Part shown: positions 1-64,000 of the stretch, one piece after another
How positions within the stretch are numbered: position 1 is the first letter of the stretch
How the letters are laid out: the number at the start of each line of letters is the position of its first letter
Source of the DNA: Candidatus Omnitrophota bacterium
Lineage (GTDB): Bacteria > Omnitrophota > Gorgyraeia > Zapsychrales > JANLHA01
Assembly: GCA_022711395.1 (NCBI GenBank)
Contig: JAKLFA010000002.1
Coordinates: 3,864-67,863 of the forward strand
Reading direction: 5' to 3'
DNA: 64,000 nucleotides
Program-made: the position numbers and the translations under genes
The notes under the pieces: model-generated
What the model saw: only the letters and a program-made list of their open reading frames with translations
Database searches by the model: none
What the model was told of the DNA's origin: nothing

Positions 1-370
1 AACGGGTCGGACCCGAGCAGAAAAGGGTATTTTTGGGCGTTCGGATTTTGCGAATCGAGCTGCCGGGCGACTTCGTGGATGGTCCGCCGGGCCGCTTTAT
101 TGTCCCTGGCGACGGATTCATTGGCCTGCCGGACCGCGATCTGATGCTGCGCCTGGCGGTCCAGCCCGCTTGACCGGGAACGCAGGTCTTTTTCAAACGT
201 TGCGATCAGTTTATTAAGGACCAGGATAGACGCCGCATTGTAGGATTCATCCGAGACGTAAGCCCTTAACGAATAGGTCCTGAACCATACCGCGATCACG
301 GCTGAGATCAAAAAAACGATGGTCCAGCCGAAGGTTTTTTTCAAGATATCGATCGTGCGAGAATTCATAG
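1..370 (-). CDS. hypothetical membrane-anchored protein, N-terminal part (gene continues beyond window start)
   Basis: Minus-strand ORF with ATG (rc) at 368-370 reads MNSRTIDILKKTFGWTIVFLISAVIAVW... to the window edge without a stop. Hydrophobic N-terminal helix; no recognisable domain. Confidence 0.35.
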
Positions 371-380
371 AAGGCCATTA

Positions 381-1157
381 TCAATTTGATTTTTCACCCT
401 GAGCATGGAGGTATTCTAGCAGATATTGATAGATCCTGTTAGAAGGAATTGCGAAACTTGAATGGTCGCGGGAACCTTCATCAGCGGTCATCAGGCCGAT
501 CAGGTCGCCCTGGTCATTGAAGAGGGGCCCGCCGCTGTCTCCTTGATAAAGATTGACCGTGGTCTGGATCAGGCCCGTGCGCCGGATCCCGGAAGGCTGA
601 ACGGTCCTTTCAATGCCGAGGCCGATGATCTTGCCTCCGGAGACCGTTTCTTTTAAGAGAGGGGAATTTCCGATGGTGATCACATCCTGCCCCAGCCTTA
701 TGGAATCAGAGTTGGCGATGTCCACAAAGGGAAGAAGTTCAGGCGTGTCGATCTTTAAAAGGGCCAGGTCCATGGCGTTGACGAATTTAATGATTTTCGC
801 CGGGAAGGTCTGTCCATCATCCAGGTTGACCTGAACGCGATTGGCGCGGTAGACCGTGTGGGCGTTGGTCACGATGATGCCGCTGGGATGGATGATGACC
901 CCTGACCCGCCGCGTTCATACTGGGCCACAGGCCTCCGGTTGATGATGACCAGCCGCCCGGTTTCGGGATTGATCCCGGCGACCGCCTGGGACGGTTCGA
1001 AGACATCTGTATTGATCGCGTGCACTTCGACGATCGCTTGCTGGGTTTCCATCATCTGCATCAGGATATTGAACGGCTGGGCCCGGGCTGGCGTATTGAA
1101 CAGAGCTCCCCACATGAGGGCCGTTAAAAGGGATATTAAAAAATAAGGGTTTCGCAT
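381..1157 (-). CDS. trypsin-like serine protease (S1C / HtrA-like catalytic domain, no PDZ)
   Basis: Signal peptide MRNPYFLISLLTALMWGALFNTPARA. Motifs GSGVIIHPSGIIVTNAHTV and GDSGGPLFN typical of the DegP/HtrA chymotrypsin fold. ATG at 1157 preferred over the upstream GTG of the six-frame ORF. Confidence 0.75.
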   Translation of the reverse strand: MRNPYFLISLLTALMWGALFNTPARAQPFNILMQMMETQQAIVEVHAINTDVFEPSQAVAGINPETGRLVIINRRPVAQYERGGSGVIIHPSGIIVTNAHTVYRANRVQVNLDDGQTFPAKIIKFVNAMDLALLKIDTPELLPFVDIANSDSIRLGQDVITIGNSPLLKETVSGGKIIGLGIERTVQPSGIRRTGLIQTTVNLYQGDSGGPLFNDQGDLIGLMTADEGSRDHSSFAIPSNRIYQYLLEYLHAQGEKSN

Positions 1158-1278
1158 GAGCGCTCTCACCACTTTAAGTTAGACTGGATTTATTATACAG
1201 GAGTTCATTGGGATTGCCAGCCGCTTTGATGGTGTTTGAGGTGAAGATTTTTCAAGGCCTAAAAAAGCCACTTTCTCA

Positions 1279-1307
1279 TTGCTGGGCATGAATGGGCTTC
1301 CTATAAT
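1279..1307 (+). promoter_or_regulatory. candidate sigma-70 promoter (TTGCTG-N17-TATAAT) upstream of ybjQ-like gene
   Basis: TTGCTG at 1279-1284, 17-nt spacer, TATAAT at 1302-1307. RBS AGGAGG at 1327-1332 precedes ATG 1337. Confidence 0.4.
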
Positions 1308-1336
1308 AAAAGCGATCCATTAAACAGGAGGAACGA

Positions 1337-1651
1337 ATGATCATCACGAACATCGAAACGGTTCCAGGGCGCACGATCGTGGAACATTATGGGATCGTCC
1401 AGGGAAGCACAGTGCGGGCCAAGCATGTGGGGGTGGATTGTGTGGCCGGCTGCCAGAACACCTTCGGCGGTGAGCTGAAGGGGTATTCCCAGCTTTTGGA
1501 GGAAAGCCGCAATGAGGCCATGGATCGCATGATAAAGCAGGCCCAGCAATTGGGGGCCAACGCGATCGTCAATGTCCGTTTCGGCACTTCCATGATCACG
1601 CAAGGGGCGTCCGAGATCCTGGCTTACGGGACAGCGGTCCGTTTGGAATAA
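1337..1651 (+). CDS. YbjQ/UPF0145 family protein
   Basis: 104-aa protein of typical family size with the VNVRFGTS...AYGTAVRL signature of YbjQ-like (heavy-metal-binding/UPF0145) proteins. Confidence 0.8.
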   Translation: MIITNIETVPGRTIVEHYGIVQGSTVRAKHVGVDCVAGCQNTFGGELKGYSQLLEESRNEAMDRMIKQAQQLGANAIVNVRFGTSMITQGASEILAYGTAVRLE

Positions 1652-1673
1652 ACGTTGCAAGGAGGCTTAAGCC

Positions 1674-2132
1674 ATGGCGGATTTCCTTTTTTTTGTCGTT
1701 TTTGTGACCGCGGTCTTTTTCATCGGCCAGCATATCCAGAAAAAACATTTTGCCAGTCTGGAAGCCCGGGAACAGGCTCTTTTATACCTGCCGGCAGTGG
1801 TCGGGCGGAAGGTATTTAATGATGACGATGTCGAAAGGGCCTGGCTGGTGCACGGGACCGTGGTCGTTTCAGGGGATTATTTTAAAATGATGCTGGCAGG
1901 GCTCATCAAATTTTTTGGCGGCCGTATCAGCGCTTATGAAAGCCTGCTGGACCGTTCCCGGCGGGAGGCTCTTTTGCGTATGAAGGAAGCCGCCGCCTCG
2001 GAGGGGGCCCATATGGTCGTCAATGTCCGTTTTGAGACCTCCAAGATCGATGGCGGCAATCCCAGCCAGCAGACGACGGGGATGTTCGAGATGCTCACGT
2101 ATGGGACGGCCATCCGGCTGAAAGCGCAATGA
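1674..2132 (+). CDS. membrane-anchored UPF0145 (YbjQ-like) domain protein
   Basis: N-terminal TM helix (FLFFVVFVTAVFFIG) followed by a YbjQ-like domain (HMVVNVRFETS...LTYGTAIRL). Tandem paralog of the preceding gene. Confidence 0.6.
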   Translation: MADFLFFVVFVTAVFFIGQHIQKKHFASLEAREQALLYLPAVVGRKVFNDDDVERAWLVHGTVVVSGDYFKMMLAGLIKFFGGRISAYESLLDRSRREALLRMKEAAASEGAHMVVNVRFETSKIDGGNPSQQTTGMFEMLTYGTAIRLKAQ

Positions 2133-2983
2133 GATTTGTCGCGCGCGAACTCACGGAAAACGTCAATATTTCTCCCGGGGGGGAAGGGAAGTCTTTTATC
2201 AGAGGCATCCTTATTCTCTGTGCGGTCTTTTTTGCTGTTTATTTTGCCCTGATCGTCATGGTGGACGCGCTGATCTCCTATGTTCCGGAGAAGGTGGACC
2301 GCGCTCTGGCCGGGATCTTTTCTCCGTATATTCAGACTCCGTCCGAATGGGAAACGGACCGCCAACGGATAGAAGGCGTCTTGAGTTCCATGCTTGAACG
2401 CTACGATGGCCCTGTTTATGATTTTCGGGTCGATATCCTGGACCATGATGAGATGAACGCCCTGGCCTTTCCCGGCGGCAATATCGTGCTTACCAGCAAA
2501 CTTGTGGAATCGCTGGAAAGCGAGAACGAACTGGCCATGATTCTGGGGCACGAGCTTTCCCATTACCGCCAGCACGATCATCTGCGCGGCCTGGGGAGGA
2601 TGATCGTTTTTATGGGGCTCATGACGGTCTGGTCAGCGGGAACCAACAGCAATCCGCTGGGGCAGTATGTGGTCAACAGCATCGGGACGTTTGATCTGAA
2701 ATATTCCCGGAAACAGGAACGACTGGCCGATGAATATGGATTGAAATTTCTGGTCACCCGTTATCAGCATGCTGGCGGGGCCGTGTGCGTCTTTGAAAAA
2801 TTACAGGAAGAATATGCCGCCCAGGAGAAAATCCCGTTTCTGCAGTTTTTTTCGTCGCATCCTTTGATCGGGGAGCGCATCAGGCATCTGAATGAGCTGA
2901 TCGGATCGCGGGGCTACGAGGTGCGCCAGCAGCTGCCATTGACATTTGACCTTCCTGAACGTTCAGAGCTTCCGCCGTCATGA
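2129..2983 (+). CDS. M48 family zinc metallopeptidase
   Basis: HELSH (HExxH) motif within ...MILGHELSHYRQHDH..., N-terminal TM helix, and an M48-like core (NALAFPGGNIVLTSKL). Confidence 0.7.
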   Translation: MRFVARELTENVNISPGGEGKSFIRGILILCAVFFAVYFALIVMVDALISYVPEKVDRALAGIFSPYIQTPSEWETDRQRIEGVLSSMLERYDGPVYDFRVDILDHDEMNALAFPGGNIVLTSKLVESLESENELAMILGHELSHYRQHDHLRGLGRMIVFMGLMTVWSAGTNSNPLGQYVVNSIGTFDLKYSRKQERLADEYGLKFLVTRYQHAGGAVCVFEKLQEEYAAQEKIPFLQFFSSHPLIGERIRHLNELIGSRGYEVRQQLPLTFDLPERSELPPS

Positions 2984-3540
2984 GCGCGATCCTATTCCTG
3001 AAAGAACGGTGGTTATGGGCCAAATGTTTTTTACCGGTGGCTTTTTCCCATAAGCCGTTATGCGGACGTTTTGAACATGACGTGATCCGGCTGAAGGGTT
3101 TTTATTTTTGCCGGAGCTGTGTTTTTTTATATGCGGGAGTTTTTGTTTTTGGGCTGGTTTTGTGGAGGGCGCCCTGGGTATTGGCCGAATGGTGGCAGCC
3201 GATGAGCGGGATCCTGCTGGCCGTGGCAGGGTTGTCTTTTCCTTTATGGAACGTTCGTTTGAACAGGCTCCTGCGGGATCTTTTGAGGTTCCTGCTGGGA
3301 GGATGCCTGGCCTTTGCGGTTGCCTTGTTCGTGCGCGGGGAAACGGTCGCGGCCGGGGTTTTCGGACTGGTCCTTTTGGCCATGCGCATCGGTTACACGC
3401 CGTTTCACAAACGGCTGAATTCAAGCGCCTGTGACGGGTGCGAGGAGTTGGAACGCGAACATCTCTGCAGCGGTTTCGCGCGGAAGGCCCGGTGCATGAA
3501 AGAATATGAAGATGGGCTTTTGCAGAAGGGAAATTTTTAA
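2980..3540 (+). CDS. hypothetical polytopic membrane protein with C-terminal Cys cluster
   Basis: Multiple hydrophobic helices; C-terminal CDGCEELEREHLC. No family recognised. Confidence 0.35.
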   Translation: MSAILFLKERWLWAKCFLPVAFSHKPLCGRFEHDVIRLKGFYFCRSCVFLYAGVFVFGLVLWRAPWVLAEWWQPMSGILLAVAGLSFPLWNVRLNRLLRDLLRFLLGGCLAFAVALFVRGETVAAGVFGLVLLAMRIGYTPFHKRLNSSACDGCEELEREHLCSGFARKARCMKEYEDGLLQKGNF

Positions 3541-3613
3541 TTTTCAGGCTTTACAGGTTATGTAAAGTTTGATATAACTAAGCGCGTGGTTTTAAAAGGC
3601 TGATGCCTTAAAA

Positions 3614-3647
3614 CGCACTTGGTTTCCTGAAGTGCGCTTTATTTTTT
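3614..3647 (+). terminator. rho-independent terminator candidate
   Basis: Stem CGCACTT / AAGTGCG with a 9-nt loop, followed by CTTTATTTTTT. Confidence 0.55.
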
Positions 3648-3678
3648 GAATTCTAAAACTAATCACTTATATATTTCT

Positions 3679-3754
3679 GGGCCATTAGCTCATCTGGTAG
3701 AGCAACTGACTCTTAATCAGTGGGTGGCTGGTTCGATTCCAGCATGGCCCACCA
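3679..3754 (+). tRNA. tRNA-Lys (anticodon CTT)
   Basis: Cloverleaf folds by hand: acceptor GGGCCAT/ATGGCCC, D-arm GCTC-ATCTGGTA-GAGC, anticodon stem ACTGA/TCAGT with loop CTCTTAA (CTT), T-arm GCTGG-TTCGATT-CCAGC, discriminator A and encoded CCA. Confidence 0.9.
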
Positions 3755-3801
3755 TTTTTTCTCCCCATGAAGCAAGTCCAGGTCTTATTAAGGAGTAAAG
3801 G

Positions 3802-4632
3802 GTGACTAAGCACAACATCGATGTGGCTGAATTTGAAAAGATCGCGCTGACGATGCGCAAAGAGATCCTGGAGGCCGTGCACCGCGCCCAATGCGGCCAT
3901 CCCGGCGGATCATTGTCAGCGGTGGAGATCTTCGTTTCTTTATACGGGTATAAAATGAGGCATCGCCCTCAGGACCCCGATTGGGAAGACCGCGACCGGC
4001 TGATCATTTCTAAAGGGCACTGCTCGCCGGTGGCCTATGTGGCCCTGGCCAATTACGGCTATTTTCCGAAAGATGAACTTTTGCGTTACCGGATGTATGG
4101 AAGCATGCTGCAGGGGCATGTGCATTCCAAGGTCCCGGGGATCGAGTTCAATACCGGGTCCCTCGGGCATGGGCTGTCGGTCGCTAATGGCATGGCCCTG
4201 GGCGCGCGCCTGTTGGGTAAGGACCTGAACGTTTTTTGCATCCTGGGTGACGGTGAGATCCAGGAGGGCTCGATCTGGGAAGCGGCCATGTCCGCGTCCC
4301 ATCACAAACTGGACCATGTCTGCGCTATTGTGGATTACAACAAAGTGCAGGAGAACGGGCCCACCAATGAGATCAAGAACCTGGAGCCGTTGGCCCTGAA
4401 ATGGGAAAGTTTCGGATGGAATGTGATCGAAGCGGACGGCCATGATGTTCGCGCCCTGATCGCCGCCCTGGACGCCTTTGAAAAGACGGAAGGACGCCCG
4501 ACGGTGATCATCGCCCACACGGTCAAGGGCAAGGGGGTTTCGTTTATGGAGGGGAATTTCCGCTGGCATGGGAAGGCCCCTAAAGCTGAGGAACTCAAGA
4601 AAGCGGTGGCTGAACTTGAGCATAAGGGATAA
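3802..4632 (+). CDS. transketolase, N-terminal (thiamine-diphosphate-binding) subunit
   Basis: GTG start after RBS AAGGAG. HRAQCGHPGGSLS and GDGEIQEGSIWEA motifs of the TPP-binding half of split transketolases. Confidence 0.9.
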   Translation: MTKHNIDVAEFEKIALTMRKEILEAVHRAQCGHPGGSLSAVEIFVSLYGYKMRHRPQDPDWEDRDRLIISKGHCSPVAYVALANYGYFPKDELLRYRMYGSMLQGHVHSKVPGIEFNTGSLGHGLSVANGMALGARLLGKDLNVFCILGDGEIQEGSIWEAAMSASHHKLDHVCAIVDYNKVQENGPTNEIKNLEPLALKWESFGWNVIEADGHDVRALIAALDAFEKTEGRPTVIIAHTVKGKGVSFMEGNFRWHGKAPKAEELKKAVAELEHKG

Positions 4633-4662
4633 CATAGTTTAGAGACGTTTAAAGAGGGTCTG

Positions 4663-5604
4663 ATGAGCGAAAAAGTTCCAACACGGGATGGGTTCGGCAA
4701 AGCGGTCGTAGAGCTTGGGAAAAAAGATAAACGGATCGTGGTCCTTTCGGGGGACCTGGAGGACGCCACGCGCGCCGAGTATTTTAAGTTCGAGTTTCCG
4801 GACCGATTTTTTAATTTGGGAATCACGGAACAGGATGTGGTCGCCACGGCCGCGGGGATGGCGAAAATGGGCTTTGTGCCCTTTGCCTGTTCGTTCGCGG
4901 TCTTTTTGACCAACCGGGCCTACGACATGATCCGCCTGGATGTCTGTTATAACCAGACCAACGTCAAAGTGGTCTGCTCTCACGGAGGCGTTACCGTCGG
5001 TGAGGATGGGGCGTCGGCCCAATGCCTGGAGGATTTCGCGATCATGCGCGTTCTGCCGAATATGAGGGTCATTTGTCCCGCGGATGTGCATGAGGCGGTC
5101 AAGGCCACTGAAGAGATGGTGAAGATCGACGGGCCTTTTTATATGCGCACGTCCAGGGCTCCGCTTCCAGTGCTGACCAAAGAGAGCGATCCGTTTGAGA
5201 TCGGCAAGGCCAAGGTGCTTAAAGCGGGAAATGATGTTTCGATCATCGCCTGCGGGGTCATGGTCTCTGAGGCGCTGAAGGCGTCGGAGTCATTAGAGGG
5301 CAAGGGGATCAAGACACGGGTGATCAATATGCACACGATCAAACCCATTGATGAGGACGCGATCCTGAAAGCGGCCCGCGAGACGGGCGCGGTCGTGACC
5401 GCCGAAGAGCATCAGGTCTTTGGGGGGTTGGGCAGCGCGGTGGCCGAGGTCCTGGCCCAAAAATACCCGGTTCCCCAGGAAATGGTCGCGGTCATGGACG
5501 CGTTCGGCCTGACGGGAAGCCCCGACCAGTTGATGAAACATTTCCATCTGACAGCTGACGATATTGTGACTGCCGTTGAACGGGTGTTGAAAAGAAAGCG
5601 GTAA
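4663..5604 (+). CDS. transketolase, C-terminal (pyrimidine-binding + C-terminal domain) subunit
   Basis: FNLGITEQDVVATAAGMA and CSHGGVTVGEDGASAQ motifs. Adjacent to the N-terminal subunit gene, forming a split tkt pair. Confidence 0.9.
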   Translation: MSEKVPTRDGFGKAVVELGKKDKRIVVLSGDLEDATRAEYFKFEFPDRFFNLGITEQDVVATAAGMAKMGFVPFACSFAVFLTNRAYDMIRLDVCYNQTNVKVVCSHGGVTVGEDGASAQCLEDFAIMRVLPNMRVICPADVHEAVKATEEMVKIDGPFYMRTSRAPLPVLTKESDPFEIGKAKVLKAGNDVSIIACGVMVSEALKASESLEGKGIKTRVINMHTIKPIDEDAILKAARETGAVVTAEEHQVFGGLGSAVAEVLAQKYPVPQEMVAVMDAFGLTGSPDQLMKHFHLTADDIVTAVERVLKRKR

Positions 5605-5618
5605 GCTTTTAATCAATC

Positions 5619-6221
5619 ATGAAAGAACGTTCATCTGATTACATTCTGACAATCCTGATCGTTTTCTTCGCGCTGGCGCTGTTTTCTTTTGCCGGCTATC
5701 TTCTCCTTTCCAGTAAAACCGTTTATAGCGATTATTACAACGACACCTTTGAGTTCTCAATGAAATACCCGCAAGGCTGGACCATGAGCGAGAGCAGGGA
5801 GATCCCGGCGATCGTTGTGATGGTCGCGACCCCTTTGCGGGATGCGCTGGACACCTTCCAGGAAAATGTCAGCGTTACCGTCACGGACCTTAAGCGCAAA
5901 CCCGGCGTGACCCTGGACCAGTTCACGAAGATCACGCTTGAACAGACCATGGGGATGTTCAAGGACGGGATCTATGTGGAATCCTCCAGGATGGACCGCC
6001 TCGGCGGAAAGCCGGGATACCGGTTCATCTGGGGCATGCGTCCTCCCAAAGGCATGGAAACGGAAGCGGGTTCCACGCTGAAGTATTTCCACATCTGGGC
6101 CTTCTATAAGGATTTTGCCTATATGTTCACCTACGCGGGGCAGGAGAGCCAGTTCGATCTTTATCTTCCTCAGGTGAAGGCCATGGTCCGGTCGATCAAG
6201 TTCGGCAAACGCAATCCATAA
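5619..6221 (+). CDS. hypothetical protein with N-terminal membrane anchor
   Basis: TM helix ILTILIVFFALALFSFAGYLLL followed by a soluble domain; no family recognised. Confidence 0.35.
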   Translation: MKERSSDYILTILIVFFALALFSFAGYLLLSSKTVYSDYYNDTFEFSMKYPQGWTMSESREIPAIVVMVATPLRDALDTFQENVSVTVTDLKRKPGVTLDQFTKITLEQTMGMFKDGIYVESSRMDRLGGKPGYRFIWGMRPPKGMETEAGSTLKYFHIWAFYKDFAYMFTYAGQESQFDLYLPQVKAMVRSIKFGKRNP

Positions 6222-6265
6222 ACAGCCCGGCTTTTTTAGAAAAGCAAAACACGTTCGAGCCATCC

Positions 6266-7357
6266 TTGTTCTCTATGAATGACACACTGATCACATTGAA
6301 AGACAGCCTTGGCCTGAAGCGGGAAGAGCCGCGCTGCCCTGTGTTCGGCCTTTGCGGGGGATGCCAATTTCAGGACATTTCCTATGAAGATGAGCTTGCT
6401 GTAAAAGAGCGCTACATCCGCGGGCTTTTTACGGATTCCGGCCTGGCCGAAGCCGGGATGGTCCGCCCCGTTGTTGCTTCACCGTCGGTCTATCATTACC
6501 GCTGCCGCATGGACCTGAAGCTGCTCAGGATAAAGTCAGGGGAAATGTTCATGGGCTTCAGTCCCGTCGAAGGCCATCGGGTCGTGGAAGTGGAGAAATG
6601 CCCCATCGCGATGGAGGCGATATCTTCTTTTCTGCCGGAGCTGCGGCGCCAGTCCATGCGGAAGATGCCGTTGAAATACCGCAACGCCAATTTGACCGTC
6701 AAGACCGGAGCTGACGGACGCGTGGCTTGGGGAGGGATCGGCCGCAGGTCGTTGCGCATGCAACCGGCGGAGTATCTCTGGGCTGAACTTTTTGGAAAGA
6801 GGATTTTCTATTCGCTGGAGACGTTCTTTCAGGCGAACCTGTCGATCCTGCCGGACCTGATGCGAACGATACGCGGGCTGGCTTGTTTTCAGGGGTCCGC
6901 CCCTGTCTTCTTAGACCTTTACGGAGGGGTGGGGTTATTTAGCATCGGCCTGGCGGACTTGTGTTCAAGGATCGTTCTGATCGAGGAGAATGTCCATTCG
7001 ATCGCCTGCGCGCGTCATAATATGGATTTTAACAGGGTCACGAACATCGAGCTTTTCGAAGGAAAAATGGAGGACGTTTTTCAGCGATGTTTTATGGGCG
7101 TCGACCCCAAAAAATCGGTGGCCATGATCGATCCGCCGCGGGCAGGGCTGGCGGCATCCGTCTCAAAACATCTGGCTTCCGCGGAACCGTTTCAGACGCT
7201 GTTGTATCTTTCGTGCGATCCGTCTTCACTTCTGCGCGACTTGAAGATCATCCTCGGGGCCGGGCGTTACGTTCTTTCGAGCGTGGTCCCTTTCGATTTT
7301 TTTCCGCGGACACGCCATTTGGAAACGCTGGCCGTCCTGACACCCGCCTCCGCCTGA
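6266..7357 (+). CDS. RlmD/TrmA-family RNA (uracil-5)-methyltransferase, SAM-dependent
   Basis: N-terminal Fe-S Cys motif CPVFGLCGGCQFQ. SAM-binding DLYGGVGLFS; catalytic region IDPPRAGL. Confidence 0.75.
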   Translation: MFSMNDTLITLKDSLGLKREEPRCPVFGLCGGCQFQDISYEDELAVKERYIRGLFTDSGLAEAGMVRPVVASPSVYHYRCRMDLKLLRIKSGEMFMGFSPVEGHRVVEVEKCPIAMEAISSFLPELRRQSMRKMPLKYRNANLTVKTGADGRVAWGGIGRRSLRMQPAEYLWAELFGKRIFYSLETFFQANLSILPDLMRTIRGLACFQGSAPVFLDLYGGVGLFSIGLADLCSRIVLIEENVHSIACARHNMDFNRVTNIELFEGKMEDVFQRCFMGVDPKKSVAMIDPPRAGLAASVSKHLASAEPFQTLLYLSCDPSSLLRDLKIILGAGRYVLSSVVPFDFFPRTRHLETLAVLTPASA

Positions 7358-7422
7358 CAAGAAAAGTAAGGTTTTTAGAACAGAAATTGCAAAGCCATTT
7401 CAAACCACGTATACTACTGAGT

Positions 7423-9507
7423 ATGGCGCCCATACCGATCCTGTTCAAAAAGCACAATCTGATCAAAGACGTCCCGATCTTCAGCGCGCTCAGCTGGTTC
7501 GATATCCAACGGATCTCCGCCAAGGCAAAGCTCATCAATTACACAAAAGGGGAATGCATCTATCAGCGGGGGGACCCTGCCGACGGGTTTTACTGTCTGA
7601 TCTCCGGGCGCGTGCAGGCCTATATCCTGGACGCTAACGGGAACAAAAAGGACGTGGAGTTCTTCCGCCGGGGCATGTATTTCGGCATCATCTCATCGCT
7701 GACGGGAAAGCCGCATTCCATGACATTTGAAACGCTCAATGATTCCACGATCCTGCGGATCCCTTATGATGATTTCCACGCGATCTTAAAGACCATCCCG
7801 CAGATCGCGCTGGCCTTCAGCCAGAGCCTGTCGCAGCGGTTGCAGGCCCGCTCATCCCAGCGTGTGGAAGGGGCGAGTTCGATCATCTCGGTCTATGGCG
7901 CTGCCCGGGGAGCGGGAAGTTCCACCTACGCTTTTCATCTGGCGGTCTCTCTCAAAGCGCAGACAAGTAAGGACGTGCTCTTGGTGACGGTCAGCTCCCG
8001 CGCCGGAAAGGCGACCGATCACACCGCTCAGACGGACAGCTCTCCCAAGTGGATCGTGGACGGGGTCGACCTTTCATCGGCTTTGGAAGACCCGGTCAGG
8101 CTCAAGAGTTCGATCATCACATCCACGCTGGGCATCGGCCTGCTGAAAGTGGCGATGGATGCCGACGATGAAAGCCTGCTGCCTCAGATCAGCGATTTTG
8201 TCACGACCCTTGTCCTGGATTATGAGTTCGTGGTGGTGGATCTGCCCAATCAAATGGACACGCTGGTCTTAAAAACGCTCACGCAATCTGATTATGTGCA
8301 TTTGATCAGCCGGGATCGAGAAGAGGAACTGCGCATGATCCGTAAAGTGATCGATGATCTTGAGGAAGCCTTGAAGGAAAAATTTGACCCCCAGAAAGTG
8401 CGGGTCCTGATCAGCGGGGAACCCGCCAGCCGCGGGATGCCGGGCGCGCGGATCAAGGAAATCATTGACTATGACGTCTATCAAAGGCTTTCACATATCG
8501 CAGAAAATGAACTGAGCCAGGAAGGCCAGTTCGACCGGGCCGTGCAGGTCAAGTTCCCTTCCCGGGCCAGTTTTTTCCTGAAAGAAGTGACGCGGATCTC
8601 ACGCGAGCTGGGTGGAGTGCGCGTCGGGCTGGTCTTAGGGGGCGGCGCGGCCCTGGGGGTCGCCCATATCGGGGTCCTGAAAGTGCTGGAGCGGGAGAGG
8701 ATCCCCGTTGATATCCTTGCCGGTTCCAGCATGGGGGCGCTGGTCGCCAGCCTCTGGGCCTGCGGGTATGACGCTCAAAGCCTCGCGGCGATCGCCCGTG
8801 AATTCAAGGACCAGAAATCCATGCTCAAGCTTTTTGATCCGGTCGTCCCCATTTCCGGGGTGATCGGCGGCCGGCTCATTAAACGCTGGCTGCACCGTTA
8901 TCTGGGTGAGAAATGTTTTGATGATACCTGGCTTCCGCTGAAGATCGTGGCCTATGACCTGATGTCCCGCCAGGAGCTGATCTATGATTCGGGAGAGCTT
9001 CTGGAATCGGTGCGCCGCAGCATCTCGATCCCCGGGATCCTTGAGCCGGTCATTGAAGATGAACGGGTGATCATTGACGGAGGGGTCCTCAATCCTGTTC
9101 CCACCAATGTCCTGAAAAAAGAGGGAGTGCAGAAGATCATCGCGGTCAACGTCCTGCAGTCTCCGGATGAGGTGGTGCGCGGGATCGAGCTGCGCCGGCA
9201 GGTCTTTCAGGAACAGAAGCAGCCGCGTTTTTACAAAGAGCCGATCCATTTTTTGAAATACCGTCTGGCCCGCGGGGCCAGCACGATGTTCAAGCCCACC
9301 ATTTCGGATATTATGGTGAGGACCCTTTTGGCGTCGGAATATGAAATGGCGGAACGCGCTTCGCGCTTCGCGGATGTCGTGATCCATCCGGACCTGGCGG
9401 GCATCAACTGGTATGAGCTTTACCGAGTCGAGGATCTGATGGAGCGGGGAGAGAAGGCGGCAGAGGGAGCCCTGCCGCGCATTCACGCGTTGATCCAGCA
9501 GGCGTGA
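7423..9507 (+). CDS. cyclic-nucleotide-binding domain / patatin-like phospholipase fusion protein
   Basis: ATG at 7423 chosen because the longer ORF (7087) overlaps the upstream gene. N-terminal cNMP-binding domain (GECIYQRGDPADGFYCLISGRV). C-terminal patatin domain with GGGAALGVAHIGV (GxGxxG) and GSSMG (GxSxG). Confidence 0.75.
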   Translation: MAPIPILFKKHNLIKDVPIFSALSWFDIQRISAKAKLINYTKGECIYQRGDPADGFYCLISGRVQAYILDANGNKKDVEFFRRGMYFGIISSLTGKPHSMTFETLNDSTILRIPYDDFHAILKTIPQIALAFSQSLSQRLQARSSQRVEGASSIISVYGAARGAGSSTYAFHLAVSLKAQTSKDVLLVTVSSRAGKATDHTAQTDSSPKWIVDGVDLSSALEDPVRLKSSIITSTLGIGLLKVAMDADDESLLPQISDFVTTLVLDYEFVVVDLPNQMDTLVLKTLTQSDYVHLISRDREEELRMIRKVIDDLEEALKEKFDPQKVRVLISGEPASRGMPGARIKEIIDYDVYQRLSHIAENELSQEGQFDRAVQVKFPSRASFFLKEVTRISRELGGVRVGLVLGGGAALGVAHIGVLKVLERERIPVDILAGSSMGALVASLWACGYDAQSLAAIAREFKDQKSMLKLFDPVVPISGVIGGRLIKRWLHRYLGEKCFDDTWLPLKIVAYDLMSRQELIYDSGELLESVRRSISIPGILEPVIEDERVIIDGGVLNPVPTNVLKKEGVQKIIAVNVLQSPDEVVRGIELRRQVFQEQKQPRFYKEPIHFLKYRLARGASTMFKPTISDIMVRTLLASEYEMAERASRFADVVIHPDLAGINWYELYRVEDLMERGEKAAEGALPRIHALIQQA

Positions 9508-9542
9508 GCGTTCAATAATCAAGCAGAGGCGAGATTGGCGGG

Positions 9543-10667
9543 ATGATAGAAAAAAATTCAGAGCAGTTCTCCATACGTGAAGCGGGCGGGGCCTGTGTCC
9601 TGGACGGAAAGGGCGCGCGGTATATTGATTTTTATCTCAATGGCGGAAGCCTTATCCTGGGCCACGCTCACCGTAATGTCGTTTTGGCCGTCAAAAAATA
9701 CGCGGAACGCGGTATCGGGTTTGGGGTCCAGGGCCGGGAGGCCGGTTATCTGCGTTCGGCTTTGCTGCAGAAATTCAGCTCGCTTGCGGAGATTCATTTT
9801 GCCCCGTCCGAAACGGAGGCGCTTTTACGGGCCTGCGCCCTGGCCTGCCGCGCGACTGGCCGCGCGCGTGTTGTCCTTGCGGGCTGCGCACGGACAGCCG
9901 CCCAGCTGCGGGCGCTTTGGCCCGGCGGGGAATTGACCGTGGTTAGCCCCGGCGACCGTGACGCGCTCAAGAAGGCGTTTTTTGGGAGCGGCAAAAGGAT
10001 CGCCGCGCTTGTGCTGGAGCCTCTTCAGACGGACGGCGCGCTGGGTTTGATCTCGCCCGATTTTGCGCGGGCCGCCGTTGAGCTCAGGAAAAAATATCAG
10101 TGCCTTCTGATCTGCGATGAGCGCAAAAGCGCTTTGCATTCCGCCTTGGGATCAGCGTCCCTGGAACTTTCGATCGGACCGGATCTGATCTGCTTCGGAG
10201 GGGTTCTGGGAGGAGGATTTGACCTTGGGGCGTATGGGCTGTTTTCTGACGCGCGGATCGCTCACCATTTTGAACAATGTGAGGAAGGACGGATCGCTCC
10301 GCTGATCTTTCGGGCGGGATTGATGAATCTTCGACTTCTCAATGAAGGTCTTTACGCGGCCCTTGAGGACCGGGTGAAAACTTTGACCGATGAGCTGGCG
10401 GCTGTTTGCCGAGGGCAGGCTGGTGCTGCGGTCCGCGTTGAAAGGATCTATCACATGTTCAAGGTCCATTTTTCGCGGCCGCGAAAAGGGGCGCCTTCCC
10501 ACGGACAAGATGAGGAGCTGCGAAAATTCTTGTTTGAACGCGGCATCTACAGCGGCCCGGAGGCCGGAGGAGTGTTTTCGATCAGCAGCGCGCACACCAA
10601 AAAGCAGATCGGGTGTTTAAAAGACGCGCTGATCGGATTTTTGACTACAATAGCGCAGGGGTCATGA
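9543..10667 (+). CDS. class-III aminotransferase-fold protein, glutamate-1-semialdehyde aminomutase (HemL)-like, catalytic Lys apparently absent
   Basis: GGSLILGHAHRNVVLAVKKYAERGIGFG resembles HemL. The region corresponding to the HemL PLP-lysine motif (…LGK(I/V)IGGG…) reads LICFGGVLGGGFDLGAYG, i.e. K replaced by G. Confidence 0.6.
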   Translation: MIEKNSEQFSIREAGGACVLDGKGARYIDFYLNGGSLILGHAHRNVVLAVKKYAERGIGFGVQGREAGYLRSALLQKFSSLAEIHFAPSETEALLRACALACRATGRARVVLAGCARTAAQLRALWPGGELTVVSPGDRDALKKAFFGSGKRIAALVLEPLQTDGALGLISPDFARAAVELRKKYQCLLICDERKSALHSALGSASLELSIGPDLICFGGVLGGGFDLGAYGLFSDARIAHHFEQCEEGRIAPLIFRAGLMNLRLLNEGLYAALEDRVKTLTDELAAVCRGQAGAAVRVERIYHMFKVHFSRPRKGAPSHGQDEELRKFLFERGIYSGPEAGGVFSISSAHTKKQIGCLKDALIGFLTTIAQGS

Positions 10668-10783
10668 TGACGCCAGGACGCTCAGGCGCTGGGAACGTGA
10701 AAATGGCAAGCGGGGAAAAATTTTTGGTTTTGGGTTTTGAGGGGTTTAAAGGTTTATAGTGTCACAGTGTCTTAGTGTCTGGT
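10668..10783 (+). repeat. degenerate family-B palindromic element upstream of cupin gene
   Basis: GACGCTCAGGCGCTGGGAACGTGAAAATGG ... TTTTTGGTTTTGGGTTTTGAGGGGTTTAAAGGTTTAT + AGTGTCACAGTGTCTTAGTGTCT, followed by TTTTTTATAAGAAAGGAAtcttgtATG. Confidence 0.75.
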
Positions 10784-10812
10784 TTATGTTTTTTATAAGA
10801 AAGGAATCTTGT

Positions 10813-11166
10813 ATGTATGAAAATGATACGTTCGTCGAGCGGCCGTGGGGCCGTTATTTCAAACTTTATCAGGAGGCCGGCGTGTGGGTCAAACGGGTGG
10901 AGGTGTCCGCCGGCGGACGCCTGAGCCTTCAAAGGCATCACAAGCGGTCGGAAAAGTGGGTCGTTGTGCGCGGTCGTGGGGAAGCGATCGTGGACAATGT
11001 CCGCTATATGCTGGGGCCGGGTTCCATTTTGGACATCCCGGTCAGCAGTGAGCACCGTATCGCCAATATCGGCCAGGATTCGCTGGTTTTTATCGAGGTC
11101 GCCACCGGCGAGTATTTAGGGGAAGACGATATTACGCGCATTCAGGATGATTACGCGCGGGAATGA
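10813..11166 (+). CDS. cupin-domain protein (mannose-6-phosphate isomerase type II C-terminal cupin-like)
   Basis: ERPWGRYF...GGRLSLQRHHKRSEKWVVVRG cupin signature. ATG 10813 with RBS AAGGAA; the longer ORF start at 10759 lies inside a repeat element. Confidence 0.7.
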   Translation: MYENDTFVERPWGRYFKLYQEAGVWVKRVEVSAGGRLSLQRHHKRSEKWVVVRGRGEAIVDNVRYMLGPGSILDIPVSSEHRIANIGQDSLVFIEVATGEYLGEDDITRIQDDYARE

Positions 11167-11202
11167 CAGAGGAAAATAGTTTTTAAGGTTTGCGCGCCTT
11201 GT

Positions 11203-12594
11203 TTAGATCTTGCGCAAATGGCTGGGGAGGATGTTAAGCTGTTTTCGGTATTTGGTGATGGTCCGGCGCGCGACCTTGATGCCGCGCTTTTTGAGCTCGT
11301 CGATGATCTCCTGGTCGGAAAGGGGATGCCTTTTGTCTTCGTGCTCGATCAAATCCTGCAGTTCCTCTTTGATGCTGCGGTTGGAGACCGCCTGCCCTCC
11401 GTGGGCGTCCACGCGCCCCACGCTTTGAGAAAAGAAATATTTTAACGGGATCACCCCTTGCGGAGTGTCCATGTATTTATTGTGGATGGCCCGGCAGATC
11501 GTCGATTCATTGCGGTCCAGGGCCGATGCCACATCCCGCAGAGTCATGGGTTTGAGGGACATGTGCCCGTGTTCAAAGAAATCCTTCTGCTGTTCCAGGA
11601 TGAACTCCGCGATGCGCTTGATCGTGCTGCCGCGCTGTTCGATGCTGCGGATGAATTGCAAGGCCTCGGTCAGTTTCTCTTTAATAAAAGCGCGTTCCTT
11701 GTCGCTTAAGTTCTCGCGGTTCAGCAGCTCCCGGTAGAGCGAGTTGATGCGCAGACGCGGCAGGCCGCGTTCGTTGACTTCCACGATCAGCCGTTCATTG
11801 TCCTCCTGGTCCTTGCGCACGACGATATCCGGGCGGACGTAATGGTTGGTTGGCAGGGGCCTGTGGTTGCGGGCCGGCCTGGGATCAAGGGCCGTGATCA
11901 ACTGCGCGCTGCTGCGCACGCAGTCGACGGAAACGCCCAGCGAGCGGGCGATGTCCTGGAACCGCTTGTGCCCCAGGTCATCCAAATGCTGGTCGATGAT
12001 CTTTAAGGAAAGCTGCGCGTGTCCGTTAAAATGGAATTTGGCCTGGGTCATCAGGCATTCCTTCAGGTCGCGCGAAGCGATGCCTACGGGTTCATAGCCC
12101 TGGATGACCTTTAGGACCTCCAGCACCGGATCGATATCGGCAAGGCCCAGCATCTCCGCGATCTCTTCGCAGCTGACGGTCAGATAACCGTCGTCATCCA
12201 GGTCTCCGATGATCAATTCGCCGATCTTGATCTTCAGCGGGTCGGAAAAATCGGAATGGAGCTGCTGCAGGAGTTTGGTTTCCAGGCTTTCGTGGGACTT
12301 GATCGGCCGCTCGGTCTGCTCTTCCGTGCTCTGGCTGAAAAAATGGTATTCCCCGGATTCTAAGAGCTGGTCGATCTCGTTTTGAAGGCTTGCTTCAAGC
12401 GGAGATTCCGCCCTGGCGTCTTTAAGGTCCTCGGTTTCCGTGGGATCGGCCTCCAGTAAGGGATTCTTTTCCAATTCCTGTTCAATGGTCTGTTCCAGTT
12501 CTGCCATCGGCAGAAGCAAGACCTCGATGCTTTGCTGCATGAGGGGAGCCAGGATCTGTTTTTGAACTTGGATTTGTGTTTGTTTTAAGTTCAT
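11203..12594 (-). CDS. rpoN: RNA polymerase sigma-54 factor
   Basis: 463 aa. C-terminal RpoN box ARRTITKYR, an HTH and the sigma-54 core-binding region; acidic N-terminal region. Confidence 0.95.
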   Translation of the reverse strand: MNLKQTQIQVQKQILAPLMQQSIEVLLLPMAELEQTIEQELEKNPLLEADPTETEDLKDARAESPLEASLQNEIDQLLESGEYHFFSQSTEEQTERPIKSHESLETKLLQQLHSDFSDPLKIKIGELIIGDLDDDGYLTVSCEEIAEMLGLADIDPVLEVLKVIQGYEPVGIASRDLKECLMTQAKFHFNGHAQLSLKIIDQHLDDLGHKRFQDIARSLGVSVDCVRSSAQLITALDPRPARNHRPLPTNHYVRPDIVVRKDQEDNERLIVEVNERGLPRLRINSLYRELLNRENLSDKERAFIKEKLTEALQFIRSIEQRGSTIKRIAEFILEQQKDFFEHGHMSLKPMTLRDVASALDRNESTICRAIHNKYMDTPQGVIPLKYFFSQSVGRVDAHGGQAVSNRSIKEELQDLIEHEDKRHPLSDQEIIDELKKRGIKVARRTITKYRKQLNILPSHLRKI

Positions 12595-12931
12595 TTTTGG
12601 TATGCCATTTATTCAAGGGAAGCTAACGTGAAAAAAGTATATCACAGTGAAAGAATGTTTTGCAAATAAAACACCGCAAAAATTTTAAGATTTTTAAAAA
12701 ATTTTGTCAATTTTTTGAACATGTATTGGGGTGATAATTAACAACACATTTATAAATTCTTTTGGTATAATAACTTGCAAATCTTACTAGGACAGTCCTG
12801 GACAGGTATGTTTATTCAAATAAACATTGGTAAAAACCTTGAACATCCCTGAAGTTTTAAAGACCGTTCAAATCAAGGAGATTATTGAAAGAATCCGGCC
12901 ATTCGCGCTGATTTTTAAGAAAAGACGTGTT

Positions 12932-12946
12932 TGGCACGTGTCTTGC
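12932..12946 (+). promoter_or_regulatory. sigma-54 (-24/-12) promoter TGGCAC-N5-TTGC
   Basis: TGGCACgtgtcTTGCT at 12932-12947, about 95 nt upstream of the HTH gene (13039) that heads the EPS export operon. rpoN is encoded divergently immediately upstream. Confidence 0.6.
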
Positions 12947-13038
12947 TTTCACTACCTTACATGCTTGAGTGCGGGCAGCATTTTAAACAGCGAAGCAATT
13001 TCATTCAGGCTTGACACTCAGAATAAGGAGGAAGGCGA

Positions 13039-13230
13039 ATGTCTTCAAAGCAGCGAATGACCATTACGGAAGTGGCTGACATTATCGGGGTCACGACCAA
13101 AACGCTGGCGCGTTGGGAAAAGACCGGCAAGATCCGCAAAGCGAAAAGGGATTGGCGCGGGTGGAGGGTTTACAACTCGGAAGAGGTCAACGCGATCCAG
13201 CAATTCCACGAAACGTTGTTTGAAATCTGA
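13039..13230 (+). CDS. small helix-turn-helix DNA-binding protein (MerR/excisionase-type HTH)
   Basis: RBS AAGGAGGA; MTITEVADIIGVTTKTLARWEKTGKI is a MerR-superfamily HTH. Confidence 0.65.
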   Translation: MSSKQRMTITEVADIIGVTTKTLARWEKTGKIRKAKRDWRGWRVYNSEEVNAIQQFHETLFEI

Positions 13231-13245
13231 ACTAAGGGAGTTTTT

Positions 13246-14301
13246 ATGAAGACCCAAACAATATTTCCGACGGTAAGATCGGTGCGGGCGGCGCGGGGGG
13301 CAGGAGTGGAGCGGGCGGCAGAAAGAATAGGGGTTGCGCGGAGAGGAGAGTTTGCGCTGGCGGCGTTGGCGCTGCGAATCGTGCGGGCGGCACTGGCCGC
13401 GGGTGTCTTTCTGATTTTCGTTCAGCCGTTGCACGCGCAGAACTTCGCCAACTGGACGCCGGAGCAGGCGGTCCAGTCAGAACAGGCCCAGCCGGCTTTG
13501 AAAACGGGACTGGATTCCAGTGCGGAGCCGCTTAAAGACGCCCAGGGCGCGCCTTCTTTGAAAGAGCAGCCGCAAATTCCTGCCGCGGCGACCTTCAGCG
13601 AAGAGGACTTAAAAGGCTTGAGCCCCGAAGAACTGCAGGCCTTGATGGGCACCGGCCTGATCCCTCAGCCCCAGGCGCTCCCGGCCGCGGAGGCCAGCGG
13701 CTACACGCTTGGCCCGACGGACGTCATTACGATCACTGTCATGCGGCATCCGGAAGTGAGCGGCGAATACCCGATCAATAATGAAGGAAAGATCCAGTAT
13801 GAATTCGTGGGGGACATCCTCGTCAGCGGCCTTAACAAGGAAGAGGCCGAAGAGGTGATCTCCAGACACCTGTCCGAATATATTGTCTCGCCAGAGGTCA
13901 CGGTCAAGATCGCCCAGTATAACAGCAAGATCGTCTATGTCGTCGGTGAGGTGGCCGCTCCGGGCAAGATCTTCATGCGCGGGGACACCATCACCGTTCG
14001 CGAGGCGCTGATGCAGGCGGGGCTGCCGCGTTTAGGCGGCATCACGAAAAAGAGCCACTTGATCACCCCCTCCGACAGCGGAAAGCCCAAGAAAAAATAT
14101 ATCGATGTCTACGCCCTTTTGTATCAAGGCGACCTGCGGGAGAACGACACCATGTATCCGGGGGACGTGCTGTATATCCCCCCGACCTTCCTGACCAAGG
14201 TCATGAGGACGATCTCGCCGGTGGCCGCTCCGATCGGGCAGGCCGCGGGGGCCACAACGGGCGTCAATGTCATCAGCAACCCGACGAGGACGGGATATTA
14301 A
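13246..14301 (+). CDS. polysaccharide export protein (Wza/GumB-type, PEP-CTERM-locus-associated)
   Basis: Poly_export domain (LGPTDVITITVMRHPEVSGEYPINNEGKIQYEFVGDILVSG) plus an SLBB-like region. Positioned first in the EPS gene block. Confidence 0.85.
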   Translation: MKTQTIFPTVRSVRAARGAGVERAAERIGVARRGEFALAALALRIVRAALAAGVFLIFVQPLHAQNFANWTPEQAVQSEQAQPALKTGLDSSAEPLKDAQGAPSLKEQPQIPAAATFSEEDLKGLSPEELQALMGTGLIPQPQALPAAEASGYTLGPTDVITITVMRHPEVSGEYPINNEGKIQYEFVGDILVSGLNKEEAEEVISRHLSEYIVSPEVTVKIAQYNSKIVYVVGEVAAPGKIFMRGDTITVREALMQAGLPRLGGITKKSHLITPSDSGKPKKKYIDVYALLYQGDLRENDTMYPGDVLYIPPTFLTKVMRTISPVAAPIGQAAGATTGVNVISNPTRTGY

Positions 14302-14310
14302 TAAAGAGAA

Positions 14311-14540
14311 GACACAGGACACATGACACACGACACACGAAAACCTTAAAAACAGAAAAAAGACACAGGACACATGACACATGACACACGACACACGAAA
14401 ACCTTAAAAACAGAAAAAAGACACAGGACACATGACACATGACACAGGACACACGAAAACCTTAAAAACAGAAAAAAGACACAGGACACATGACACATGA
14501 CACAGGACACAGGACACAGGACACATGACACATGACACAT
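14311..14540 (+). repeat. higher-order tandem array: 4 units of ~58 bp, each (GACACAN)x4-5 + AAAACCTTAAAAACAGAAAAAA (family A)
   Basis: Direct reading of the sequence. An inverted partner TTTTAAGATTTTCGTGTGTCATGTGTCTTT lies at 14683-14711. No unique spacers, so not CRISPR. Confidence 0.9.
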
Positions 14541-14727
14541 GGGAAAACAGAAACAAAAACCGGGGATTAATACGCGTCTGAGGTGAGAGGACGCTTAAAA
14601 TAGCATGAAGCAGGATTTGGCAGTTCGTTCCTTATAATTTTAATGATTTTGATTTGTATTTTTTCGTATGCTTTGTTTTTATTTTAAGATTTTCGTGTGT
14701 CATGTGTCTTTAATTTGAGGAACCCAA

Positions 14728-15546
14728 ATGTATCTCAATTTTTATGGCTTTAAAGAGGTCCCGTTCAATCTGACGCCCAACGCGCATTTCTTTTTTGAAA
14801 GCGACAAGCACACGGAAGCGCTCTCGGTGCTTCTCTACGCCGTCAATCAGCGCAAAGGCTTTGTGGTCATGACCGGCGAGATCGGTTCCGGCAAGACGAC
14901 CGTCTGCCGCACGCTTTTAAACCATCTGGACACCTCGGTCGAAAGCGCCCTGATCACCAATACCCATATCAGCGGCAAGGACCTTCTGGCCACGATCCTG
15001 GAGGACCTGGGCGTTGAGTATCAACCCGGGTCCAAGGCGCGCCTTTTGAGCCAGCTCAATCACTACTTGATCTGCAAGCTCAAAGAGGACAAGAACGTGG
15101 TCCTGATCATTGATGAGGCCCAGAACCTGACCCCGTCGGTCTTGGAAGAGATCCGCATGCTTTCGAACCTCGAGACCGAGCAGGAAAAGCTGATCCAGAT
15201 CATCATCCTCGGCCAGCCTGAACTGCGTAAAAAGCTCGCCCTGCCGCGGCTGGAACAGCTGCGCCAGCGCATCGCGGTCTATTATCATCTGGACCCGCTG
15301 ACCACGGAGGAGGCGCTCAACTATATCCGCCACCGCCTGCGCGTGGCCAGTGATTCGGACAACCCGTATTTTTCTGACGAGGCGCTCAAGCTGATCGTTG
15401 AATTTTCCAAAGGCGTGCCGCGTTTGATCAACCAGCTCTGCGACAGCGCGCTTCTGATCGGCTACGTGCGGGACAAACGTTTGATCGACGAGGAGATCAT
15501 GAGGGAAGTCATCGCCGATTCTCCGATGGTGAGGATCGCGGCGTAA
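14728..15546 (+). CDS. ExeA-like AAA ATPase (PEP-CTERM-locus putative secretion ATPase)
   Basis: Walker A GEIGSGKTT. ExeA/GspA-like architecture; positioned next to the chain-length determinant as in described PEP-CTERM loci. Confidence 0.85.
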   Translation: MYLNFYGFKEVPFNLTPNAHFFFESDKHTEALSVLLYAVNQRKGFVVMTGEIGSGKTTVCRTLLNHLDTSVESALITNTHISGKDLLATILEDLGVEYQPGSKARLLSQLNHYLICKLKEDKNVVLIIDEAQNLTPSVLEEIRMLSNLETEQEKLIQIIILGQPELRKKLALPRLEQLRQRIAVYYHLDPLTTEEALNYIRHRLRVASDSDNPYFSDEALKLIVEFSKGVPRLINQLCDSALLIGYVRDKRLIDEEIMREVIADSPMVRIAA

Positions 15547-15557
15547 ATTGAATACAA

Positions 15558-15706
15558 GGCACTAAGGCACTAGGACACTACGGCACTGCGAACGTGAAAG
15601 AGAGAAAAGTAAAAACCTCAAGGACAAAAGTGAAGATGAAAAAGATTTTTATTTTACCGGGTTTAAGGTTTTTAGTGTCTTAGTGTCATAGTGCCCTAGT
15701 GTCTCG
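15558..15706 (+). repeat. family-B palindromic element (GGCACTAA/GACACTAC octamer arm ... inverted TAGTGTCTTAGTGTCATAGTGCC arm)
   Basis: Left arm at 15558-15600 including AACGTGAAAG; right arm at 15660-15706 preceded by GGTTTAAGGTTTTT. Followed by TTTTTTTAAGAAAGGAAcgatATG of the next gene. Confidence 0.85.
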
Positions 15707-15730
15707 ATATTTTTTTAAGAAAGGAACGAT

Positions 15731-17002
15731 ATGCCCGAAACAACCGACAGCAACGTCCAGGTCCTCAATTATGTGCGCATGTTCCTGCGGCGCAAAGAAT
15801 TTTTGATCGTCGGTGCCATCTTGGGGCTGGCGTTAGGTCTGTGCGCCGGCAATGTCATGCCGCCGCAATACCGCTCCTCGACCGTCATCCTGGTCGAAGA
15901 GGGCAAGAGCGATAACCCGCTCTTTGACAAGCTCGCGGTCTCGACCACCGTCCAGGACCGGCTCTCCAATATCAAGGAATCCATGCTCGGCTGGTATAGC
16001 ATGGTGGAGCTCGTCAAACGCCTCAACCTGCACGCCGACATCCGCAGCGCCCAGGAATTCGAAAGCCTGGTCCTGGGGATCCGCGACCGGATCTCGATCA
16101 TGCTCAAAGGCCATAACGTGCTGTATTTATCCTACGTCGGAAAAGACCCGCGCGAGACCCAGGCGGTCGTTGAGAACATCACCGACATCTTCATCACGCG
16201 CAACAAGGAGATCCAGAACCGGGAGACGGAGGACGCCATCAAGTTCATCGAAGAACAGCTGAAAGTTTATAAGGGGAAGATCAAGTCCGCCGAGATCGCC
16301 GAACTTCAGGACAAGCTGGACGAGCTTTTGATCGACTCGACCGACAAACACCCCCTGGTCAAACAGCTCAGGGAGCGCATCGACCTTAAGATGAAAGAGC
16401 TTGAAAAAGAAAAACTGGAGTTCACCAAGGCCGATGACCTGGTCAAGGAATCCAACAAAAAGATCATCGAGAACATCCAGAAGGCCTTGAGCAACATTGA
16501 GGGCGAAGTCGCCAAAGACGAGAACAAGGACCTCTATAAGTTCGTGCTCGCCGACAAGATCGGGGACGTGGTCGCGCGTGACGCCGAGGTCAATGAAAGC
16601 ATCTATAACGTCCTTCTGCAGCGTTTGGAGACCGCCAAGATCACCCAGAGCCTGCAGACCTCCAAGGAGGGGACGCGCTACACGATCGTCGACCCGCCGC
16701 GGGTGCCGCTGGCGCCGTTTAAGCCGAACAAGGGGATGCTCGCCGGAGGGGCGGCGGCCGCGGGGTTATTGCTGGGCGCGGGGATCGTCTTTCTGATGGA
16801 GTTTTTTGACAAGTCGTTCATTGATGTGGAAGACGCCAAGGAGTTCTTCGGGACGCCGCTCTTGGGCGCGATCTCGCGCATCACCACCAAGGAGGAGATC
16901 TCTTACCAGAAGGAATTTGTGCGGTGGGTGTATGTGGTGGCGATCATCGCGTCAGTGGTCATTGTCCTGTCGTCGATGACGGTGGGGAATTTGCTAAAAT
17001 AA
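15731..17002 (+). CDS. polysaccharide chain-length determinant protein (Wzz/GumC-like)
   Basis: N-terminal TM helix, long coiled-coil periplasmic region, C-terminal TM helix (GAGIVFLMEFFD). Confidence 0.8.
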   Translation: MPETTDSNVQVLNYVRMFLRRKEFLIVGAILGLALGLCAGNVMPPQYRSSTVILVEEGKSDNPLFDKLAVSTTVQDRLSNIKESMLGWYSMVELVKRLNLHADIRSAQEFESLVLGIRDRISIMLKGHNVLYLSYVGKDPRETQAVVENITDIFITRNKEIQNRETEDAIKFIEEQLKVYKGKIKSAEIAELQDKLDELLIDSTDKHPLVKQLRERIDLKMKELEKEKLEFTKADDLVKESNKKIIENIQKALSNIEGEVAKDENKDLYKFVLADKIGDVVARDAEVNESIYNVLLQRLETAKITQSLQTSKEGTRYTIVDPPRVPLAPFKPNKGMLAGGAAAAGLLLGAGIVFLMEFFDKSFIDVEDAKEFFGTPLLGAISRITTKEEISYQKEFVRWVYVVAIIASVVIVLSSMTVGNLLK

Positions 17003-17018
17003 GGCACTGGGGGAAAAT

Positions 17019-17645
17019 ATGAGCGAAATGTTCCAAAAATACAAGCATGTTGACACCATGAAAAAGGCCCAGGACGAGAAGGCCGCGCAGCAAAAGAAAA
17101 AGGACGGGGAGAGCGTGATCCACGCGGCAGTGGCCGGAGGCCTTCCCCAGGCGCCCGACGCGCCTTTAAAGCCGGCGGGGCGTTCGCGCGCGCTGGTGAT
17201 CGTCGCGCTGGTTTTGGCGGTGGCGGCATTCGGGCTCTCGTTTAAGTTGGCGCTGGACATGGCCAGGGCCCAGAGCGACATCAATGAGGTCCAGGTCGTG
17301 ATCGATGACCGTTCGGAAGAGGCCGGCAGCTGGATGGAGCACACCTCCGCCGTGGAGGACGAATTCCGCCGGGCTTTCAAAAAGGACCGTGAGCGGATGG
17401 ACGCGCTTGAAAAGGCCGATCAAAGCGCCGTCGAGGCTTTGGCCGCCCTTAAGGATGCTGCGCGCGCCTCTGACATCGAAAAGCTTTCCAAAGAACTGAA
17501 GGACCAGAAGGACGGCGTCCTCCGGCTGCAGCAGCGGATCGACAATCTGGTGGCGGAAAACAAAAAGCTGGCGGACCAGCTGGAAGCGATGAGGCCGGCT
17601 GAACCGGGTAAAAAAGTGGATGTGAGGATATTGGAGAATAAATAG
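17019..17645 (+). CDS. hypothetical coiled-coil protein with one TM helix
   Basis: TM helix ALVIVALVLAVAAFGLSF followed by a charged coiled-coil region. Located between the chain-length-determinant and kinase genes. Confidence 0.4.
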   Translation: MSEMFQKYKHVDTMKKAQDEKAAQQKKKDGESVIHAAVAGGLPQAPDAPLKPAGRSRALVIVALVLAVAAFGLSFKLALDMARAQSDINEVQVVIDDRSEEAGSWMEHTSAVEDEFRRAFKKDRERMDALEKADQSAVEALAALKDAARASDIEKLSKELKDQKDGVLRLQQRIDNLVAENKKLADQLEAMRPAEPGKKVDVRILENK

Positions 17646-17697
17646 GACACCAGGCACCAGACACACGACACAAGGGGTCCCATGTGTCCTGTGTCGG
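17645..17697 (+). repeat. family-A mini-palindrome (GACACCAGGCACCAGACACACGACACAAGG / CATGTGTCCTGTGTCGG)
   Basis: Inverted heptamer arms around the loop GGTCC, sitting between a stop and the next RBS. Confidence 0.7.
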
Positions 17698-17714
17698 TTA
17701 ACAAAGGAAATCAA

Positions 17715-18503
17715 ATGGGTAAGATCACCGACGCATTAAAGAAGGCCGCTGAGGAACGTGTCGGCCATATTGAAAAGCTCAACCGCGTGCGCGCCACGCG
17801 TTTGTTCGTGGCCCAGCGCACCATGGAGTCGCAGATCGACCCCCGGGTCGTCGCCTTTTTTGACCCCAAGGCCGCCATCAGCGAGCAGTACAAGATCCTG
17901 CGGACCAATATTTTGGCCTTGAACAAAGGCAATCCGCCCCGGACCCTGGTCGTGACCAGTTCCACGCAAGGGGAGGGAAAGACCATCACCTGCCTGAACC
18001 TGGCGGTGGCGATGGTGCATTCCAACCGCAAGACCCGGGTGCTTTTGATCGACGCGGATATGCGCCGCGGCCGCACGGCCGAATACCTGGGCGTCAAAGC
18101 GGAGGTGGGGCTTTCGGAAGTCCTCAAGGGCGAGGCGGAACTTGAGCAGGCGCTGTATCACGTGGAGGCGATCGAGAACCTGACCGTCCTTTCGTCGGGC
18201 GCGGTCCCGGACCACCCGGTGGAGCTTGTGGATTCGACCGCTATGCGCGACCTTTTGAAGACCGCCGCCACCCAGTTCGATATGGTGATCATCGACACGC
18301 CCCCGATCATTTCGGTCACCGACGCCGGCATTGTCGGCTCGATCGCCGACGGGGTCCTCATGGTCGTGCGCGCCGGCAAGACCCAGCGGGGCCTGGTCAA
18401 CCGGGCGGAAGAACTTCTATATCAGTCGCACGCCAAAGTGCTGGGACGGGTCCTGACCAACATCGAATACCATGTGCCGGAGTATATATATAGGTACTTA
18501 TAA
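17715..18503 (+). CDS. CpsD/CapB-type P-loop ATPase (EPS tyrosine autokinase family)
   Basis: Walker A TSSTQGEGKTIT, Walker A' LLIDADMRRG, Walker B VIIDTPP. ATG 17715 after RBS AAAGGAAA; the longer ORF start lies inside a repeat. Confidence 0.85.
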   Translation: MGKITDALKKAAEERVGHIEKLNRVRATRLFVAQRTMESQIDPRVVAFFDPKAAISEQYKILRTNILALNKGNPPRTLVVTSSTQGEGKTITCLNLAVAMVHSNRKTRVLLIDADMRRGRTAEYLGVKAEVGLSEVLKGEAELEQALYHVEAIENLTVLSSGAVPDHPVELVDSTAMRDLLKTAATQFDMVIIDTPPIISVTDAGIVGSIADGVLMVVRAGKTQRGLVNRAEELLYQSHAKVLGRVLTNIEYHVPEYIYRYL

Positions 18504-18820
18504 CGGCACTAAGGCACCAAGTCACTAAGGCACCAAGTCACTAAGGCACTAAGGCACTAAGGCACTATGACACTAAAAAATCAGGCACTAAGACACTACG
18601 ACACTCAGGCACTAGCAACATCTAGTGGCACGATGTTTTGGTTTAGGGTTTTAGTGTCACAGTGTCTTAGTGTCACAGTGTCTTGTTTTAAGGTTTTAGT
18701 GTCACAGTGTCTTAGTGTCACAGTGTCTTGTTTTAAGGTTTTAGTGTCATAGTGCCGTAGTGTCATGGTGTCTTGGTTTAAGGTTTATAGTGTCTCAGTG
18801 TCCTAGTGTCTTAGTGTCTA
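18504..18820 (+). repeat. large family-B palindromic element with a 4 x ~46-bp higher-order array
   Basis: Left arm: tandem octamers GGCACTAA/GGCACCAA/GTCACTAA up to ~18612. Loop contains TGGCACGATG. Right arm: four units [TGTTTTAAGGTTTT + AGTGTCACAGTGTCTTAGTGTCACAGTGTCT]. Confidence 0.9.
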
Positions 18821-18826
18821 TTAATT

Positions 18827-19543
18827 ATGCCCAATAAAACATCCATTAAGAGCAAGCGTCATCAGCCTCCGGGCTTTGAGATCCTGTATGAAGACCGGGA
18901 CGTCATCGTCGGCAGCAAGGAGTTCAATGTTTTGACCGTGAAGGCCAAATGGAACCGTGAGCAGACCGTCCACGCGGCCTTGAACCGCTATGTGCGCAAG
19001 GGCAACTCCCGCTCGCACAAATGCGTTTTTGTCGTCCACCGGCTGGACCAGCACACCTCGGGTGTCCTGATCTTCGCCAAGAGCCCGCAGGCCCAGGAAT
19101 TTTTGAAGGGCGACTGGAAAAATACCGAAAAGACCTATTACGCCGTGGTGCACGGCCGGCTGGCCGAAAAGAAAGGGACGTTCTCAAGTTATCTGGCGGA
19201 AGACGAGGATTATGTGGTCGCCTCCGTCCAGGACCCAAAAAAGGGGAAGCTCGCCCGGACCGCCTATGAAGTGGCCAGGGAAGCGAACAATCTTTCGATG
19301 GTGAAGATCCGTCTATTGACCGGCCGCAAGAACCAGATCCGCGTGCACTTCGCTGAAGCCGGCCATCCGGTCGTGGGGGACGCCAAATACGGCCGAAAGA
19401 GCAGCCATAAGCGACTGGCGCTGCACGCTCAGTCGATCAGCTTCACGCATCCGTTCAGCAAAGAGCGGATCACCGTCGAGTCGCCGCTGCCGCAGTATAT
19501 GGAGAATTTGTTAGCGAAAGAAACCAGGACGCCAAGGCGCTAA
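18827..19543 (+). CDS. RluA-family pseudouridine synthase
   Basis: VVHRLDQHTSGVLIFAKS catalytic motif. Confidence 0.85.
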   Translation: MPNKTSIKSKRHQPPGFEILYEDRDVIVGSKEFNVLTVKAKWNREQTVHAALNRYVRKGNSRSHKCVFVVHRLDQHTSGVLIFAKSPQAQEFLKGDWKNTEKTYYAVVHGRLAEKKGTFSSYLAEDEDYVVASVQDPKKGKLARTAYEVAREANNLSMVKIRLLTGRKNQIRVHFAEAGHPVVGDAKYGRKSSHKRLALHAQSISFTHPFSKERITVESPLPQYMENLLAKETRTPRR

Positions 19544-19573
19544 GGCGCGATCGTGCCTTGAAGAAAGGTTTTT

Positions 19574-20548
19574 ATGTCCACCTATCTTGTAACAGGCTGC
19601 GCGGGGTTCATCGGCGCCAAAACGGCCGAAATGCTCCTTCAAAAAGGGCACACGGTCATAGGCGTTGATAATCTTAATGACTATTACGATGTCCGCCTCA
19701 AAGAACACCGTTTAGGTTTACTCCGTGCTCCAGGTTCATTCACCTTCCATAAAATGGACATCGAAGACGAGGCTGCGGTGGGGCGCCTGTTCAAGAAATA
19801 CGCCTTTGACGCGGTCATTAACCTGGCGGCCCGGGCCGGCGCGCGCTACAGCATCGAGAATCCCTATATCTACAGCACCACCAATATCCATGCCGCGTTG
19901 AACCTTTTGGAAGCTTGCCGGAATTTTAAGGTCAAAAAATTTGTCCTGGCCTCATCGTCCTCGTTATACGCCGGCCAGAAAATGCCTTTTAAGGAAACAT
20001 TGCCGGTCAACGAACCGATCTCTCCTTACGCGGCCAGCAAAAAGGCCGCCGAGGTCATGGCCTACACCTATCATTATCTTTACGGGACCGACATAAGCAT
20101 TTTACGTTATTTCACCGTTTACGGCCCGGCGGGCCGGCCGGACATGAGCCCGTTCCGTTTCACGCGCTGGATCGTCGAAGGGGAGGCCATTCAGCTTTTT
20201 GGCGACGGGGAGCAGTCGCGGGATTTTACCTATGTGGATGATATCGCATCCGGCACCATCAAGGCCTTAAAAAGGGTCGGCTTTGAGGTCATCAACCTCG
20301 GCGGCGGGAAAAAACCCGTGACCATCAACTCGATGATCGCGCTGATGGAAAAATACACCGGCAAACAGGCCAGGGTCAAGCATCTGCCCGCCCATAAGGC
20401 TGATGTGGATTCGACCTGGGCGGATATTTCCAAAGCTAAAAAGCTCCTGAATTGGGAGCCGAAGGTGGAATTTGAAGAAGGCATCCGGCGCACCGTCGAA
20501 TGGTATTTGGCGAATCGCGCCTGGGCGGGGAGCATTCAAAGCAAATAG
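19574..20548 (+). CDS. NAD-dependent epimerase/dehydratase (UDP-glucuronate 4-epimerase-like SDR)
   Basis: GCAGFIGAKTAEMLL Rossmann motif and YAASKKAAE (YxxxK). Confidence 0.8.
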   Translation: MSTYLVTGCAGFIGAKTAEMLLQKGHTVIGVDNLNDYYDVRLKEHRLGLLRAPGSFTFHKMDIEDEAAVGRLFKKYAFDAVINLAARAGARYSIENPYIYSTTNIHAALNLLEACRNFKVKKFVLASSSSLYAGQKMPFKETLPVNEPISPYAASKKAAEVMAYTYHYLYGTDISILRYFTVYGPAGRPDMSPFRFTRWIVEGEAIQLFGDGEQSRDFTYVDDIASGTIKALKRVGFEVINLGGGKKPVTINSMIALMEKYTGKQARVKHLPAHKADVDSTWADISKAKKLLNWEPKVEFEEGIRRTVEWYLANRAWAGSIQSK

Positions 20549-20550
20549 CG

Positions 20551-21750
20551 ATGAAAAAACTTCTGATCGTTGTTCAGCGATTTCCGGTCCTTTCCGAGAC
20601 CTTTATTGAAGACCACGTCCTTGGCTTCGCGCAAAGGAGCAGCTTTGATGTTTCGCTTCTGATCCTCGAGGGCGCGCTGCCGCCGGAGGATGTCCCGGAT
20701 CCGCTCAAAAGCCTGGCCAGGGTCTTTAGGGTCACGCGCCCCAAGACGGAGTTTAAAAAAACAGCGGCTCTTTTAAAAATCATTTTCCGTTTCTTTCATA
20801 AGTGGCCGCTCCTTTTAAAAGCGGTGTCGATCCCCGGCCCCGGGGCCTGGGAGCGGCTCTTTATCCTTGAGCATGTCTTAAGCGGCGGCTATGACCTGAT
20901 GCATTGCCATTTCGGCACGGCCGCCAACACGGTCCTGTTTTTAAAGGACCTGTTCCCGTCGATGAAACTGGTGGTGAGCTTTTTGGGGTATGATATCCAC
21001 AAATACCCGCATGAGCATGGCGCCGGTGTTTACGCGGGGCTGTTTTTACGGATGGACAGGGCGGTGGTGAACACGCGTTTTTCGAAAGACAAGCTCATCG
21101 CGCTGGGCTGCCCGCCGGAAAAGGTCTCGCTTATCCCGCTGGGGTTTGACCTGGCGCAGACGCCTTTTAAGGTCCGTCCGGCGCCGTCCGGCGGAAGGAT
21201 CAAGTTCGTCTGCGTGGGCCGCCTGGTCGAAAAAAAAGGCCACAGCGATCTTTTAAAGGCCTTTGACCAGGTCCTTGATCAATACCCCTTTGCCGAGCTC
21301 CATCTGGTGGGCGACGGGCCGCTGGCGAAAGACCTGGAAAGCGAGGCGCGGCAGCTGGGGGTCCTGGACGCGGTCTTTTTTTACGGGGCGCTTTCCAGAA
21401 AAAAGGCCCACCGGATCTGTGATGAATGCCATATCTTTGTGATCGCCTGCCGCACGGCCGCTGATCAGAACATGGAAGGCCAGTGCCTGGTTTTGCAGGA
21501 GGCGCAGGCGATGGGGCTGCCGGTCATCTCAACGCGGCACAACGGGATCCCCGAGGGTGTTTTAGACGGGGAGAGCGGTTTTCTGGTCGCGGAACGGGAC
21601 GTGTCGGCGCTTGCCAGCAAGATGTGCTATCTGGCCGGCCATCCGAAGCTTTGGCCGGACATGGGCGAAAAAGGGCGCCGGTTCGTGGAGTCCAAATACA
21701 AGCTTTCGGACATGCTCACGGCGCTGGAGAAGATGGCCTATGAGGCGTAA
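20551..21750 (+). CDS. glycosyltransferase family 4
   Basis: GT-B fold with EX7E region QEAQAMGLPVISTRHNGIPEGVLDGESGFLV. ATG at 20551 immediately after the upstream stop. Confidence 0.8.
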   Translation: MKKLLIVVQRFPVLSETFIEDHVLGFAQRSSFDVSLLILEGALPPEDVPDPLKSLARVFRVTRPKTEFKKTAALLKIIFRFFHKWPLLLKAVSIPGPGAWERLFILEHVLSGGYDLMHCHFGTAANTVLFLKDLFPSMKLVVSFLGYDIHKYPHEHGAGVYAGLFLRMDRAVVNTRFSKDKLIALGCPPEKVSLIPLGFDLAQTPFKVRPAPSGGRIKFVCVGRLVEKKGHSDLLKAFDQVLDQYPFAELHLVGDGPLAKDLESEARQLGVLDAVFFYGALSRKKAHRICDECHIFVIACRTAADQNMEGQCLVLQEAQAMGLPVISTRHNGIPEGVLDGESGFLVAERDVSALASKMCYLAGHPKLWPDMGEKGRRFVESKYKLSDMLTALEKMAYEA

Positions 21751-21760
21751 GGAGAAAAAG

Positions 21761-22588
21761 ATGCCCGGTTTCTGCTGCCTGCTTGTTCTCACAGGCTTTC
21801 TTGCGGCGGGGCCGGCCTTCGCGCAAGGCCCGGCGGAGGGTCCGGCATCGCAGATCAGCGCGCGCATCGAGAGGCTTCAAGCGCGATATCAGATATCATT
21901 TAAATACGCGGATTTTCCGAAGATGCCGGATATCTTGAAATTCAAAGAGATCTCTGCCGCTGAAGAGGGGCAGAGGGGACTGTCCCCTTTGGGTTTCGGC
22001 GAATACAGGCTTTTGGATGAATATCTGGCGCTCTTTGAGGAAGAGATCAGCAAATACCCGGCCGGGTTCTTTAAGGACCAGGATGTGCGCGGCATCGGGT
22101 TTGTGCGGGCGCTGTTTTTTAAGGGCAAGTCCGCCCAGGGTCTTTATAACCACGGCGCGCGCGTGATGTTCTTTGATATTTCGCGGTTTCGCCGCAACAA
22201 GGCCCAGCAAAGGCACAGCATCCATCATGAGATCTTTCATATGATGATGGAGAAAAAAGGCTACCCGCTTTTTTATGAACAGTGGGCGGCTTTGAACACG
22301 CCCGGTTTTGTTTACGGAAAACAGAGCAAGCCCTTAACAGAGGTGAATCCCTACAATACCACGGCCCCGAACCAGCTGGGGTTTGTCTCCTATTACGCCA
22401 TGGAATCTGCGGCCGAAGACCAGGCCGAGGTCTTCGCCTGCCTGATGCAGGAGAAACACCGTAAGATCATTGAAGGCTGGGCGCTTAAAGATGAGGCCAT
22501 GGCCAAAAAGGTCCAGATGATCAAGGACTTCGCCCAATACTACCATCCGGAAATGGGGGAGAAATACTGGAGGACGGATAACAGATAG
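21761..22588 (+). CDS. secreted hypothetical protein with HExxH-like motif
   Basis: RBS AAGGAG; signal peptide MPGFCCLLVLTGFLAAGPAFA; IHHEIFHM motif. The C-terminal codons overlap a family-C repeat. Confidence 0.4.
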   Translation: MPGFCCLLVLTGFLAAGPAFAQGPAEGPASQISARIERLQARYQISFKYADFPKMPDILKFKEISAAEEGQRGLSPLGFGEYRLLDEYLALFEEEISKYPAGFFKDQDVRGIGFVRALFFKGKSAQGLYNHGARVMFFDISRFRRNKAQQRHSIHHEIFHMMMEKKGYPLFYEQWAALNTPGFVYGKQSKPLTEVNPYNTTAPNQLGFVSYYAMESAAEDQAEVFACLMQEKHRKIIEGWALKDEAMAKKVQMIKDFAQYYHPEMGEKYWRTDNR

Positions 22589-22672
22589 CGCGACCGGAGG
22601 GAGTCCTGAACGTAGTGAAGGAGAGAGCGGACAACCGAGAACGGAGAGCGGATCATGGATTTTAAGGTTTTA
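22569..22672 (+). repeat. family-C element (GGAGRACGG / GGACGGATAA heptamers + GGATTTTAAGGTTTT core)
   Basis: Direct reading of the sequence. Overlaps the stop of the upstream gene and marks the left edge of the AbiE/nuclease island. Confidence 0.7.
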
Positions 22673-22749
22673 GTAGCTTGTTTTTCAATAAAAATGTGGT
22701 ATGCTATTTCTGTATAAAAGTTATACGTTAGTACCTTAATATATTACTT

Positions 22750-23550
22750 ATGGCAAATAAAAATACAATAAGTGCTTTAAGTCAAAAAGAGGCCGAAATT
22801 GCCGCCCGCCTGTCCTATGAAAAAAAGGATATCGTAACGGCACAGGAATTGGACTCATTTTTGCCCGATGATTTTCAGTACCGGAAACAGCTGGTTTATG
22901 ATCTGAAAAAGAAGGGAATGTTGCGCCCCATTAAAAGGGGTGTTTATATCTTTGTCCCCCTGGAGTCTCTGGCGACTGGGCGCCGTGTCAGCGAGTTTTT
23001 GGTCCCGCCTGTTTTTTTCCCGGAGGATAATTACTATATCGGGTATTCCACGATGTTTAATTATTATCATTTCACGGAGCAGCAGTTTCAGGCCGTGTAT
23101 GTTTTGAATACCACCCGCTGCATGGAACGTGTCATTGCCGGAGTCACGTTCAAATTTGTCAAAACGCCGTTGAACCGGTTTTATGGACTGGAAAAGATCA
23201 GGATCAAGGACAAGGATGTCGTTGTGAGTTCTAAGGAAAGGACACTGGTTGATCTCGTGTATTTTAACCGTCCGGTCGGAGGGATCCGATCCGCGGCTGA
23301 AATTTTAAAGCGTTTTGTTGTTGAAAAAAAATGCGACATCAAAAAGCTGATCGAATGTGCCCTCCGGTTTCCGGGGATCAAGACCCGAAAGATCATTGGA
23401 TTGAGCCTTGAGCAGGCGGGCGTTTCCGAAAGGCTGCTGAAGCCCCTTGAGCGGACCATCGAGGATAGCGCTGTGATCTCATTGTCTGAATCCCGCCGGG
23501 GAACGATCAACGCGAAATGGAAAGTCATTATTCATGCTCCACAGGGATAA
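22750..23550 (+). CDS. AbiEi-family antitoxin/transcriptional regulator-like protein (type IV TA)
   Basis: N-terminal wHTH with MLRPIKRGVYIF signature. Immediately upstream of, and overlapping, an AbiEii gene. Confidence 0.6.
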   Translation: MANKNTISALSQKEAEIAARLSYEKKDIVTAQELDSFLPDDFQYRKQLVYDLKKKGMLRPIKRGVYIFVPLESLATGRRVSEFLVPPVFFPEDNYYIGYSTMFNYYHFTEQQFQAVYVLNTTRCMERVIAGVTFKFVKTPLNRFYGLEKIRIKDKDVVVSSKERTLVDLVYFNRPVGGIRSAAEILKRFVVEKKCDIKKLIECALRFPGIKTRKIIGLSLEQAGVSERLLKPLERTIEDSAVISLSESRRGTINAKWKVIIHAPQG

Positions 23551-24433
23551 AGAAGCATTTGCTGAATTGATCGATCGTGCCGCCTCAGCGGCAGGGTTTT
23601 ATGCGCTTTTGATGGAAAAGGATTATTATTTGACGCTGATCCTTTCAAGGGTCCATGAGCTTTCAGACGATCTGGTGTTTAAAGGAGGGACGTGCCTCAA
23701 TAAGATCTACTATTCGTATTACCGGTTAAGCGAGGACCTGGATTTCAGCATGGTGCTGCCTCAGTATGAGGCCACGCGCACCCAGCGCCGTCAGTGCATA
23801 GGGCCGGTCAAAGACAAGATCGAGTCATTCGCTCAAAGTTTTGATATGCGGATCGAAGGGGCGGATCAAGCCGGGCGCAACGAATCCAGGCAATATGTTT
23901 ATTATTTTGTGTATGATTCGGCGCTGATCCCTTCCCGGCAGATGATCAAGGTTGAGATCGGCTTGAGATTTAACCCGATCCTTCCGGCTGAAGTGGGGGA
24001 AGTGAAGCATAAATTTTTGCACCCGTTTACCGGGGAGCCGCTGTTTGACGGCGGAACGGTCCGCTCTCTGTCTCTTAAGGAGGCTGTGAGCGAAAAGCTC
24101 AGGGCCGCGGCCTTGAGGGAGCCGATCGCGCCGAGGGATTTTTATGATCTGGATTTTGTGATACGGCAGGGCTTTGATCTGGGGGACCCGCAAGTGTTAA
24201 AACTGTTTGCCGCGAAGGTCAAAGAGGACGGGGGCGATCCTGATCCGGAAAAGTACCGGCTCAATCTCGGCCGCCCGGAGCGGGAGATCCATGACATGCG
24301 CTCGCGCATTGAGAATGAGCTGTTTGATGTTTTAACGGCCGGCGAAAGGAAAAATTTTGACCTGGACGCCGCGCTTAAGAGGATCAATCTTGCGATGGAT
24401 GACGGAGAACGGAGAACGGAGAATGGAGAATAG
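23534..24433 (+). CDS. AbiEii/AbiGii-family nucleotidyltransferase toxin
   Basis: LVFKGGTCLNKIYYSYYRLSEDLDFS motif (DUF1814). Confidence 0.8.
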   Translation: MLHRDKEAFAELIDRAASAAGFYALLMEKDYYLTLILSRVHELSDDLVFKGGTCLNKIYYSYYRLSEDLDFSMVLPQYEATRTQRRQCIGPVKDKIESFAQSFDMRIEGADQAGRNESRQYVYYFVYDSALIPSRQMIKVEIGLRFNPILPAEVGEVKHKFLHPFTGEPLFDGGTVRSLSLKEAVSEKLRAAALREPIAPRDFYDLDFVIRQGFDLGDPQVLKLFAAKVKEDGGDPDPEKYRLNLGRPEREIHDMRSRIENELFDVLTAGERKNFDLDAALKRINLAMDDGERRTENGE

Positions 24434-24552
24434 AGGACGGATAATTGATAACGGATAGCGGAGAGAAGATACAAGGAGAACGGGAAACAGAGAACAGATA
24501 ACGGATTTTAAGGTTTTGATTTTTCCGCTTTCCGTCATCTGTTCTCTATCAT
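24401..24552 (+). repeat. family-C palindromic element
   Basis: GGAGAACGGAGAACGGAGAATGGAGAATAG ... GGATTTTAAGGTTTTGATTTTTCCGCTTTCCGTCATCTGTTCTCTATC. The first part encodes the C-terminus ...DDGERRTENGE* of the AbiEii protein. Confidence 0.85.
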
Positions 24553-24620
24553 AAAAGTGTACGTCACCGCTATCGTCAGCAAATATTGCATTAATTTATC
24601 AAATATGTTAAACTATCGTT

Positions 24621-25259
24621 ATGAAATATGAAGAATTCGTTAAATATGTGCGTGATTTGCCGGTTATTGAATCAGAGCTCTTTATTGCCACTGAGCCAAA
24701 TCCTGATGCGCTTAAGGTTCAGTTTAGCCGGTGGGTTGCTACGGGTAAACTGATCCAATTGCGGCGCGGTGTCTATGTGCTGCCTGCGCATTATTGTGAT
24801 AAGCCGGGCAATGCGTTTTATGCGGCCAATATTTTGAAAAAGCCATCCTATATCAGTCTCGAAAAGGCATTGGAATTTTATGGTCTGATTCCGGAGGCGG
24901 TCAGGGTTTTTACATCCGTGACGAGCAAACGGGCGGGGCATTTTGAAAATGATCTCGGAGAATTTGATTACCGGCATATTCATCCGGATTTGTTTTGGGG
25001 ATATCAGCCGGTGAAGCTGGAAGGTCAGAATGTTCTGATGGCGCGTCCCGAAAAGGCTGTTCTGGATTTGATGTACCTTAACGCGGTGGATGTTTCTTCG
25101 GAATTTTTTGACGGATTACGTCTGCAGAATATCGAAAGCCTGAACGCTGCGCAGCTGGCTGATGATGCCAGGCGTTTTGGTAAGTCGGTGATGGTCAAAC
25201 GGGCGAATGTGCTGGCCGAATATCTTAAAGGCCTCCAGCAGGGAGAAAGGCGTTTATGA
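24621..25259 (+). CDS. AbiEi-family antitoxin-like protein (second copy)
   Basis: LIQLRRGVYVLP signature; overlaps the downstream AbiEii gene. Confidence 0.65.
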   Translation: MKYEEFVKYVRDLPVIESELFIATEPNPDALKVQFSRWVATGKLIQLRRGVYVLPAHYCDKPGNAFYAANILKKPSYISLEKALEFYGLIPEAVRVFTSVTSKRAGHFENDLGEFDYRHIHPDLFWGYQPVKLEGQNVLMARPEKAVLDLMYLNAVDVSSEFFDGLRLQNIESLNAAQLADDARRFGKSVMVKRANVLAEYLKGLQQGERRL

Positions 25260-26059
25260 AGGATTATGCTGTTTCATTAGCTGTTTCGCAACAAGGCATG
25301 GATCAAAAGCGCAATATTCTACGTGAATATATCCAATCGTATGCGTTGTCCTTGCTGCAAAAGAGCGGGGTTTTTCAGGCATGGGCGTTTGTCGGAGGGA
25401 CAGCATTGAGATTTTTGTATGATCTTCCGCGTTTCTCAGAGGACCTGGATTTTTCGTTGGAGAAGCCCTTTGAGAAGGATTTTGAGGATGTCCTTAAGTT
25501 TTTAAAAGACGAATTAAACGCTGCAGGATACAACGTGGAGGTGTCTTGCCGCGTTCAGAAAACGGTTCAATCAGCGATGGTGAGGTTTTCCGGTTTGCTT
25601 TACGAAACGGGGATCTCACCGTTGAAAGATCAAAAAATGTCGATTAAGATCGAGATCGATACCCATCCTCCTGACGGCGCCGCTTGTGTCACAAAGCTGA
25701 TCAACCGCTATATGCCGATCTCATTTTTATCTTATGATATTCCATCGTTGTTTTCCGGAAAAATTCATGCCCTGTTAAGCCGTCCGTATACAAAGGGAAG
25801 GGATTTTTATGATGTGTGTTGGTATGTTTCAAAATTCAAGGATTTGACGCCTAATATGATTTTTCTGTGTAATGCTTTGAAACAGACAGGGTGGGAAAGG
25901 GATCTTCCAACAGCGCGGGATTGGAAGAATTATGTTGCGGATGCTGTTGAACAGGTGGATTGGGCGGTTATTTCTAAAGATGTCACGCCTTTTTTGGAAC
26001 GTTCCGGGGATATGGATGTCTTTACAAAAGAACAGATTTTGATAATGCTGAAGGGGTAA
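25256..26059 (+). CDS. AbiEii-family nucleotidyltransferase toxin (second copy)
   Basis: FVGGTALRFLYDLPRFSEDLDFS motif. Confidence 0.8.
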   Translation: MKDYAVSLAVSQQGMDQKRNILREYIQSYALSLLQKSGVFQAWAFVGGTALRFLYDLPRFSEDLDFSLEKPFEKDFEDVLKFLKDELNAAGYNVEVSCRVQKTVQSAMVRFSGLLYETGISPLKDQKMSIKIEIDTHPPDGAACVTKLINRYMPISFLSYDIPSLFSGKIHALLSRPYTKGRDFYDVCWYVSKFKDLTPNMIFLCNALKQTGWERDLPTARDWKNYVADAVEQVDWAVISKDVTPFLERSGDMDVFTKEQILIMLKG

Positions 26060-26112
26060 GTGTTAGCCGAAATCAACCTCCGAGGTTAGGATGGCAGGAA
26101 TGCAAATCATGA

Positions 26113-26153
26113 AGAGCGGATTTTAAGGTTTTGATTTTTCCGTAATCCGTACT
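26113..26153 (+). repeat. family-C mini element (AGAGCGGATTTTAAGGTTTTGATTTTTCCGTAATCCG)
   Basis: Shares the GATTTTAAGGTTTTGATTTTTCCG core with 24500-24530. Confidence 0.7.
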
Positions 26154-26170
26154 CCTATATTAAGGGCCAA

Positions 26171-27073
26171 ATGGACAAACGCCTTAAAAACATCATTTCC
26201 CGTTTGGAGATCTTTGAGACTGAGATCAAGGACAACGATATCCGTCTCAAAAAACTCCAGTACGCCTGGGAGATCGGCCGCGACGCCTGTCAGTACAAGA
26301 AGGAGACCGGCACGCCGATCAATGAGATCGGCCGCGAATGCGGGATCATGGAATCGACCATGCAGAGGTTTGTGAGGTTTTATCAGTTCTATCCTAAAGG
26401 GTATAAAGAGTCGATCAGCGGAAAGCCTTTGATGTGGGGACACTATATGGCGGTCATGTATGTGCGCGATCAAAAGGAACGGGACTGGTATCTTAAGGAA
26501 GCGGCCCTCAATGAATGGAGCACGCATGAGATACGCCGCCGGGTGCGCAACAATTTTTACGAAAGCGCGGCCGAGGCCTCGCAGGCATCTTCATCCGTCA
26601 ATGGGCAGACGCTTTCGGCAGTGGAGCAGCAGCTCTATACCTACGCGGCGAAGGTCTTAAAGGTCGTGGACGGCGATACGCTCAACGTGGAAGTGGATGT
26701 TGGCTTCTCGATGCGGTATGAGACCAAGCTTCGCCTGCGCGGCATCAACTGCGCGGAGCGCGGAACCAAGAAGGGCGAAGCTGCCAAGAAGTTCGTTGAA
26801 GACGAACTTCTTGGCAAGACACTAAGTCACTATGACACTGAGTCACTAAGCAGTGCCTCGGATTCTAGTGGTTTGGAAGTTCAGTGTCCTAGTGCCTTAG
26901 TGTCTCAGTGTCCAGGTATTGTAATAAGATCGTACAAAAGTGAAAAGTACGGCCGCTTTCTCGCTGATGTTTGGTATCTGAAAGGCGAGACAAACAGCGA
27001 GGCCATCTTAAAAAATGGAAAGCTGTTAAATCAGGTTCTTTTAGATAAGGGTTATGCTCAAAAGGTGGAGTGA
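26171..27073 (+). CDS. DUF1016_N (YhcG-like N-terminal domain) fused to staphylococcal-nuclease-like (SNase/thermonuclease) domain; carries an in-frame repeat insertion
   Basis: N-terminal YAWEIGRD...WGHYMAVMYV...WYLKEAALNEWSTHEIRRRV pattern. SNase motifs LKVVDGDTLNVEV, LRLRGINCAE and EKYGRFLADVWY. Insertion at ~26817-26916 encodes LSHYDTESLSSASDSSGLEVQCPSALVSQCPG. Confidence 0.6.
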   Translation: MDKRLKNIISRLEIFETEIKDNDIRLKKLQYAWEIGRDACQYKKETGTPINEIGRECGIMESTMQRFVRFYQFYPKGYKESISGKPLMWGHYMAVMYVRDQKERDWYLKEAALNEWSTHEIRRRVRNNFYESAAEASQASSSVNGQTLSAVEQQLYTYAAKVLKVVDGDTLNVEVDVGFSMRYETKLRLRGINCAERGTKKGEAAKKFVEDELLGKTLSHYDTESLSSASDSSGLEVQCPSALVSQCPGIVIRSYKSEKYGRFLADVWYLKGETNSEAILKNGKLLNQVLLDKGYAQKVE

Positions 27074-27111
27074 GTATTTGTCGAAGTCCTGCGTAGCTAA
27101 ACACGATAAGT

Positions 27112-27216
27112 ATTTAGCGAAGCATGGAGCGAAACCGATCCGGAAGTGATTTTGAAGAAGGGGAAGATGCTTAATCAAGTTCTTTTAGATAAGGGTTATG
27201 CTCAAAAGGTGGAATG
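27112..27216 (+). pseudogene. duplicated 3' fragment of an SNase-type nuclease gene
   Basis: Encodes ...TDPEVILKKGKMLNQVLLDKGYAQKVE*. Its 3' half is near-identical to the end of the intact gene (27005-27073) and its 5' half is near-identical to the fragment at 30297-30390. Confidence 0.5.
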
Positions 27217-27354
27217 AGGGTTTGGTTTTTCTTTTTCCGTTGTCTGTATGATGTACGTCATGTTTATGTGCGTTTATTTGAATAATGTTGTGGAATGCCA
27301 GAGCAAAGATTAGTCCCAGTATTTCTATCTGGTTGATTAGATAAAGGAGCGCGA

Positions 27355-28356
27355 ATGAATCAACACACTCAAACATGTTTTGAGACGTCTTATGATAAGA
27401 CATTAACGATCGTAATACCGGTTTTTAATGAGCAGGACGTCTTGCCTGAATTTTATCGAAGAATTTCAAATGTATTGAATTCTATAAGTATGTATTCAGA
27501 GATTCTCTTTATAAATGATGGAAGCTGGGATTCATCATTAAATGTTTTAAATCAGCTGAAGACTAATGATCAAAGAGTAGCTATTATTGATTTGAGCCGG
27601 AATTTTGGTAAGGAAATAGCGCTGACAGCGGGTCTCGATTATGCTGCTGGAGATATAGTTGTTGTTATTGATGCCGACTTGCAAGACCCGCCCGAACTCA
27701 TTCCAGATTTAATCAATGGAATAAAGTCCGGGTATGATGTTGTTTATGCACAAAGACATTCGAGGGCGGGAGAAACGTCTTTAAAGAAGTTTACCGCTGC
27801 GGTTTTTTATCGAATTATTCAAAAGTTAGGAAGAACAACTTTGCCTGCCGACACCGGAGACTTTAGGGCGCTTAGCCGAAGAGCGGTCAATGCATTAAAG
27901 GAGATACGGGAGCAACATCGCTTTATGAAGGGGCTATTTTCATGGATAGGATTTCCACAGAAGTCTATTGGGTATGAGAGAGATGCCAGATATGCTGGAA
28001 ATACAAAGTTTAATTATTGGAGGCTCTGGAATTTTTCATTGGAAGGTATTACGTCTCATTCTTCTGCGCCTTTAAAAGTAGCAACATATATCGGTTTTCT
28101 AATCGCGCTAGCGGCATTCTTGTATGCGATATTTGTTCTTGTAAAGACGCTATTATTTGGAGACCCTGTTAAAGGTTATCCATCTCTTGCAATCCTGATT
28201 TTATTCCTTGGAGGTGTGCAATTGATTTTTATTGGAATGATCGGAGAATATTTGGGAAGAACTTATAACGAAAGCAAGCGCAGGCCGCTTTATTTTATCA
28301 ACAAATTTTATTCTTCTTCATTATTTAATAAGGTTCAAGCTGAAAAGCATTCTTAA
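27355..28356 (+). CDS. glycosyltransferase family 2, polyprenyl-phosphate glycosyltransferase (GtrB/ArnC-like)
   Basis: LTIVIPVFNE, DGSWDSS, VVVIDADLQD and two C-terminal TM helices. Confidence 0.85.
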   Translation: MNQHTQTCFETSYDKTLTIVIPVFNEQDVLPEFYRRISNVLNSISMYSEILFINDGSWDSSLNVLNQLKTNDQRVAIIDLSRNFGKEIALTAGLDYAAGDIVVVIDADLQDPPELIPDLINGIKSGYDVVYAQRHSRAGETSLKKFTAAVFYRIIQKLGRTTLPADTGDFRALSRRAVNALKEIREQHRFMKGLFSWIGFPQKSIGYERDARYAGNTKFNYWRLWNFSLEGITSHSSAPLKVATYIGFLIALAAFLYAIFVLVKTLLFGDPVKGYPSLAILILFLGGVQLIFIGMIGEYLGRTYNESKRRPLYFINKFYSSSLFNKVQAEKHS

Positions 28357-28444
28357 GTCCATATACCGTTTGGCTTATGATGATGTTTATTTTTTGTGGA
28401 TAAAGAAGTTGGATTGGGAATCATTCTAAATAGAAAGGGAAGCG

Positions 28445-30046
28445 ATGAAATGGCGCGTAAGAACGAATTATGATTTTTTGATAGTGTCTTTTTTTGTCAT
28501 TTTATTATTTTTTATTTTGTTGCCAAGCATATTTAACGCGCCCTCTCCTGATTCGGGTACTTTTTTATATATGGGGCAGCAGATTCTGGATGGCGCTGTC
28601 TTATATCGCGATCTTTGGGATCATAAACCTCCGATGGTCTACTTTATAAATGCTTTGGGCCTTCTAATAGGTCGAGGGAGCCTTCAGGGCGTTGTGTTCT
28701 TAGAGTTCATGATGATATCTGCTTCTTTGTATTTCGTTTTTTATATTCTAAAAAAATGTTTTAATAGGCTGTCCGCCATTTGTGGCTTATTTGTTTTCTT
28801 AATTGAATATATAACGTATTTTGAAGGCGGAAATTTTACTGAAGAATATGCCCTATTTTTTCAATTTTTTATTTTATACCTTTTTTTAAAGCATAAAAAA
28901 GATCAATATGTTGGATGGCGGGGATACTGCATGGGTTTGTTTATTGGTTTTTGTTTTCTGCTTCGACAGAATTTGATAGGCATTGGTCTGGGCATTGGAA
29001 TATATTTGATGGTTAAAAACATCATTTATAAAAGATGGAACCTTTTGTTTTTTGATGTTGTCAATTTGATATTAGGCTCTGTGACGATATTGGCGCTGAC
29101 CCTTTTTTATTTTTATATCAATGCTTCTATAAAAGGCTTTTTTGATACGGCATTTATGTACAATTTTCTTTACACTTCTTCTTCAGCGATAACAAAAATC
29201 CGTACCGCCATGGCTGGATGCTTTAATTATATCTGGATGCCATATGTGTTTGCTGGATGGATTGCGGGGATTTATTATTTGACGAAAAAAATCGAAATTT
29301 TAAACAATTCTGTCGCTTTGCTTTTTGTTGGCGTAATCAGCTTTCCGATTGAAATTTTTTTCTGCAGTCTACAGCCGATACGATATGGCCATTATTATAT
29401 GGCGTGGATACCTGTAACCACTATTTTGGTAGGTTTTTTAGCTTTTATTTTAATAAAATTTTCTGAGGAGGCGACACGACAGAAAAATGCGACCGGACCG
29501 TTCAAAGATTCTCATCAGTTTCAAGCAGTGGTGATTATTCTATTGATGTTGATTGGTTTGGATAAGTCGACAGTGCTTATAAAAGAGTTGCTTTATAAAT
29601 ATAGGCATTTGGGAACTAATTCGAAACAAATTGTTGATTACATCCGGCAAACAACCTCAGAAGACGAATATGTGTTAATGTGGGGAAATGAAAGCTTTGC
29701 GTATTTTTTAAGTAAAAGAAAATCGCCTTCACGCTATTTTTTTCAATACGCTTTATTTACTGAGAAGTATTCAGATGGTGCCAGGGCGAATGAATTTATT
29801 GAAGATATCAAGGAGCATGCTCCAGTGTTGATTATCGACACACACAATTATAAAACACCACCAATTGATCCAACTGAAAGACATCAGTGGTTTTTGGAAA
29901 ATGATGTTGATGGCTCTTTGCAACGGTTGTCCCAAATGTTGAATCCGTTTTACGATTATGTCATAAAAAATTATAGAGTGGCCGGTGTGGTAGATGGCTG
30001 GACTGTTTATCAACTTATAAAAAGAACGAATCATGAAAATCATTAA
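28445..30046 (+). CDS. polytopic membrane protein, probable GT-C fold glycosyltransferase (ArnT/PMT-like) partner of the GtrB-like GT2
   Basis: >10 predicted TM helices, early loop YRDLWDHKPPMVYF, large C-terminal soluble domain. Synteny with the GtrB-like gene. Confidence 0.55.
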   Translation: MKWRVRTNYDFLIVSFFVILLFFILLPSIFNAPSPDSGTFLYMGQQILDGAVLYRDLWDHKPPMVYFINALGLLIGRGSLQGVVFLEFMMISASLYFVFYILKKCFNRLSAICGLFVFLIEYITYFEGGNFTEEYALFFQFFILYLFLKHKKDQYVGWRGYCMGLFIGFCFLLRQNLIGIGLGIGIYLMVKNIIYKRWNLLFFDVVNLILGSVTILALTLFYFYINASIKGFFDTAFMYNFLYTSSSAITKIRTAMAGCFNYIWMPYVFAGWIAGIYYLTKKIEILNNSVALLFVGVISFPIEIFFCSLQPIRYGHYYMAWIPVTTILVGFLAFILIKFSEEATRQKNATGPFKDSHQFQAVVIILLMLIGLDKSTVLIKELLYKYRHLGTNSKQIVDYIRQTTSEDEYVLMWGNESFAYFLSKRKSPSRYFFQYALFTEKYSDGARANEFIEDIKEHAPVLIIDTHNYKTPPIDPTERHQWFLENDVDGSLQRLSQMLNPFYDYVIKNYRVAGVVDGWTVYQLIKRTNHENH

Positions 30047-30269
30047 AGGGATTGTTTTGAGCAGTTAATGGGAGGTGTCCATTTTTGATTTTGAAAAATT
30101 TAGCCCAGGATAAAAGTTAACAGGCGTGATTCGTTATATGATGGCCAATTCGTTTTTGTTTGGGAATGAAACGTACGAAAAAAAGTTGAGTTCATGGATA
30201 AGGGAACACCATCAGGATTGGATGGGGCTGGCAAGATCGCTAAAACTGTTGAGTCGCATTTAGAGTTTT

Positions 30270-30390
30270 TTAAAGTCCAAATTGGTGGAATTCCATAAGG
30301 GCGAGACCGATCCGGAAGTGATTTTGAAGAAGGGGAAATTATTAAACCAAGTTTTAATTGATAAAGGACTTGCAGTGAAAGTGGAGTAAG
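30270..30390 (+). pseudogene. SNase-type nuclease 3' gene fragment (second orphan copy)
   Basis: Encodes ...KGETDPEVILKKGKLLNQVLIDKGLAVKVE*, homologous to the C-terminus of the 26171 gene, with no upstream SNase-like catalytic region. Confidence 0.5.
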
Positions 30391-30400
30391 GTTCTTTGAA

Positions 30401-31258
30401 ATGACAGAATATATTGAAGATATCAATAATGTTTCCGGTTTCACAAAAGTAAAGTGGTTTATCAAGCGCTTATTGCGGCCGATCTTCCTGATGTTTTATA
30501 TTCCTTGGCTGAGATGGGAGACCTTTGTTTATAATGTCCGATGCCGTAAGGGGGCGGATACTGCCCATCAGGGCCGGAAGAAAAATTTATATTTCACAAA
30601 GGCCAGCGCTAAGCATAAACATCTTGTCGCAAAGGTTATTGAGAAATTTGGGCATGAAGATTTTGACTATATTATTGTTGTTTGGGATGGGTCCCGCTTT
30701 GAAGAAGACATTTTTAAGCGCTGCAGGATTATTTATGAGGGCGGTTTGAATTTTAAGTTTATCAAAAAGTATCTTACACCGGATGTGGTTGAACAATACA
30801 GATACCTTTTTTTCTGGGATGACGATATTGATATCGGAACATTTGATTGTAAGAATTTTTTAGACATATTTGAGCGGAATAATTTGCAGCTGGCACAGCC
30901 CTCGTTGACGCCGGAATCATATTTTACATTCCAGCTGACATTGAAAAATCCGAATCAGCGAGTCGGCCGGTATACTGATTTTGTAGAAGTGATGGTGCCG
31001 GTGATGCCCAGCGATTATTGGAAAAGGTACTGGGAAATGATAGAAGAAAGTTATAATCATTGGGGTATGGGATATGATTCATATGTAAGGTCTGTTTGTA
31101 AATTAAAGAATATGGGAATTGTTGATCAGGAGTCCGTGACCCATGTCAAGCCTGTTGTCGGCGAGACACCCGAACGCAGGGGCGGATATGAACGGCTTAA
31201 GCATAAATTTAACCGATATATGCTGGCAAAAATCGTTTCGTATGGAAGCCTGCGATAG
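30401..31258 (+). CDS. hypothetical protein, possibly nucleotide-diphospho-sugar transferase-like
   Basis: DxD-containing FWDDDIDIG region; no confident family. Confidence 0.3.
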   Translation: MTEYIEDINNVSGFTKVKWFIKRLLRPIFLMFYIPWLRWETFVYNVRCRKGADTAHQGRKKNLYFTKASAKHKHLVAKVIEKFGHEDFDYIIVVWDGSRFEEDIFKRCRIIYEGGLNFKFIKKYLTPDVVEQYRYLFFWDDDIDIGTFDCKNFLDIFERNNLQLAQPSLTPESYFTFQLTLKNPNQRVGRYTDFVEVMVPVMPSDYWKRYWEMIEESYNHWGMGYDSYVRSVCKLKNMGIVDQESVTHVKPVVGETPERRGGYERLKHKFNRYMLAKIVSYGSLR

Positions 31259-31266
31259 GAGGGGAT

Positions 31267-31971
31267 ATGGAAGTTTTGGTTAAAAAATTAAGAGAAATGT
31301 TTCCGACGTTACTTCGTTATAAAGAAACCGAGCGGATCGTTGAGACGTTTAGGAGGGTCATTCAAAATAAGGGCAGTTCGATTCTTGAGGTTGGCTGTGG
31401 GTATGGGGTCAATTTGCAGGCTCTCAAGAAAGCGGGATTCAGCAATCTGATTGGTGTAGACATCAACAAACACATTGTTGATAGCGTGAAGTCATTGGGA
31501 CTTGAATGTATTCATGCCGAAGACTTTGATAAGAGTAAACAATATGATGCAATCCTTATGTCGCATATTATCGAGCATTTTATGCCGGATGACCTTTTAC
31601 CATTTATGGATTCTTATTTGGATGCGCTCAAGCCCAGCGGGCATCTTGTCATCGTGACCCCGCTGATGTGGCACGGGTTTTATTATGATTTTGACCATGT
31701 TAAATCATACTCTCCGAGAGGTTTGTTATACGTGTTTGGAATCAATAATGAACAGGTCCAATATTACAGCAGAAATAAGCTGATCATGGAAGGCTTGCCT
31801 TATATTGGGAAGACCCCGTATCAGATCGCCTGGTATAAAAGTTTTCTTTTAAGGTCTAAAAATATTTTTGAGCGGGCTTTTCAGTTTGTTCTGAATGTTT
31901 TGTTTTTTGTGAGTAAGGGATATATCGGGCAGGCAAATTGGTGGATGGGCGTGTTTAAAAAAATAAGCTGA
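31267..31971 (+). CDS. class I SAM-dependent methyltransferase
   Basis: ILEVGCGYGVNL motif I. Confidence 0.75.
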   Translation: MEVLVKKLREMFPTLLRYKETERIVETFRRVIQNKGSSILEVGCGYGVNLQALKKAGFSNLIGVDINKHIVDSVKSLGLECIHAEDFDKSKQYDAILMSHIIEHFMPDDLLPFMDSYLDALKPSGHLVIVTPLMWHGFYYDFDHVKSYSPRGLLYVFGINNEQVQYYSRNKLIMEGLPYIGKTPYQIAWYKSFLLRSKNIFERAFQFVLNVLFFVSKGYIGQANWWMGVFKKIS

Positions 31972-32069
31972 ACTAGATGATCATTGGGGGAAAGCAGTCA
32001 GAACTGATTTGCTTTACAACTTAAAATATCAATTTTAAGTTTCAAATGGCGTTAAGAGGTGGTCTGTAT

Positions 32070-33281
32070 ATGAGTAAAAAAAGTAAAGTTTTGTATATAG
32101 ATTTTGGTCCTGGTTTCGGGGGATCGGTGGTTAATTTATCACAACTACTTACAGTTTCTGATGAATTAAACGTAGAGCCCTATTTACTAATTGATCATGA
32201 CGATCAAAAATCTAAAGAAATTTTACAGCCTTTTACGAAGGACTTCTACTATGTTAAGAGAGGTTTTAACTTTAAATTTGGCGATAAATTTATTTTTGAA
32301 TCCAAGGTGCCATGGCTGAAGAAGGTTCTAATTTTATTTAAACTCATAATACAAATTTTTCTTAATATTCCATTTTATGTTAAGAGTATTCGCTTCGGGC
32401 TGAAAATAAAGCCGGACTTTATATATTGCAACAACATAGTTTCAATCGATGAAGTGATTATCTCATGGTTTTTAAAATCGAAAGTTATATGTCATGCGCA
32501 AAGAGATTTTTATAATTCAAGCATAACACGCTTGGCCTTTGGATTTGTAGATCAATTTGTGGCGATTTCACAGTATGTTAAACGAAATTTACTTCAGGCA
32601 GGAGTTAAAGAAGAGAAAATAGTTGTTATTTATAACGGAGTTAGCATCAAAGATGCGGATAAAATGGTTTTTCAAGATTTCGATCACGTGAAAGAAAAAT
32701 TTAACTTTAATGGTTTGAAGGTGGGGCTTTTTGGTTGTCTTTTAAAATGGAAAGGACAGGATGTATTGATTGATGCTGTTAATATTTTTATGAGCAGAAA
32801 CCGCTCATCACCGGTTAAATTTTATATTATTGGTGATTCTCCTGGTGGGGACAACTCATATGAGAATTTTTTAAAGAATAAGGTGCGTGAGAATGGGTTG
32901 GCCGAATCCGTAGAATTTTCGGGTTATATTAAAAATGTGTTGTCGGTTATGAAGTTTATGGATGTTGTATTGCACACATCTATTAATCCAGAGCCTTTCG
33001 GGCGGGTTGTGATTGAAGCCATGTCGGTAGGGCGCCCTGTCATCGCGACAAACCGTGGGGGTCCAGTTGAGATTATTCAAAATGGAAAGACGGGATTGCT
33101 TATTGAACCAGGAAATCCAGAGGCTCTATGTGAGGCGTTAGAAAGTCTTTTATTTAACGAATCATATCGTTTGTATTTAGGAAGAAATGCTCAGGACAAT
33201 GTAAGATTGCGATTCAACTTTGAAATGTCTATATTGAGATTTAGAAAAATATTCACACTGGTGGAGCATGACAAAATCTAG
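32070..33281 (+). CDS. glycosyltransferase family 4
   Basis: EPFGRVVIEAMSVGRPVIATNRGGPVEIIQNGKTGLL (EX7E region). Confidence 0.8.
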   Translation: MSKKSKVLYIDFGPGFGGSVVNLSQLLTVSDELNVEPYLLIDHDDQKSKEILQPFTKDFYYVKRGFNFKFGDKFIFESKVPWLKKVLILFKLIIQIFLNIPFYVKSIRFGLKIKPDFIYCNNIVSIDEVIISWFLKSKVICHAQRDFYNSSITRLAFGFVDQFVAISQYVKRNLLQAGVKEEKIVVIYNGVSIKDADKMVFQDFDHVKEKFNFNGLKVGLFGCLLKWKGQDVLIDAVNIFMSRNRSSPVKFYIIGDSPGGDNSYENFLKNKVRENGLAESVEFSGYIKNVLSVMKFMDVVLHTSINPEPFGRVVIEAMSVGRPVIATNRGGPVEIIQNGKTGLLIEPGNPEALCEALESLLFNESYRLYLGRNAQDNVRLRFNFEMSILRFRKIFTLVEHDKI

Positions 33282-34779
33282 ATTGTTAGTAGCCGGGTCC
33301 CTTTTGGGGATTATTAATTTTTTTGCCACGACCTTGGTGTCGTTGTTTATGATGCCGTTTTTGATCCGTATTTTGGGTGATCGGATGTATGGGTTGTGGC
33401 TGCTTTTCGGTTCATACTTTGGCTTTTACGGTCTTTTGGATTTAGGGTTAGGGACGGCTGTTCAGCGCTATGTGTCGCGTGCCATCGGGCAGGATGACTA
33501 TGAGGAGGCAAACAGGGTCTTTAACAGTTCGCTCATAGTATTTAGCCTGATCGGATTGGTCGCCATTGTGCTCTCTTTGGGGATCGCGATTTTAGGCCCA
33601 CTCTGGTTCAAAGATCCTTTTGAGCTGAGACTGTTTCGCATTATTATCATGATGACGGGGTTCGGTCTGGCACTTAGCTTTCCGATGCGGTCATTCTGGG
33701 CACTGTTTTCCAGCCATTTGCGCTATGACTTGAGCATTTATATTGATTTGGCTAAGCTGGCAGTCCGCACAGCGCTGATCGTTTTTTTCTTAAGCCGTGG
33801 AGGTGGACTGCTGACATTTGCAGTGATCATGTTTTTGACGGACGTGGCTGTTTATGGGGTCAATGCGTTTGTTTCACTCAAAGTTGCACCGTATATACGG
33901 TTCAGGAAACACTATATTCAGTTCAGTCAAATCAGGCATTTGTTTGGATACAGCATTTATTCATTTATTTTGCAGGTGTCAGGAAACATAAAATTCAATA
34001 TCGATAATTTTGTGATAGCAGGATTTGTGGGCCTTAGTTCGGTAACTTTATACTCGGTGGCATCCCGGCTGATCGGCTATTATATGCAGTTTTTGAATAA
34101 TGCGGTCGGGATCGTGACTCCGGTCTTCAGCCAGTATGAGGGTCAGAATAATTATGAAGCGATCCGGGAGAAGCTCTTTTTTATGACCAAAATCAGTGGT
34201 TATATCGCTTGCCTGATCGGGTCTTTGCTTGTAATTTTTGGCAGGGCCTTTATTGAGCGATGGGTGGGCTCGGAATATTCTTCGGCCTATAATATTATAA
34301 TGGTTCTTTTAGCTCCGATTTTGCTGTCACTTATTCAGGCGCCATCGACTCAGGTTTTGTATGGCATATCAAAACATAAATTTTTGGCGATCGCCGGCCT
34401 GGTTGAAGCGTTGTGCAATTTAACTTTGAGTCTGATTTTTGTGCGTTATTACGGTGTCATAGGAGTGGCACTTGGCACGGCGATTCCGCTCTTTATTTTT
34501 ACTGTTTTTATTAAGCCGGTATATTTATCGCGTGTTCTTAAGATTTCATTGTGGGATTATATAAGAGAGAATTTAAGGATTTTGATTGTGTCTTTTGCGG
34601 TTGTTTTTAGTATGTTGCTTGTACTAAACCGTTTTCTTGTGGCGGAATATTTAAGGATAGTGATCCTTGGGACTGTGTATAGCTTGATTTTTTGTTTGAT
34701 TGTATTTATTCTTGGATTTTCTAAAGAAGAACATAAATATCTGATAGGAATTGGTAAGAAAATTTTAAAGCTGTCATGA
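33268..34779 (+). CDS. polysaccharide flippase (Wzx / MOP superfamily)
   Basis: About 14 TM helices with MOP-type topology, in a polysaccharide locus. Confidence 0.8.
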   Translation: MTKSRLLVAGSLLGIINFFATTLVSLFMMPFLIRILGDRMYGLWLLFGSYFGFYGLLDLGLGTAVQRYVSRAIGQDDYEEANRVFNSSLIVFSLIGLVAIVLSLGIAILGPLWFKDPFELRLFRIIIMMTGFGLALSFPMRSFWALFSSHLRYDLSIYIDLAKLAVRTALIVFFLSRGGGLLTFAVIMFLTDVAVYGVNAFVSLKVAPYIRFRKHYIQFSQIRHLFGYSIYSFILQVSGNIKFNIDNFVIAGFVGLSSVTLYSVASRLIGYYMQFLNNAVGIVTPVFSQYEGQNNYEAIREKLFFMTKISGYIACLIGSLLVIFGRAFIERWVGSEYSSAYNIIMVLLAPILLSLIQAPSTQVLYGISKHKFLAIAGLVEALCNLTLSLIFVRYYGVIGVALGTAIPLFIFTVFIKPVYLSRVLKISLWDYIRENLRILIVSFAVVFSMLLVLNRFLVAEYLRIVILGTVYSLIFCLIVFILGFSKEEHKYLIGIGKKILKLS

Positions 34780-34831
34780 GGGCTTTATCGAATTTAGAAG
34801 AAACAATGTCGATATATATTAGAGGTTTTTT

Positions 34832-35311
34832 ATGAGTGATATCGTGATCGAAAAGGCACGGGAAGAAGACAAGGCTGATATTTTCAGGCTGCTTAAGATG
34901 GCTAATATGCATAATATTCCATCGCCTGAAATGCCCGAGCTGACGTATGAAAATTATTATGTAGCCAAGGTGGACGGCAAAGTCGTTGGTTTTTGCGGAT
35001 ATAAGATACTTTCTAAAACTGAGGCTAAGACCGAGTTAATGGTGGTTGATCCGGTTTGCCGGGGTCTTGGCATTGGCTATCGGCTTCAGGAGTATCGCAT
35101 GCGCGATATGTTTGCCAGAGGTATCAAGACGCTTACTACCAATACTGATCTGCCGGAAACGATCGCTTGGTATAAGAAGAATTTCGGATACCAGGAGGTG
35201 GGGGCGCTGAAAAAATTTCATGAATTTGGGGATCCCAATATTGACACATGGACAACATTGCAGGTTGATCTGGATAAGTGGCAAAAGACTCAAGAAAGGG
35301 GCCAGACATGA
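34832..35311 (+). CDS. GNAT family N-acetyltransferase
   Basis: VVDPVCRGLGIGYRL acetyl-CoA-binding motif. Confidence 0.8.
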   Translation: MSDIVIEKAREEDKADIFRLLKMANMHNIPSPEMPELTYENYYVAKVDGKVVGFCGYKILSKTEAKTELMVVDPVCRGLGIGYRLQEYRMRDMFARGIKTLTTNTDLPETIAWYKKNFGYQEVGALKKFHEFGDPNIDTWTTLQVDLDKWQKTQERGQT

Positions 35312-36201
35312 GCGAGACCTATGATATGGGAATTCCGCATCCTGCCACACCATACCCCAAGCTGATGATTAATGCTGCGATCACGGGTATGGTTCCTAAA
35401 AAGTCTGACACACCGCATATTCCGATCACTGTTGAGGAGATTGTTGAAGATTCTATTAAATGCTGTCGGGCTGGGGCTTCGATTATTCATCTTCACGCTA
35501 GGGATGAAAATGGGGAGCCGACGTATCAAAAAGAACTCTATGCTCGGATGATTAAAGCCATCCGGCAGGAATGCCCTGATTTGATCATTTGCGCGACCAC
35601 CAGCGGCAGGGTGCATAATACGTTGGAGAAAAGATCCGATGTTTTGGATCTGGAAGGGGAACTAAAGCCGGACATGGCCAGCTTAACAATGGGTTCTTTG
35701 AATTTTCCAAAGCAGGCCTCAGTAAATACCCCGGATATGATCCAAAGCCTTGCTTTGAAAATGAAAGAAAGGGGCATCATTCCTGAGATCGAAATTTTTG
35801 AGCTGGGGATGATCAATGCCGTTAAGGTGCTTATCAAAAATGGAATTCTCACTGCGCCTTTTTATGCCAATTTATTGCTTGGGTCATTGTATTCTGTTCC
35901 AGCCACAGTATCTGATCTGGGGCATATGGTCCAGAGCCTGCCTCAGGATGTCACATGGGCTGCTACGGGAATCGGGAAATTTCAGTTAAAAATTAATATA
36001 GCATCGGTCCTGATGGGAGGCCATGTCAGGGTCGGATTGGAAGACAACATTTTTTATGATAATGATAAACGAGTGCTGGCAACGAATGAGATGCTTATAC
36101 AGCGTGTTGTGCGGATAGCCTCTGAATTGGGCAGAGAAGTGGCGAGCCCTCAAGAAGCACGAGAGATTTTAGGGTTTACTAGGAGAGCCAAATACGAATG
36201 A
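35308..36201 (+). CDS. 3-keto-5-aminohexanoate cleavage enzyme family (BKACE/DUF849) protein
   Basis: KLMINAAITGMVP...IHLHARDENGEPT pattern typical of BKACE. ATG 35308 after AAAGGGG. Confidence 0.65.
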   Translation: MSETYDMGIPHPATPYPKLMINAAITGMVPKKSDTPHIPITVEEIVEDSIKCCRAGASIIHLHARDENGEPTYQKELYARMIKAIRQECPDLIICATTSGRVHNTLEKRSDVLDLEGELKPDMASLTMGSLNFPKQASVNTPDMIQSLALKMKERGIIPEIEIFELGMINAVKVLIKNGILTAPFYANLLLGSLYSVPATVSDLGHMVQSLPQDVTWAATGIGKFQLKINIASVLMGGHVRVGLEDNIFYDNDKRVLATNEMLIQRVVRIASELGREVASPQEAREILGFTRRAKYE

Positions 36202-36208
36202 AAGCAAT

Positions 36209-37513
36209 ATGAAAAAAGCAATAATCATTCAACGTATGCGCGTGGAGAAAGAGGAGGGATTCTTTAAGACAAGGGTTGTTTTTGATCTAAAGGTTCCTAA
36301 GCAGGTTGGATTATCTTCAAACACGTTAATATTTGAATATGATATTGATGATGTTAAGGCAAATGGTGATGCGGCAATTTTTTCGTTGCTTCCTGTTGCC
36401 TTTTGGACAAATGTTGATATTGTGATCGGAGATGCAATTTCCAGGAGTCCTTTTCTACAGAAAAATGTTGGCAAAATTTGTGCAGTCTGGAACAAATTGT
36501 TTGATTATAAAAGGGAAGTAAACATTGCGGGCGGACGATTGTTCGAATCTGGACGAACCCCAAGTTTAAAAAGCGGGTTGCTTTTTTCAGGGGGTGTTGA
36601 CTCTTTGGCTTCATATATTGACAAGTCATCAGAGATTGAATATCTGCTTTTTTGTTTTGGTGCTGATATTTTTGATTTTAATAAGTTCAATGAAGTCAAA
36701 AAAAGAATTGATGATTTGAACATGGTTCTAAACAAAAAAACACTTTTTTACAGCACAAATATTCGAAGAATAACCGATGTTCCTTGGGGACAAATTCTTC
36801 ATGCATGCGCGTTGCTTGGGCCGGCTTTAGTTTTTTCGGCGCGGATTCAGAAAATTATAATTTCATCGACTGATTTTCAAGATATTGCGGAGAATCACGC
36901 GTGGGGATCTTCTCCATTGACCGATAAATATATTTCATCTTCAAATATTTCAGTCGAGCATTATGGAACTCATTTGTCACGTCTTGAAAAGATTAAGAAA
37001 ATTTCACATTATCCTGCTTACCTGGGGATTTGTCGGGTTTGTTATCAGGAATCAAAACAATATAATTGCGGTTTTTGTGAAAAATGTTTGCGAACAATGG
37101 TAACGCTGATTTTGCTAAGAATACCAGCGAATCAAGTTCCTTTTCCTTCGGATGCTTATTCATTGGATCATATTTTAAGCTGTATGAGCAGGTTGAAAAA
37201 GTGTAAGCCAGGGGCCTTGGCTTACTGGGTGGAAATTTTAGAGGACGTAAAAAACAAAAAGTTTGACCTCTCTGATCAAGAAAGATTGTTAATAGAGCAA
37301 AAATTATCTGATTTTTTAGGGGATTTTTATTATGAGTATCAGGAGCGTCATAATAATTTAAAATTTTATAAAAAATTTTTGAATAGGACAAAAACGAGAA
37401 GACTGGAAGCTTTTTTTCATCTCCCTGCCGACAGTTTGCAGTTTTTAAATTTATGGGAGCGTTTTTTAAGGGCCAAGTATTATTATTTAAAGAATAAAAT
37501 TCGAAGGGCGTAA
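36209..37513 (+). CDS. PP-loop ATP pyrophosphatase superfamily protein (QueC/asparagine-synthetase-like) with C-terminal Cys cluster
   Basis: SGGVDS PP-loop (LLFSGGVDSLAS). CRVCYQESKQYNCGFCEKC Cys4 cluster. Confidence 0.5.
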   Translation: MKKAIIIQRMRVEKEEGFFKTRVVFDLKVPKQVGLSSNTLIFEYDIDDVKANGDAAIFSLLPVAFWTNVDIVIGDAISRSPFLQKNVGKICAVWNKLFDYKREVNIAGGRLFESGRTPSLKSGLLFSGGVDSLASYIDKSSEIEYLLFCFGADIFDFNKFNEVKKRIDDLNMVLNKKTLFYSTNIRRITDVPWGQILHACALLGPALVFSARIQKIIISSTDFQDIAENHAWGSSPLTDKYISSSNISVEHYGTHLSRLEKIKKISHYPAYLGICRVCYQESKQYNCGFCEKCLRTMVTLILLRIPANQVPFPSDAYSLDHILSCMSRLKKCKPGALAYWVEILEDVKNKKFDLSDQERLLIEQKLSDFLGDFYYEYQERHNNLKFYKKFLNRTKTRRLEAFFHLPADSLQFLNLWERFLRAKYYYLKNKIRRA

Positions 37514-38371
37514 ATGAATTTGAATAATTTGTTGTCAGAATTTTCAGGGAAAAGCGTATATCATATGCTCAATCCCGGGAATAGGGGGGATGCGTTGCTT
37601 AATCAGGGCTCCAAATATTTATTTGCAGCACATGGTGTCCACACAACAGAAATTTGGCATCCAGATAATGTAACTGGGCAGTATTTGTTTATAAATGGTG
37701 CAGGTGGTTTTTGTAAGCAGCATCATGATAATGTTTTTAGGGTTTTATTTTATTTACATAAATTCGAGTTCATTTTTATTTTGCCAGCGAGTTTTGATAC
37801 TAGGTGTAATGAAGTTTCTAGTTTTTTAAAACACACAGAAGTTCAGAAAAAAGTTGTCATTTTTTGTCGAGAAAAATATAGTTATGAAGCAGTTTCTAAA
37901 ATCTATCCATCTAATAGGATTTTCTTGGATCAGGACCTCGCATTTTGCTTTAATTGGAGCGTTATTCAAAAAAAGAAAGGGCGGGGTCGTTTAAATGCAT
38001 TTCGAACCGATCCAGAGGGGCTGGGGGGGCGGAATATCCCGAAGAATAATTGGGATATATCAATAGATAGTTGGTTGTATCCGCATCATAATTGGCGATT
38101 TTTTTACTTAATTAGGAATTTAAATTGTCGTATAAAATCGAAGATTTTAGGCCATGTTGAACGGCAAAGATGTGATCGATTTATAAAGGATATTAATCGA
38201 TATGAAGAAATTCACACAGATAGAGCACACGTAGCTATTACGGTAGCCATGTTAGGAAAAAGAGTTTACATCTATCCTAATAACTATCATAAGCTTTTGG
38301 GACTCTATGAGAGATCTTTATGTAATCTAAAGAATGTGAAATTTGTGAATTCAGAACTTTTTGACAGATGA
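37514..38371 (+). CDS. putative polysaccharide pyruvyl transferase family protein
   Basis: N-terminal LNPGNRGDALLNQGS and C-terminal IHTDRAHVAITVAMLGKRVYIYPNNYHK resemble PS_pyruv_trans. Confidence 0.5.
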   Translation: MNLNNLLSEFSGKSVYHMLNPGNRGDALLNQGSKYLFAAHGVHTTEIWHPDNVTGQYLFINGAGGFCKQHHDNVFRVLFYLHKFEFIFILPASFDTRCNEVSSFLKHTEVQKKVVIFCREKYSYEAVSKIYPSNRIFLDQDLAFCFNWSVIQKKKGRGRLNAFRTDPEGLGGRNIPKNNWDISIDSWLYPHHNWRFFYLIRNLNCRIKSKILGHVERQRCDRFIKDINRYEEIHTDRAHVAITVAMLGKRVYIYPNNYHKLLGLYERSLCNLKNVKFVNSELFDR

Positions 38372-38503
38372 TTGCCCAGGCTTTTGATGAGACTATAAGG
38401 TGATTGTTGCGGGTCATAAAACAGCTAATTTTATAACCCCAAGCAAAAAAGTTGAAGATATAATGTTGGAATTTTTAAAAAAAGTTCTTCAAGGGAAGGT
38501 AAG

Positions 38504-39817
38504 ATGGAATTTTTAATTGCTGGTTTGTTGGGAGTTATTGTTCTCACGGCTATTATCCAAAAGCCTTTTTTTGGACTCTATCTATTTACGGTTATGCTTT
38601 ATATCAAGCCTGCAATCTTTGGAGCCATTTTTGCGTCTATGAGGGTTACGCTTTTGGTGGGAGCGCTAACATTTTTTGCCCTATTTTTTCATAGCCGTAA
38701 AAATGGCGGCCTTCGCTTTTTTGATGATGTTCAGTCAAAATGGTTAGTGGCTTTTGGGGTTGTTATGTGCCTGTCTTTGGCTACATCGATCTGGAAGTCG
38801 AACACAGTGGGTTTTATAGGAAATTTTTTGAAGATTTATATCGCTTATTTTTTGATCACTAACCTTTTGGATGCTCTTAAAAGATTTCGTGCGATTGTTT
38901 GGGCAATGGTCCTCTCGATGTTGTATATAGGAGTGACATCTATAAAGAGTTATTACGGTTCTGGTGGAGGAGACGGGCGGATGTTTGGGGCCTATAGTGG
39001 GGCATTGTTTGGCGACCCCAATGACATGGCTTTAGGTTTTACAATGCTGATCCCGTTTTTATATTTTGACCTCTTTCGGGGCAGAGGAATTTTGAGAAAG
39101 ATCATACAGCTTGGGATCATGGGGGTGTTTTTTTGGTCGATTGTTTTGACCCAATCCCGTGGGGGAACCATCGGTTTGATGGTCATGTTTTTTGTTCTCT
39201 GGTTAAAAAATAAGCGTAAGGTATTGGTGGCTGTCCTTGGTATTCTTATTTTGTCGGCCGGCTGGCAGATCGCTCCACAATCATACCGGGACAGGATCTT
39301 GAGCATACAGACTGCAGCGGATGATGATAATGCCGCCATCAGCCGTATGGATGCGTGGAAGGCTGGAGTGAATATGATGAAAAGCCGTGTGTTTGGCGTA
39401 GGGGGAGGCAACTTTGGAGAAGGGTTTGTGCTCTACAGGCCTTCGGATGCGGTGGATGTGCAGGGTGTACGAAGGGCCTCCCATAATATGTTTATACAAG
39501 TTGGTGGGGAGACTGGTTTACCCGGGCTCATAATCTTTCTTTTTATGCTCGGGGAGACTTTTAAGGGACTTAATAGAACCAAAAGAGGGATGACGGAGGA
39601 TGGAGGATGGAAGATAGAGAGAAATAAAGAAATTGTCCTATTGGCGGATGCCACGTTTGTGAGCCTTGTTGGATATTGCGCGTCAGGGTTCTTTTTGTCG
39701 CAGGGGTATAACTTTGTGCTGTATTATTTGGTCGCGTTTTCAGTTGTCTTGGAACATATTTCTAATCAAGAAAATGAAATAGGGAAAATAGAAAAGGGAA
39801 AGAAAAAAGAGGCGTAG
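38504..39817 (+). CDS. O-antigen ligase/polymerase-like membrane protein (Wzy_C domain)
   Basis: Multiple TM helices, LTQSRGGTIGLMVM motif, periplasmic loop. The C-terminal part carries repeat-derived inserts (GMTEDGGWKIERNKE; ENEIGKIEKGKKKEA*). Confidence 0.7.
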   Translation: MEFLIAGLLGVIVLTAIIQKPFFGLYLFTVMLYIKPAIFGAIFASMRVTLLVGALTFFALFFHSRKNGGLRFFDDVQSKWLVAFGVVMCLSLATSIWKSNTVGFIGNFLKIYIAYFLITNLLDALKRFRAIVWAMVLSMLYIGVTSIKSYYGSGGGDGRMFGAYSGALFGDPNDMALGFTMLIPFLYFDLFRGRGILRKIIQLGIMGVFFWSIVLTQSRGGTIGLMVMFFVLWLKNKRKVLVAVLGILILSAGWQIAPQSYRDRILSIQTAADDDNAAISRMDAWKAGVNMMKSRVFGVGGGNFGEGFVLYRPSDAVDVQGVRRASHNMFIQVGGETGLPGLIIFLFMLGETFKGLNRTKRGMTEDGGWKIERNKEIVLLADATFVSLVGYCASGFFLSQGYNFVLYYLVAFSVVLEHISNQENEIGKIEKGKKKEA

Positions 39818-39880
39818 AGAAACACATAGAAATACAATGGATATACAATGGAAAAACAATTGTGTTTCTATGTATTTCAA
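39818..39880 (+). repeat. intergenic hairpin GAAACACATAGAAATACAATGG ... CAATTGTGTTTCTATGTATTTC
   Basis: Imperfect inverted repeat between ORFs; possible terminator or regulatory hairpin. Confidence 0.5.
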
Positions 39881-39926
39881 CGTATTTGCAAATGTTTTAA
39901 TGTATTTCAAATGAAGGCTGTTAGTT

Positions 39927-41096
39927 ATGTCTAATAAGATAAATATTCTTTTCGTTCTTCCGAATTTTGATACGGGAGGATCCGAGAAGCTGGTGGTGGA
40001 TCTAGCCAGCCATCTCAATCCCGAGCGTTTCAGTCCGGTGATCTGTGTCTTTTTTTCGGGTGTGTATGAAGCAAAGGTTAAGGAGCTCGGGATCCCGTTT
40101 TATTGTGTGCATGAGGGCGGAAAGATTCGCTCCAGGATCGGGAGCATCAAATTTTTGAACAAAATCATTTCTGACCACAAGATAGACATAGTCAATACTC
40201 ATCACACAAGTCCTTTAGTCCAGGGGTTGTTGTCTTTTAAGGTTTTTAATCGGGTTCGAATTATTCATACCGAACACACGCGGCTGGATTGTTATGACTT
40301 TATCAAGCCGAGGCACATCGCGCTTTTAAAATTCTGTTTGCGGTGCGTTGATAGGGTATTAGGAATATCTGAAGGGGTATGTGCATATTTCCGTAATGAA
40401 CTTGGTATCCCGGACCGCAAAATTATGAAGATATTGAATGGGGTAGACGTTAATAACTTCAGGATAATGGACAATGGAAAAGGGAGGATGGAAAAGCGCC
40501 AAGAACTCGGGATCGGTGAGAATGATATAGTTATTGGGACTTTTGCGAACTTCAGAAAACAAAAGAATCATGGGCTTTTGCTCAAGGCGGTGAAATTGCT
40601 GCGAGATAAAGGGATTAATAATATTAAGGTTGTGTTTGCCGGGGATGGCCCTGAGCGACAAAATATCGAACAAATGATCCAGGACCTGTGTCTTGTGTCC
40701 TGTGTCCTGTGTCTTGGCGCACGCCAAGACATTCCCGAGCTGATGAATATGCTCGATATTTACTGCCTGCCGTCACATTTTGAAGGCTTGCCGATCAGTC
40801 TGATCGAAGCTTTTGCCGCTGGAAAGCAGGTCGTGGCAACGGATGTGGATGGGAATAGGGACGTGGTTCGTGAAATGGGCACTGGAATTCTTGTGAAACC
40901 AGACGATCCTGAAATGCTGGCTGAAGCAATTTTAAAGATAATGGAGGGCGGAGTGCGGAACACGGATGATTCAAAGGGTCCGTCTTCCGTTCTCCGTTCT
41001 CCGTTCTCCTTTGAGAGCATGATAAAAAATTACGAAGATCTATTTCAAAGTTTTGTCAGGAAAGAATGGGAAGAAAGAAATGAAAAGATTCGTTAA
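39927..41096 (+). CDS. glycosyltransferase family 4 with two in-frame repeat insertions
   Basis: GT4 motifs (SHFEGLPISLIEAFAAGKQVVATDVDGNRD). Insert 1 at 40683-40716 is a family-A reverse array encoding LCLVSCVLCLG. Insert 2 at 40941-41010 is a family-C palindrome encoding GGVRNTDDSKGPSSVLRSPFSF. Confidence 0.8.
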   Translation: MSNKINILFVLPNFDTGGSEKLVVDLASHLNPERFSPVICVFFSGVYEAKVKELGIPFYCVHEGGKIRSRIGSIKFLNKIISDHKIDIVNTHHTSPLVQGLLSFKVFNRVRIIHTEHTRLDCYDFIKPRHIALLKFCLRCVDRVLGISEGVCAYFRNELGIPDRKIMKILNGVDVNNFRIMDNGKGRMEKRQELGIGENDIVIGTFANFRKQKNHGLLLKAVKLLRDKGINNIKVVFAGDGPERQNIEQMIQDLCLVSCVLCLGARQDIPELMNMLDIYCLPSHFEGLPISLIEAFAAGKQVVATDVDGNRDVVREMGTGILVKPDDPEMLAEAILKIMEGGVRNTDDSKGPSSVLRSPFSFESMIKNYEDLFQSFVRKEWEERNEKIR

Positions 41097-41664
41097 GTTA
41101 TTACTTAATTTTTTAGCTTGGTTGTTTTTGCTGCCGATCTTTATTGTGTATTTTATTCAAAAACAATTCACGCAAAGTGAAAAATTTTACTATGGTTGCG
41201 CTCAGTTTGTCAGTCTTTTTCCCGGGACTCTAGGGAATTATATAAGGAAGGAATATTATAAATTTACGTTGAAAAAATGTTCTGACACCTGCTGTATCTG
41301 TTTCGGAACCGTGATCTCGCACCCCGGGGCTGAGATCGGCGAAAACGTCTATATCGGGCTGAATTGTATGATCGCAACCGTAACCATTGGTGATGATACG
41401 ATGATTGGAAGCGGGGTGGATATTCTGGATGGGACCAAACAGCACTCTTTCGAAAGGTTGGATGTTCCCATGCGGCTTCAGGAGCGCAAAGTCGAGCGTG
41501 TGACCATCGGCCGGGACTGCTGGCTGGGAAACCGTTCGGTGATTATGGCGAATGTGGGTGAGGGTTCTGTGATAGGGGCGGGCAGTGTGGTGACAAAAGA
41601 TATTGAGCCGTTTTCTGTGGCGGTGGGTTATCCGGCTAGGACTGTTAGGAAGCGAAATGAATAA
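41080..41664 (+). CDS. hexapeptide-repeat (left-handed beta-helix) acetyltransferase with N-terminal TM
   Basis: Hexapeptide repeats (IGENVYIGLNCMIATVTIGDDTMIGSGVDI). Confidence 0.75.
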   Translation: MKRFVKLLLNFLAWLFLLPIFIVYFIQKQFTQSEKFYYGCAQFVSLFPGTLGNYIRKEYYKFTLKKCSDTCCICFGTVISHPGAEIGENVYIGLNCMIATVTIGDDTMIGSGVDILDGTKQHSFERLDVPMRLQERKVERVTIGRDCWLGNRSVIMANVGEGSVIGAGSVVTKDIEPFSVAVGYPARTVRKRNE

Positions 41665-42820
41665 TATCGCCTTAGAAAAGAAGACAATTTTATTTTTGTT
41701 TCCTGGGCCGGTTTATAGACCTGATTTGCCTGATTTTCAAGAGTGTTTTGACGGCTTATCAACTTGGTATGACGGGCTCATTCTTACCCGAACATGGGAA
41801 GCTCAATTTGAAGACATTTCTTTTCTAACCTTTAAATTTAAGGCTTTATCGAAAGTGCCTGCTGGTTTTTTTGGTCGTATCAAAATGATGATTTTTTTTA
41901 TGAAGGAGGCTCTTGGGTTCAATAAATTAAAAAAAATTAACGTAATTGTTTGTTATGAGCCGATGTTTACTGGTGTGATTGGTGCATTGTTGAAGTTGTT
42001 TCTTCATTCTCCCCTCATTGTTGAAGTAAATAGTGAGCATTATGCTGGTGCAATACATGCGTTTTATGGGCGAGGGATTTTTCAGAATTTAAAAGCACTG
42101 ATTTTGATGTGCTTAAGCAATTTTTCACTTTTTGCTGCAGATGGGATTAAAGTTTTAACTGAGAAAGCTAAGGAGAATTTACCTGATCGGTTCAAGAATA
42201 AAGAAATTTTTGTTTTTCATGGGTTTGTCCCAACGCAATATTTCAATGAGGGTGACAAAACAGAAGAAAGGTACATTCTTTTTGTTGGTTATCCATTTTA
42301 TTTAAAAGGTGTGGATATTTTGATAAATGCATTTAAAAAGATTTCTGATAAGTTCCCTGATGTTCGTTTACGTTTGATTGGACATCAAATTGAAGAAGAT
42401 GCAAGAAAAAATTTTTTGAAATTGGAAAAAATTGATTTTTATCCGGGGCTTTATTACGATCAGCTAAAAACACATTTTTTGCATTGTTATTGTTTTGTTT
42501 TGCCATCGAGAACAGAGGGCATGGGAAGGGTTTTGATTGAAGCTATGGCTGCTGGTAAGGCGGTGATTGGTTCTAAAGTGGGAGGCATTCCTGATGTCAT
42601 TGAGGACAAAAGAAATGGATTTTTATTTGAGGCTGGGGATGAGAATGATTTGGCTCAAAAATTAGAGGAGCTTTTTCTTGATCCTGAATTGGCAAGAAGG
42701 ATGGGCAGAGAGGGATTGGCAATTCTTCAGAGTAGATTTTCTTCAAATAAATATTTTGAGTATTTTTGTGGGATGATAGAAGAAGTTATTAAAAAACAGG
42801 GATTGGAAAATGGAATTTAA
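41657..42820 (+). CDS. glycosyltransferase family 4
   Basis: EGMGRVLIEAMAAGKAVIGSKVGGIPDVIEDKRNGFLF. Confidence 0.8.
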   Translation: MNNIALEKKTILFLFPGPVYRPDLPDFQECFDGLSTWYDGLILTRTWEAQFEDISFLTFKFKALSKVPAGFFGRIKMMIFFMKEALGFNKLKKINVIVCYEPMFTGVIGALLKLFLHSPLIVEVNSEHYAGAIHAFYGRGIFQNLKALILMCLSNFSLFAADGIKVLTEKAKENLPDRFKNKEIFVFHGFVPTQYFNEGDKTEERYILFVGYPFYLKGVDILINAFKKISDKFPDVRLRLIGHQIEEDARKNFLKLEKIDFYPGLYYDQLKTHFLHCYCFVLPSRTEGMGRVLIEAMAAGKAVIGSKVGGIPDVIEDKRNGFLFEAGDENDLAQKLEELFLDPELARRMGREGLAILQSRFSSNKYFEYFCGMIEEVIKKQGLENGI

Positions 42821-43739
42821 AAGACTGTTGGCTTTTTTAAGGCACGGGCCTAGGAGTAGATTTAATAAATGGAAATTTGACTATTTTGCGTGTAAGGTTG
42901 TTAAATCGCCTGCGATCACGAGTCTTGATGGAAGGCTTGCTCTGGTAAGTCTAATATCAAGTAGAGATTTTTATATGTATTTGGTGGCGGTGAAATCTGT
43001 TGTTAGGTTTATAAAGACAAGCAAGATATTTGTAATTAACGATGGATCTTTAAGGGCTTGGCAAATTGCGCAACTAAAGAGGCAAATCAAAGATGTTGTT
43101 ATTGCTCATATTTCGGATATTAAAAATGATTATTGCCCAAAAGGGGCTTGTTGGGAACGATTGTTGTTTATTGCAGATTTATTGAATAGCTATTATGTTT
43201 TTGAGCTGGACTCGGATATTCTTGCACTTAAAAGTATTGAGGAAGTGATACATGCTATTAATAAAAATCAGGGATTTATGTTGACTGATAAGGAGGATAT
43301 TGAAATTATCAGTTTGAATGACGCAGTTTATAAGTCAAAGGGGAAGAGTTCTGAGCATATTCAAGATTTTGTTGAGCAGAATTTAGATGTTTTGTGCGAA
43401 GAGTGTCATTTTTATATTCATGGTAGTGGTGGTTTTATAGGCTATCCGAGAGGGGCATTTGATAGAGGTAGAGTTGAAGGTATTTCACAAAAAATGTTTA
43501 ATCGCTGCGGAAAGAGATGGGCTGAATGGGGAACCGAAAAGATTACATCGTCACTGTTGTTTGCCAATATGGAAAGCAAGGTTATTTTGCCTTTTCCAAA
43601 ATATGCTGTTTACTTTGATAGAAAAGAGGTTTGCTATGCCAACTCAACAGTCTTACATTTTGTCGGACAGTGTCGATATAAGAATAATTTTTATATACAG
43701 CTGGTACGCTCGATATTAAAACAATGGAATGGAAAATGA
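42810..43739 (+). CDS. hypothetical protein (possible glycosyltransferase-like)
   Basis: No confident motifs; DxD-like LDSDIL. Located within the glycosyltransferase block. Confidence 0.3.
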   Translation: MEFKRLLAFLRHGPRSRFNKWKFDYFACKVVKSPAITSLDGRLALVSLISSRDFYMYLVAVKSVVRFIKTSKIFVINDGSLRAWQIAQLKRQIKDVVIAHISDIKNDYCPKGACWERLLFIADLLNSYYVFELDSDILALKSIEEVIHAINKNQGFMLTDKEDIEIISLNDAVYKSKGKSSEHIQDFVEQNLDVLCEECHFYIHGSGGFIGYPRGAFDRGRVEGISQKMFNRCGKRWAEWGTEKITSSLLFANMESKVILPFPKYAVYFDRKEVCYANSTVLHFVGQCRYKNNFYIQLVRSILKQWNGK

Positions 43740-44739
43740 CAAAATGAAAAGTTCAGTTTTGGTTGTGTTGGCAGATAAAAACTATTTTAATCAAGCAAAA
43801 CAACTGTTTTCTGCTGCCTATTGGAAGGCTGGCTGGAAGGGGGATTATCTGCTGTTGGCACATGAGGCTTCGCCAGATGATGTGTTTTGGTTTTTAAATA
43901 AGGGGATCCTCGTTATGCACTGTAAAGAGAATCCGGCTTCTAGCGGTAAAAAAATAGATGCAATTTTGGCTAGTAAATTTTACATGTTTACCGATTTTTT
44001 TAAGCAGTGGCAACATGTGATTTATTTAGATACTGACATAATTATTAAGGGTCCGCTTGATGGGTTATTGGATTTGAAGGGGTTCGGGGCGTGCCCGAGT
44101 TTAGGGCAGGTATTTAAAGACAACTTGATTAATTATGACAAAATTGATTCGAATGTCCTGCAGGAGTTAAAAATGAATTTCGATTTTAACAAAAATACAT
44201 TTAACGCCGGAGTAATGTCATTTGATACTAAGATTATTAGTGACGGGATGTTTGAGGATTTGTTAGGCCTTTTTAAGAAGTATTTAAATTTTGTGCATTA
44301 TAGTGATCAGTCCGTGCTGAATTTTTATTTTTACAATAAATGGATAGCATTGCTTCCGGTTTACAATAGGACTATTGAAAAAAGTGAATATCCAACTGTT
44401 GATCCGAGTTCAATTGATGGAATTGTGATTCATACGGTTTCCTTGGGAGATGGCCCTTGGAATGAGGATAATATTTTTTATCCAGAATGGAAAGAGAACT
44501 TTGATAGGGCTGATGAGATGGATCTCTCAAAGATTCCAGATGTTCCACCCTGGCCGCTAAAAAAAATTAAAGAACATTCAGGACGAATTATAAAAAAACA
44601 TTTTTATGGGGGGCCGCGTCAGTTTTTGAAAAAAGCGGTTAGACTTTTACAGAAAGATCCGGTCAGGTTTTTTTCTAAAATCAAACAATTCTTTAATTAC
44701 CATAGATTGGGCGGTTTGGAGGATACGTCACATAAATAA
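43729..44739 (+). CDS. glycosyltransferase family 8-like
   Basis: VVLADKNY..., DTDIII (DxD) and NAGVMSFD motifs reminiscent of GT8. Confidence 0.5.
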   Translation: MENDKMKSSVLVVLADKNYFNQAKQLFSAAYWKAGWKGDYLLLAHEASPDDVFWFLNKGILVMHCKENPASSGKKIDAILASKFYMFTDFFKQWQHVIYLDTDIIIKGPLDGLLDLKGFGACPSLGQVFKDNLINYDKIDSNVLQELKMNFDFNKNTFNAGVMSFDTKIISDGMFEDLLGLFKKYLNFVHYSDQSVLNFYFYNKWIALLPVYNRTIEKSEYPTVDPSSIDGIVIHTVSLGDGPWNEDNIFYPEWKENFDRADEMDLSKIPDVPPWPLKKIKEHSGRIIKKHFYGGPRQFLKKAVRLLQKDPVRFFSKIKQFFNYHRLGGLEDTSHK

Positions 44740-44785
44740 TATGTGGAGGAATCTTTTTAGAAAAACAATTTTGTGAAAATTTATT

Positions 44786-45994
44786 ATGGCTAATGATTCA
44801 AAAAATCTTAGAGTGCTGCATCTTCGAAGTTCGGGGGGATTCTACGGTGCTGAGGCGGTGATTGTCAATCTCGCCAAGGAGCAGTTGCGTCAGAATGTGG
44901 ATGTGTGTGTTGGCGTGCTTGTTCGCTCGGATGTGGAGGATGTTGAGCATAGCCCGTTGGCGCTACGTTGCAAGGAAGAGGGGATCCCTGTCCGTCTGTT
45001 TCCCTGCCGGGGAAAATTTGATAAACAGACCATTCAGAATATCCGGGAGCGCCTGCAAAAAGACAAAGTCGGGATTCTCCACACCCATGATTACAAGGCG
45101 TCTCTGTTTGGATTATTCGCGAGTAAAAATTTACCGATCAAGCGGGTTGTGACCAACCATCTTTGGACCAAGGCGAATTTTAAATTGCGCTGTTATGAGG
45201 TGATGGAAGGGATCTTATGCAATTGGTTTGATCAGGTGATCGCGGTCTCAGATACGATTTATAAAGACGTCAGACCGTTTTTGTTAAGAAAGAATAAACA
45301 CAAGCTGGCGGTAATTCTCAACGGCATCAATTGCGCAAACTTTTCGCGACAGACACATGACACAGGACACAGGACACAAGATCAAGAAAAAAATATTTTT
45401 ACGATCGGAATGGTTGGGAGGTTGAGTGTTGAAAAGGGACACATCTATTTGCTGAAGGCGTTTGAAAAATTAATAAGAATGACACATGACACACGACACA
45501 CGACACAGGGTGGAGTTAAGAGCCTGCGGCTTTTGATCATAGGTGATGGGCCGTTGCATGAGAGGTTGGTGCAGTTAGTACATCGGACTAAGATCCTGCG
45601 CGGAAAGGTTCGGTTCTTACCTGCGCAGAAAGATATCAAAAAGTTCTACGACCAAATGGATGTATTGGTTCTGCCGTCATTAAGTGAAGGGCTGCCCATG
45701 ACATTGTTGGAAGGCATGGCGATGGAGCTGCCGGTTGTGGCCACACGTGTTGGCGGTGTGCCGGATGTGATCAAGGACGGATTTAATGGGCTTCTTGTTG
45801 ATCCGGCGGAGGTTGAGCAATTAACAGAAGCGATTAAGAAAATAATAAATATGACACATGACATACGACACATGACACAGGGGGAGGCAAGAGAATTGAA
45901 GGAATTGACGACAAATGCCAGAGAAACAGTCGAGTTGCATTTTTCAACCCAGCGTATGGCGGCGGAATATTTGAACGTATATAAAAATTTATAA
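44786..45994 (+). CDS. glycosyltransferase family 4 with three in-frame family-A repeat insertions
   Basis: GT4 core (SLSEGLPMTLLEGMAMELPVVATRVGGVPDVIKDGFNGLLV). Inserts at 45350-45382 (RQTHDTGHRTQD), 45480-45508 (MTHDTRHTTQG) and 45852-45880 (MTHDIRHMTQG). Confidence 0.8.
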   Translation: MANDSKNLRVLHLRSSGGFYGAEAVIVNLAKEQLRQNVDVCVGVLVRSDVEDVEHSPLALRCKEEGIPVRLFPCRGKFDKQTIQNIRERLQKDKVGILHTHDYKASLFGLFASKNLPIKRVVTNHLWTKANFKLRCYEVMEGILCNWFDQVIAVSDTIYKDVRPFLLRKNKHKLAVILNGINCANFSRQTHDTGHRTQDQEKNIFTIGMVGRLSVEKGHIYLLKAFEKLIRMTHDTRHTTQGGVKSLRLLIIGDGPLHERLVQLVHRTKILRGKVRFLPAQKDIKKFYDQMDVLVLPSLSEGLPMTLLEGMAMELPVVATRVGGVPDVIKDGFNGLLVDPAEVEQLTEAIKKIINMTHDIRHMTQGEARELKELTTNARETVELHFSTQRMAAEYLNVYKNL

Positions 45995-45995
45995 C

Positions 45996-46130
45996 GGACA
46001 CACGACACATGACACACGACACACGGTATACGACACAGGACACAGGACACAGGACACAGGTTAGAACCCTTGTGCCTTGTGTCTTGTGTCTGTGTGTCTG
46101 GTTTTTGTGTCTTGTGTCTTGTGTCTGCCT
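45996..46130 (+). repeat. family-A palindromic element (GACACAN heptamers / inverted CTTGTGTC array) spanning stop-to-start
   Basis: Direct reading of the sequence. The right arm encodes the Cys/Leu/Val-rich N-terminus of the next ORF. Confidence 0.85.
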
Positions 46131-48963
46131 TTTGGGATGCAGCAAGCTAGAACCTAAAGAAGAAGCGTCTGAATCCAAAAAGGCAATACCGTATGATGCA
46201 AAGAAGGGGATGTTTAGTGATTTTGAAGGATCGGATCCGGTGTCGTGGGGTGGGGTCTCTACGGAGATAGTGCAAGGCGGGGAATGTGGGGAATTGGAAA
46301 ATGGAAAAGGGAATATGGAAAATGGAAAAGTCAAAACCGACAATCATTCAAATCCCTTTTCTATCGTCCATTCTCCATCTTCCAGTACAAATAAATGTTT
46401 AAAAGTGACCTACCCCAAAGGGGATTTTCCAGGCCTTAGCGCTAAGCGTCTGCCGTCGGACTGGTCGAATTTCGGCATATTGGTCATGGATGTTTTTAAT
46501 CCTTCCGAGGAGGTTGTTCCTTTCGGGATCCTTATTAAGGACAAGCCCGGCGGCCACAGCTATCCCAACCGGTTGGACAAGCAGTTTGCGTTTAAACCTG
46601 GTAAAAACAAGTTTATTTTTAATATCACAGGGCTCAAAACCAATGACGGCAAGCGCCAGATGGACCTGTCGCAGATCATGGAATTGATCGTGTTCTTGTC
46701 TCAACCAAAAGAACCGGTCACTCTGTATTTTGATAACATCCGTTTGGAACATGCCGCGGGTTCAGAGATCGAGGGGATGAAGCGTTTTGATCTTGGCACA
46801 CAGGGTTCTGAAGTCTGGCCGGGCTTTTTGCAGGTCACGGACAAGACACATTATAGTGAAGAGGCCGGTTACGGCTGGTCGTATTTAGGCCAGGCGGATG
46901 CTCAGGACAGAGGGCAGTATCCGGATGCTTTGTTTCGGGACTGGATCCGCACGGCAACGCCGTTTAAAGTGGATGTCAAGAACGGCCAGCATGTGGTGTA
47001 TGTGATGCTGGAGGATCCTGGGGCGTGGGAATATTATCAAAATTTTAAAGAGCGCCGGTTTTATGCTGAAGATGTTCTTGTCGGTGAAGACAAGATGACT
47101 CCCGAACAATTTTTTAGCGATCATTATTATCGGCACATGAACCATGAGGACTTTCCCGGACAGGATGTGTTTGAGGAGTATGTGCAGAAGCGTTTTGTCT
47201 GGAAGCGTTTTGTCATCGATGTTGCGGATCGTCAATTGACATTAAAATGCGAGCCGAATACCGCTTATGCCTGCACGATCAGCGCGATCATCACCGCGCC
47301 TCTTGAGCAGGATGATAAAGTTCAGCAATATTTGAAACTTCTCGATCGTCAGCGCAAAGAGTTTTTTGATGGACAGTATGTCGAAAAGGTCCCGCAGTTT
47401 GATTCTCTGGATGAAAAGCTGGTGAAACAATATCAAAGCCTCGGGTTCATCCCGTTTGTCAAAAATTATGATCAGATGTTATATCCTGCAGAACCTCCGA
47501 AAAAGAGTCAAGCGGTTGATCGAATTCAGATCTTCGCGGCACAGGGAGAAAAAGAGCCTTTTGTGATTGGGATCTATCCGCTGCAGGCTGGTGGGCAGTT
47601 GCATGTTGACATAACAGATTTGGTTTTAAATGATGGTGTAAAGATTCCAAGCGATGCAATTTTGATCCGTTGGGTGCAGTACCGTCTAAAACGGATGTAT
47701 AGTGGCAGAGTTTATAGTGTGGTCGGAGATATGTTACGAACTAATAGCCAGGTTGTTTTAAAGAAGGGGCAGACAAGGTATTTTTGGTTTACGGTGAACG
47801 TTTCTAAAGATGCTCGTCCGGGAGATTATAAAGGGTCTGTCATTATTCGTGAGAATAACGTCGAGGTAAAGAGAATCAGCGTGGAGTTGAAAGTTCTTCC
47901 ATTTGGGCTTGATGACCCCGACATTGCGATCGGGTTGTTTTACACGCTGCCTCCGCAGTTCAATTGGTATGAGGAAACACAAAACCAGCGGTGGACTGAG
48001 GTTGAAAGGCAACTTCAGGATATGCGTGACCATGGGATGAACACATTGGCTTTAAGTATTATGCCGGGTGTTAAGGCTATTAATGACAGCGGTGATGCGG
48101 AGTTGGACTTTGCCTTTTTTGATGACTTCCTGCACGCGTATAAGCATTTTGGTTTCGACAGGCCGGTCTCAGGCTATGGGCTGATTAGTGTTTTTCATCA
48201 GATCCGTCAAAAGACCGAAGGTAATCCGAAGCTTTTTGCAAAAGCCATGGAGAATGCGTTCGGCCAGATCCAGTGGCACGCACAGCAAATTGCTGGGGTG
48301 GATATGGTGGCAGGGTTGGCGGATGAGCTTTCTAATACGGGAGGTGCTGGAATCGATTCAATTATTCCAGCAGCGGAGGTATTAAAGAATGCGGGTATAA
48401 GGGCGACAGGATTTTTTAACAATCCAAAAGATATCAAAGTGTTTGATTATTTTTCTGATGTAACGGTAAGCAATGATATACATATTGATCAGGATTTTCT
48501 TTCTAGGGTGGAGAAATCAGGGGCGAATCTTTGGTTTTATAACACGGGCCATGACCGGTTTAGCTTCGGTTTGCATTTGTGGAAGACGAAGGCAAAGGGC
48601 AAGGTGCAGTGGCATTATCAATTGCCGTCTGTGGATCCTTATTTTGACCTGGATGGTAGGGAAGGAGATACATGCGCATCTTATCCATCACCTGCGGGCC
48701 CGATCAATACGGTGTGGTTTGAGCTGGCGCGGGAAGGGATCGATGATTACCGGTATCTTAAAATCCTTGAAAAGATGATGGAAGAGAGAAAAGGGAAGAT
48801 GGATGCGGATGCGACGATAGAGCGTGCTGAAAAGTTTTTAGAAGCGTTGAGGAAAGATATTCCCGTTGAGTTGGATAAGCGTAAAGAAATCCCGGATGAA
48901 TTTTATGATGTGACGCGAAAAACAGCGGCGGACCTTATAACGGAACTATTAAGGACGCCATGA
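46009..48963 (+). CDS. large secreted protein, probable lipoprotein (possible glycoside-hydrolase-like); true start uncertain (GTG/TTG within 46060-46080 plausible)
   Basis: The N-terminal hydrophobic stretch ending in LLGC|S resembles a lipobox. In-frame family-C insert at 46279-46384 (GELENGKGNMENGKVKTDNHSNPFSIVHSPSS). About 900-aa soluble region with no confident family. Confidence 0.45.
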   Translation: MTHDTRYTTQDTGHRTQVRTLVPCVLCLCVWFLCLVSCVCLLGCSKLEPKEEASESKKAIPYDAKKGMFSDFEGSDPVSWGGVSTEIVQGGECGELENGKGNMENGKVKTDNHSNPFSIVHSPSSSTNKCLKVTYPKGDFPGLSAKRLPSDWSNFGILVMDVFNPSEEVVPFGILIKDKPGGHSYPNRLDKQFAFKPGKNKFIFNITGLKTNDGKRQMDLSQIMELIVFLSQPKEPVTLYFDNIRLEHAAGSEIEGMKRFDLGTQGSEVWPGFLQVTDKTHYSEEAGYGWSYLGQADAQDRGQYPDALFRDWIRTATPFKVDVKNGQHVVYVMLEDPGAWEYYQNFKERRFYAEDVLVGEDKMTPEQFFSDHYYRHMNHEDFPGQDVFEEYVQKRFVWKRFVIDVADRQLTLKCEPNTAYACTISAIITAPLEQDDKVQQYLKLLDRQRKEFFDGQYVEKVPQFDSLDEKLVKQYQSLGFIPFVKNYDQMLYPAEPPKKSQAVDRIQIFAAQGEKEPFVIGIYPLQAGGQLHVDITDLVLNDGVKIPSDAILIRWVQYRLKRMYSGRVYSVVGDMLRTNSQVVLKKGQTRYFWFTVNVSKDARPGDYKGSVIIRENNVEVKRISVELKVLPFGLDDPDIAIGLFYTLPPQFNWYEETQNQRWTEVERQLQDMRDHGMNTLALSIMPGVKAINDSGDAELDFAFFDDFLHAYKHFGFDRPVSGYGLISVFHQIRQKTEGNPKLFAKAMENAFGQIQWHAQQIAGVDMVAGLADELSNTGGAGIDSIIPAAEVLKNAGIRATGFFNNPKDIKVFDYFSDVTVSNDIHIDQDFLSRVEKSGANLWFYNTGHDRFSFGLHLWKTKAKGKVQWHYQLPSVDPYFDLDGREGDTCASYPSPAGPINTVWFELAREGIDDYRYLKILEKMMEERKGKMDADATIERAEKFLEALRKDIPVELDKRKEIPDEFYDVTRKTAADLITELLRTP

Positions 48964-50387
48964 AAATCCTATTTCTTACCAAAGAACTTCCTTATCCCAT
49001 CAATTCCGGCGCGCGGATGCGTAGCTGGCATTATGTCCGTGGCCTAAGCCGGGCGGGCTATGTCCACATGGTATGTTTTGGCAGGCTTGAGGACAATCGT
49101 GAAGGCGCCAAGACGCTGAGGGAAATGGGCGTGGATGTGATCTTTGAAGATAAAGGTGGCAGACGCCTTTATCCGGTTCTGTCGCGGCTTGTGGGCCTGT
49201 TTTCACCATTGCCGTACGCGGTTTGGGTCCGCAGGTCTTCTGCAATGAAGGAGAAAATTCGCCGGATCATTCTTGAGTCGAGCTGTGAAGTCGCCGCTTG
49301 TGACGGTATCCATCAGGCCTTGAACATCCCGCTGGATGTGAACTGCCGAAAGATCCTGGATGAACATAATGTTGAGTCGACGCTCGTTGGCCGTTATGCG
49401 GCAGCCGAATCCAATCCGGTCAAAAAAACGTACGCGTTTTTAGAATGGCTGAAATTCCGCGCCTTTGAGAACCGGATGTGGAAAAAATTTGATGAGATCC
49501 ACGTCTGTTCTTCGGTTGATAAACATGAGGTGGAGAAGCGGACTGGGCACAAGAATGTGCATGTTGTGCCTAACGGCGTTACTATCGAGTCACTAAGGCA
49601 CTATGACACTAAGGCACTAAAAAATACCGACACTGAGGCGCCAAGACACTGTGACACTAAAACATCAGGTGTTGCTAGTGCCATAGTGTCTCAGTGTCTA
49701 GTGTCACCAAGCGGAGATAAGCCGTTCCGTTTGGTTTATAGCGGTTTGATGGGTTGGAAACCTAACGAAGATGCGGCGCTTTACTTCGGGCACAATATTT
49801 GGCCTGAAATAAAAAAGGCACTAAGGCACTGCGACACTAAGGCACTAAAAAATCAAGGCACTGGGGCACTAAGACACTGTGACACTAAAACTTCCGATGG
49901 TTCTAGTGCCATAGTGTCTGAGTGTCATAGTGTCTCAATTGAGTGGTTTATAGTTGGAAGAGGGCCTACTCAAAAAGTAAAAGAATTGGCTGAGAATGAT
50001 GAGTCGATCACCGTCACCGGCGAGGTCGCGGACGTGAAGCCGTTGGTGGAGTCTGCGGATATCGTGATCGTGCCCTTGCGGATCGGAAGCGGGACCCGGC
50101 TGAAGATTTTGGAAGCTATGGCCATGAGTAAGCCCGTTGTCTCGACCTCGATCGGGTGTGAAGGCCTGGATGTCACCAGTGGTGAAAATATTGTGATCGC
50201 TGATATGCCGGAGGATTTTGCGAGTACGGTTTTAAAATTAATGAACGATCCTCAAGAGCGCGCGCGTATTGCCGAGAATGGGCGCAGGTTGGCGGAAGAG
50301 AAGTATGATTGGGAGATTATTGAAAAAAGTTTAGCGGAATTAATCATGACACTCAGGCACAAAGACACTGAGGCACTGAGAACGTGA
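48960..50387 (+). CDS. glycosyltransferase family 4 with two complete in-frame family-B palindromic insertions and a repeat-derived C-terminal tail
   Basis: GT4 core (PLRIGSGTRLKILEAMAMSKPVVSTSIGCEGLDV). Inserts at 49591-49708 and 49817-49936 each encode ~RHYDTKALKN...RHCDTKTS...SAIVSQC.... Tail ...LRHKDTEALRT* at 50347+. Confidence 0.8.
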   Translation: MKILFLTKELPYPINSGARMRSWHYVRGLSRAGYVHMVCFGRLEDNREGAKTLREMGVDVIFEDKGGRRLYPVLSRLVGLFSPLPYAVWVRRSSAMKEKIRRIILESSCEVAACDGIHQALNIPLDVNCRKILDEHNVESTLVGRYAAAESNPVKKTYAFLEWLKFRAFENRMWKKFDEIHVCSSVDKHEVEKRTGHKNVHVVPNGVTIESLRHYDTKALKNTDTEAPRHCDTKTSGVASAIVSQCLVSPSGDKPFRLVYSGLMGWKPNEDAALYFGHNIWPEIKKALRHCDTKALKNQGTGALRHCDTKTSDGSSAIVSECHSVSIEWFIVGRGPTQKVKELAENDESITVTGEVADVKPLVESADIVIVPLRIGSGTRLKILEAMAMSKPVVSTSIGCEGLDVTSGENIVIADMPEDFASTVLKLMNDPQERARIAENGRRLAEEKYDWEIIEKSLAELIMTLRHKDTEALRT

Positions 50388-50468
50388 AAACGTGAAAAGT
50401 GAAAATGGGGAAAGACATTTTGGTTTTGGGGTTTTTAGTGCCATAGTGTCTTAGTGTCACAGTGTCTT
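50347..50468 (+). repeat. family-B palindromic element bridging two genes
   Basis: Left arm GACACTCAGGCACAAAGACACTGAGGCACTGAG + AACGTGAAAACGTGAAAAGTGAAAATGG. Right arm TTTTGGTTTTGGGGTTTTT + AGTGCCATAGTGTCTTAGTGTCACAGTGTCT. Confidence 0.85.
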
Positions 50469-50483
50469 TCAAAAAGGATTTTT

Positions 50484-51671
50484 ATGACTTTCTTTTTCTA
50501 TTTATTTTTATTTCTCATTTTCTACACCTACATCGGTTATCCGGTCTTGATCGCTTTTGTTTCGCAGTTCTTTCGGGAAGATGGAAAAGGGAAGATGGAA
50601 AGGGGAAAATCCAAAGCAGAGGATAATTCGCAGCCATTCTCCATCATCCATTCTCCATTTTCGGTTTCAATAATTATTCCTGCCTATAACGAGGAAGAAG
50701 CGATCGCGCAGAAGCTCGAGGAGGTCCTAGCGTTTGATTATCCCAAAGACAAGCTGGATGTCATGGTTGTTTCGGATTGTTCAGTTGACCGGACGGATGA
50801 AATTGTGCGTGGGTTTGAATCCCGCGGTGTGCGATTGCTCCGCATGGAAAAGCGCGGCGGCAAGATCGCCGGCTACAAGGCGGCAGTGGCGCAGGCTGCG
50901 GGCGAAATTCTGGTTTTTTCGGATGCGACCAGCCGTATGGAACCCGGCGGTTTAAAAAAGCTGCTCCGTCCGTTTGCTGATCCTGACGTGGGTGTTGTCG
51001 CCGGGCGGCTGGTATATATCGACCCTAAAAAGGCAGACATTGCCAAAGGGGAACAGACCTATTGGAGCTATGAAGGCCGGATCAAGGATTGGGAAGAAAA
51101 GATCTTTTCGCTCACGTCTGTTTCAGGGACGTTTTACGGGGTCCGTAAAGAATTGTTTCCTTTAGAAATGGCCAATGACCTGGCTGATGATCTGATCGTG
51201 GTCTTGAATTGTGTTCTGCACGGCAAGCGCGCGGTGCTTGAAAAGGAGGCCGTCTGCCGTGAATACGCGATCCACGCGGATTCCGCGGAAGTGAATAAGC
51301 GTTCGCGGATCACGGTGCAGAACCTGCGCGGCTTATTCAGTATGCCGCGGATGATGGATCCGTTCAAATTTGGCTGGTATGCGGTGTTGATCATTTCGCA
51401 TAAGTTATTGCGCGCTCTGGTGCCGGTTTTTTTGGTCGGGGTCTTGATCAGCAATATTTTTATTGTCGAGCAATGGTGGATGTTTCGTTTGATTCTGGTG
51501 GCGCAGATCGGGTTTTATATGCTGGGGGCGCTGGCCAGCGTCTGGCAGGACAAGCGGCCCAGATGGCTGAATATCATTTATTATTTTTGCGTGAGCAATC
51601 TGGCGATTCTGTGGGGTATTATCCGGTTTTTGCGCGGCGAGCGCATGGCGACGTGGGAAACCGCGCGTTAA
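50484..51671 (+). CDS. membrane glycosyltransferase family 2 with an in-frame family-C insertion
   Basis: GT2 motifs (IIPAYNEEEAI, VVSDCSVDRT, VFSDATS). Insert at 50577-50663 encodes EDGKGKMERGKSKAEDNSQPFSIIHSPFSVS. Start at 50484 chosen because it lies just after the repeat. Confidence 0.8.
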   Translation: MTFFFYLFLFLIFYTYIGYPVLIAFVSQFFREDGKGKMERGKSKAEDNSQPFSIIHSPFSVSIIIPAYNEEEAIAQKLEEVLAFDYPKDKLDVMVVSDCSVDRTDEIVRGFESRGVRLLRMEKRGGKIAGYKAAVAQAAGEILVFSDATSRMEPGGLKKLLRPFADPDVGVVAGRLVYIDPKKADIAKGEQTYWSYEGRIKDWEEKIFSLTSVSGTFYGVRKELFPLEMANDLADDLIVVLNCVLHGKRAVLEKEAVCREYAIHADSAEVNKRSRITVQNLRGLFSMPRMMDPFKFGWYAVLIISHKLLRALVPVFLVGVLISNIFIVEQWWMFRLILVAQIGFYMLGALASVWQDKRPRWLNIIYYFCVSNLAILWGIIRFLRGERMATWETAR

Positions 51672-51696
51672 AACCAGCGTAAAGCGCGCCTTCCCA

Positions 51697-51726
51697 ACTG
51701 CGTAGGTTACAACCTACGCAGTTGTT
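51697..51726 (+). repeat. perfect 14-bp inverted repeat CAACTGCGTAGGTT-ac-AACCTACGCAGTTG
   Basis: Direct reading of the sequence. Intergenic, upstream of the third AbiE pair. Confidence 0.8.
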
Positions 51727-51882
51727 AAGCTGTGTCTTGTTCTTGATTTCCATCCATTTGTGTGGCATTCTGATTTGTCCCTGGTTTTTCCGCAAATAAC
51801 CGCATATGCCATAAAGTTTTTTTCGTTCACCATTGACAAAACCAGTAAGTTAGCGCTATACTAACATACTGGAGGCAATAAA

Positions 51883-52509
51883 ATGATGGAAAATCTGCGC
51901 CAATTGGCTGTGACAGAAGAATTTGATTATAATTTTCTTCTTCACGCCCTTTCTGAATACAAGAATCCCCGCGTTAAGATCAATGATCTGCTCAAAAAGG
52001 GCGATATCATCCGGGTCAAGAAGGGACTGTATGTTTTTGGGAACCGCTGGGCCCGCCAGCCGTATTTCAAAGAAACCCTGGCCAATCTGATCTATGGGCC
52101 GTCCTATATTTCGCTTGAATACGCGCTTTCTTTTTACGGGCTGATACCGGAGCGGGTTGAGACGTTGACCAGCGTGACCAATAAGCGGAAAAAAATTTTC
52201 CATACGCCGCTCGGAATTTTTTCCTACCGCTATATCCATCTTGATTTTTTCAGCGTAGGCACGACACTGCGGGTTTTGGACCGTTATCATACGATCCTCA
52301 TCGCGACCCCGGAGAAGGCATTGTGCGATATGCTGTATTTTTATGATCCGGCCCAGAGCCTGGAACAGTTGCGGATGTATCTTTTTGAAAATCTGCGGAT
52401 CGATGATGCTGCCGTAAAAAAGTTCAGTCTGAGCCGCGCCCGGGCGATCGCTTCAGTCTATGGAGGACGCGTGCGCCTGTTTGAACAGCTTCTGAAAGGA
52501 ATGAAATGA
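51883..52509 (+). CDS. AbiEi-family antitoxin-like protein (third copy)
   Basis: IIRVKKGLYVFG signature; overlaps the downstream AbiEii gene. Confidence 0.65.
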   Translation: MMENLRQLAVTEEFDYNFLLHALSEYKNPRVKINDLLKKGDIIRVKKGLYVFGNRWARQPYFKETLANLIYGPSYISLEYALSFYGLIPERVETLTSVTNKRKKIFHTPLGIFSYRYIHLDFFSVGTTLRVLDRYHTILIATPEKALCDMLYFYDPAQSLEQLRMYLFENLRIDDAAVKKFSLSRARAIASVYGGRVRLFEQLLKGMK

Positions 52510-53372
52510 ACGACGCGCTGAAAGTCATGCTTGATCGGTATCAATGCCGGAGCTGGGAGGATTATGAGAACGCCTTGAAGGAAATGATCCAGCAGATCGC
52601 TCTGTTGGGGCTGTGGCGGTCGAAATTTTTTGAAAAGGCTGCCTTTTATGGCGGCTCAGCCTTGCGGATCCTCTACGGGCTGGACCGGTTTTCAGAGGAC
52701 TTGGATTTTTCCTTATTGAAGAGAAACACGGGATTTTCTCTGGCGGAATATACCGGAGCGGTTGAGCATGAATTGCGGAGTTTCGGTTTTGCGGTCACTG
52801 TTGAGAAGAAGATAAAGTCGGTGGAGACTTGTATCGAGTCGGCGTTCATTAAGGCCGGGACGATTCAGAACATGCTTGTCATTGACACGCCGCGGGAGGT
52901 TGTGGGGCAGGTCCATAAGCGCAAAGAGCTTAAGGTCAAATTTGAGGTCGATGTGGATCCTCCGCCGGGATTTGCGGTCGAGGCGAAGTTTCTGTTTCAG
53001 CCGCTGCCGTTTTCCGTTAATGCCTATGCTCCGGCCGATCTGTTCGCCGGCAAGATCCAAGCGTGTTTATGCCGGTCCTGGAAGAACAGAGTGAAGGGCA
53101 GGGATTGGTATGACCTGGTGTGGCATGTCTCACGTGATATCCCGGTCCATTTAGAACATCTTGAGCAGCGTCTGAGACAGTCCGGGGATTTAGAGGCCGG
53201 GGTATTTTTGACAGGAGCAGATTTAGAGCGTATGCTTCTGGAGAAGATCGGGCAGGTTGATTTTGATCTGGCCCGGCAGGATGTGAAGAATTTTCTCAAA
53301 GACCCGGCGCCGCTGAGCCTTTGGAGTAAAGAGTATTTTCAGGCAGTCTGTGCGAAGATCAGGTGTGTTTAG
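52506..53372 (+). CDS. AbiEii-family nucleotidyltransferase toxin (third copy)
   Basis: FYGGSALRILYGLDRFSEDLDFS. Confidence 0.8.
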   Translation: MNDALKVMLDRYQCRSWEDYENALKEMIQQIALLGLWRSKFFEKAAFYGGSALRILYGLDRFSEDLDFSLLKRNTGFSLAEYTGAVEHELRSFGFAVTVEKKIKSVETCIESAFIKAGTIQNMLVIDTPREVVGQVHKRKELKVKFEVDVDPPPGFAVEAKFLFQPLPFSVNAYAPADLFAGKIQACLCRSWKNRVKGRDWYDLVWHVSRDIPVHLEHLEQRLRQSGDLEAGVFLTGADLERMLLEKIGQVDFDLARQDVKNFLKDPAPLSLWSKEYFQAVCAKIRCV

Positions 53373-53415
53373 AACGCCGCAGTGTCATGGTGTCTTAAAT
53401 AATGAAAGGTTCTCT

Positions 53416-54420
53416 ATGAAAATTCTAGTCATCGGTTCTGAAGGGTTCATCGGCCGCTACATGGTCAGGGATCTAAAGGCTGCAGGACATGAGGTGGCGG
53501 GGTTCGATCTGGTTCCCGAGGACGCGGGCAGGTCGGGGTATGTGTTCCATCAAGGAAGCATCCTTTCCCGTGAGGAATTAATGAAGGCGGCCCGTGGCGC
53601 GGAGATGGTCGTTAATCTCGCGGCCAAGCACCATGACTTCGGCGTGTCGCGCGAAGAATTTTTTCTGATCAATGAAACCGGCACCCAGGTGATGCTGGAT
53701 GTGATGGCGGAGCTGGGGATCAAACGGCTGGTCTTTTACAGTTCGGTCGCGGTTTACGGGGATGTGACGGAGTTCAGCCATGAGGGGATGGGGGAGCATC
53801 CGGTCAATGATTACGGCCGCTCCAAGCTTGCCGGAGAGGCGCTGATCAAGCAGTGGGCCGTGAAAGACGCGAGCCGGGAGGTCTTGATCATGAGGCCTGT
53901 GGTTGTTTTCGGGCCCCATAATTTTGCCAATATGTTCAGGCTTATTGACAGCATTTATCACCGGCGGTTTCTGCTCGTCGGGAAAGGCGATAATATCAAG
54001 TCCGTCTGCTATGTGGAAAATCTCGTTGCCGCGACTCTTTTTATGATGCAGAAGCTCCGCCCCGGGATCGAGGTCGTCAATTATTCGGATGAGCCGCATA
54101 AAACATCTAGAGAGATCGCCAACATCATCCGCTCTGAGCTGGGCAAGAAGCCTTTGAAGGCGCATCTGCCGCTGGGGCTCATCACCGCGCTGGCGTCTCC
54201 GATCGATCTGGTGGCGAAGGCCGCGAAGGTGAATTTCCCGATCACGGCCAGCCGGATCAAAAAGTTCGCCTCCCCGACCACGCATGGCTCACAAAAAGTC
54301 CGCGCGCTGGGCTTTAAGCAGAAGTTTTCGATCGAAGGCGGTTTGCGCGCCATGGTGCGGTGGTATTTGGAGGAAGGCATCAACGAGCGCAAGCGTTCCG
54401 CCTCCGGCCCCCGGGCTTAA
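53416..54420 (+). CDS. NAD-dependent epimerase/dehydratase family protein
   Basis: ILVIGSEGFIGRYM Rossmann motif and YGRSKLAGE (YxxxK). Confidence 0.8.
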   Translation: MKILVIGSEGFIGRYMVRDLKAAGHEVAGFDLVPEDAGRSGYVFHQGSILSREELMKAARGAEMVVNLAAKHHDFGVSREEFFLINETGTQVMLDVMAELGIKRLVFYSSVAVYGDVTEFSHEGMGEHPVNDYGRSKLAGEALIKQWAVKDASREVLIMRPVVVFGPHNFANMFRLIDSIYHRRFLLVGKGDNIKSVCYVENLVAATLFMMQKLRPGIEVVNYSDEPHKTSREIANIIRSELGKKPLKAHLPLGLITALASPIDLVAKAAKVNFPITASRIKKFASPTTHGSQKVRALGFKQKFSIEGGLRAMVRWYLEEGINERKRSASGPRA

Positions 54421-54443
54421 ATAAAGGGGTCTGTCACCTTTAT
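54421..54443 (+). repeat. 23-bp motif ATAAAGGGGTCTGTCACCTTTAT (copy 1 of 2; copy 2 at 55396-55418)
   Basis: Exact duplicate located directly after two different stop codons. Self-complementary ends ATAAAGG/CCTTTAT. Confidence 0.7.
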
Positions 54444-54621
54444 TACTAAGTGTGTCCCGCCTTGTCCCATCTTGTCCATGGTTGTCTTATTGATTTTTTT
54501 AATTTCAACGGATATACTTTGTTCTAAATTTTAATTCCTGTCACATTTGTATGGATTCGATCTGCAGATCGCGGGCTGCTTGAGGCATCTGTGTCTGCGC
54601 AACTTGGAAAGGAGCAGTAGA

Positions 54622-55329
54622 ATGGGGAAGAAAGTTTTAGGTTTGATCGCGGTATTTGTGCTGGCGGGGGCCGTTTCCGCATCGGCGGCGGTTATCAACA
54701 TCCCGGTCACGGCTGCAGGGGATGGGACGTCATGGAGGTATTGGGGATGGTTTGGAAGTGGTAGCGGGTTTTCAGCAGACGCAAATCCTAATGAGGCGCG
54801 GCATTCATACTGGCCGGGCGATGGAAATGAAAGCGCTTCATATTTACAGTTCCAGCTCAGTGATTTCACCGGAACGGCGGAGCAGATCTCATCAGCCTCA
54901 TTTAATTTTAATGTTCTTGGGTTTATCGATGGCGGGCAGGATAATCGTGATACAAAGGGAAATATTTATCATGCCTCAAATTCAAGTTCGGCTAACGGCA
55001 ACGCATCACAGAAGTTGGGCGGCGATCAATTTGTCGGATCTGTTACTGGTTCAACAGCCATGGGTTGGAATTCTTTTGATATTACCTCTTATTTAAAAAA
55101 TGACGTGACTAGTGATTATAATTGGGTTGCGTTCAGCATTTCAAGCCCGGGTTATGCGGGTTTCAGTTTTTCCTCTGCCGAAAGCGGCAATGCGGCGTAT
55201 TTGCGCATCGTCACGGCAGATGCCACCAATGGCGGCGGGACGACCAATGCGGTTCCGGAGCCTATGACCATGTCGTTGTTCGGTCTGGGCGGCGCGGCGT
55301 TGGCGTTTGTCAGACGGCGCATTTTATAA
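54622..55329 (+). CDS. PEP-CTERM sorting-domain protein (secreted, Gly/Ser-rich)
   Basis: RBS AAAGGAG; signal peptide MGKKVLGLIAVFVLAGAVSASAA. C-terminal VPEPMTMSLFGLGGAALAFVRRRIL is PEP + TM + basic cluster. Confidence 0.9.
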   Translation: MGKKVLGLIAVFVLAGAVSASAAVINIPVTAAGDGTSWRYWGWFGSGSGFSADANPNEARHSYWPGDGNESASYLQFQLSDFTGTAEQISSASFNFNVLGFIDGGQDNRDTKGNIYHASNSSSANGNASQKLGGDQFVGSVTGSTAMGWNSFDITSYLKNDVTSDYNWVAFSISSPGYAGFSFSSAESGNAAYLRIVTADATNGGGTTNAVPEPMTMSLFGLGGAALAFVRRRIL

Positions 55330-55337
55330 GATTGCTC

Positions 55338-55395
55338 AAAAAATCATGGAGGAGGGGAGACGGAGGAATAAATATCCGTTTTCTCTCCTCTTTTT
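55338..55395 (+). terminator. family-C-like hairpin + T-run, probable rho-independent terminator
   Basis: GGAGGAGGGGAGACGGAGGAATAAATATCCGTTTTCTCTCCTC followed by TTTTTTGTTTTT. Confidence 0.5.
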
Positions 55396-55425
55396 TGTTT
55401 TTATAAAGGGGTCTGTCACCTTTAT

Positions 55426-57180
55426 CTATGGTTTGTAGACGGTGATGATCTCGTCCGTGTAGAATATCGGAATGCGGAGGCTTTGAAGAAAGTAGTTCGC
55501 CCTGTCGTTCTCCAGGATGATGAATTTTATTTCGAGATCGTGAAGGGCCGTTTTTGTTAATGCCCTGGTTCTTTCATGACTGTAGGCATCTGTGATGGCC
55601 TCGAAAGGATACGAGTAAAGGAAAAGATGTTTAAGGGCGGGGTTTAAAATGTCGTGATACGCCGAAAACGGCGTCCTGGAAAGATAGCCGCCCATCATTT
55701 TTTTATTGTGCAGCGTCTGATAATAGAGGGCCCTGGGTGTGTTATGGGGCAGATAGATCACGCCATAATCTTCCGTGTCCTGCCGCATGGTTTCAAAAAA
55801 AGGCGAACCCGGAAAGGATGTCATGAGATAAGGCAGGGACGCGTATTCAGCCAGGACAGCAAAGAGAAGAGCGATAAAAACAGTTTTCTGTTTGTGGCCG
55901 GCCGGAACGGAGAGGCGCAGGGCTTTTATCCCGAAGGCGGAGAGCAGGGACAGGCAGAACATGAGCATGATGAGGAACCGCGCCGGCATCCCTGTGAACT
56001 TGAAAAAGAAAAGGTTGTCGTAGAGGATCTTATACGGGAGCGTGATAGAGGTGTGAACGCCGCCTTTGAGGTGCGGGTTGATCCCTAAAGAAAGGATCAA
56101 GAAAACGGCGCTGCAGATCGTAAGGAACGTGATCAGGCGGTCTTTTTTCCGCAGGCGGACAAAGGCGATGGCCGACAGCAAGAGGACGCTGTAGCCGATG
56201 TAGTTGCTGTTTTCGGCTGTGTTGCCCGTAAACTGGGAGGTGATGTCAGCAAACGCCTTGAAGCGGCCCAGGTTTTGGATGGCGCCGGGAATAAAATAGC
56301 TCAGGATATCGGCTGAAAATATTTGAGGGTCGTGAGCGCCGATAAATTGTGTTGTGAGGGCCGCTCTCAACAAAATGAAAAAGATCGGGGAAAGTATGAT
56401 CAGCGTCCCGGTGAAGATCAGGGCTGTTTTCAGGGCGGCTTTCGCCAACAGTGATCTGTCGGTGAACAAAATAAAAATAAGGTATAACAGAACGAAAATG
56501 GTGCAGAAAACGAGGTAGTACCAGTTGCAGAACGAGGTCAGGATAAGAAAGAGCGCGGCGAAGACCATGTCCGATCTGTTTTCAGCATTGATGGATTTTA
56601 AAAAGAACAGCGCGAAAAAAGGAATGAACTGCGTGCTGACCAGGCTCAGATGGCCCAGGCTGTGGCCCATTCTGTAAGGGCAGAAAACGAAGATGCATCC
56701 CGCCAGGAAAGCGGCCGGTTTATCTTTTGTGAGATAGAGAGCCAGAAGATACATGCCGAGGCCGGACAGGACAAACGATACCAGGAACATGGTGTTATAC
56801 GCGGCAAAGAGATTGAACATCCGCTGAAGAGGGATGGAAAGCCCGCTGTTAAAAAAGCTCATATCGTTAAACGCCAGAGTAACGCCTTTCGGATAGAACA
56901 GATAGTCTGTTTGGAAAGGGCTGCCGACATGCTCAGTCAGCGTTTTATTCATCCACCACATGTTCCAGGCATGCTGCCAGCTGTCGCCTTTATTGCCGAT
57001 CAAGTGCGTGGAAAAGTGTGCCGCCAGAGGGAAGGTCATCAGGAGTGTGAGGGCCAGAAACAGGACCGAAACAAGGGCCAGTTCTTTCATTTTTGCCAGC
57101 GCGGTATTGGGGGGCGTGTTATGAATGTTCATAACATTTTGAATTATAGCACTATTTTTCCCTTTCCATTTGCTTTTCAT
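55426..57180 (-). CDS. large polytopic membrane protein (possible GT-C-type glycosyltransferase/YfhO-like)
   Basis: 584 aa, >12 TM helices; no confident motif. Confidence 0.4.
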   Translation of the reverse strand: MKSKWKGKNSAIIQNVMNIHNTPPNTALAKMKELALVSVLFLALTLLMTFPLAAHFSTHLIGNKGDSWQHAWNMWWMNKTLTEHVGSPFQTDYLFYPKGVTLAFNDMSFFNSGLSIPLQRMFNLFAAYNTMFLVSFVLSGLGMYLLALYLTKDKPAAFLAGCIFVFCPYRMGHSLGHLSLVSTQFIPFFALFFLKSINAENRSDMVFAALFLILTSFCNWYYLVFCTIFVLLYLIFILFTDRSLLAKAALKTALIFTGTLIILSPIFFILLRAALTTQFIGAHDPQIFSADILSYFIPGAIQNLGRFKAFADITSQFTGNTAENSNYIGYSVLLLSAIAFVRLRKKDRLITFLTICSAVFLILSLGINPHLKGGVHTSITLPYKILYDNLFFFKFTGMPARFLIMLMFCLSLLSAFGIKALRLSVPAGHKQKTVFIALLFAVLAEYASLPYLMTSFPGSPFFETMRQDTEDYGVIYLPHNTPRALYYQTLHNKKMMGGYLSRTPFSAYHDILNPALKHLFLYSYPFEAITDAYSHERTRALTKTALHDLEIKFIILENDRANYFLQSLRIPIFYTDEIITVYKP

Positions 57181-57204
57181 CTGGTTTTCATTTAATCTTA
57201 GTCT

Positions 57205-58431
57205 ATGTTAAAAAAGATCCTGGTCACTGGTGGCGCTGGTTTTATCGGTTCACACACGGTTGTGGAACTGGCCAATGCCGGTTATGAGCCGGTGATCGTG
57301 GATAATTTCAGCAATTCCAGCCGCGGCGTCCTTAAAAACCTCAAAAAGATCCTCGCCCGTGAAGTCACCTGTTATGATGGCGACTGCTGTGACCGTTTGT
57401 TTCTTGAACAGGTTTTTACCAAAGAGAAAAATATTCAGGGAGCGATCCATTTCGCGGCGCTCAAGGCGGTGGGGGAGTCGGTCAAAGAGCCGCTCTTGTA
57501 TTACCGTAACAATATCGATTCGCTGCTCGTCTTGCTGGACGTGATGAAGGAGTATGGCGCACAGCTGTTCGTGTTTTCTTCATCGGCGACTGTTTACGGC
57601 GCGGCGGACCGGCTGCCGGTCACCGAAGAAACTCCGCTTAAGCCTGCGGAATGCCCGTATGGCGTGACCAAGCAGGTGGGAGAGCAGATCGTGCGGGACG
57701 CGGTCACAGCCGGTTACGGCTTAAAGGCGGTTTCTTTGAGGTATTTCAATCCGATCGGCGCGCACGAAACCGCCCTGATCGGAGAACTTCCGATCGGCGT
57801 GCCCAAAAACCTGGTTCCCTATGTCACCCAGGTCGCTGCCGGCCTGTTGCCGGAGCTGACCGTGCACGGCAATGATTATTCGACACCGGACGGGACTCCT
57901 ATCCGTGATTATATCCATGTCCTTGATTTGAGTGCGGCCCATGTCGCGGCGTTGAAATATTTAACTAAGACACTAGGACACTATGACACTAAGGCACTAA
58001 GAAACAAAAACGCTGAGGCACTAAGACACTGTGACACTAAAAAATCAGATGTTACGAGTGCCATAGCTCTGCGGAATTCGCAGAATTCCTCAGAATTAGT
58101 CCCCGGAGGGATGTCTGAGTGTCATAGTGCCGATGGTTTGAGTGCCTTAGTGCCTGAGTGTCTCAGTGCCTCAGTTGGTTATGATGTCTTCAATCTCGGC
58201 ACCGGCAAAGGCAACAGCGTGATGGAAGTGATCTCGACATTTGAAAAGGCCACCGGCGTGAAGCTCAAATATAAGATCGGCCCGCGCCGTCCCGGGGACA
58301 TTGAATCGATCTATGCGGACGCTTCCAAAGCGGAAAAATTACTGGGCTGGAAAGCAAACCGCTCTTTGTCCGACTCATTGAAGAGCGCGTGGGAGTGGCA
58401 GAAGAATATCAGCATAAAGGGTAAAGCGTAA
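57205..58431 (+). CDS. galE: UDP-glucose 4-epimerase with ~70-aa in-frame family-B palindromic insertion
   Basis: Classic GalE N-terminus MLKKILVTGGAGFIGSHTVVEL, the YGVTK (YxxxK) motif and C-terminal FNLGTGKGNSVMEV. Insertion at 57966-58173, between ...AAHVAALKYL and GYDVFNLG, encodes TKTLGHYDTKALRNKNAEALRHCDTKKSDVTSAIALRNSQNSSELVPGGMSECHSADGLSALVPECLSASV. Confidence 0.85.
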   Translation: MLKKILVTGGAGFIGSHTVVELANAGYEPVIVDNFSNSSRGVLKNLKKILAREVTCYDGDCCDRLFLEQVFTKEKNIQGAIHFAALKAVGESVKEPLLYYRNNIDSLLVLLDVMKEYGAQLFVFSSSATVYGAADRLPVTEETPLKPAECPYGVTKQVGEQIVRDAVTAGYGLKAVSLRYFNPIGAHETALIGELPIGVPKNLVPYVTQVAAGLLPELTVHGNDYSTPDGTPIRDYIHVLDLSAAHVAALKYLTKTLGHYDTKALRNKNAEALRHCDTKKSDVTSAIALRNSQNSSELVPGGMSECHSADGLSALVPECLSASVGYDVFNLGTGKGNSVMEVISTFEKATGVKLKYKIGPRRPGDIESIYADASKAEKLLGWKANRSLSDSLKSAWEWQKNISIKGKA

Positions 58432-58445
58432 AGGGCAGGCAAACG

Positions 58446-58787
58446 ATGAAGATCGTTGATAAAAAACTTTCTCGCGAAGATCTGGATCTGATGGCAAAGG
58501 ACATGTTCGGTGATCTGGTCAAAGCCGTCGTCGATGTCGAACGCCAGGTCATTGCGTTAAACGCTGAATTGCATTCAGATCTGGAAGCCCTTCTGCTGGA
58601 GGATGGTTCAGCGCAAAAAAATCTGTGGGGGATCAATCTTTATCCTGCGATGGAAGGAGAGGATTTCATTGAATTTGATTCCATGATCAATATGCGGCCT
58701 TCACAGGGGAATATGAGCCGTGGGGTGGATGATCGGGGCATTCAAAAAAATATCATTGAGATCGTTATGAAACGGATATCAGGATGA
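58446..58787 (+). CDS. hypothetical protein
   Basis: 113-aa ORF immediately after galE; no confident family. Confidence 0.3.
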   Translation: MKIVDKKLSREDLDLMAKDMFGDLVKAVVDVERQVIALNAELHSDLEALLLEDGSAQKNLWGINLYPAMEGEDFIEFDSMINMRPSQGNMSRGVDDRGIQKNIIEIVMKRISG

Positions 58788-59116
58788 TCATTCAGCATAA
58801 AAATTTGAGCGAAGGCCGGTGGCAGAATTTTTCGCTGATGGAGCAGCTGGCCAATATCGGCAGTGAGGTCAGCCGGGCTTTAAATTGGCGCGGTAAAAAT
58901 AATTCTGAATACGCTCAAAAGGCTTCTGGACGGGCCCTGGAACTGCTCGATCTGACTCTTGACCAAAAACAGACATTTGTTCGATACAGAGAATTGTGCC
59001 GGTTAAGAGAAGCATTGGTCGATTATTTTTATGGGGAGAACCAGTTCGCTTCGAGCGAGAGCTTGTGGCGTAAATATTTTGATCATTTTAATTTTGCGTC
59101 AAGAAAAGAAAGATAG
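58784..59116 (+). CDS. hypothetical protein
   Basis: 110-aa ORF translationally coupled to the upstream ORF. Confidence 0.3.
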   Translation: MIIQHKNLSEGRWQNFSLMEQLANIGSEVSRALNWRGKNNSEYAQKASGRALELLDLTLDQKQTFVRYRELCRLREALVDYFYGENQFASSESLWRKYFDHFNFASRKER

Positions 59117-59121
59117 ACCCT

Positions 59122-60042
59122 ATGAAAAAGCATTATCCGTTTTTTCTTTCATTTTTCCTGGTTTTACTGGCATACGTGCCGACGTTCGACTGGATGCGGA
59201 TCCGGTGGTTTTCGGCCAGTTCGTATTACAGCCACGGGGTCCTTGTTCCGTTCGTCGTGGCGTATCTGATCTGGCAGAAGTGGCCGGAAATATTGGAGAC
59301 ACTAAGGCACTGTGACACTAAGACACTGAAAGACACGGAGACGCCACGACACTCAGACACGATGACACTAAAAAACAAAGGCGCTGAGGCGCCAGATGTT
59401 GCAAGTGTCACAGTGTCACAGTGCCCTAGTGCCTTAGGATTACCGTTAATCGTGATAGGGTTATTGGCCCATATCTTCAGTTCCGTGATGCGGGTGGGGT
59501 TCATTTCCGGCTTTTCCATGTGGGTGGTCCTGGCCGGGCTGATCCTGCATTTTTACGGGATGAAAATGTTCAAGACCGTGCTGTTTCCGCTGGTGTTTCT
59601 GCTTTTTATGATCCCGTTGCCTGAACTCATTGTGGTCAATGTTTCGTTCCGGATGAAGATGTTCGCCGCCGGGATCGCGGAGAAGGTCATTAACGCCATG
59701 GGTATTTTGGCGATCAGGGAGGGCAGCGTGATCCGCATGCCCAATGCCTTTGTGGTGGTGGATGATGTCTGTTCGGGCCTGCGCAGCCTGATCTCTCTGA
59801 CGGCGCTGGGAAGTATTTTTGCCTACTGGTTCAAGGGCCCGATGTGGAAGCGCTGGCTGGTGTTTGCCATGACCGCTCCGATCGCGGTGGCCACAAACGT
59901 CTGCCGGGTGGTGCTTTTGTCTTTTGTCGCCGAAGTCTGGGGGCATGAGGCGGCCAGCGGCTTTGTGCACGATCTTTCGGGGTTTAGCGTATTCGCCCTG
60001 GCGTTTCTGATGCTGTTGGCGTTCGGGAAGATGATTGAATGA
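59122..60042 (+). CDS. xrtA: exosortase (EpsH/XrtA-type) with in-frame family-B palindromic insertion
   Basis: N-terminal ...SYYSHGVLVPFVVAYLIW and DDVCSGLRSL (active-site Cys region). Multiple TM helices. Insertion at 59297-59438 encodes ETLRHCDTKTLKDTETPRHSDTMTLKNKGAEAPDVASVTVSQCPSALG. Assignment to the A subtype is inferred from the EpsI gene nearby. Confidence 0.8.
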   Translation: MKKHYPFFLSFFLVLLAYVPTFDWMRIRWFSASSYYSHGVLVPFVVAYLIWQKWPEILETLRHCDTKTLKDTETPRHSDTMTLKNKGAEAPDVASVTVSQCPSALGLPLIVIGLLAHIFSSVMRVGFISGFSMWVVLAGLILHFYGMKMFKTVLFPLVFLLFMIPLPELIVVNVSFRMKMFAAGIAEKVINAMGILAIREGSVIRMPNAFVVVDDVCSGLRSLISLTALGSIFAYWFKGPMWKRWLVFAMTAPIAVATNVCRVVLLSFVAEVWGHEAASGFVHDLSGFSVFALAFLMLLAFGKMIE

Positions 60043-60048
60043 AAACCA

Positions 60049-60097
60049 TGACACTAAGGCACTAAGGCACTAAGGCACTGAGACACTAAGGCACTAA
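60049..60097 (+). repeat. family-B left arm (GACACTAAGGCACTAAGGCACTAAGGCACTGAGACACTAAGGCACTAA)
   Basis: Forms the left half of a giant palindrome whose right half is at 60512-60647; the four-helix-bundle gene lies in the loop. Confidence 0.85.
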
Positions 60098-60147
60098 AAG
60101 AAATCATCCCAAAAGTAATCCCCTAGAGAAATAACACGGAGGATGAA

Positions 60148-60507
60148 ATGGGTGAGCAGGTAGGATATAAAAAACTTTTTGTATGGCAGAAGGCAGATCA
60201 ATTTGCATTTGAGATTTATGGTGCGAGCGAGGGTTTTCCGAGGAAGGAAATGTTTGGTCTGACATCACAGTTGAGGAGAGCGGCTTTATCGATTCCAACA
60301 AATTTGGCAGAAGGTCAGGGCCGGCAGGGCAGGAAAGAGTTCCGGCAATTTGTGAATATTGCATTGGGTTCTGCGACAGAGGTTGAGTATTTGTTAGATT
60401 TTGCGTGTCGTTTAAAGTATTTGGATGAAAAGGCGAGTATCCGATTGCAGGGTCTTCGCAGGGAAGTTAGTTCGCTGTTGTGGAAGTTATTACAAAGTTT
60501 GTCTTAA
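60148..60507 (+). CDS. four-helix-bundle protein (23S rRNA intervening-sequence protein family, TIGR02436-like)
   Basis: 119 aa with ...KADQFAFEIYGASEGFPRKEMFGLTSQLRRAALSIPTNLAEGQGR...ALGSATEVEYLLDFA..., characteristic of this family. Confidence 0.8.
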   Translation: MGEQVGYKKLFVWQKADQFAFEIYGASEGFPRKEMFGLTSQLRRAALSIPTNLAEGQGRQGRKEFRQFVNIALGSATEVEYLLDFACRLKYLDEKASIRLQGLRREVSSLLWKLLQSLS

Positions 60508-60511
60508 TCGG

Positions 60512-60647
60512 TTTTTAGTGTTTTTAGTGCCGTAGTGTCTTAGTGTCACAGTGTCTTGTTTTAGGTTTTCAGTGCCATAGTGCCTTAGTGTCATAGTGTC
60601 TTGTTTTAGGTTTTCAGTGCCATAGTGCCTTAGTGTCCTAGTGTCTT
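60512..60647 (+). repeat. family-B right arm, 2 x [AGTGCCATAGTGCCTTAGTGTCATAGTGTCT + TGTTTTAGGTTTTC]
   Basis: Reverse complement of the octamer array at 60049-60097. Ends 15 bp before the RBS region of epsI. Confidence 0.85.
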
Positions 60648-60665
60648 TTACAGTAAGGATTTTCC

Positions 60666-61304
60666 ATGAAAAAACATTTCTTTTTTATTCTCATTATTAC
60701 GTTGACTATTGTCGCAGGCGCGGTGTCCTGGTCGATGTTTTTGCGGACGCATGATGCGCAGGACACGGTGGATGTGTTCGATTTTCCCATGGTCATAGGA
60801 GAATGGGAATCTGAAAACATCCCGATCTCGGACAATGATTACGCGGTCCTTGAGACGCGCAACGCCTTTGTCCGCATCTACCGCAAGCCCACCGGCGAAG
60901 AGGTGATGCTTTACGTGATCTATTCCCAGACCAACCGCCGCGTGGCGCATCCTCCGGAGATCTGCTACACCGGCGGAGGGTCCACCATTGTGAGCAAATT
61001 CCCTGAAAAGATCGCGACGGACGCTGTCACGGACGGTTCCATCACCGCTAACCGGCTTCTCATTGATTATCCCAATTATCAGCAGATCATGTATTACTGG
61101 TTCAAGGTCGGCAATAGTTACACGGCCAGTTACTGGGCCGGCCAGGCGATGATCGCCTGGAAAAACATGACCGGCCAGTCGTCCAGCAGCGCGTTGATCC
61201 GTTTGACCTCAGTGGTTGAGGATGATGACCAGCAGCGCGCTGTTGATATCATCCGCGGGTTTGCCGCGGAGATCCTGCCGCTTCTTAATCAATACATTCC
61301 ATAA
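60666..61304 (+). CDS. epsI: EpsI-family protein (exosortase-associated)
   Basis: N-terminal TM helix. ...VIGEWES...VIYSQTNRRVAHPPEICYTGGGS matches the EpsI signature (HxPExC...G). Confidence 0.75.
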   Translation: MKKHFFFILIITLTIVAGAVSWSMFLRTHDAQDTVDVFDFPMVIGEWESENIPISDNDYAVLETRNAFVRIYRKPTGEEVMLYVIYSQTNRRVAHPPEICYTGGGSTIVSKFPEKIATDAVTDGSITANRLLIDYPNYQQIMYYWFKVGNSYTASYWAGQAMIAWKNMTGQSSSSALIRLTSVVEDDDQQRAVDIIRGFAAEILPLLNQYIP

Positions 61305-61308
61305 AGCG

Positions 61309-61505
61309 GGCACTAAGGCACTAAGGCACTAAGGCACTAAGGCACTAAGGCACTAAGGCACTAAGGCACTAAGGCACTAAGGCACTAAGGCACTAAGGCA
61401 CTAAGGCACTAAGGCACTAAGGCATTGGTATCTTAGTGACTAGGTTTTAAGGGTTTAAGGTTTTTAGTGTCTCAGTGTCATAGTGTCCTAGTGTCTTGTT
61501 TTAAG
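61309..61505 (+). repeat. (GGCACTAA) x ~14.5 perfect tandem octamer array followed by inverted family-B arm
   Basis: 61309-61424 is a pure 8-mer array. It is followed by GGTTTTAAGGGTTTAAGGTTTTTAGTGTCTCAGTGTCATAGTGTCCTAGTGTCTTGTTTTAAG. Confidence 0.95.
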
Positions 61506-61716
61506 CCCGCAACACTTTGTTTATCACCTTAAACACGTATCCGCAACGTTTCCCAGCAATGACAATAATTGTGTCCTATGTTGTCATAGTATATCCAGGT
61601 CTGTCATGATTTATCCATGTAATTTTTGTTGAAATATGTTAGGTGTTAAGGCTTTTTTCGACTTAAAAAAGCTGCTTTTTTGTTTTTTGGAAACGCTTTC
61701 TTGAAAGCGCTTTTTT

Positions 61717-61731
61717 TGGCACGCCTATTGC
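61717..61731 (+). promoter_or_regulatory. sigma-54 (-24/-12) promoter TGGCAC-N5-TTGC
   Basis: TTGGCACgcctaTTGCTA, ~55 nt upstream of the sugar transferase ATG (61784). Confidence 0.6.
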
Positions 61732-61783
61732 TATAACTGTAATACTTGCCGTGAGGCATCAGCTTTGAGAGAGGAAAAAAACG

Positions 61784-62629
61784 ATGTTCAGAACAAGAAA
61801 AAAAGTTAAAAATTTTGCGTCACTTTTGATATTAATCATTGCGGGGCTGTTTGTTACAACAACCGCCTGGGCTGCTGTCACGGTCATGACCGCTGATCAG
61901 GAAAAGAACGGTGTCTATCACTCGGAAGACAGAGGCGTTGCCGGCCCTTCAGATGGAGTGAAATCCCGCGCCCCGGAACCTTCGACCCTGGCGCTGTTCG
62001 CCAGCGGGCTGATGGGGATGATCGTTTCATTTGTCCGTAAGACCTATCATGTGACCAAGCGCATTCTGGATATCGCGGCCGGTGTTTTGGGGTTGGTCGT
62101 TCTTTCTCCGTTGTTTTTGCTCACCGCGGTCCTTATTAAATTGACGTCCAAGGGGCCGATCTTTTACACCCAGGTCCGGGTGGGAAAAGACGGCGTCCCG
62201 TTTAAAATGTATAAATTCCGCACGATGCGCACGGATGCCGAAATGGGCACCGGTGCTGTCTGGGCCAAAGAAAATGATGACCGTATCATTCCGGTCGGAC
62301 GATTTTTACGCAAGGCCCATATTGATGAAATCCCTCAATTTTTAAATATTTTAAAAGGCGATATGTCTTTGATCGGCCCGCGCCCTGAACGGCCGGAATT
62401 CGTGAAGAAGCTTTCGCTGCAGATCCCGGATTATGAAAAGCGCCTGCGCGTGAAGCCCGGTCTGACCGGTTTGGCGCAGGTTTGGCACCGTTATGATGAA
62501 ACGCTTGCGGATGTTCGCAAAAAGGTCAAATATGACCTGATGTATATTAAGAAGGTTTGTCTTTGGACGGACCTCAGGATCTTTTTCAGGACCTTCCGGG
62601 TCGTTGTGACCGGTGAAGGGGCGCATTGA
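61784..62629 (+). CDS. polyprenyl-phosphate sugar phosphotransferase (bacterial sugar transferase, EPS priming enzyme) with an N-terminal signal-peptide + PEP-CTERM-like module
   Basis: C-terminal Bac_transf domain (FKMYKFRTM, DEIPQF, LIGPRPERPEF). The N-terminal 86 aa comprise signal peptide MFRTRKKVKNFASLLILIIAGLFVTTTAWA and APEPSTLALFASGLMGMIVSFVRK. Confidence 0.8.
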   Translation: MFRTRKKVKNFASLLILIIAGLFVTTTAWAAVTVMTADQEKNGVYHSEDRGVAGPSDGVKSRAPEPSTLALFASGLMGMIVSFVRKTYHVTKRILDIAAGVLGLVVLSPLFLLTAVLIKLTSKGPIFYTQVRVGKDGVPFKMYKFRTMRTDAEMGTGAVWAKENDDRIIPVGRFLRKAHIDEIPQFLNILKGDMSLIGPRPERPEFVKKLSLQIPDYEKRLRVKPGLTGLAQVWHRYDETLADVRKKVKYDLMYIKKVCLWTDLRIFFRTFRVVVTGEGAH

Positions 62630-62801
62630 TCTTTAAAGATTTCTCCGGCACGCCCCGGGGGAGAATCATCGCGCGCTTTTAATCTCCTTTGGGCGTGTGA
62701 ATGATGGGACGTGTTTTGCCACAAACATTTTGTGGTCGGCCATGTGCGTCACCCGGGGTCGGAGAAAGTTATTTTGGTGGAACAATAAATTAAGGAAAGA
62801 T

Positions 62802-63416
62802 ATGAAAAATTTTCGCAAATTCAAGGCTAATCGTAAAACGGCGATCATGACCGTCATCGGTCTGATAGCGGCGCTTCTGCTGATTCAGACCGGGGCGAGC
62901 GCGTTGCCGATCTTCAATTCCGACAACGGACATTATTATGACATTGTGGTCAGCCAGGACACGATCTCATGGATCAACGCGAATGCGGCGGCTGAAGCCT
63001 CTGTTTATGAAGGAAAGGCCGGGCATTTGGCCACGATCACATCCCAGGAAGAGCAGGATTGGATCTCCAACAATTTTTTCCCCAGCAATGCGTGGCTGGG
63101 AGGGTTTCAGAACGTGGGATCTCTGGATTATGATGAACCCAACGGCGGTTGGGAATGGGTGACCGGCGAGCCTTTTTCTTACAGGAATTGGCAGGACGGA
63201 AGGCCTGATAATGAGAATGAGGGAGAGGATTATTTATCGAGCGGGGATGATGATCAGGGATGGGATGACCGCAGCGATGACGATAATGAGATGGACTCTT
63301 ATATAGTGGAATATGAAAGCGACCCGGCCGTAACTGCCACACCGGAACCGATGAGCTTGGTTCTGTTGGGGGGAGGGTTGTTCGGTTTGGCAGGGTTGAA
63401 AAGGAGAAAAGCATAA
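62802..63416 (+). CDS. PEP-CTERM protein with C-type-lectin-like domain
   Basis: Signal peptide. CTLD-like GHLATITSQEEQDWIS...AWLGGF...GGWEWVTGEPFSYRNWQDGRPDN. C-terminal TPEPMSLVLLGGGLFGLAGLKRRKA. Confidence 0.85.
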   Translation: MKNFRKFKANRKTAIMTVIGLIAALLLIQTGASALPIFNSDNGHYYDIVVSQDTISWINANAAAEASVYEGKAGHLATITSQEEQDWISNNFFPSNAWLGGFQNVGSLDYDEPNGGWEWVTGEPFSYRNWQDGRPDNENEGEDYLSSGDDDQGWDDRSDDDNEMDSYIVEYESDPAVTATPEPMSLVLLGGGLFGLAGLKRRKA

Positions 63417-63418
63417 CA

Positions 63419-64000
63419 TGAAAAAATTTATTACGACAGCTTTGGTGATGTTGGGCGTTGCGGCGTTCCCGTTGCAGGCGCATGCTTTGTTCACCAACAT
63501 CGGGTTTGAGACCGGGGATTTTACCGGATGGACGATTCCCGCAGGGTATGGCGTTCCCAGTGACCGTTCGGTTGAGTTCGGTTCTGACGCCGGGGCAGGA
63601 TACGGCACGTATTTCGCCAAGATCCAGGCGAGTGACGCTGACACCTGGATCGCGATCGTGCAGACCGCGACCCTGGAGGCCGGGACCAAGATCGATGGGG
63701 CGTTCAAGTTTGATTATTTAGATGAAGGGGCCCCTCATCTTGATGAAGCGATCGTTCAGATCCAGCATGCCGGATGGGCGAATCCCTTAGAGCCGTATTA
63801 TGTGGCTGGTGAAAGCACTGATGGTTGGCTGTATTGGTCATGGACAGCTCCGGAGGACGGAAGCTACACGCTGTCTTACGCGGTCAAGAACGTCGGGGAT
63901 GAAGATGTTCCAAGTTATGGATTTTTTGATACCAAACAGACGGCCCCGAATGCTGTTCCGGAACCGATGAGCTTGACGCTGATGGCCGGCGGCCTGGCAG
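63419..64000 (+). CDS. PEP-CTERM protein (3' end truncated by window edge)
   Basis: RBS AAAGGAG; signal peptide MKKFITTALVMLGVAAFPLQAHA. ...NAVPEPMSLTLMAGGLA reaches the window end. Confidence 0.8.

Follow-up and report, generated by a model that had tools for sequence, protein, structure and literature searches.

Rickettsia palindromic elements (RPEs), known only from Rickettsia, are palindromes of about 100-150 bp of unique sequence, with no known tandem-unit arms or associated gene. Like the elements described here, they are short palindromic repeats present in many conserved open reading frames, where they keep the frame and add a peptide segment, and they have intergenic copies too. The elements of the present window (the whole stretch of DNA analysed, 64,000 nucleotides from a Candidatus Omnitrophota contig) differ from them in having four 7-8-nt units per arm, several unit families and a gene-carrying counterpart. 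The Correia elements (NEMIS) of Neisseria are likewise small and numerous, have inverted repeats and change the genes and transcripts next to them, but their 26-bp terminal repeats, TA target duplication and IHF site are not evident in the window elements. To the first-pass annotation of the window its elements looked distinct from both systems, and the architecture does differ. In REPIN-RAYT systems, as here, a single-copy gene lies between inverted copies of a short repeat that is also dispersed gene-less throughout the genome, and every paralogue of the gene comes with a repeat family of its own. Nevertheless, the flanked gene here belongs to PF05635, a non-catalytic four-helix bundle, whereas RAYT is an IS200/IS605-type transposase; the arms here are tandem arrays instead of imperfect palindromes of 20-40 bp that have GTAG or CGTC at an end; and the window elements have intragenic copies.

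Heptamer tandem repeats are also known, such as the cyanobacterial STRR, GGGNATC in Xanthomonas and Nostoc (PMC4692102) and TAACTGA in Beggiatoaceae (PMC4679880). As in the window, they are located 0-50 bp from stop or start codons, and convergent (inverted) pairs are frequent, with 70-75 per Xanthomonas genome (PMC4692102). Contrary to the window elements, they are rarer than expected inside coding sequence, and a link to PF05635 was not reported (PMC4692102, PMC4679880). Their phyletic spread was taken to suggest horizontal transfer, with "no mechanism evident", and their four-unit rule was put down to G-quadruplex formation, or a regulatory role was proposed (PMC4692102, PMC4679880). Since the window units have no G runs, G-quadruplexes cannot account for the four units here.

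The ORF-containing intervening sequences of 23S rRNA, from which PF05635 takes its name, also hold a PF05635 ORF within an inverted-repeat stem, and their host gene product tolerates the extension. Yet the hosts here are protein genes or operon spacers, not rRNA, and while RNase III excises the rRNA inserts, the reading frames suggest that the gene-less copies here are translated. We take PF05635, named "23S rRNA intervening-sequence protein", to be a four-helix bundle related to the retroelement protein Avd; we know of no catalytic activity for it. Avd of diversity-generating retroelements, which has the same fold and belongs to the same family, serves a copying machine as an accessory factor that binds nucleic acid and reverse transcriptase. 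The PF05635 protein of the window was rejected as an Avd (23 bits, for an Avd model cut-off of 80), and neither a reverse transcriptase nor a template/variable repeat pair was found near its gene.

The window contains about 26 arrays or hairpins, in agreement with the more than 25 copies first reported, built from GACACNN (family A), GRCACTNN (family B) or GGAGAAY-like (family C) units. Between 10.6 and 61.5 kb, Tandem Repeats Finder listed dozens of arrays with periods of 7 or 8, and a scan of the window for the cores G[AGT]CAC / GTG[CTA]C found 45 arrays, 26 of which belong to family B. The typical layout is a forward array followed by a reverse-complement array, the arms being only 75-92% complementary. 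The first-pass annotation described every copy as a palindrome, but a clear partner arm is lacking for six or seven of the arrays (17646, 40685, 45352, 45481, 45851, and probably 39595 and 46289). The motif TTTTAAGGTTTT adjoins the reverse arm in families A, B and C alike, which bears out their supposed relatedness. They are not a self-contained trio, however: the full version carries a PF05635 gene. Other repeat families are present as well, with the units AGCGTAA (58411), GACGC (10669) and one of 11 nt (39829-39910). The elements are:

10665..10782 (+): intergenic hairpin, forward arm of GACGC/GGCGC units, reverse arm of GTGTC units; 12 G:U pairs as + strand RNA
14311..14710 (+): family-A composite of 3.5 modules of 58 nt (each 4-5 GACACNN units and a AAAACCTTAAAAAC tail), then a 9-unit array; reverse arm 14671-14708
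15556..15706 (+): intergenic family-B hairpin, 4 + 4 units, in the AAA_22/Wzz spacer; z -7.1
17646..17671 (+): family-A-like four-unit array without partner arm, filling the hypothetical/ParA-like spacer
18505..18819 (+): family-B composite of 13 forward units, then four 45-nt reverse modules (4 units and GTTTTAAGGTTTT)
22623..22675 (+): family-C forward array, then the TTTTAAGGTTTT motif
24397..24560 (+): family-C hairpin whose forward array forms the AbiEii C-terminus and stop codon; motif and reverse arm 24506-24555
26814..26914 (+): family-B hairpin, in-frame in the SNase domain of ORF 26171..27073
39595..39619 (+): GGAGGAT x3.6 array, in-frame in a Wzy_C-family gene; reverse arm not clear
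39770..39910 (+): GAAAAGG array at the Wzy C-terminus and spacer hairpin of ~11-nt units (GAAATACAATG / GTATTTCAA)
40685..40713 (+): family-A array of four reverse-oriented units without partner arm, in-frame in GT4 39927..41096; peptide DLCLVSCVLCLG
40938..41012 (+): family-C hairpin, in-frame close to the C-terminus of GT4 39927..41096; z -6.6
45352..45378 (+): array of four family-A units without partner arm, in-frame in GT4 44786..45994; peptide QTHDTGHRTQD
45481..45507 (+): the same kind of array in the same GT4 and frame; peptide MTHDTRHTTQG
45851..45879 (+): the same kind of array in the same GT4 and frame; peptide MTHDIRHMTQG
45995..46134 (+): family-A hairpin, ~9 + 8 units, in the GT4/GH123-like spacer; reverse arm encodes a hydrophobic stretch with an LLGC end; z -8.0
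46289..46330 (+): family-C-like TGGAAAA x5 array, in-frame in a GH123-like protein
49587..49707 (+): family-B hairpin, in-frame at site 1 (interdomain linker) of GT4 48960..50387
49815..49937 (+): family-B hairpin, in-frame at site 2 of the same GT4
50346..50468 (+): family-B hairpin across the stop codon of the same GT4; forward arm forms the C-terminal TLRHKDTEALRT, 3' end upstream of the GT2 start; z -8.8
50570..50662 (+): in-frame family-C hairpin separating the N-terminal membrane helix of the GT2 from its catalytic domain
57962..58176 (+): family-B hairpin, in-frame at GalE residues ~254-324, with a nested 65-nt element at 58057-58121
58411..58433 (+): AGCGTAA x3.3 array (family D) forming the GalE C-terminal tail
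59294..59438 (+): family-B hairpin, in-frame in exosortase XrtA
60050..60647 (+): full-length family-B element with 6-unit forward array 60050-60097, PF05635 gene 60148..60507 and three 45-nt reverse modules 60513-60647
61309..61499 (+): family-B hairpin of 14.5 perfect GGCACTAA units, motif and four-unit reverse arm

Exactly four octamers make up 23 of the 26 family-B arrays, some elements are nested inside others, and elements fill spacers directly after stop codons. Neither target-site duplications nor sharp element ends were identified. The strict four-unit arm, the nesting and the arrays without partner arm are absent from the first-pass annotation.

The intact PF05635 gene of the element 60050-60647 (Pfam E = 3e-35; TIGR02436) is the only one among the window's arrays. 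The same arrangement is found in two relatives, L001, where the gene is truncated to 56 aa, and L002; a third, L006, has two further PF05635 elements, flanked by two other unit families. In a set of 80 PF05635 loci drawn from many phyla, tandem arrays of 7-9-nt units adjoin the gene in 74 and flank it on either side, inverted, in 64; the periods are 7 (88 arrays), 8 (39) and 9 (10), and the modal copy number is about 4. Inverted flanking repeats (score >= 15) accompany 76% of 62 PF05635 genes and 0.8% of 124 controls from the same loci (Mann-Whitney p = 5e-25), and array density is 3.26 per kb beside the gene against 0.38 per kb farther off. Unit similarity tracks PF05635 protein identity (Spearman 0.25, permutation p <= 0.0005), and a single unit is common to all of one clade (73-85% identity) that spans Planctomycetota, WOR-3, Ignavibacteria and Gemmatimonadota. 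As a prediction test, metagenomes were scanned for family-A arrays: a PF05635 ORF is present in 4 of the 80 loci found, abutting the array in all four, with a clear inverted partner array in three and a partial one in the fourth; the family-A partner gene was seen only on unrelated metagenome contigs. Nostoc punctiforme and Picosynechococcus PCC 7003 have the architecture as well, on completed plasmids. These comparisons show that the gene and its arrays are one unit recurring across bacterial phyla, although a mere preference of PF05635 cassettes for landing in pre-existing hairpin loops would produce the association too.

We favor, with a probability of about 0.6, the reading that the window arrays are the gene-less members of a family of small palindromic elements whose full form has the PF05635 gene in its loop, a pairing similar to that of REPIN and RAYT. 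Gene-less copies with matching units do occur in genomes holding PF05635 elements. Each arm is a tandem array, typically of four 7-8-nt units, with TTTTAAGGTTTT beside the reverse arm in this lineage. The PF05635 protein may recognise its own element's repeat units and maintain or drive the copying of that element, by analogy with the RAYT transposase serving REPIN, though with no known transposase involved. Gene-less copies would have lost the loop gene and then been propagated in trans, and new copies would land or survive preferentially in existing hairpin loops, which would explain both the nesting and the repeated use of sites. We infer this mode of movement. The element with the PF05635 gene is widespread across phyla and apparently undescribed, as no prior description of an array and PF05635 element was found in the literature. 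Alternatively, the elements could be of an ordinary MITE or REP type and owe their movement to a classical transposase or a RAYT whose gene lies elsewhere in the genome, with PF05635 as mere cargo. Their palindromic, dispersed, multi-family pattern is indeed like that of MITEs, REPINs and RPEs, and only 64 kb of the genome is in view; yet the arm-enclosed gene is PF05635 and not a transposase in those 74 loci, the arms are tandem units and not unique terminal repeats, no transposase lies beside the L001, L002 and L006 cassettes, and no transposase, recombinase, reverse transcriptase or RAYT was found among the 58 sizeable non-nested window ORFs scanned. This makes such an origin very unlikely.

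The comparison of orthologues, proposed with the first-pass annotation as a check of lineage-specificity, shows that the inserts are lineage-specific: the GalE site is empty in relative P0004, and other repeat families occupy the matching GalE, XrtA and two GT4 sites in relatives. The XrtA insert (59298-59431), with its loop, shares 91% identity (121/133) with the GalE insert of L005, a near-identical sister genome whose GalE is 96% identical to that of the window. Such identity shows that whole hairpins, loop included, are present as copies in different host genes, and that the stop-free versions themselves are copied between genes. In L006, full PF05635 elements stand at the site of array 17646 and at the one corresponding to composite 18505..18819, and gene-less hairpins of exactly its two PF05635-flanking unit families are present, one such hairpin lying within its GalE.

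That sites are used repeatedly could nonetheless be due to in-place evolution, not re-insertion. Arrays would then arise, grow and turn over locally by slippage, template switching and gene conversion with no dedicated mobility protein, PF05635 being a separate selfish gene that lands in hairpin loops. This would fit the unit counts that vary between close relatives (6 vs 2 at one site), the 14.5 perfect units at 61309, the GalE inserts of the window and L005, whose common outer arms and differing inner parts are conversion-like, the reuse of sites by different lineages and the failure to find a target-site duplication or transposase. We consider it an unlikely explanation, since slippage accounts neither for the strict four-unit arms and the motif common to several unit families nor for the co-variation of protein and units across phyla and the 133-nt hairpin, loop alike, in two different genes.

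The folding check suggested at first pass gave a divided answer. Seven family-B/A hairpins and one family-C hairpin are far more stable than dinucleotide shuffles (z = -4.2 to -8.8), but folding is weak for two family-C copies, those at 50570 and 24440, and for the mixed hairpin of 10665 (z about -2). In operon transcripts the hairpins could be of use to the host as RNA elements (stabilisers, RNase III sites or attenuators), with PF05635 as an RNA-binding regulator with autoregulatory sites. Copies occupy spacers of co-directional exopolysaccharide operon genes, the intergenic ones are more stable as + strand (sense) RNA than as the opposite strand (G:U pairs 8 v 3, 6 v 0, 8 v 2, 7 v 2, 12 v 1, 5 v 0), and the related Xanthomonas heptamer repeats are mostly transcribed (PMC4692102). 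However, + strand deamination explains the G:U asymmetry equally well, the window having a strongly positive GC skew; no Rfam family matches the hairpins; and both the copies in coding loops and the speed with which one family replaces another at a site fit regulation poorly, so that this function seems decidedly improbable.

The first-pass annotation counted at least 15 in-frame copies within recognisable genes. Thirteen lie wholly inside intact genes, the hosts including GalE, XrtA, three GT4s, a GT2, a Wzy-like and an SNase-domain gene, while four more only form a C- or N-terminus (24397, 50346, 58411, 45997). The hosts are indeed recognisable: Pfam identifies Wzy_C, the three GT4s, GT2, GH123-like, Exosortase_EpsH, AbiEii and, together in one protein, DUF1016_N and SNase, and GalE is identified by homology. 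The GT2 starts at ATG 50484 and not at GTG 50454, its family-C hairpin being internal either way. That the frame is kept everywhere is true by the definition of an ORF, but the claim gains substance from the Pfam domains that span inserts and from the orthologues of GalE, XrtA and GT4-48960, which align on both sides. These alignments and the host ORFs, all of them open, speak against pseudogenes. An assembly artefact is hard to credit: metagenome repeats assemble poorly, and an assembler could collapse or expand the 14.5 units at 61309, but the elements recur in independent assemblies (NCBI genome bins, JGI, Logan) and in finished plasmids of cultured cyanobacteria. We regard both possibilities as extremely improbable.

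The avoidance of stop codons noted at first pass was found again: intragenic family-B copies have none in the frame that is read and 3-9 in the remaining two, whereas intergenic copies have stops in all three. The intragenic elements prove to be stop-free variants in a few tolerant loops, with the reading frame kept. Intact reading frames suggest that the inserts are translated, probably into disordered surface loops. In the GalE model the insert is a low-confidence loop (pLDDT < 50, residues 258-323), presumably at the surface, between a confident helix and a confident strand.

In the interval from 10.6 to 61.5 kb, Tandem Repeats Finder detects dozens of arrays with periods of 7 and 8 nt, and a scan of the window for G[AGT]CAC cores or their complements recovers 45 arrays. 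They belong to family A (unit GACACNN), family B (GRCACTNN) and family C (GGAGAAY-like), and extra unit families are also present. Reverse-complement arrays come after forward arrays and, when compared with dinucleotide shuffles, seven family-B/A hairpins and one family-C hairpin fold with z = -4.2 to -8.8. The elements described in the first-pass annotation are therefore real. One of its generalizations must nevertheless be narrowed: a clear partner arm is missing from six or seven arrays, so that not every copy is a palindrome. Folding is weak (z about -2) in three other hairpins (the family-C copies at 50570 and 24440 and a mixed hairpin at 10665). The hairpin arms are imperfect; in the stems, a single mismatch per unit separates 7-bp helices. 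Exactly four octamers make up 23 of the 26 family-B arrays, and the partner-less family-A arrays have four units as well. Reverse arms are directly preceded on their 5' side by the TTTTAAGGTTTT motif, whether they belong to family A, B or C or to a fourth family found in a related locus (L001), and the complement of the motif comes after the forward arms; this common motif ties the families together.

The window contains about 26 separate loci: 13 are wholly intragenic, four form the end or the start of a gene and nine are intergenic. The distance from stop codon to array is 1-10 nt at 10669, 14311, 15556, 17646, 18505, 45997, 60050 and 61309, and the intergenic copies end 8-27 nt before the next start codon; they thus fill the intergenic spacers. 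At gathering thresholds, Rfam recognizes one tRNA gene (3679-3751) and no other family in the whole window. A terminator consensus scan gave totals near the shuffle expectation and left the hairpins unflagged, since their loops and stems exceed the sizes that it allows. The array at 61309-61424, with 14.5 perfect GGCACTAA units, is the only long error-free array of the window; either it expanded very recently or its length is an assembly estimate.

The genes that host the intragenic copies are those named previously. Pfam domains identify Exosortase_EpsH (XrtA), three GT4s, a GT2, Wzy_C, a GH123-like protein, AbiEii and DUF1016_N + SNase. GalE was identified by homology, and a database fragment 100% identical to its residues 1-256 carries the name uncultured Omnitrophota bacterium. 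The host of one family-C hairpin is indeed a GT2, but its start is the ATG at 50484. Comparison with orthologues bears out the claim that the inserts are lineage-specific. The window GalE has 408 aa and its close relatives 407, 377, 356 and 343 aa, the sole differing site being located between a helix and a strand. The insert is absent from the 343-aa protein (P0004, from L001), which provides an empty site; it derives from a different, family-C-like repeat in another relative (P0003), and more distant Omnitrophota GalE proteins have still other repeats at this place. In an AlphaFold model of GalE, residues 258-323 have a pLDDT below 50 and are bordered by a helix (239-257) and a strand (326-331) that are both modelled with confidence. 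The L001 exosortase, from a region syntenic with the window (78% nucleotide identity), has a different insert made of GCGTAGA and GGAGAAC units at the identical codon position. Orthologues of the GT4 at 48960..50387 are typically insert-free and of about 395 aa; the window copy contains two family-B hairpins at two sites, both of which are filled by other repeat-derived peptides in other Omnitrophota relatives.

The intragenic copies keep the host frame. In those of family B the frame used is free of stops and each of the other two has three to nine, whereas the intergenic family-B copies have stops in all three frames. The intragenic copies therefore represent a stop-free variant, in which TAT or TGT replaces TAA in the unit that would be read in frame and GATGGTT or GATGTT replaces the TTTTAAGG motif. 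The predicted insert peptides include RHYDTKALR and SALVPECLSASVG. A search for other hosts with an 80-aa concatenated insert peptide in a set of 5.8 billion proteins returned 11 candidates, none of them scoring.

At 46009-46140, the start ATG preceding the mature part of the GH123-like protein lies inside a family-A forward arm, and the reverse arm translates to LVPCVLCLCVWFLCLVSCVCLLGC directly before the mature protein; judging from this arrangement, the element may supply both the lipoprotein signal peptide and the lipobox. Three gene pairs dispersed across the polysaccharide locus (22750-24433, 24621-26059 and 51883-53372) each consist of an unannotated gene of about 210-266 aa followed by an AbiEii nucleotidyltransferase toxin gene, and a family-C array supplies the C-terminus of one of the AbiEii proteins.

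Both site occupancy and the occupying repeat family vary among relatives. Across 59298-59431, and with its loop, the XrtA insert is 91% identical (121/133) to a portion of another GalE insert, that of a near-identical genome (L005). Outside the insert, the GalE sequences of L005 and the window are 96% identical; within it they have their outer arms in common and unlike inner hairpins. These observations indicate that stop-free hairpins, as entire units, move from gene to gene or recombine between them, and that this happens within the loops of existing hairpins. No target-site duplication was seen when the empty L001 GalE site was compared with the filled site of the window, a comparison in which 78% identity leaves the junctions unresolvable. 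A 65-nt GAATTC-rich element (CTGCGGAATTCGCAGAATTCC...TCCCCGGAGGGATG) is nested in frame in the window GalE insert (58057-58121), and it has three intergenic copies in L001 (898-961, 1835-1898 and 5764-5825), always inside family-B reverse arrays; from its placement, it behaves like a rider that targets repeat arrays. The region 27300-39500, which contains glycosyltransferase and flippase genes and related ones, has a low GC content (35-42%, versus about 50-55% elsewhere) and is free of repeat elements. This would fit a recent acquisition, with elements building up with residence time.

One family-B copy, at 60050-60647 between xrtA and epsI, is of a different kind: a six-unit family-B forward array comes first, three reverse modules come last, and an intact gene of 119 aa lies between them. 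The gene belongs to PF05635 / TIGR02436 (Pfam E = 3e-35), and its product has solved homologues (2GSC, Xanthomonas XCC0516, and 2RLD). L001 has the same cassette at the equivalent place, but its gene is truncated to 56 aa, and the related locus L002 has a cassette with an intact gene. In L006, which is more distant, there are two PF05635 genes; inverted arrays flank each of them, and the unit family differs between the two (GCNCTAG and AAGGATR). Gene-less hairpins of both families are present in L006 as well, in spacers nearby and within its GalE. The spacers that its two cassettes occupy are those in which the window has gene-less arrays (17646-17671 and 18505-18819). The gene-less repeats match those that flank PF05635, one family per paralogue, in the window, L001 and L002 (family B) as well as in L006 (two families). 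Also in L001, inverted AGCGTAG / TACGCTC arrays (2964-2986 and 3705-3724) enclose a DUF5674 gene and a 110-aa gene, which suggests a second type of cargo. Only the forward array of such a pair is left in the window (58411-58433), where it encodes the C-terminal tail of GalE.

The association extends well beyond Omnitrophota. Scanning with a PF05635 alignment, each species being represented by one genome, yielded 80 loci from Planctomycetota, Acidobacteriota, Chloroflexota, CPR bacteria, Bacteroidota, Cyanobacteriota, Nitrospirota, Bacillota and Alphaproteobacteria, with the following features.

Repeat features of the PF05635 loci
Inverted flanking repeats with a score of at least 15: 76% of 62 full-flank PF05635 genes, against 0.8% of 124 same-locus mock genes (p = 5e-25)
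Tandem arrays on both sides of the PF05635 gene: 64 of 80 loci
At least one array adjoining the PF05635 gene: 74 of 80 loci
Array periods: 7 nt (n = 88), 8 nt (n = 39) and 9 nt (n = 10), with a copy-number mode of about four
Array density: 3.26 per kb beside the PF05635 gene, against 0.38 per kb further off
Correlation of PF05635 protein identity with unit similarity: Spearman 0.25 (permutation p <= 0.0005)

Near-identical units are found in 59% of the PF05635 protein pairs that share at least 70% identity. One clade with 73-85% identity has kept its unit across several phyla, which implies that gene and arms were transferred together; the two make up a single unit that is heritable and horizontally transferred. 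A prediction from the association was also tested, by scanning metagenomes for four GACACNN units. In the resulting 80 loci (361 kb in total), a PF05635 ORF occurs in four and abuts the array in all four, with a clear inverted partner array in three and a partial one in the remaining locus (L147). Finished plasmid sequences from cultured cyanobacteria show the same organization: on the Nostoc punctiforme plasmid pNPUN02, the PF05635 gene lies between CAGGAGT arrays and their complement, and on a Picosynechococcus PCC 7003 plasmid (L210, NZ_CP016476.1 126024-127487) it is situated inside a type III-B operon, where it separates cas10/cmr2 from cmr3 and has inverted GGAGATAA arrays on both sides. 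On the Nostoc PCC 7120 plasmids alpha and gamma (L207/L208), an identical PF05635 gene adjoins a transposase gene (annotated ISL3 on gamma) and has a downstream CTCTGCC array only; its upstream counterpart was apparently lost.

PF05635 was still described as functionally uncharacterised in 2024 (bioRxiv 10.1101/2024.02.27.582315). It has also been reported to be enriched in cas loci and to occur inside cas operons, and a Pleurocapsa gene was reported between cas10/cmr2 and cmr3, as in the Picosynechococcus plasmid (PMC3936711). This published CRISPR association may reflect hitch-hiking of the cassette. No paper linking PF05635 to tandem-repeat arms was found in the non-subscription literature.

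Several known systems may be compared with these elements. The heptamer/octamer class (STRR; GGGNATC; TAACTGA) has units of 7-9 nt with a modal copy number of four, like the window arrays and the PF05635 flanks, and shares with the window arrays its convergent pairs and its sites near stop and start codons. In Xanthomonas, Nostoc and Beggiatoaceae, the four-unit preference, inverted pairs and stop-codon proximity of heptamer repeats were attributed to G-quadruplexes or regulation, with no evident transfer mechanism (PMC4692102, PMC4679880). Yet that class has G-tracts suited to G-quadruplexes, whereas the window units GACACNN, GRCACTAA and GGAGAAY have no GGG runs and are unable to form them, so the G-quadruplex account of the four-unit rule does not carry over. 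Rickettsia palindromic elements also occur in frame in conserved ORFs, as in GalE, XrtA, the GT4s, the GT2 and the SNase gene here, but they are built differently and the host here is an omnitrophotan. MITEs and Correia elements have unique terminal inverted repeats plus a target-site duplication; the ends of the window elements are tandem units, and the GalE site comparison at 78% identity showed no duplication. A PF05635 ORF in an inverted-repeat stem is likewise found in 23S rRNA intervening sequences, but these sit in a 23S helix and are excised by RNase III, while the element at 60050-60647 lies between xrtA and epsI. A diversity-generating retroelement, in which Avd accompanies a reverse transcriptase and a template/variable repeat pair, was rejected: with the DivGenRetAVD model the window protein reaches 23 bits (cut-off 80), and none of the window ORFs scanned encodes a reverse transcriptase. 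The logic is shared with REPIN-RAYT, in which dispersed gene-less repeats also match the flanks of a gene, one family per paralogue; in the PF05635 loci, unit and protein co-vary. The gene flanked by inverted REPs encodes a Y1 transposase, however, and here it is PF05635; moreover, no transposase, reverse transcriptase or RAYT was detected in the 58 sizeable non-nested window ORFs scanned, and REPIN-RAYT proper was therefore discarded. The findings establish these small palindromic repeat elements as a variant of their own, with four-unit tandem arms and several families, often in frame in envelope-biosynthesis enzymes and with a full-length PF05635-carrying form across bacterial phyla.

Avd, which belongs to one family with the PF05635 protein, forms basic pentamers that bind both nucleic acid and reverse transcriptase. 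By analogy with RAYTs, the PF05635 protein would recognise the units of its own element and maintain or drive their copying. Loss of the loop gene would then generate gene-less copies, the truncated L001 gene being a putative intermediate, and selection would spare only stop-free, frame-keeping copies in tolerant loops. A possible role of the hairpins at the RNA level must be considered here, since the mismatches of the intergenic copies are almost all G:U on the + (sense) strand. This excess would fit such a role, but in view of the strong GC skew of the window (positive in 31 of 32 two-kb bins, with a cumulative skew that climbs nearly throughout) strand-biased deamination of the + strand fits equally well and would give the identical pattern, so the asymmetry was not retained as decisive proof of RNA-level selection. 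Nearly all window genes are on the + strand. Returning to the protein, we consider it plausible though somewhat short of even odds (probability about 0.4) that PF05635 proteins are the specificity factor of an unrecognised, transposase-less class of mobile hairpins across bacteria, of which a stop-free sub-lineage colonises protein loops in Omnitrophota.

To our knowledge, many in-frame repeat insertions in essential cell-envelope enzymes of one operon are rare outside Rickettsia, and the elements here are built differently from those of Rickettsia. As far as we know, heptamer tandem repeats have been recognised since about 1990 and have lacked a mechanism; the PF05635 link offers a testable origin for them and hints at what this very common protein family may do. 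If true, one class would explain the heptamer repeats of cyanobacteria (STRR), Xanthomonas and Beggiatoaceae together with the four-unit rule, and both the ORF-containing intervening sequences of rRNA genes and the 'CRISPR-associated' PF05635 genes would fall under it. The repeatedly occupied loops of GalE, XrtA and the GT4 at 48960..50387 are markers of insertion-tolerant sites. Finally, at 18623-18819, 60513-60647 and 14311-14511, four-unit arms alternating with a constant spacer form 45-nt and 58-nt periodic arrays. They are not CRISPR arrays, as their 'spacers' are near-identical (GTTTTAAGGTTTT) instead of unique, but automatic tools could miscall them as such.

Follow-up and report, generated by a model that had tools for sequence, protein, structure and literature searches.

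The short-repeat arrays of this 64000-base stretch of Candidatus Omnitrophota DNA (the window), which occupy 1736 bases (2.7%), belong to hairpin elements, and the T/G-rich core found beside them is a conserved loop or junction piece of these elements. The elements apparently make up a large, previously undescribed family of hairpin-forming short repeats that fills intergenic gaps and also occupies in-frame sites within genes. We put at about an even chance the fuller reading that the core serves, independently of the arrays, as the apex or junction module of a mosaic class of fold-back repeats found genome-wide in this bacterium.

The Core Adjoins Arrays of Several Repeat Families

The core motif TTTTAAGGTTTT was found nine times as an exact match in the window, compared to 0.05 expected from shuffled sequence, and 17 times when up to one mismatch was allowed, compared to 0.91 expected. 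Twelve of these 17 matches directly adjoin a short-repeat array, so the adjacency of core and arrays described in an earlier, sequence-only reading is real. The consensus preceding the arrays in families A, B, C, and E is T3-6 A1-4 G2-4 T3-6, and the core strand is the T/G-rich strand, directly 5′ of the right arm regardless of the repeat family. The same motif precedes arrays of these four families and of the families found in relatives, which bears out the proposal of a single class of elements that share a core and have modular, variable arms. What had been overlooked is that the arrays pair in inverted orientation and can form hairpins, that the core is confined to a single arm or to the apical loop, and that some genes contain in-frame copies whose core is trimmed.

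For family A, it was correctly reported that AAAACCTTAAAAACAGAAAAAA follows the heptamer arrays; it does so three times, with minus-strand cores at 14340-14351, 14398-14409, and 14456-14467. For family B, a single core sequence had been claimed before the right arms, and core-like sequence is present at each site, but not always in that form: between 18640 and 18790, TGTTTTAAGGTTTT is exact at 18684-18697 and 18729-18742, whereas 18641 and 18776 carry the variants GGTTTAGGGTTTT and GGTTTAAGGTTTA; the sequence at 60558 and 60603 reads TGTTTTAGGTTTT, one A less than claimed; and 61445-61464 holds the double variant TTTTAAGGGTTTAAGGTTTT. The 25-mer GGATTTTAAGGTTTTGATTTTTCCG attributed to three family C copies is exact at 24503 and 26118 only, and the copy at 22657 shares just GGATTTTAAGGTTTT with it. 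The AACGTGAAA repeats reported as an associated motif are present at 10694, 15591, 50381, and 50389 and also at 12625 (five matches compared to 0.77 expected).

Architecture and Folding of the Intergenic Elements

Each inverted pair consists of a left arm, e.g., (GGCACTAA)n, and a right arm, e.g., (TTAGTGTC)n, which were of the same repeat family in every hairpin seen. The arm modules usually have about four units of 7-8 nt (GACACNN, GGCACTAA, GGAGAAC, GGAAAAT, and AGCGTAA; heptamers in families A, C, D, and E, an octamer in family B). Paired arms are predicted to form long hairpins on the basis of RNAfold energies, with z-scores of -6.5 to -8.4 for family B. The order is fixed as left arm, cargo, core, and right arm, with A-rich linkers (AACGTGAAA, AAAAAATCAG) after the left arm and an optional cargo, for example a PF05635 gene or a nested repeat of 47 nt, and the elements fit tightly from stop codon to ribosome-binding site.

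The following features are on the plus strand unless stated otherwise. Directly after the stop codon of an aminotransferase gene there is a degenerate left arm of GACGCTCAG units (10669..10690), with the left-side linker AACGTGAAA (10694..10702), a T/G-rich tract (10721..10756) ending in the core variant TTTAAAGGTTTA (10745-10756), and a family B right arm, TAGTGTC x3 (10757..10780). The element at 14311-14708 has the opposite orientation to the genes on either side: a family A block on the minus strand (14311..14541), made of three 58-nt units (heptamer array plus AAAACCTTAAAAACAGAAAAAA) and then a longer array, has as its partner arm the core variant TTTTAAGATTTT plus CGTGTGTCATGTGTC on the plus strand (14682..14708). 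A family B left arm of AAGGCACT x4 (15556..15587) with a AACGTGAAA linker (15591..15599) is matched by the core variant GTTTAAGGTTTT plus the right arm TTAGTGTC x4 (15661..15704). Another left arm of this family, about 14 units long and broken by AAAAAATCAG (18505..18614), precedes four tandem copies of core plus four-unit right arm at a 45-nt period (18641..18819, with cores at 18641, 18686, 18731, and 18776). A family B element across a stop codon (50350..50466) has a left arm at 50350-50380, AACGTGAAA x2 at 50381-50397, the T/G core variant TTTTGGTTTTGGGGTTTTT at 50418-50436, and a right arm at 50436-50466, and the element at 61309..61497 has a perfect (GGCACTAA)x14.5 left arm (61309-61424), a double core (61445-61464), and a right arm (61464-61497).

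Family C is represented by a left array (GAGAACG) with its core at 22660-22671, upstream of an AbiE cassette (22623..22671); by a hairpin (24397..24546) composed of a left array (24397-24505), an apical-loop core (24506-24517), and the right arm TCCGCTTTCCGTCATCTGTTCTC (24524-24546); and by a short copy, GGATTTTAAGGTTTTGATTTTTCCG plus TAATCCGTACTCC (26118..26155). The core forms the unpaired apical loop in the predicted fold of the minimal family C element. The unit of tandem amplification is the core together with the right arm (45 or 58 nt). Locus L017 has five cores in alternation with four arrays from three families, and the left arm is absent from these core-array modules; therefore, the hairpin is not obligatory.

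The strand that folds better was inconsistent, being the plus strand at 10665 and 50340 and the minus strand at 24470 and at 6153 of L020. Counts of G.T versus A.C mismatches favored the core strand in the core-bearing intergenic copies of the window (54 vs 29), neither strand in coding copies (25 vs 25), and did not favor the core strand at loci L019 and L020 (13 vs 17). Element-specific compensatory change between arms, for which a check had been suggested, was not found in family B: own arms gave -39.4 and other arms -40.9 kcal/mol (permutation p 0.86). In an Rfam scan of the window, tRNA-Lys alone reached the gathering score and no family was returned for the elements, and a relaxed scan of 10000-27500 yielded only sub-threshold miRNA-like hairpin noise.

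In-Frame Copies Within Genes

ORFs of the window contain at least ten in-frame arrays or hairpins. A family B hairpin is in frame in a DUF1016/nuclease gene (26816..26912; peptide TLSHYDTESLS...VQCPSALVSQCP), and a GT4 gene contains two single in-frame right-type arrays, of family A (40685..40713; LCLVSCVLCL) and family C (40986..41009). Three in-frame four-unit heptamer arrays in a GT4 gene encode THDTGHRTQ-type peptides (45352-45378, 45481-45507, and 45851-45879). A family A hairpin is found at the 5′ end of a GH123-like ORF (45997..46134), and family D hairpins (GGAAAAT and its inverse) are in frame in the same GH123-like gene (46289..46383) and, likewise of family D, in a GT2 gene (50575..50659). 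Two family B hairpins share one GT4 gene (49591..49705 and 49815..49935), and others are in frame in the genes for GalE (57964..58175) and the exosortase EpsH (59296..59433). In these genic copies the core is trimmed to GATGGTT or GATGTT, the ORFs are open, and stop codons are avoided or edited out; the open frames and the avoidance of stops suggest that the copies are translated.

The GalE copy is a 69-codon insertion with a nested 47-nt small repeat (58069-58115), and its linker GATGGTTTG is a trimmed core. On PDB entry 6k0i it maps between residues 253 and 255, a site at which related GalE proteins have insertions that differ in length and repeat family, one protein having none. In the AlphaFold2 model, pLDDT is below 50 for residues 261-322 only and the rest of the fold is confident. 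Comparison of filled sites (the window and L013) with an empty one (L012) revealed no target-site duplication at GalE; several codons are replaced. The EpsH hairpin is remodelled in locus L027, and the ORF there is still open, at exactly 306 codons.

PF05635 Genes in Hairpin Loops

A PF05635 gene, encoding a 23S rRNA IVS protein/Avd-like four-helix bundle (60148..60507), lies in the loop of a family B hairpin of the window, between a left arm of 6 units (60052..60097) and three copies of T-rich linker plus four-unit right arm at a 45-nt period (60513..60647; core variants TTTTAGGTTTT at 60559 and 60604). The PF05635 gene was within an array hairpin at every locus examined in Omnitrophota and WOR-3, namely, 60052-60647, L012, L013, L019, L020 (two copies), L021, and L022-24. 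The cassettes of WOR-3 and L021 have array hairpins without this core, and none was found at the array hairpins of L019 under the strict motif.

Copy-Number Variation and Related Genomes

The copy number of core plus right arm varies among assemblies of the same species. The 58-nt family A units are present in 1, 2, 3, or at least 4 copies across assemblies, and the 45-nt modules by the PF05635 gene number 3 in the window and 2 in L027. Upstream of this gene there are 6 left-arm units in the window, 3.5 in L027, and 2 in L012. A search of related genomes for the core, as had been recommended, was positive: in a relative with 58% GalE identity, the arrays are different and the core is the same. 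The orthologous core copy in L012 is TTTTGTTTTT, and at L020 all three motif matches are at the loop or right-arm junction of hairpins of other repeat families. Genome and metagenome pattern scans returned one related locus.

Comparison with Known Repeat Systems

The elements are best read as akin to BIMEs, cyanobacterial STRRs, and Rickettsia palindromic elements (RPEs). As in the BIME/REP system of enterobacteria and pseudomonads, species-specific, highly repeated palindromic units alternate in orientation, form a mosaic with a few conserved linker motifs (here the core, AACGTGAAA, and AAAAAATCAG between arrays), lie between co-transcribed genes, and vary in number among strains. However, a REP consists of one imperfect palindrome of 20-40 nt bearing a GTAG or CGTC tag (PMC3733652), whereas the arms here are tandem 7-8-nt arrays with no such tag at the arm ends read; REPs are extragenic, whereas these elements are also in frame in genes; and no RAYT gene was found among the window proteins scanned with Pfam, nor was any transposase or reverse transcriptase gene.

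Cyanobacterial STRR heptamers were reportedly described by Mazel (1990), Jackman and Mulligan (1995), and Elhai (2008). They resemble the present arrays in that there are several tandem-heptamer families per genome, mostly of about four units, in operon intergenic regions, sometimes as inverted pairs able to fold, with small conserved repeats nested in them. They differ in phylum (the host here is an Omnitrophota bacterium with sigma-54) and in unit, the units here being other than STRR1-3 of heterocystous cyanobacteria and including octamers; the T-run/AAGG/T-run junction and the frequent in-frame copies in conserved enzymes are further differences. Heptamer 26-mers are found in Nostoc and Xanthomonas (PMC4692102).

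RPEs are palindromes of ~100-200 nt that are in frame in unrelated metabolic genes, translated, and fold-compatible (PMC10969869), and the hairpins in the GalE, EpsH, GT4, GT2, and nuclease genes would be their equivalents. By their descriptions, RPEs are unique-sequence palindromes confined to Rickettsia, with no conserved apical core described, whereas the elements here are arrays of 7-8-nt units. Because the host is an Omnitrophota bacterium and the arms are tandem short repeats, we regard the resemblance as analogy and not membership. In Coxiella, variable tandem heptamers of the 23S rRNA IVS adjoin an S23p/PF05635 ORF (PMC4990558), and the element at 60052-60647 is likewise built as an inverted-terminus stem with a PF05635 ORF in its loop. 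IVSs of this type sit in a helix of 23S rRNA, from which RNase III cuts them out. The present element is, however, in an mRNA operon, its arms are of the genome's own repeat family, most other copies are without an ORF, and all copies are between or within protein-coding genes, there being no rRNA in the window.

Two other classes were compared. The elements have inverted arms as MITEs do, but there is no target-site duplication at GalE; no transposase gene was found in the window. As for integron attC sites, which are defined by R''/R' core sites (RYYYAAC/GTTRRRY) and a nearby intI gene, there is no GTTRRRY at the arm ends read and no integrase among the window proteins scanned with Pfam.

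Possible Roles of the Core

Under the mosaic fold-back reading, the elements would be selfish or near-neutral DNA that expands and contracts by slipped-strand or unequal recombination at the T-runs flanking each arm, and arm complementarity would be maintained at the family level by concerted evolution. Because intercistronic gaps are filled from stop codon to ribosome-binding site, the elements would fold as stem-loops in polycistronic mRNA, with the U-rich core as a weakly paired apex or internal loop, and any effect on the host (mRNA punctuation, stability, or translational coupling) would act at these stem-loops. Conservation of the core may reflect reading by a trans-acting factor or a hinge that nucleates the fold-back. 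As candidate roles, the sequence-only reading had named a site for a sequence-specific binding protein and an RNA motif; the core may be an RNA loop, a protein site, or a slippage hinge.

It is possible, though on the unlikely side, that the core is first of all a site recognized in trans by a protein, in RNA or in DNA that is double-stranded or folded into a hairpin. Candidates would be a T-tract-bending nucleoid protein, an element-propagating enzyme, or the loop-encoded PF05635/Avd-like proteins, which are inside array hairpins at all loci examined. IHF, which binds inside BIMEs and bends DNA at the L motif of E. coli BIMEs, is a precedent. With reading limited to the loop or junction, the stems could vary freely, consistent with the conservation of this piece while the arms switch family, both within the genome and in the relative with 58% GalE identity, and with the constant order of left arm, cargo, core, and right arm. 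However, the motif is loose (1-4 A and 2-4 G between T-runs; TTTTGTTTTT in the L012 ortholog), the WOR-3 and L021 PF05635 cassettes have arrays without it, and genic copies survive with a trimmed core.

It appears improbable that the core supplies, with its T-runs, the U-tracts of intrinsic terminators or attenuators. The left arm and one right arm would form the hairpin, followed by UUGUUUUAAGGUUUU, and tandem arm-plus-core modules would be alternative terminator registers between cistrons. In tandem blocks, all right arms but the last are indeed followed by CTTG and the core; T-runs often follow single right arms (T7 at 15709, TTGTTTTAAG at 61498, and TGTTTTTT at 10790) and are absent from in-gene hairpins; and 55350-55410 holds a canonical terminator, a family C-like hairpin with TTTTTTGTTTTT after it. 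The core, however, is invariably 5′ of the first right arm, inside the loop and not 3′ of the stem, and the last arm before a start codon is often without a T-run (18819). A terminator consensus scan found none at the elements and 30 sites overall, compared to 22.8 expected, although its loop limit of 3-8 nt excludes the elements. Stops between all cistron pairs of the conserved EPS operon would also call for a promoter in every one of the gaps, where none is evident.

More doubtful still is the view that the arrays are contingency (phase-variation) repeats with the core as a passenger, such that a change of one 7- or 8-nt unit would shift the frame of surface-polysaccharide genes or alter the spacing within regulatory DNA. 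Heptamer repeats are known at phase-variable and variable loci (PMC4692102, PMC12721329), the units here are not multiples of three, genic arrays are in the glycosyltransferase, GalE, and exosortase genes of the EPS locus, and array copy number differs among assemblies. But the genic arrays are short (about four units) and imperfect, with a codon-compatible 24-nt super-period and edited stop codons, and therefore point to stable read-through rather than switching. The L027 EpsH variant retains its 306 codons, frameshifted alleles were not found, and the inverted pairing and conserved core would be left unexplained.

That the core belongs to a promoter or UP-like element serving the gene downstream is very unlikely indeed. 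Start codons are 46-115 nt downstream of the core, the last core in L017 adjoins a promoter-like TTGACA-17-TAAACT site, and the core at 22660 is 6 nt upstream of TTGTTT...TATGCT; however, the distance to the hexamers varies (about 60 nt at 24506), most cores run straight into an array and ribosome-binding site with no hexamers, and three are on the strand opposite to the genes. A promoter scan showed no enrichment (19 promoter-like sites compared to 13.2 expected), and no plus-strand site coincided with a core.

That the core is merely a frequent AT-rich word, the counter-explanation named in the sequence-only reading, is practically excluded because the shuffle expectations are far lower than the counts and the matches adjoin arrays that make up so little of the window, an arrangement also seen in related genomes, although one-mismatch copies at 37735, 57335, and 12683 and an exact copy at 40235 are distant from arrays. 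The exact copy at 40235 is inside a glycosyltransferase gene and is probably a chance match.

Occurrence of the Core Beside Short-Repeat Arrays

The window is a metagenome-assembled contig with a locus of polysaccharide, exosortase, and PEP-CTERM genes, almost all genes being on the plus strand. The same proteins are encoded on JGI contig Ga0116241_10000030 (516 kb) and in several other digester assemblies, and a GalE fragment of 100% identity is assigned to Candidatus Omnitrophota bacterium. A sequence-only reading had proposed that a common core lies next to the arrays of three repeat families, and this association was found to be real. The exact T-rich word TTTTAAGGTTTT occurs nine times, compared to 0.05 expected from dinucleotide-preserving shuffles of the window, and 17 matches with at most one mismatch were present, compared to 0.91 expected. 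Although arrays of period 7 or 8, as located with a simple array finder, cover only 2.7% of the window, 12 of these 17 matches are in contact with an array.

The core sites named for family A were present as three minus-strand copies within the heptamer block (14340, 14398, and 14456), those for the family B right-arm block as exact words at 18686 and 18731 and variants at 18641 and 18776, and those for family C at 22660, 24506, and 26121. Two further family B sites (60558 and 60603) also carry a core, but the word there is TTTTAGGTTTT and not the one that had been read. The 25-mer GGATTTTAAGGTTTTGATTTTTCCG ascribed to family C matches exactly in the window only at 24503 and 26118, and not at the third site named. 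The AACGTGAAA repeats reported as associated motifs were located at 10694, 15591, 50381, and 50389, with an additional copy at 12625.

Two core copies with one mismatch (11181-11192 and 12683-12694) have no array; one lies where the mannose-6-phosphate isomerase-like and rpoN genes converge, in the 36 nt that separate them, and the other is upstream of rpoN.

Structure of the Elements

The short repeats are arranged as inverted pairs, with the left arm, such as (GGCACTAA)n or (GACACAN)n, placed after a stop codon and the right arm, such as (TTAGTGTC)n or (NTGTGTC)n, ahead of the next ribosome-binding site. The inverted arms yield long hairpins, with z = -6.5 to -8.4 relative to shuffles for family B. 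At least six unit families were found, namely A (GACACNN), B (GGCACTAA), C (GGAGAAC), D (GGAAAAT), E (AGCGTAA), and an 11-mer family; arrays most often have about four units, and both arms are of the same family in every hairpin seen in the window and in relatives.

In all families, the core, which follows the loose motif T3-6 A1-4 G2-4 T3-6 on its own strand, is directly 5′ of a T/G-rich array of the right type. The array after the core is TAGTGTC in family B, CGTGTGTC in family A (minus strand), GATTTTTCCG... in family C, and CCCTTTACGCTC in family E of the close relatives L012, L013, and L017. The smallest elements (24470-24560, and 6153-6246 and 10753-10821 of L020, a locus of another Omnitrophota genome) run from left arm to core to right arm, and in the minimum-energy fold their core is left unpaired as the apical loop. 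In larger elements, the left arm and the core are separated by additional sequence, which can consist of A-rich linkers (AACGTGAAA, AAAAAATCAG), a nested repeat of 47 nt, or an entire gene. The core itself corresponds to roughly 1.5-2 units of a repeat of the TTTAGGG/TTTTAAGG type, with variants such as TTTTGGTTTTGGGGTTTT (50418) and, at the orthologous L012 site, TTTTGTTTTT; therefore, the T-runs are its most constant feature.

A pseudouridine synthase gene starts 7 nt past the last unit of a right arm (18819-18829) with no recognizable ribosome-binding site (GTGTCTATTAATTATG), and its translation may be tied to the upstream hairpin or to coupling. The G+C content falls from about 0.52-0.57 to 0.35-0.43 over the glycosyltransferase, flippase, and O-antigen-type genes (27000-46000), where arrays are sparser, which suggests a horizontally exchanged island inside the locus.

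Elements Within Protein-Coding Genes

Many arrays are inside long ORFs, the reading frames of which are kept open. In-frame hairpins, with stop codons edited away, were found in conserved genes encoding GalE (57964-58175), EpsH (59296-59433), a GT4 protein (two hairpins, 49591-49935), a DUF1016 nuclease (26816-26912), a GH123-like protein (46289-46383), and a GT2 protein (50575-50659); two further GT4 genes contain single in-frame arrays (45352-45879 and 40685-41009).

The clearest example is GalE, in which residues 4-255 and 325-400 align with PDB entry 6k0i, and a 69-residue insertion is placed between residues 253 and 255 of that entry. The AlphaFold2 model of GalE has a confidently predicted fold, with pLDDT values <50 only at residues 261-322 and in a few short loops. 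At the same site, the GalE proteins of related Omnitrophota have insertions that differ in length and repeat family, and the related protein P0004 has none. A DNA comparison of filled and empty GalE sites showed a few codons replaced and no target-site duplication.

All family B coding copies are read in the same frame, and the resulting peptides have the form LRHCDTKALKN ... SAIVSQC. In these units, TAA is swapped for the variants TAT and TGT precisely where it would be in frame, which results in a 24-nt super-period, and the core of coding copies is trimmed to GATGTT or GATGGTT. The EpsH hairpin of L027, from another assembly, is remodelled in that one four-unit module is on the other arm, with the ORF still 306 codons long; simple inversion of the loop as the source of this difference was ruled out, because the loop orientation is kept and only the module is placed differently. 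A profile search with five inserted peptides against a protein collection gave 49 candidates, none of which reached E <= 1e-3, with a query too short for a database of that size. When the genes neighbouring the coding arrays at 45352-46134 were looked up for allelic variants, the source contig was the only one found.

Nested in frame at the apex of the GalE hairpin is a small double-hairpin repeat of 47 nt (CTGCGGAATTCGCAGAATTCC.CAG.ATTAGTCCCCGGAGGGATGTC; 58069-58115); it is absent from the P0001 GalE allele and occurs in intergenic DNA of L012 at about 905-950, 1845-1890, and 5775-5820. The long ORF of the GH123-like gene begins within a family A hairpin (46009-46140), and the JGI gene call begins after the hairpin (46132); the Cys/Leu/Val-rich stretch encoded by the right arm ends in LLGC and resembles a lipoprotein signal. 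A 91-nt segment encoding the C-terminus of a DUF1016/SNase-like protein (...LNQVLLDKGYAQKVE) is present in three copies of 76-77% identity (26985-27075, 27129-27219, and 30301-30391), two of which are orphan fragments, and a similar fragment is found in L019 (another Omnitrophota locus) at about 18300.

Variation Among Assemblies and Conservation in Relatives

An array and a core together form a higher-order repeat unit (family A, 58 nt; family B, 45 nt), the copy number of which varies among assemblies that encode identical flanking proteins. Upstream of the AAA_22 gene, the 58-nt unit is present once, twice, three times, or at least four times depending on the assembly, and upstream of EpsI the 45-nt unit is present either twice or three times; these alleles are read from assemblies, and short-read assemblers can collapse such repeats. 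The left arm ahead of a PF05635 gene (23S rRNA IVS protein/Avd-like family) has 6 units in the window, compared to 3.5 and 2 in L027 and L012, respectively. The orthologous gaps of L012, the GalE of which is 87% identical, have fewer units, lack one left arm, include a family B array with a family C array nested inside it, and hold three copies of the 47-nt nested repeat that in the window is within the GalE hairpin.

The more distant Omnitrophota loci L019 and L020 (GalE 54 and 58% identical, respectively) have the same EPS operon, in which most gaps between cistrons again contain hairpins, the arms of which consist of different units (AGTCTCA; GCCCTAG and GGATGAA). All three motif matches in L020 (11.6 kb) are at the loop or right-arm junction of such hairpins; L019 contains only looser versions (TTAAAGGTTTT, AAAGGGTTT), and the core was not found in L021 or in the WOR-3 loci. 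Therefore, in part of the clade the core has outlasted the families of arrays, and it is not universal.

Interpretation of the Core and Its Alternatives

Our best explanation is that the core is a module at the apex or junction of mosaic fold-back repeats, which would most likely be selfish or near-neutral DNA. The anatomy of the elements is observed; the dynamics and any role as RNA are what we infer from it. The T-run flanks of the arms would act as slippage points at which elements lengthen or shorten, with homogenization within the genome, and in operon transcripts the elements would form stem-loops between cistrons, each with a U-rich apex. As a whole, this reading has in our estimate about an even chance of being correct.

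In a strand-neutral stem alignment, the core-bearing intergenic copies of the window have 54 G.T and 29 A.C mismatches in element orientation, whereas the coding copies have 25 of each and L019 and L020 together have 13 and 17; the minimum free energy favors the plus strand in some elements and the minus strand in others. Because these strand-polarity tests are inconsistent, we dropped the claim that sense-strand RNA is the selected form. Compensatory changes between arms, suggested as a check, were not detected in family B: the arms of an element pair with -39.4 kcal/mol, compared to -40.9 kcal/mol with the arms of other elements (permutation p 0.86). Since own arms pair no better than those of other elements, arm complementarity is a property of the family and not of the individual element. 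The elements in the window had no match to an Rfam family.

The core might instead be a recognition site for a protein, which we regard as doubtful. Whichever role applies, the core is the only part common to repeat families and lineages and so a natural place to seek a maintaining factor or mechanism.

A bolder possibility is that the core is a loop read by trans-acting machinery that spreads fold-back elements via single-stranded intermediates. The PF05635 gene of the window (60148-60507), which encodes an Avd-like four-helix bundle, is between a left arm and three modules of linker plus right arm, and inverted short-repeat arrays made of the host genome's own repeat family flank every PF05635 gene that we fetched. 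The order is always left arm, gene, core (where present), and right arm, in L012 (4748-4918, a truncated copy), L013 (3645-4004), L019 (9443-9805), L020 (two copies, 7841-8212 and 9115-9477), L021 (6001-6354), and one WOR-3 locus between feoA and feoB in three assemblies (L022-24, about 3001-3354). In both Omnitrophota and WOR-3, these genes are insertions between the genes of operons and have a common conserved leader, ATCCCC...AATCCCC...GGAGG. The 23S rRNA intervening sequences have the same architecture, and in Coxiella variable tandem heptamers adjoin the ORF (PMC4990558). PF05635, the genes of which are in hairpin loops in both lineages, is the obvious candidate for such machinery, perhaps with a reverse transcriptase; no transposase, reverse transcriptase, or integrase gene was found in the window. 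The association may be trivial because hairpins fill most gaps of these loci anyway, or PF05635 cassettes may target hairpin loops. We consider machinery of this kind unlikely. If real, it would define a new class of mobile hairpin element, and a single mechanism would account for 23S rRNA intervening sequences, STRR-type heptamer arrays, and in-frame insertions of the RPE kind.

The T-runs of the core could also be the U-tracts of terminators, which is comparably improbable; a scan of the window for promoter and terminator consensus sequences gave no signal at the elements and says little about either role. That the arrays are phase-variation repeats, with the core as a passenger, would accord with the variable copy number, and it is less probable again, the frames of coding copies being kept open. 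A promoter or UP element is a very improbable identity for the core; in L017, four arrays of three families alternate with five cores and are followed by a TTGACA-17-TAAACT promoter-like site. A merely frequent AT-rich word is ruled out by the excess over shuffles and the array adjacency, and chance retains virtually no likelihood.

Comparison with Known Systems

The systems closest to these fold-back repeats are BIME/REP mosaics, cyanobacterial STRR heptamers with nested small repeats, Rickettsia palindromic elements (PMC10969869), and PF05635-bearing rRNA intervening sequences. The elements have one or two features in common with each but lack defining features of each, and searches of the accessible literature for the array sequences and for Omnitrophota repeats returned no description of them. 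If our description holds genome-wide, this lineage would have a dense, fast-evolving fold-back layer that shapes almost all intercistronic gaps of a conserved polysaccharide operon. The repeats insert tens of residues into housekeeping enzymes without breaking them, which would be a second independent case, after Rickettsia, of selfish DNA in protein-coding genes. The PF05635 link gives a testable clue to the function, so far unknown, of this very large protein family. In practice, the repeats disrupt assembly from short reads and lead gene callers astray, with starts placed within arrays and ORFs lengthened or split.

Several other candidates were rejected: a sigma-54 promoter in the GGCAC units (GG to GC is 9 nt, not 12), integron attC sites, and CRISPR. 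A single match to the core plus two GTGTC units in a genome collection, a representative set without this species, was due to chance at a site without arrays; the same query gave five matches in a metagenome collection, and L017 alone among them proved to be a true relative. Viral contigs with GGCACTAA arrays contain plain tandem repeats in unrelated contexts, none with a hairpin or core. In the IMG/VR phage contigs L037, L038, and L040, plain tandem arrays (CCTTTCATTG)n, (GGCACTAA)n, and (GGGCAGAGTTA)n are adjacent in one non-coding region; these could be iteron-like and do not seem related to the hairpin elements.

The polysaccharide locus has insertions of three AbiEi/AbiEii toxin-antitoxin cassettes (22750-26059 and 51883-53372), the first two each bounded by core-bearing family C arrays, and in L017 core-array modules directly follow another AbiEii gene.

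Follow-up and report, generated by a model that had tools for sequence, protein, structure and literature searches.

A probable hairpin-bounded gene cassette of the 23S rRNA intervening-sequence type, carrying a four-helix-bundle gene between an exosortase gene and epsI

To our knowledge, the open reading frame (ORF) carried by intervening sequences (IVS) of 23S rRNA has been without a known function since 1993, and recent papers still label its protein family as uncharacterised; so far as we are aware, there is no explanation either for the short heptamer repeats that occur in tandem in cyanobacteria and in xanthomonads. The cyanobacterial STRR are tandem repeats of heptamers that form short arrays comparable to the GGGAATC arrays of Xanthomonas, and the Rickettsia palindromic elements (RPE) lie in frame within protein-coding genes, where they are tolerated as extra peptide loops; those of which we know are single units of 100–150 nt, having neither tandem sub-repeats nor an associated four-helix-bundle (4HB) gene. 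For the IVS of Coxiella, a stem of 28 bp has been described, with two to three tandem GACAGAT heptamers 5′ of the start codon of an S23p ORF; RNase III cuts at the first of the GACAGAT repeats, and the ORF itself was reported as probably not expressed (PMC4990558). The GGGAATC repeats of Xanthomonas mostly comprise four 7-nt units and often occur as convergent inverted pairs some tens of nucleotides apart (Rehm et al. 2015, PMC4692102). They were treated in that study as G-quadruplex-forming simple-sequence repeats, with no mention of S23 or four-helix proteins in the main text; its supplement shows the gene XCC0516 (PDB 2GSC) lying between inverted GGGAATC arrays that belong to a family of 186 genomic sites (PMC4692102). 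Lastly, Avd, the four-helix-bundle protein of diversity-generating retroelements (DGRs), binds RNA stem-loops adjoining its own gene (bioRxiv 10.1101/2023.10.23.563531).

The element with which this report is concerned lies in the exosortase/epsI spacer of an exopolysaccharide operon, within a stretch of DNA of 64 kb (hereafter the window) to which the coordinates of the element and its neighbours refer. It begins 3′ of an exosortase gene of 306 aa (59122–60042, + strand; PF09721, 206.5 bits), whose product scores 166.2 bits against the general family model TIGR02602 (NCBIfam; cut-off 105.55) and 154.3 bits against the XrtA model TIGR03109, for which the cut-off is 208. On these profile scores the gene can be assigned to the general family, but its identity as XrtA is not established, and the name xrtA given to it in an earlier, sequence-only reading of this DNA has been dropped. 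The left (5′) arm of the element (60049–60098, +) consists of six tandem octamers RCACTRAG (by Tandem Repeats Finder, TRF, 60052–60097, period 8, 5.8 copies, 89% matches), and is followed by a leader (60099–60147, +) with an A-rich spacer (AAAAGAAATCA) and, at 60138–60143, GGAGGA as ribosome-binding site (RBS). After this comes the gene for a 119-aa 4HB protein of the S23p family (60148–60507, +), and then the right (3′) arm (60513–60654, +), in which there are three 45-nt units (60520–60564, 60565–60609 and 60610–60654), each composed of a T-rich spacer and four octamers TAGTGYCN that are the reverse complement of the left arm; TRF reports this arm as 60513–60647, with period 45, 3.0 copies and 93% matches (direct-repeat family D1). 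Beyond it lies epsI (60666–61304, +; 212 aa), identified by the model TIGR02914, the threshold of which it passes at 108.7 bits, and by PF11984 (124 bits). The end of the exosortase gene, both arms, the 4HB gene and the start of epsI are all confirmed in the positions that the sequence-only reading had given them. Independent assemblies in JGI, ENA and Logan data reproduce the element, the copy number of the arms differing between strains; in one strain variant, L003, the right arm is shorter by one 45-nt unit. No Rfam family covers the arrays, and the sole Rfam match in the 64-kb window is a tRNA at 3679–3751.

It is probable that 60049–60654 represents a gene cassette bounded by a hairpin and alike in kind to the ORF-bearing IVS of 23S rRNA, housed in this case in a protein-coding operon. 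In common with the IVS of Leptospira and Coxiella (Ralph & McClelland 1993; Warrier et al. 2016), it has a member of the same protein family in its loop, terminal inverted repeats capable of a stem of roughly 28–45 bp, and arms of tandem heptamers or octamers in strain-variable number (as seen for GACAGAT in Coxiella, in Azospirillum and in L003), and in both cases the distribution is sporadic and decaying ORFs are found. It is unlike them in having protein-coding genes, those of an exopolysaccharide operon, as its neighbours rather than lying in a 23S rRNA helix (9, 25 or 45), in that its ORF is strongly constrained by purifying selection and has a good RBS, and in that palindromes of its repeat family, devoid of a gene, recur at many places in the genome, some of them inside ORFs.

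As regards the protein, family membership extends over the full length: residues 12–118 match profile positions 1–108/109 of TIGR02436 at 111.5 bits (cut-off 24), and PF05635 gives 120.9 bits (cut-off 33.8). Its homologues in the PDB are 2GSC (E = 2.5e-18) and 2RLD (E = 9.3e-8), and both of these entries contain five chains. Between copies of the gene at different loci dN/dS is 0.04–0.11, which indicates that the 4HB gene is under strong purifying selection. The only family matches of the protein are to four-helix-bundle models, with no Y1 (IS200/IS605-type) transposase among them, and no match was found in a tblastn search of 50,697 phage records, or on comparing the DNA of the whole cassette with plasmids. 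Avd shares the homologous pentameric four-helix-bundle fold. One might consider whether the locus could be the remnant of a DGR (an Avd gene bereft of its reverse transcriptase) or else a cassette of the integron type, with attC sites: the protein gives a weak match of 23.2 bits to the Avd model NF033474, and the gene is small, lacks a promoter and runs in the same direction as the genes beside it. However, the Avd score is far below the cut-off of 80, a reverse transcriptase gene is absent from the 10 kb to either side, as is an integrase gene from the 4 kb upstream and the 10 kb downstream, and the flanks are left-only and right-only arrays, not the template/variable direct repeats of a DGR and not a self-palindromic attC at the 3′ end; either origin can hardly be credited, and both were rejected on these grounds. 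A MITE or TIR transposon was also rejected, as there is no visible target-site duplication at the cassette borders at the three loci where these could be compared, and no transposase gene within about 10 kb on either side. Farther upstream than 4 kb, the only entries of the gene table without an assigned function are the AbiEii gene and three adjacent ORFs.

The two arms are 83–93% complementary over 27–47 nt in several registers (inverted-repeat pairs I1–I17). In the minimum-free-energy RNA fold of 60030–60680 the left arm pairs with one of the right-arm units and the ORF is enclosed; the energy of this fold (−197.5 kcal/mol, z = −3.8) is reached by none of 20 shuffled sequences. Judged by complementarity and predicted fold, the element thus has the terminal inverted repeats of a 23S rRNA IVS, that is to say a long stem around the whole, and a failure of the arms to pair, which the sequence-only reading had named as an outcome that would count against it, was not what was found. 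Because the tandem units pair in several registers, co-variation of the arms was judged at the level of arm families. A scan for promoters and terminators gave counts no higher than the shuffled expectation and nothing within the cassette, including no sigma-70-like promoter.

The explanation proposed for the cassette is that a promoterless 4HB gene with its own RBS has an RCACTAAG array on its 5′ side and, on its 3′ side, arrays of the octamer's inverse, and that in the operon transcript these arms would, as the fold model predicts, form a stem of some 30–45 bp. By analogy with the Coxiella IVS, RNase III may cleave this stem, and cleavage would free a stem-capped 4HB mRNA, after which the element could be tolerated cheaply whether in operons or in rRNA. 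The gene-less octamer arrays of the genome, including those read through inside ORFs, would to judge from their sequences be kin of the cassette arms, the pentameric 4HB protein may bind its cognate repeats in the way that Avd binds RNA stem-loops, and the simplest candidate for the movement of the cassette would be recombination between arrays. Some features would also suit a purely cis-acting hairpin, in which the arms would do no more than govern how stable the 4HB mRNA is or how it is processed or translated, inheritance would be vertical, and the gene-less arrays would be unrelated simple-sequence repeats: the ORF is enclosed by the stem in the predicted fold, the cassette is without a promoter in the scan, and across the family the arms hug the ORF closely (see below).

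At the exosortase–epsI junction the cassette-free state, which the sequence-only reading had suggested should be sought, occurs in three outgroup genomes. The two genes are 16 nt apart in L130, where gene order is conserved, and overlap by 4 nt in L147 and L148, where the order of the downstream genes is conserved; in L128, by contrast with these empty sites, a decayed 4HB gene (with a premature stop and a deletion of about 96 nt) is present at the junction between the same arms as in the window. The earlier suggestion of a cassette insertion is therefore supported, in the sense that the cassette appears to be a derived insertion between genes that adjoin or overlap in outgroups, a polarity that is assigned by parsimony because empty sites are known only at 46–63% EpsI identity; among the genomes compared there is no clean empty/filled pair at high identity. 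Two close relatives have different cassettes at the same place: in L123 (EpsI 94% identical) the 4HB protein is 41% identical and the arms are GCGTAAAG, and in L127 (EpsI 84% identical) the 4HB protein is 57% identical and the arms are GACACAT, with a remnant of an L123-type arm also present. Three different cassettes are known at this junction, and the arms that match one another in each belong to a different family, pairing scores being 54–59 for an arm with its own partner and 15–27 with the partners of the others. At this junction the 4HB genes of relatives are always flanked by arrays; a gene there without inverted arrays, which the sequence-only reading would have taken as evidence against itself, was not encountered.

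The converse situation, of one cassette at several loci, is seen for the closest homologues of the 119-aa protein (96%, 86% and 81% aa identity), all of which lie at loci other than the exosortase–epsI junction, namely beside a truncated rhuM gene or between pgk and tpiA, with arms CACTAAGG / CTTAGTG as in the window. In L010, L012 and L013 the cassette is 3′ of a RhuM gene that ends at profile position 55/252, and in L008 and L009 it separates pgk from tpiA, so that further copies of the 4HB gene bounded by the same arms, as had been anticipated, do exist. Homology among the copies at different loci starts and stops at the arrays, and the leader is kept in the rhuM cassettes of L010 and L012 and in the decayed copy of L128. 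The occurrence of one cassette type at three unrelated loci, and of three cassettes at one locus, all among close relatives, tells against a purely cis-acting hairpin inherited vertically, as do the octamer, polarity and A-rich/T-rich spacers common to the cassette and the gene-less arrays, and the presence of the same architecture inside rRNA; that reading is accordingly considered rather unlikely, and the IVS-type cassette is preferred. The rhuM site was rejected as an example of a clean insertion, and looks instead like a truncation or rearrangement: the missing four-fifths of the RhuM gene were not found downstream, where one frame, read from 2700, has 17 stop codons.

The layout is by no means peculiar to this locus. 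Tandem arrays of period 7 or 8 are present on both sides of 77 out of 105 4HB genes drawn from many phyla (73%), as against 34 of 301 control genes (11%; odds ratio 21.6, p = 2e-32), and an inverted-repeat score of at least 30 is reached by 60% of 103 4HB genes but only 3.7% of 465 control ORFs (odds ratio 40, p = 3e-39). The median arm has 4.1 copies and measures 31 nt, lying 21.5 nt 5′ of the ATG or 12 nt 3′ of the stop codon, and the polarity is always the same. The motif CA[CT]N(A)AG upstream, together with its complement downstream, occurs in 48% of 4HB genes at 50% identity or above, in 0% of more distant ones and in 0% of controls, and the reverse polarity is never seen. Both neighbours run in the same direction as the gene in 76 of 85 cases, and the gaps to them have medians of 65 and 66 nt. 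Typically, then, 4HB-family genes across phyla have about four 7–8-nt repeats per side in fixed polarity and are co-oriented inside operons. There are exceptions: about a quarter have no detectable two-sided arrays, L022 and L023 have a complete palindrome on either side of the gene, and Pseudanabaena L135 has direct repeats instead. The layout is met not only in rRNA but also in operons (cas, atp, acc and pgk-tpi) and at loci for exopolysaccharides. The association accounts for the appearance of 23S_rRNA_IVP genes as spurious “cas-associated” genes. In Azospirillum lipoferum the 4HB ORF is within a 23S rRNA gene as an IVS, and its arms are tandem heptamers. A recurrent association of this protein family with hairpin elements, as the sequence-only reading envisaged, thus holds across phyla, in cultured organisms and in the 23S rRNA IVS of Azospirillum.

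It could nevertheless be objected that a small unrelated gene has merely come to lie between the two halves of an array in an array-littered genome. Arrays are indeed very frequent in the window, and in genomes bearing 4HB genes some 25–29% of control gene flanks have short arrays, so that arrays are abundant irrespective of the gene. Such a coincidence is nonetheless very improbable, given the enrichment over controls from the same loci (odds ratios 22–40, p < 1e-30), the same arms on the closest homologues elsewhere, and the fact that everywhere else in the window an array forms a whole palindrome confined to one spacer or ORF.

These remaining arrays call for further comment. The 64-kb window has at least ten gene-less left-to-right arrays of the cassette octamer, which agree with the cassette in octamer and polarity and also in having A-rich/T-rich spacers in sub-terminal position; each forms a whole left-loop-right palindrome inside one spacer or ORF, and the exosortase–epsI junction is the only site in the window at which a gene separates the two halves. 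One such array lies inside the exosortase ORF itself (59296–59432; TRF 59296–59369 and 59404–59423), where it is read through in frame and appears as a variable loop in the alignment of orthologues, L130 being without the loop. Another, next to epsI (61309–61497), consists of (GGCACTAA)x14.5, a perfect run (TRF 61309–61424, 100% matches), followed by a short loop and a right arm at 61464–61497. A third, found by TRF, lies in frame in galE (57964–58175), where it inserts 65 aa that are lacking from the orthologues of L128 (84% identity) and L130. Palindromic arrays lie in frame within galE, within the exosortase gene and within that of a GT4 glycosyltransferase, a likeness to the RPE, and more generally such arrays can be recognised as giving rise to in-frame insertions, and to breaks in assembly, among genomes of uncultured bacteria. 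In being mostly intergenic and sometimes intragenic, the Xanthomonas GGGAATC repeats are similar to the arrays of the window (PMC4692102).

The existence of many gene-less arrays beside one gene-bearing copy brings to mind REP/REPIN elements and their RAYT genes, which share with the cassette a gene between inverted short repeats, the recurrence of the same repeat in many gene-less palindromes, and distinct protein–repeat pairs. The parallel is only partial: RAYT is a Y1 (IS200/IS605-like) transposase whereas the cassette protein is, by homology, a non-enzymatic pentameric four-helix bundle, and REP are single palindromes of 20–40 nt whereas the cassette arms are tandem arrays of 7–8-mers. On a reading of this kind the 4HB protein would be the trans-acting factor of the dispersed arrays, binding its cognate 7–8-nt repeats in RNA or ssDNA hairpins (approximately one unit per subunit of the pentamer) and promoting their spread, expansion or maintenance, and the repeat-flanked gene would be the master copy. 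This is compatible with the IVS-type cassette, of which it is an extension, but can be put forward only tentatively. It would be in keeping with the co-variation of protein variant and arm family, which is seen at the exosortase–epsI junction and also within the single genomes L084 and L114, with an arm motif that is conserved across phyla at 50% protein identity or more and different in more distant proteins, with the median of about four units per arm, which suits a ring-shaped oligomer (five chains in 2GSC), with the gene-less arrays of the window, with the bracketing of XCC0516 by the same GGGAATC arrays that occur 186 times in Xanthomonas, and with the strong purifying selection on the protein. 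Against it, no catalytic activity is known for the 4HB protein, and the co-variation could mean that gene and arms are transferred together as a unit without interacting. Furthermore, the window has at least four other array families and a single 4HB gene; for its GACACAY arrays no cognate 4HB gene was found, using the L127 protein as query, on the 516-kb contig that forms part of this genome, the nearest match in that search, at 63% identity, being located off the contig.

Taken to its furthest, the same line of thought would make the S23p/TIGR02436 proteins the specific partners of a large cross-phylum class of palindromic tandem heptamer/octamer elements, one that would take in the rRNA IVS and the arrays of the present genome, those inside ORFs included, together with the GGGAATC repeats of Xanthomonas and the cyanobacterial heptamers. 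The pentamer, as a REPIN/RAYT-like but non-enzymatic ring, would then recognise some four to five cognate 7–8-nt units in an RNA or ssDNA hairpin and drive or maintain the spread of the arrays; this, too, is a possibility that we regard as doubtful rather than likely. What the evidence does bring together is the ORF family of the IVS and the heptamer repeats, in that the gene usually lies in the loop of a hairpin with about four 7–8-nt repeats per arm, and protein and repeat change together across cassettes. No published link between 4HB genes outside rRNA and tandem-repeat arms was found in a search of full texts, a search that took in few subscription journals, so that an earlier description is possible. 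Questions as to both the IVS ORF and the repeats can now be tested in culturable organisms, such as Xanthomonas, where a crystal structure of XCC0516 is available, and Nostoc. Of the 15 plasmid-borne 4HB genes outside rRNA that were inspected in cultured organisms, 12 have arms that could be seen by eye, cyanobacterial genes except for that of Gemmatirosa.

The exosortase gene (59122-60042) and epsI (60666-61304) are separated in the window by a cassette (60049-60654) consisting of a left arm of six RCACTRAG octamers (60049-60098; 5.8 copies with 89% matches at 60052-60097 in Tandem Repeats Finder, TRF), an ORF of 119 aa (60148-60507), and an inverse right arm (60513-60654; TRF, 93% matches) of three 45-nt units, each comprising a T-rich spacer and four TAGTGYCN octamers. 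The ORFs and both arms lie where the sequence-only reading of 60043-60665 had placed them; its naming of the first gene as xrtA has to be given up, as the exosortase passes the general exosortase model but misses the XrtA-specific cut-off. The 119-aa product clearly belongs to the four-helix-bundle (4HB) protein family (TIGR02436, 111.5 bits; PF05635, 120.9 bits), with relatives in the PDB (2GSC, 2RLD). The arms can pair, as had been supposed: they are 83-93% complementary in several registers, and the predicted RNA fold of 60030-60680 (z = -3.8) pairs the left arm with one right-arm unit and encloses the ORF. The window was found within a 516-kb contig of JGI metagenome 3300010429, and the cassette structure was recovered in independent assemblies, including one strain variant with two fewer octamers in the left arm and one fewer 45-nt unit in the right.

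That this arrangement represents an insertion, as had been proposed, was borne out when relatives were ordered by EpsI identity and their exosortase/epsI junctions compared (L-numbers denote loci or contigs fetched from other genomes or metagenomes). Cassette-free junctions occur in L130 (EpsI 63%), where 16 nt separate the exosortase stop from the epsI start, and in L148 (53%) and L147 (46%), where the two genes overlap by 4 nt and the downstream gene order is unchanged. On this comparison, in which the empty sites come from fairly distant genomes, the empty state is therefore the ancestral one and the cassette derived. The closer relatives show repeated occupation of the site by distinct, replaceable cassettes: in L123 (94%) the arms GCGTAAAG and CTTTACGC enclose a different 4HB gene (41% identical); L127 (84%) has a third (57% identical) between GACACAT and ATGTGTC arms, with a remnant of an L123-type arm adjoining epsI; and in L128 (77%) the window's own gene is present as a decayed copy, with a premature stop and a deletion of about 96 nt, between short CACTAAGG and TAGTGTC arms. 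Every 4HB gene at the site in these three relatives thus carries inverted arms. Upstream arms match only their own downstream arm (cognate scores 54-59, non-cognate 15-27), and protein and arms co-vary. The same operon contains a second indel, a DUF5674 gene with an unassigned 110-aa gene (58446-59116) between galE and the exosortase gene; both genes are present in L128 and missing from L130, whose exosortase gene comes straight after galE. Also nearby, a polyprenyl glycosylphosphotransferase ORF (61784-62629) has a PEP-CTERM match (PF07589, residues 63-86) in an N-terminal extension preceding its Bac_transf domain, an odd position for a C-terminal sorting signal, and the ORF may be fused or mis-started.

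The 4HB proteins closest to that of the window (96%, 86% and 81% identity) are encoded away from exosortase/epsI, and the suggested check for other 4HB copies bounded by the same arms found them at two further loci, directly 3' of a RhuM gene ending at profile position 55 of 252 (L010, L012, L013) and between pgk and tpiA (L008, L009). All of these copies run from a CACTAAGG left arm, through a conserved leader that contains a ribosome-binding site and then the ORF, to TAGTGYC right arms; their homology across loci is bounded at both ends by the arrays, so that the cassette is demonstrably a multi-locus unit. Between copies at different loci dN/dS is 0.04-0.11, and the 4HB protein is therefore maintained by purifying selection. 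No target-site duplications were seen at cassette borders at three loci. As minor points, the 4HB ORF in L012 (2223-2663) has lost its stop codon (TCTCAATTGG rather than TCTTAATCGG) and extends into the right arm, giving 146 aa, while in L006 a short contig switches to unrelated sequence past the second right-arm unit (about 1340-1438), probably through chimeric assembly or through rearrangement at the arrays; this shows that the repeats break metagenome assemblies.

The generality of this layout was assessed in 32 metagenome loci and 80 species-representative genome loci encoding relatives of the window protein, from Omnitrophota, Planctomycetota, Nitrospinota, Nitrospirota, Elusimicrobia, Ignavibacteria, WOR-3 and others. 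Local alignment of each gene's 200-nt upstream flank with its reverse-complemented 200-nt downstream flank gave scores of at least 30 for 60% of 103 4HB genes, compared with 3.7% of 465 further ORFs from these loci (odds ratio 40, p = 3e-39). Period-7/8 arrays flank 77 of 105 4HB genes on both sides, as against 34 of 301 controls (TRF; odds ratio 21.6, p = 2e-32), arrays being common in 4HB-bearing genomes generally; roughly a quarter of 4HB genes have no such two-sided arrays, and a few loci show other arrangements. Median arms have 4.1 copies and 31 nt, placed 21.5 nt before the ATG and 12 nt after the stop codon. Most units are variants of CACAAG, CACCAG, CATAAG and CACTAAG, and at least two copies upstream together with at least two reverse-complement copies downstream were found for 48% of the 4HB genes with at least 50% identity to the window protein, for none of ten more distant ones (which use other units, e.g. 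CGTAAG, TCATAG, GTGACG) and for none of 304 controls; the opposite polarity was never seen, and arm polarity is fixed. Most 4HB genes (76/85) point in the same direction as the genes on either side, from which median gaps of about 65 nt separate them, and they lie within operons such as atpD/atpC and pgk/tpiA. Two genomes each have a cluster of two or three 4HB genes, no more than 2 kb apart, with distinct units matched upstream and downstream of each gene: GTCACMA, GTCGTAAG and CGAGATA in L084 (3408-5488), CAGCTTR and GCTCATA in L114 (4007-6170).

Cultured organisms extend the recurrent association of 4HB protein and palindromic element that had been suggested from a single locus. The layout is visible by eye in 12 of 15 non-rRNA, plasmid-borne 4HB genes inspected, cyanobacterial apart from Gemmatirosa; in Nostoc edaphicum, for instance, (GGGAGTA)x8 ... 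(CCCTACT)x4 surround a 4HB gene between nrdB and nrdA. Other 4HB cassettes sit inside CRISPR-cas operons, at cas6/cas4 in Anabaena 90 (L143) and Pseudanabaena (L135) and between cmr2 and cmr3 in Picosynechococcus PCC 7003 (L134), which is probably why 23S_rRNA_IVP surfaces as "cas-associated" in surveys. In Xanthomonas campestris there are 186 GGGAATC arrays, mostly of four units, 70 of them in convergent pairs (PMC4692102); one overlaps the start of XCC0516, a gene adjoining bccP, and an opposite-strand G-rich array lies about 370 nt away (PMC4692102 supplement), so that a crystallised 4HB protein (PDB 2GSC) is bracketed by a genome-wide repeat; that study leaves the protein family unmentioned.

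The closest known system is the ORF-bearing intervening sequence (IVS) of 23S rRNA, which has protein, stem and tandem-repeat arms in common with the cassette; the cassette lies outside rRNA, however, and so lacks the location that defines an IVS. In Azospirillum lipoferum, with a 4HB ORF inside the 23S rRNA gene (Rfam LSU 283-3291), the arms are tandem heptamers (CAGAGGA CGGATGA CAGAGGA CGGAGGA / CCGTCCT CTGTCTT CTGTCAT CCGTCTT), and in the Coxiella IVS, with its stem of 28 bp, tandem GACAGAT heptamers precede the S23p start codon; they number two to three, depending on the strain, and RNase III makes its 5' cut at the first of them (PMC4990558). The cassette resembles REPIN/RAYT systems (a repeat and its cognate transposase) in logic but not in protein. 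Identities as diversity-generating retroelement, integron cassette or MITE were rejected on the features tested. No description of the 4HB/repeat-arm association outside rRNA was found in the literature searched, coverage of which was incomplete; recent papers term the protein uncharacterised.

If the analogy with the IVS holds, the arms would fold into a stem in the operon transcript and RNase III would cut it; the cut would release the 4HB mRNA and allow operons and rRNA alike to tolerate the element. More tentatively, the 4HB pentamer might bind its cognate repeats, as Avd, a 4HB homologue from diversity-generating retroelements, binds RNA stem-loops.

The window also holds more than ten further arrays of the cassette's octamer, each a complete palindrome (left array 5', inverse 3'); only at 60049-60654 are the halves split by a gene. 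At least four other repeat families (GACACAY, GGAGAAC/GTTCTCC, GGGAAGA/CCATTCT, AGCGTAA) form palindromes of the same polarity (14311-14710, 45352-45507, 45849-46134, 24397-24548, 40986-41009, 50575-50659, 58411-58433). GACACAT and GCGTAAAG also make up the arms of the 4HB cassettes at exosortase/epsI in L127 and L123 respectively. Gene-less arrays may depend on the 4HB protein much as REPINs do on RAYTs. Some arrays lie in frame within ORFs and are read through. The galE ORF (57205-58431) holds a complete octamer palindrome (57964-58175), which adds 65 aa compared with the galE products of L128 (84% identical) and L130; where a unit would otherwise create an in-frame TAA its sequence is variant (e.g. 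TAT), suggesting that selection has favoured keeping the frame open. The exosortase ORF contains a variable array-derived loop, and a 475-aa glycosyltransferase (48960-50387) has two arrays (49591-49705, 49815-49935) in frame between a GT4 domain near its N terminus (residues 17-210) and a GT1 domain near its C terminus (residues 324-452), with a third (50350-50468) overlapping its stop codon. An array of the cassette's family (26816-26912) is in frame in a 300-aa ORF (26171-27073) that matches DUF1016_N over residues 57-131 and, weakly, SNase over residues 251-297; the ORF may be two gene fragments joined by the array. Finally, 61309-61424 comprises 14.5 perfect copies of GGCACTAA (100% matches), any other arm being far shorter and less clean, and this suggests a very recent slippage expansion.
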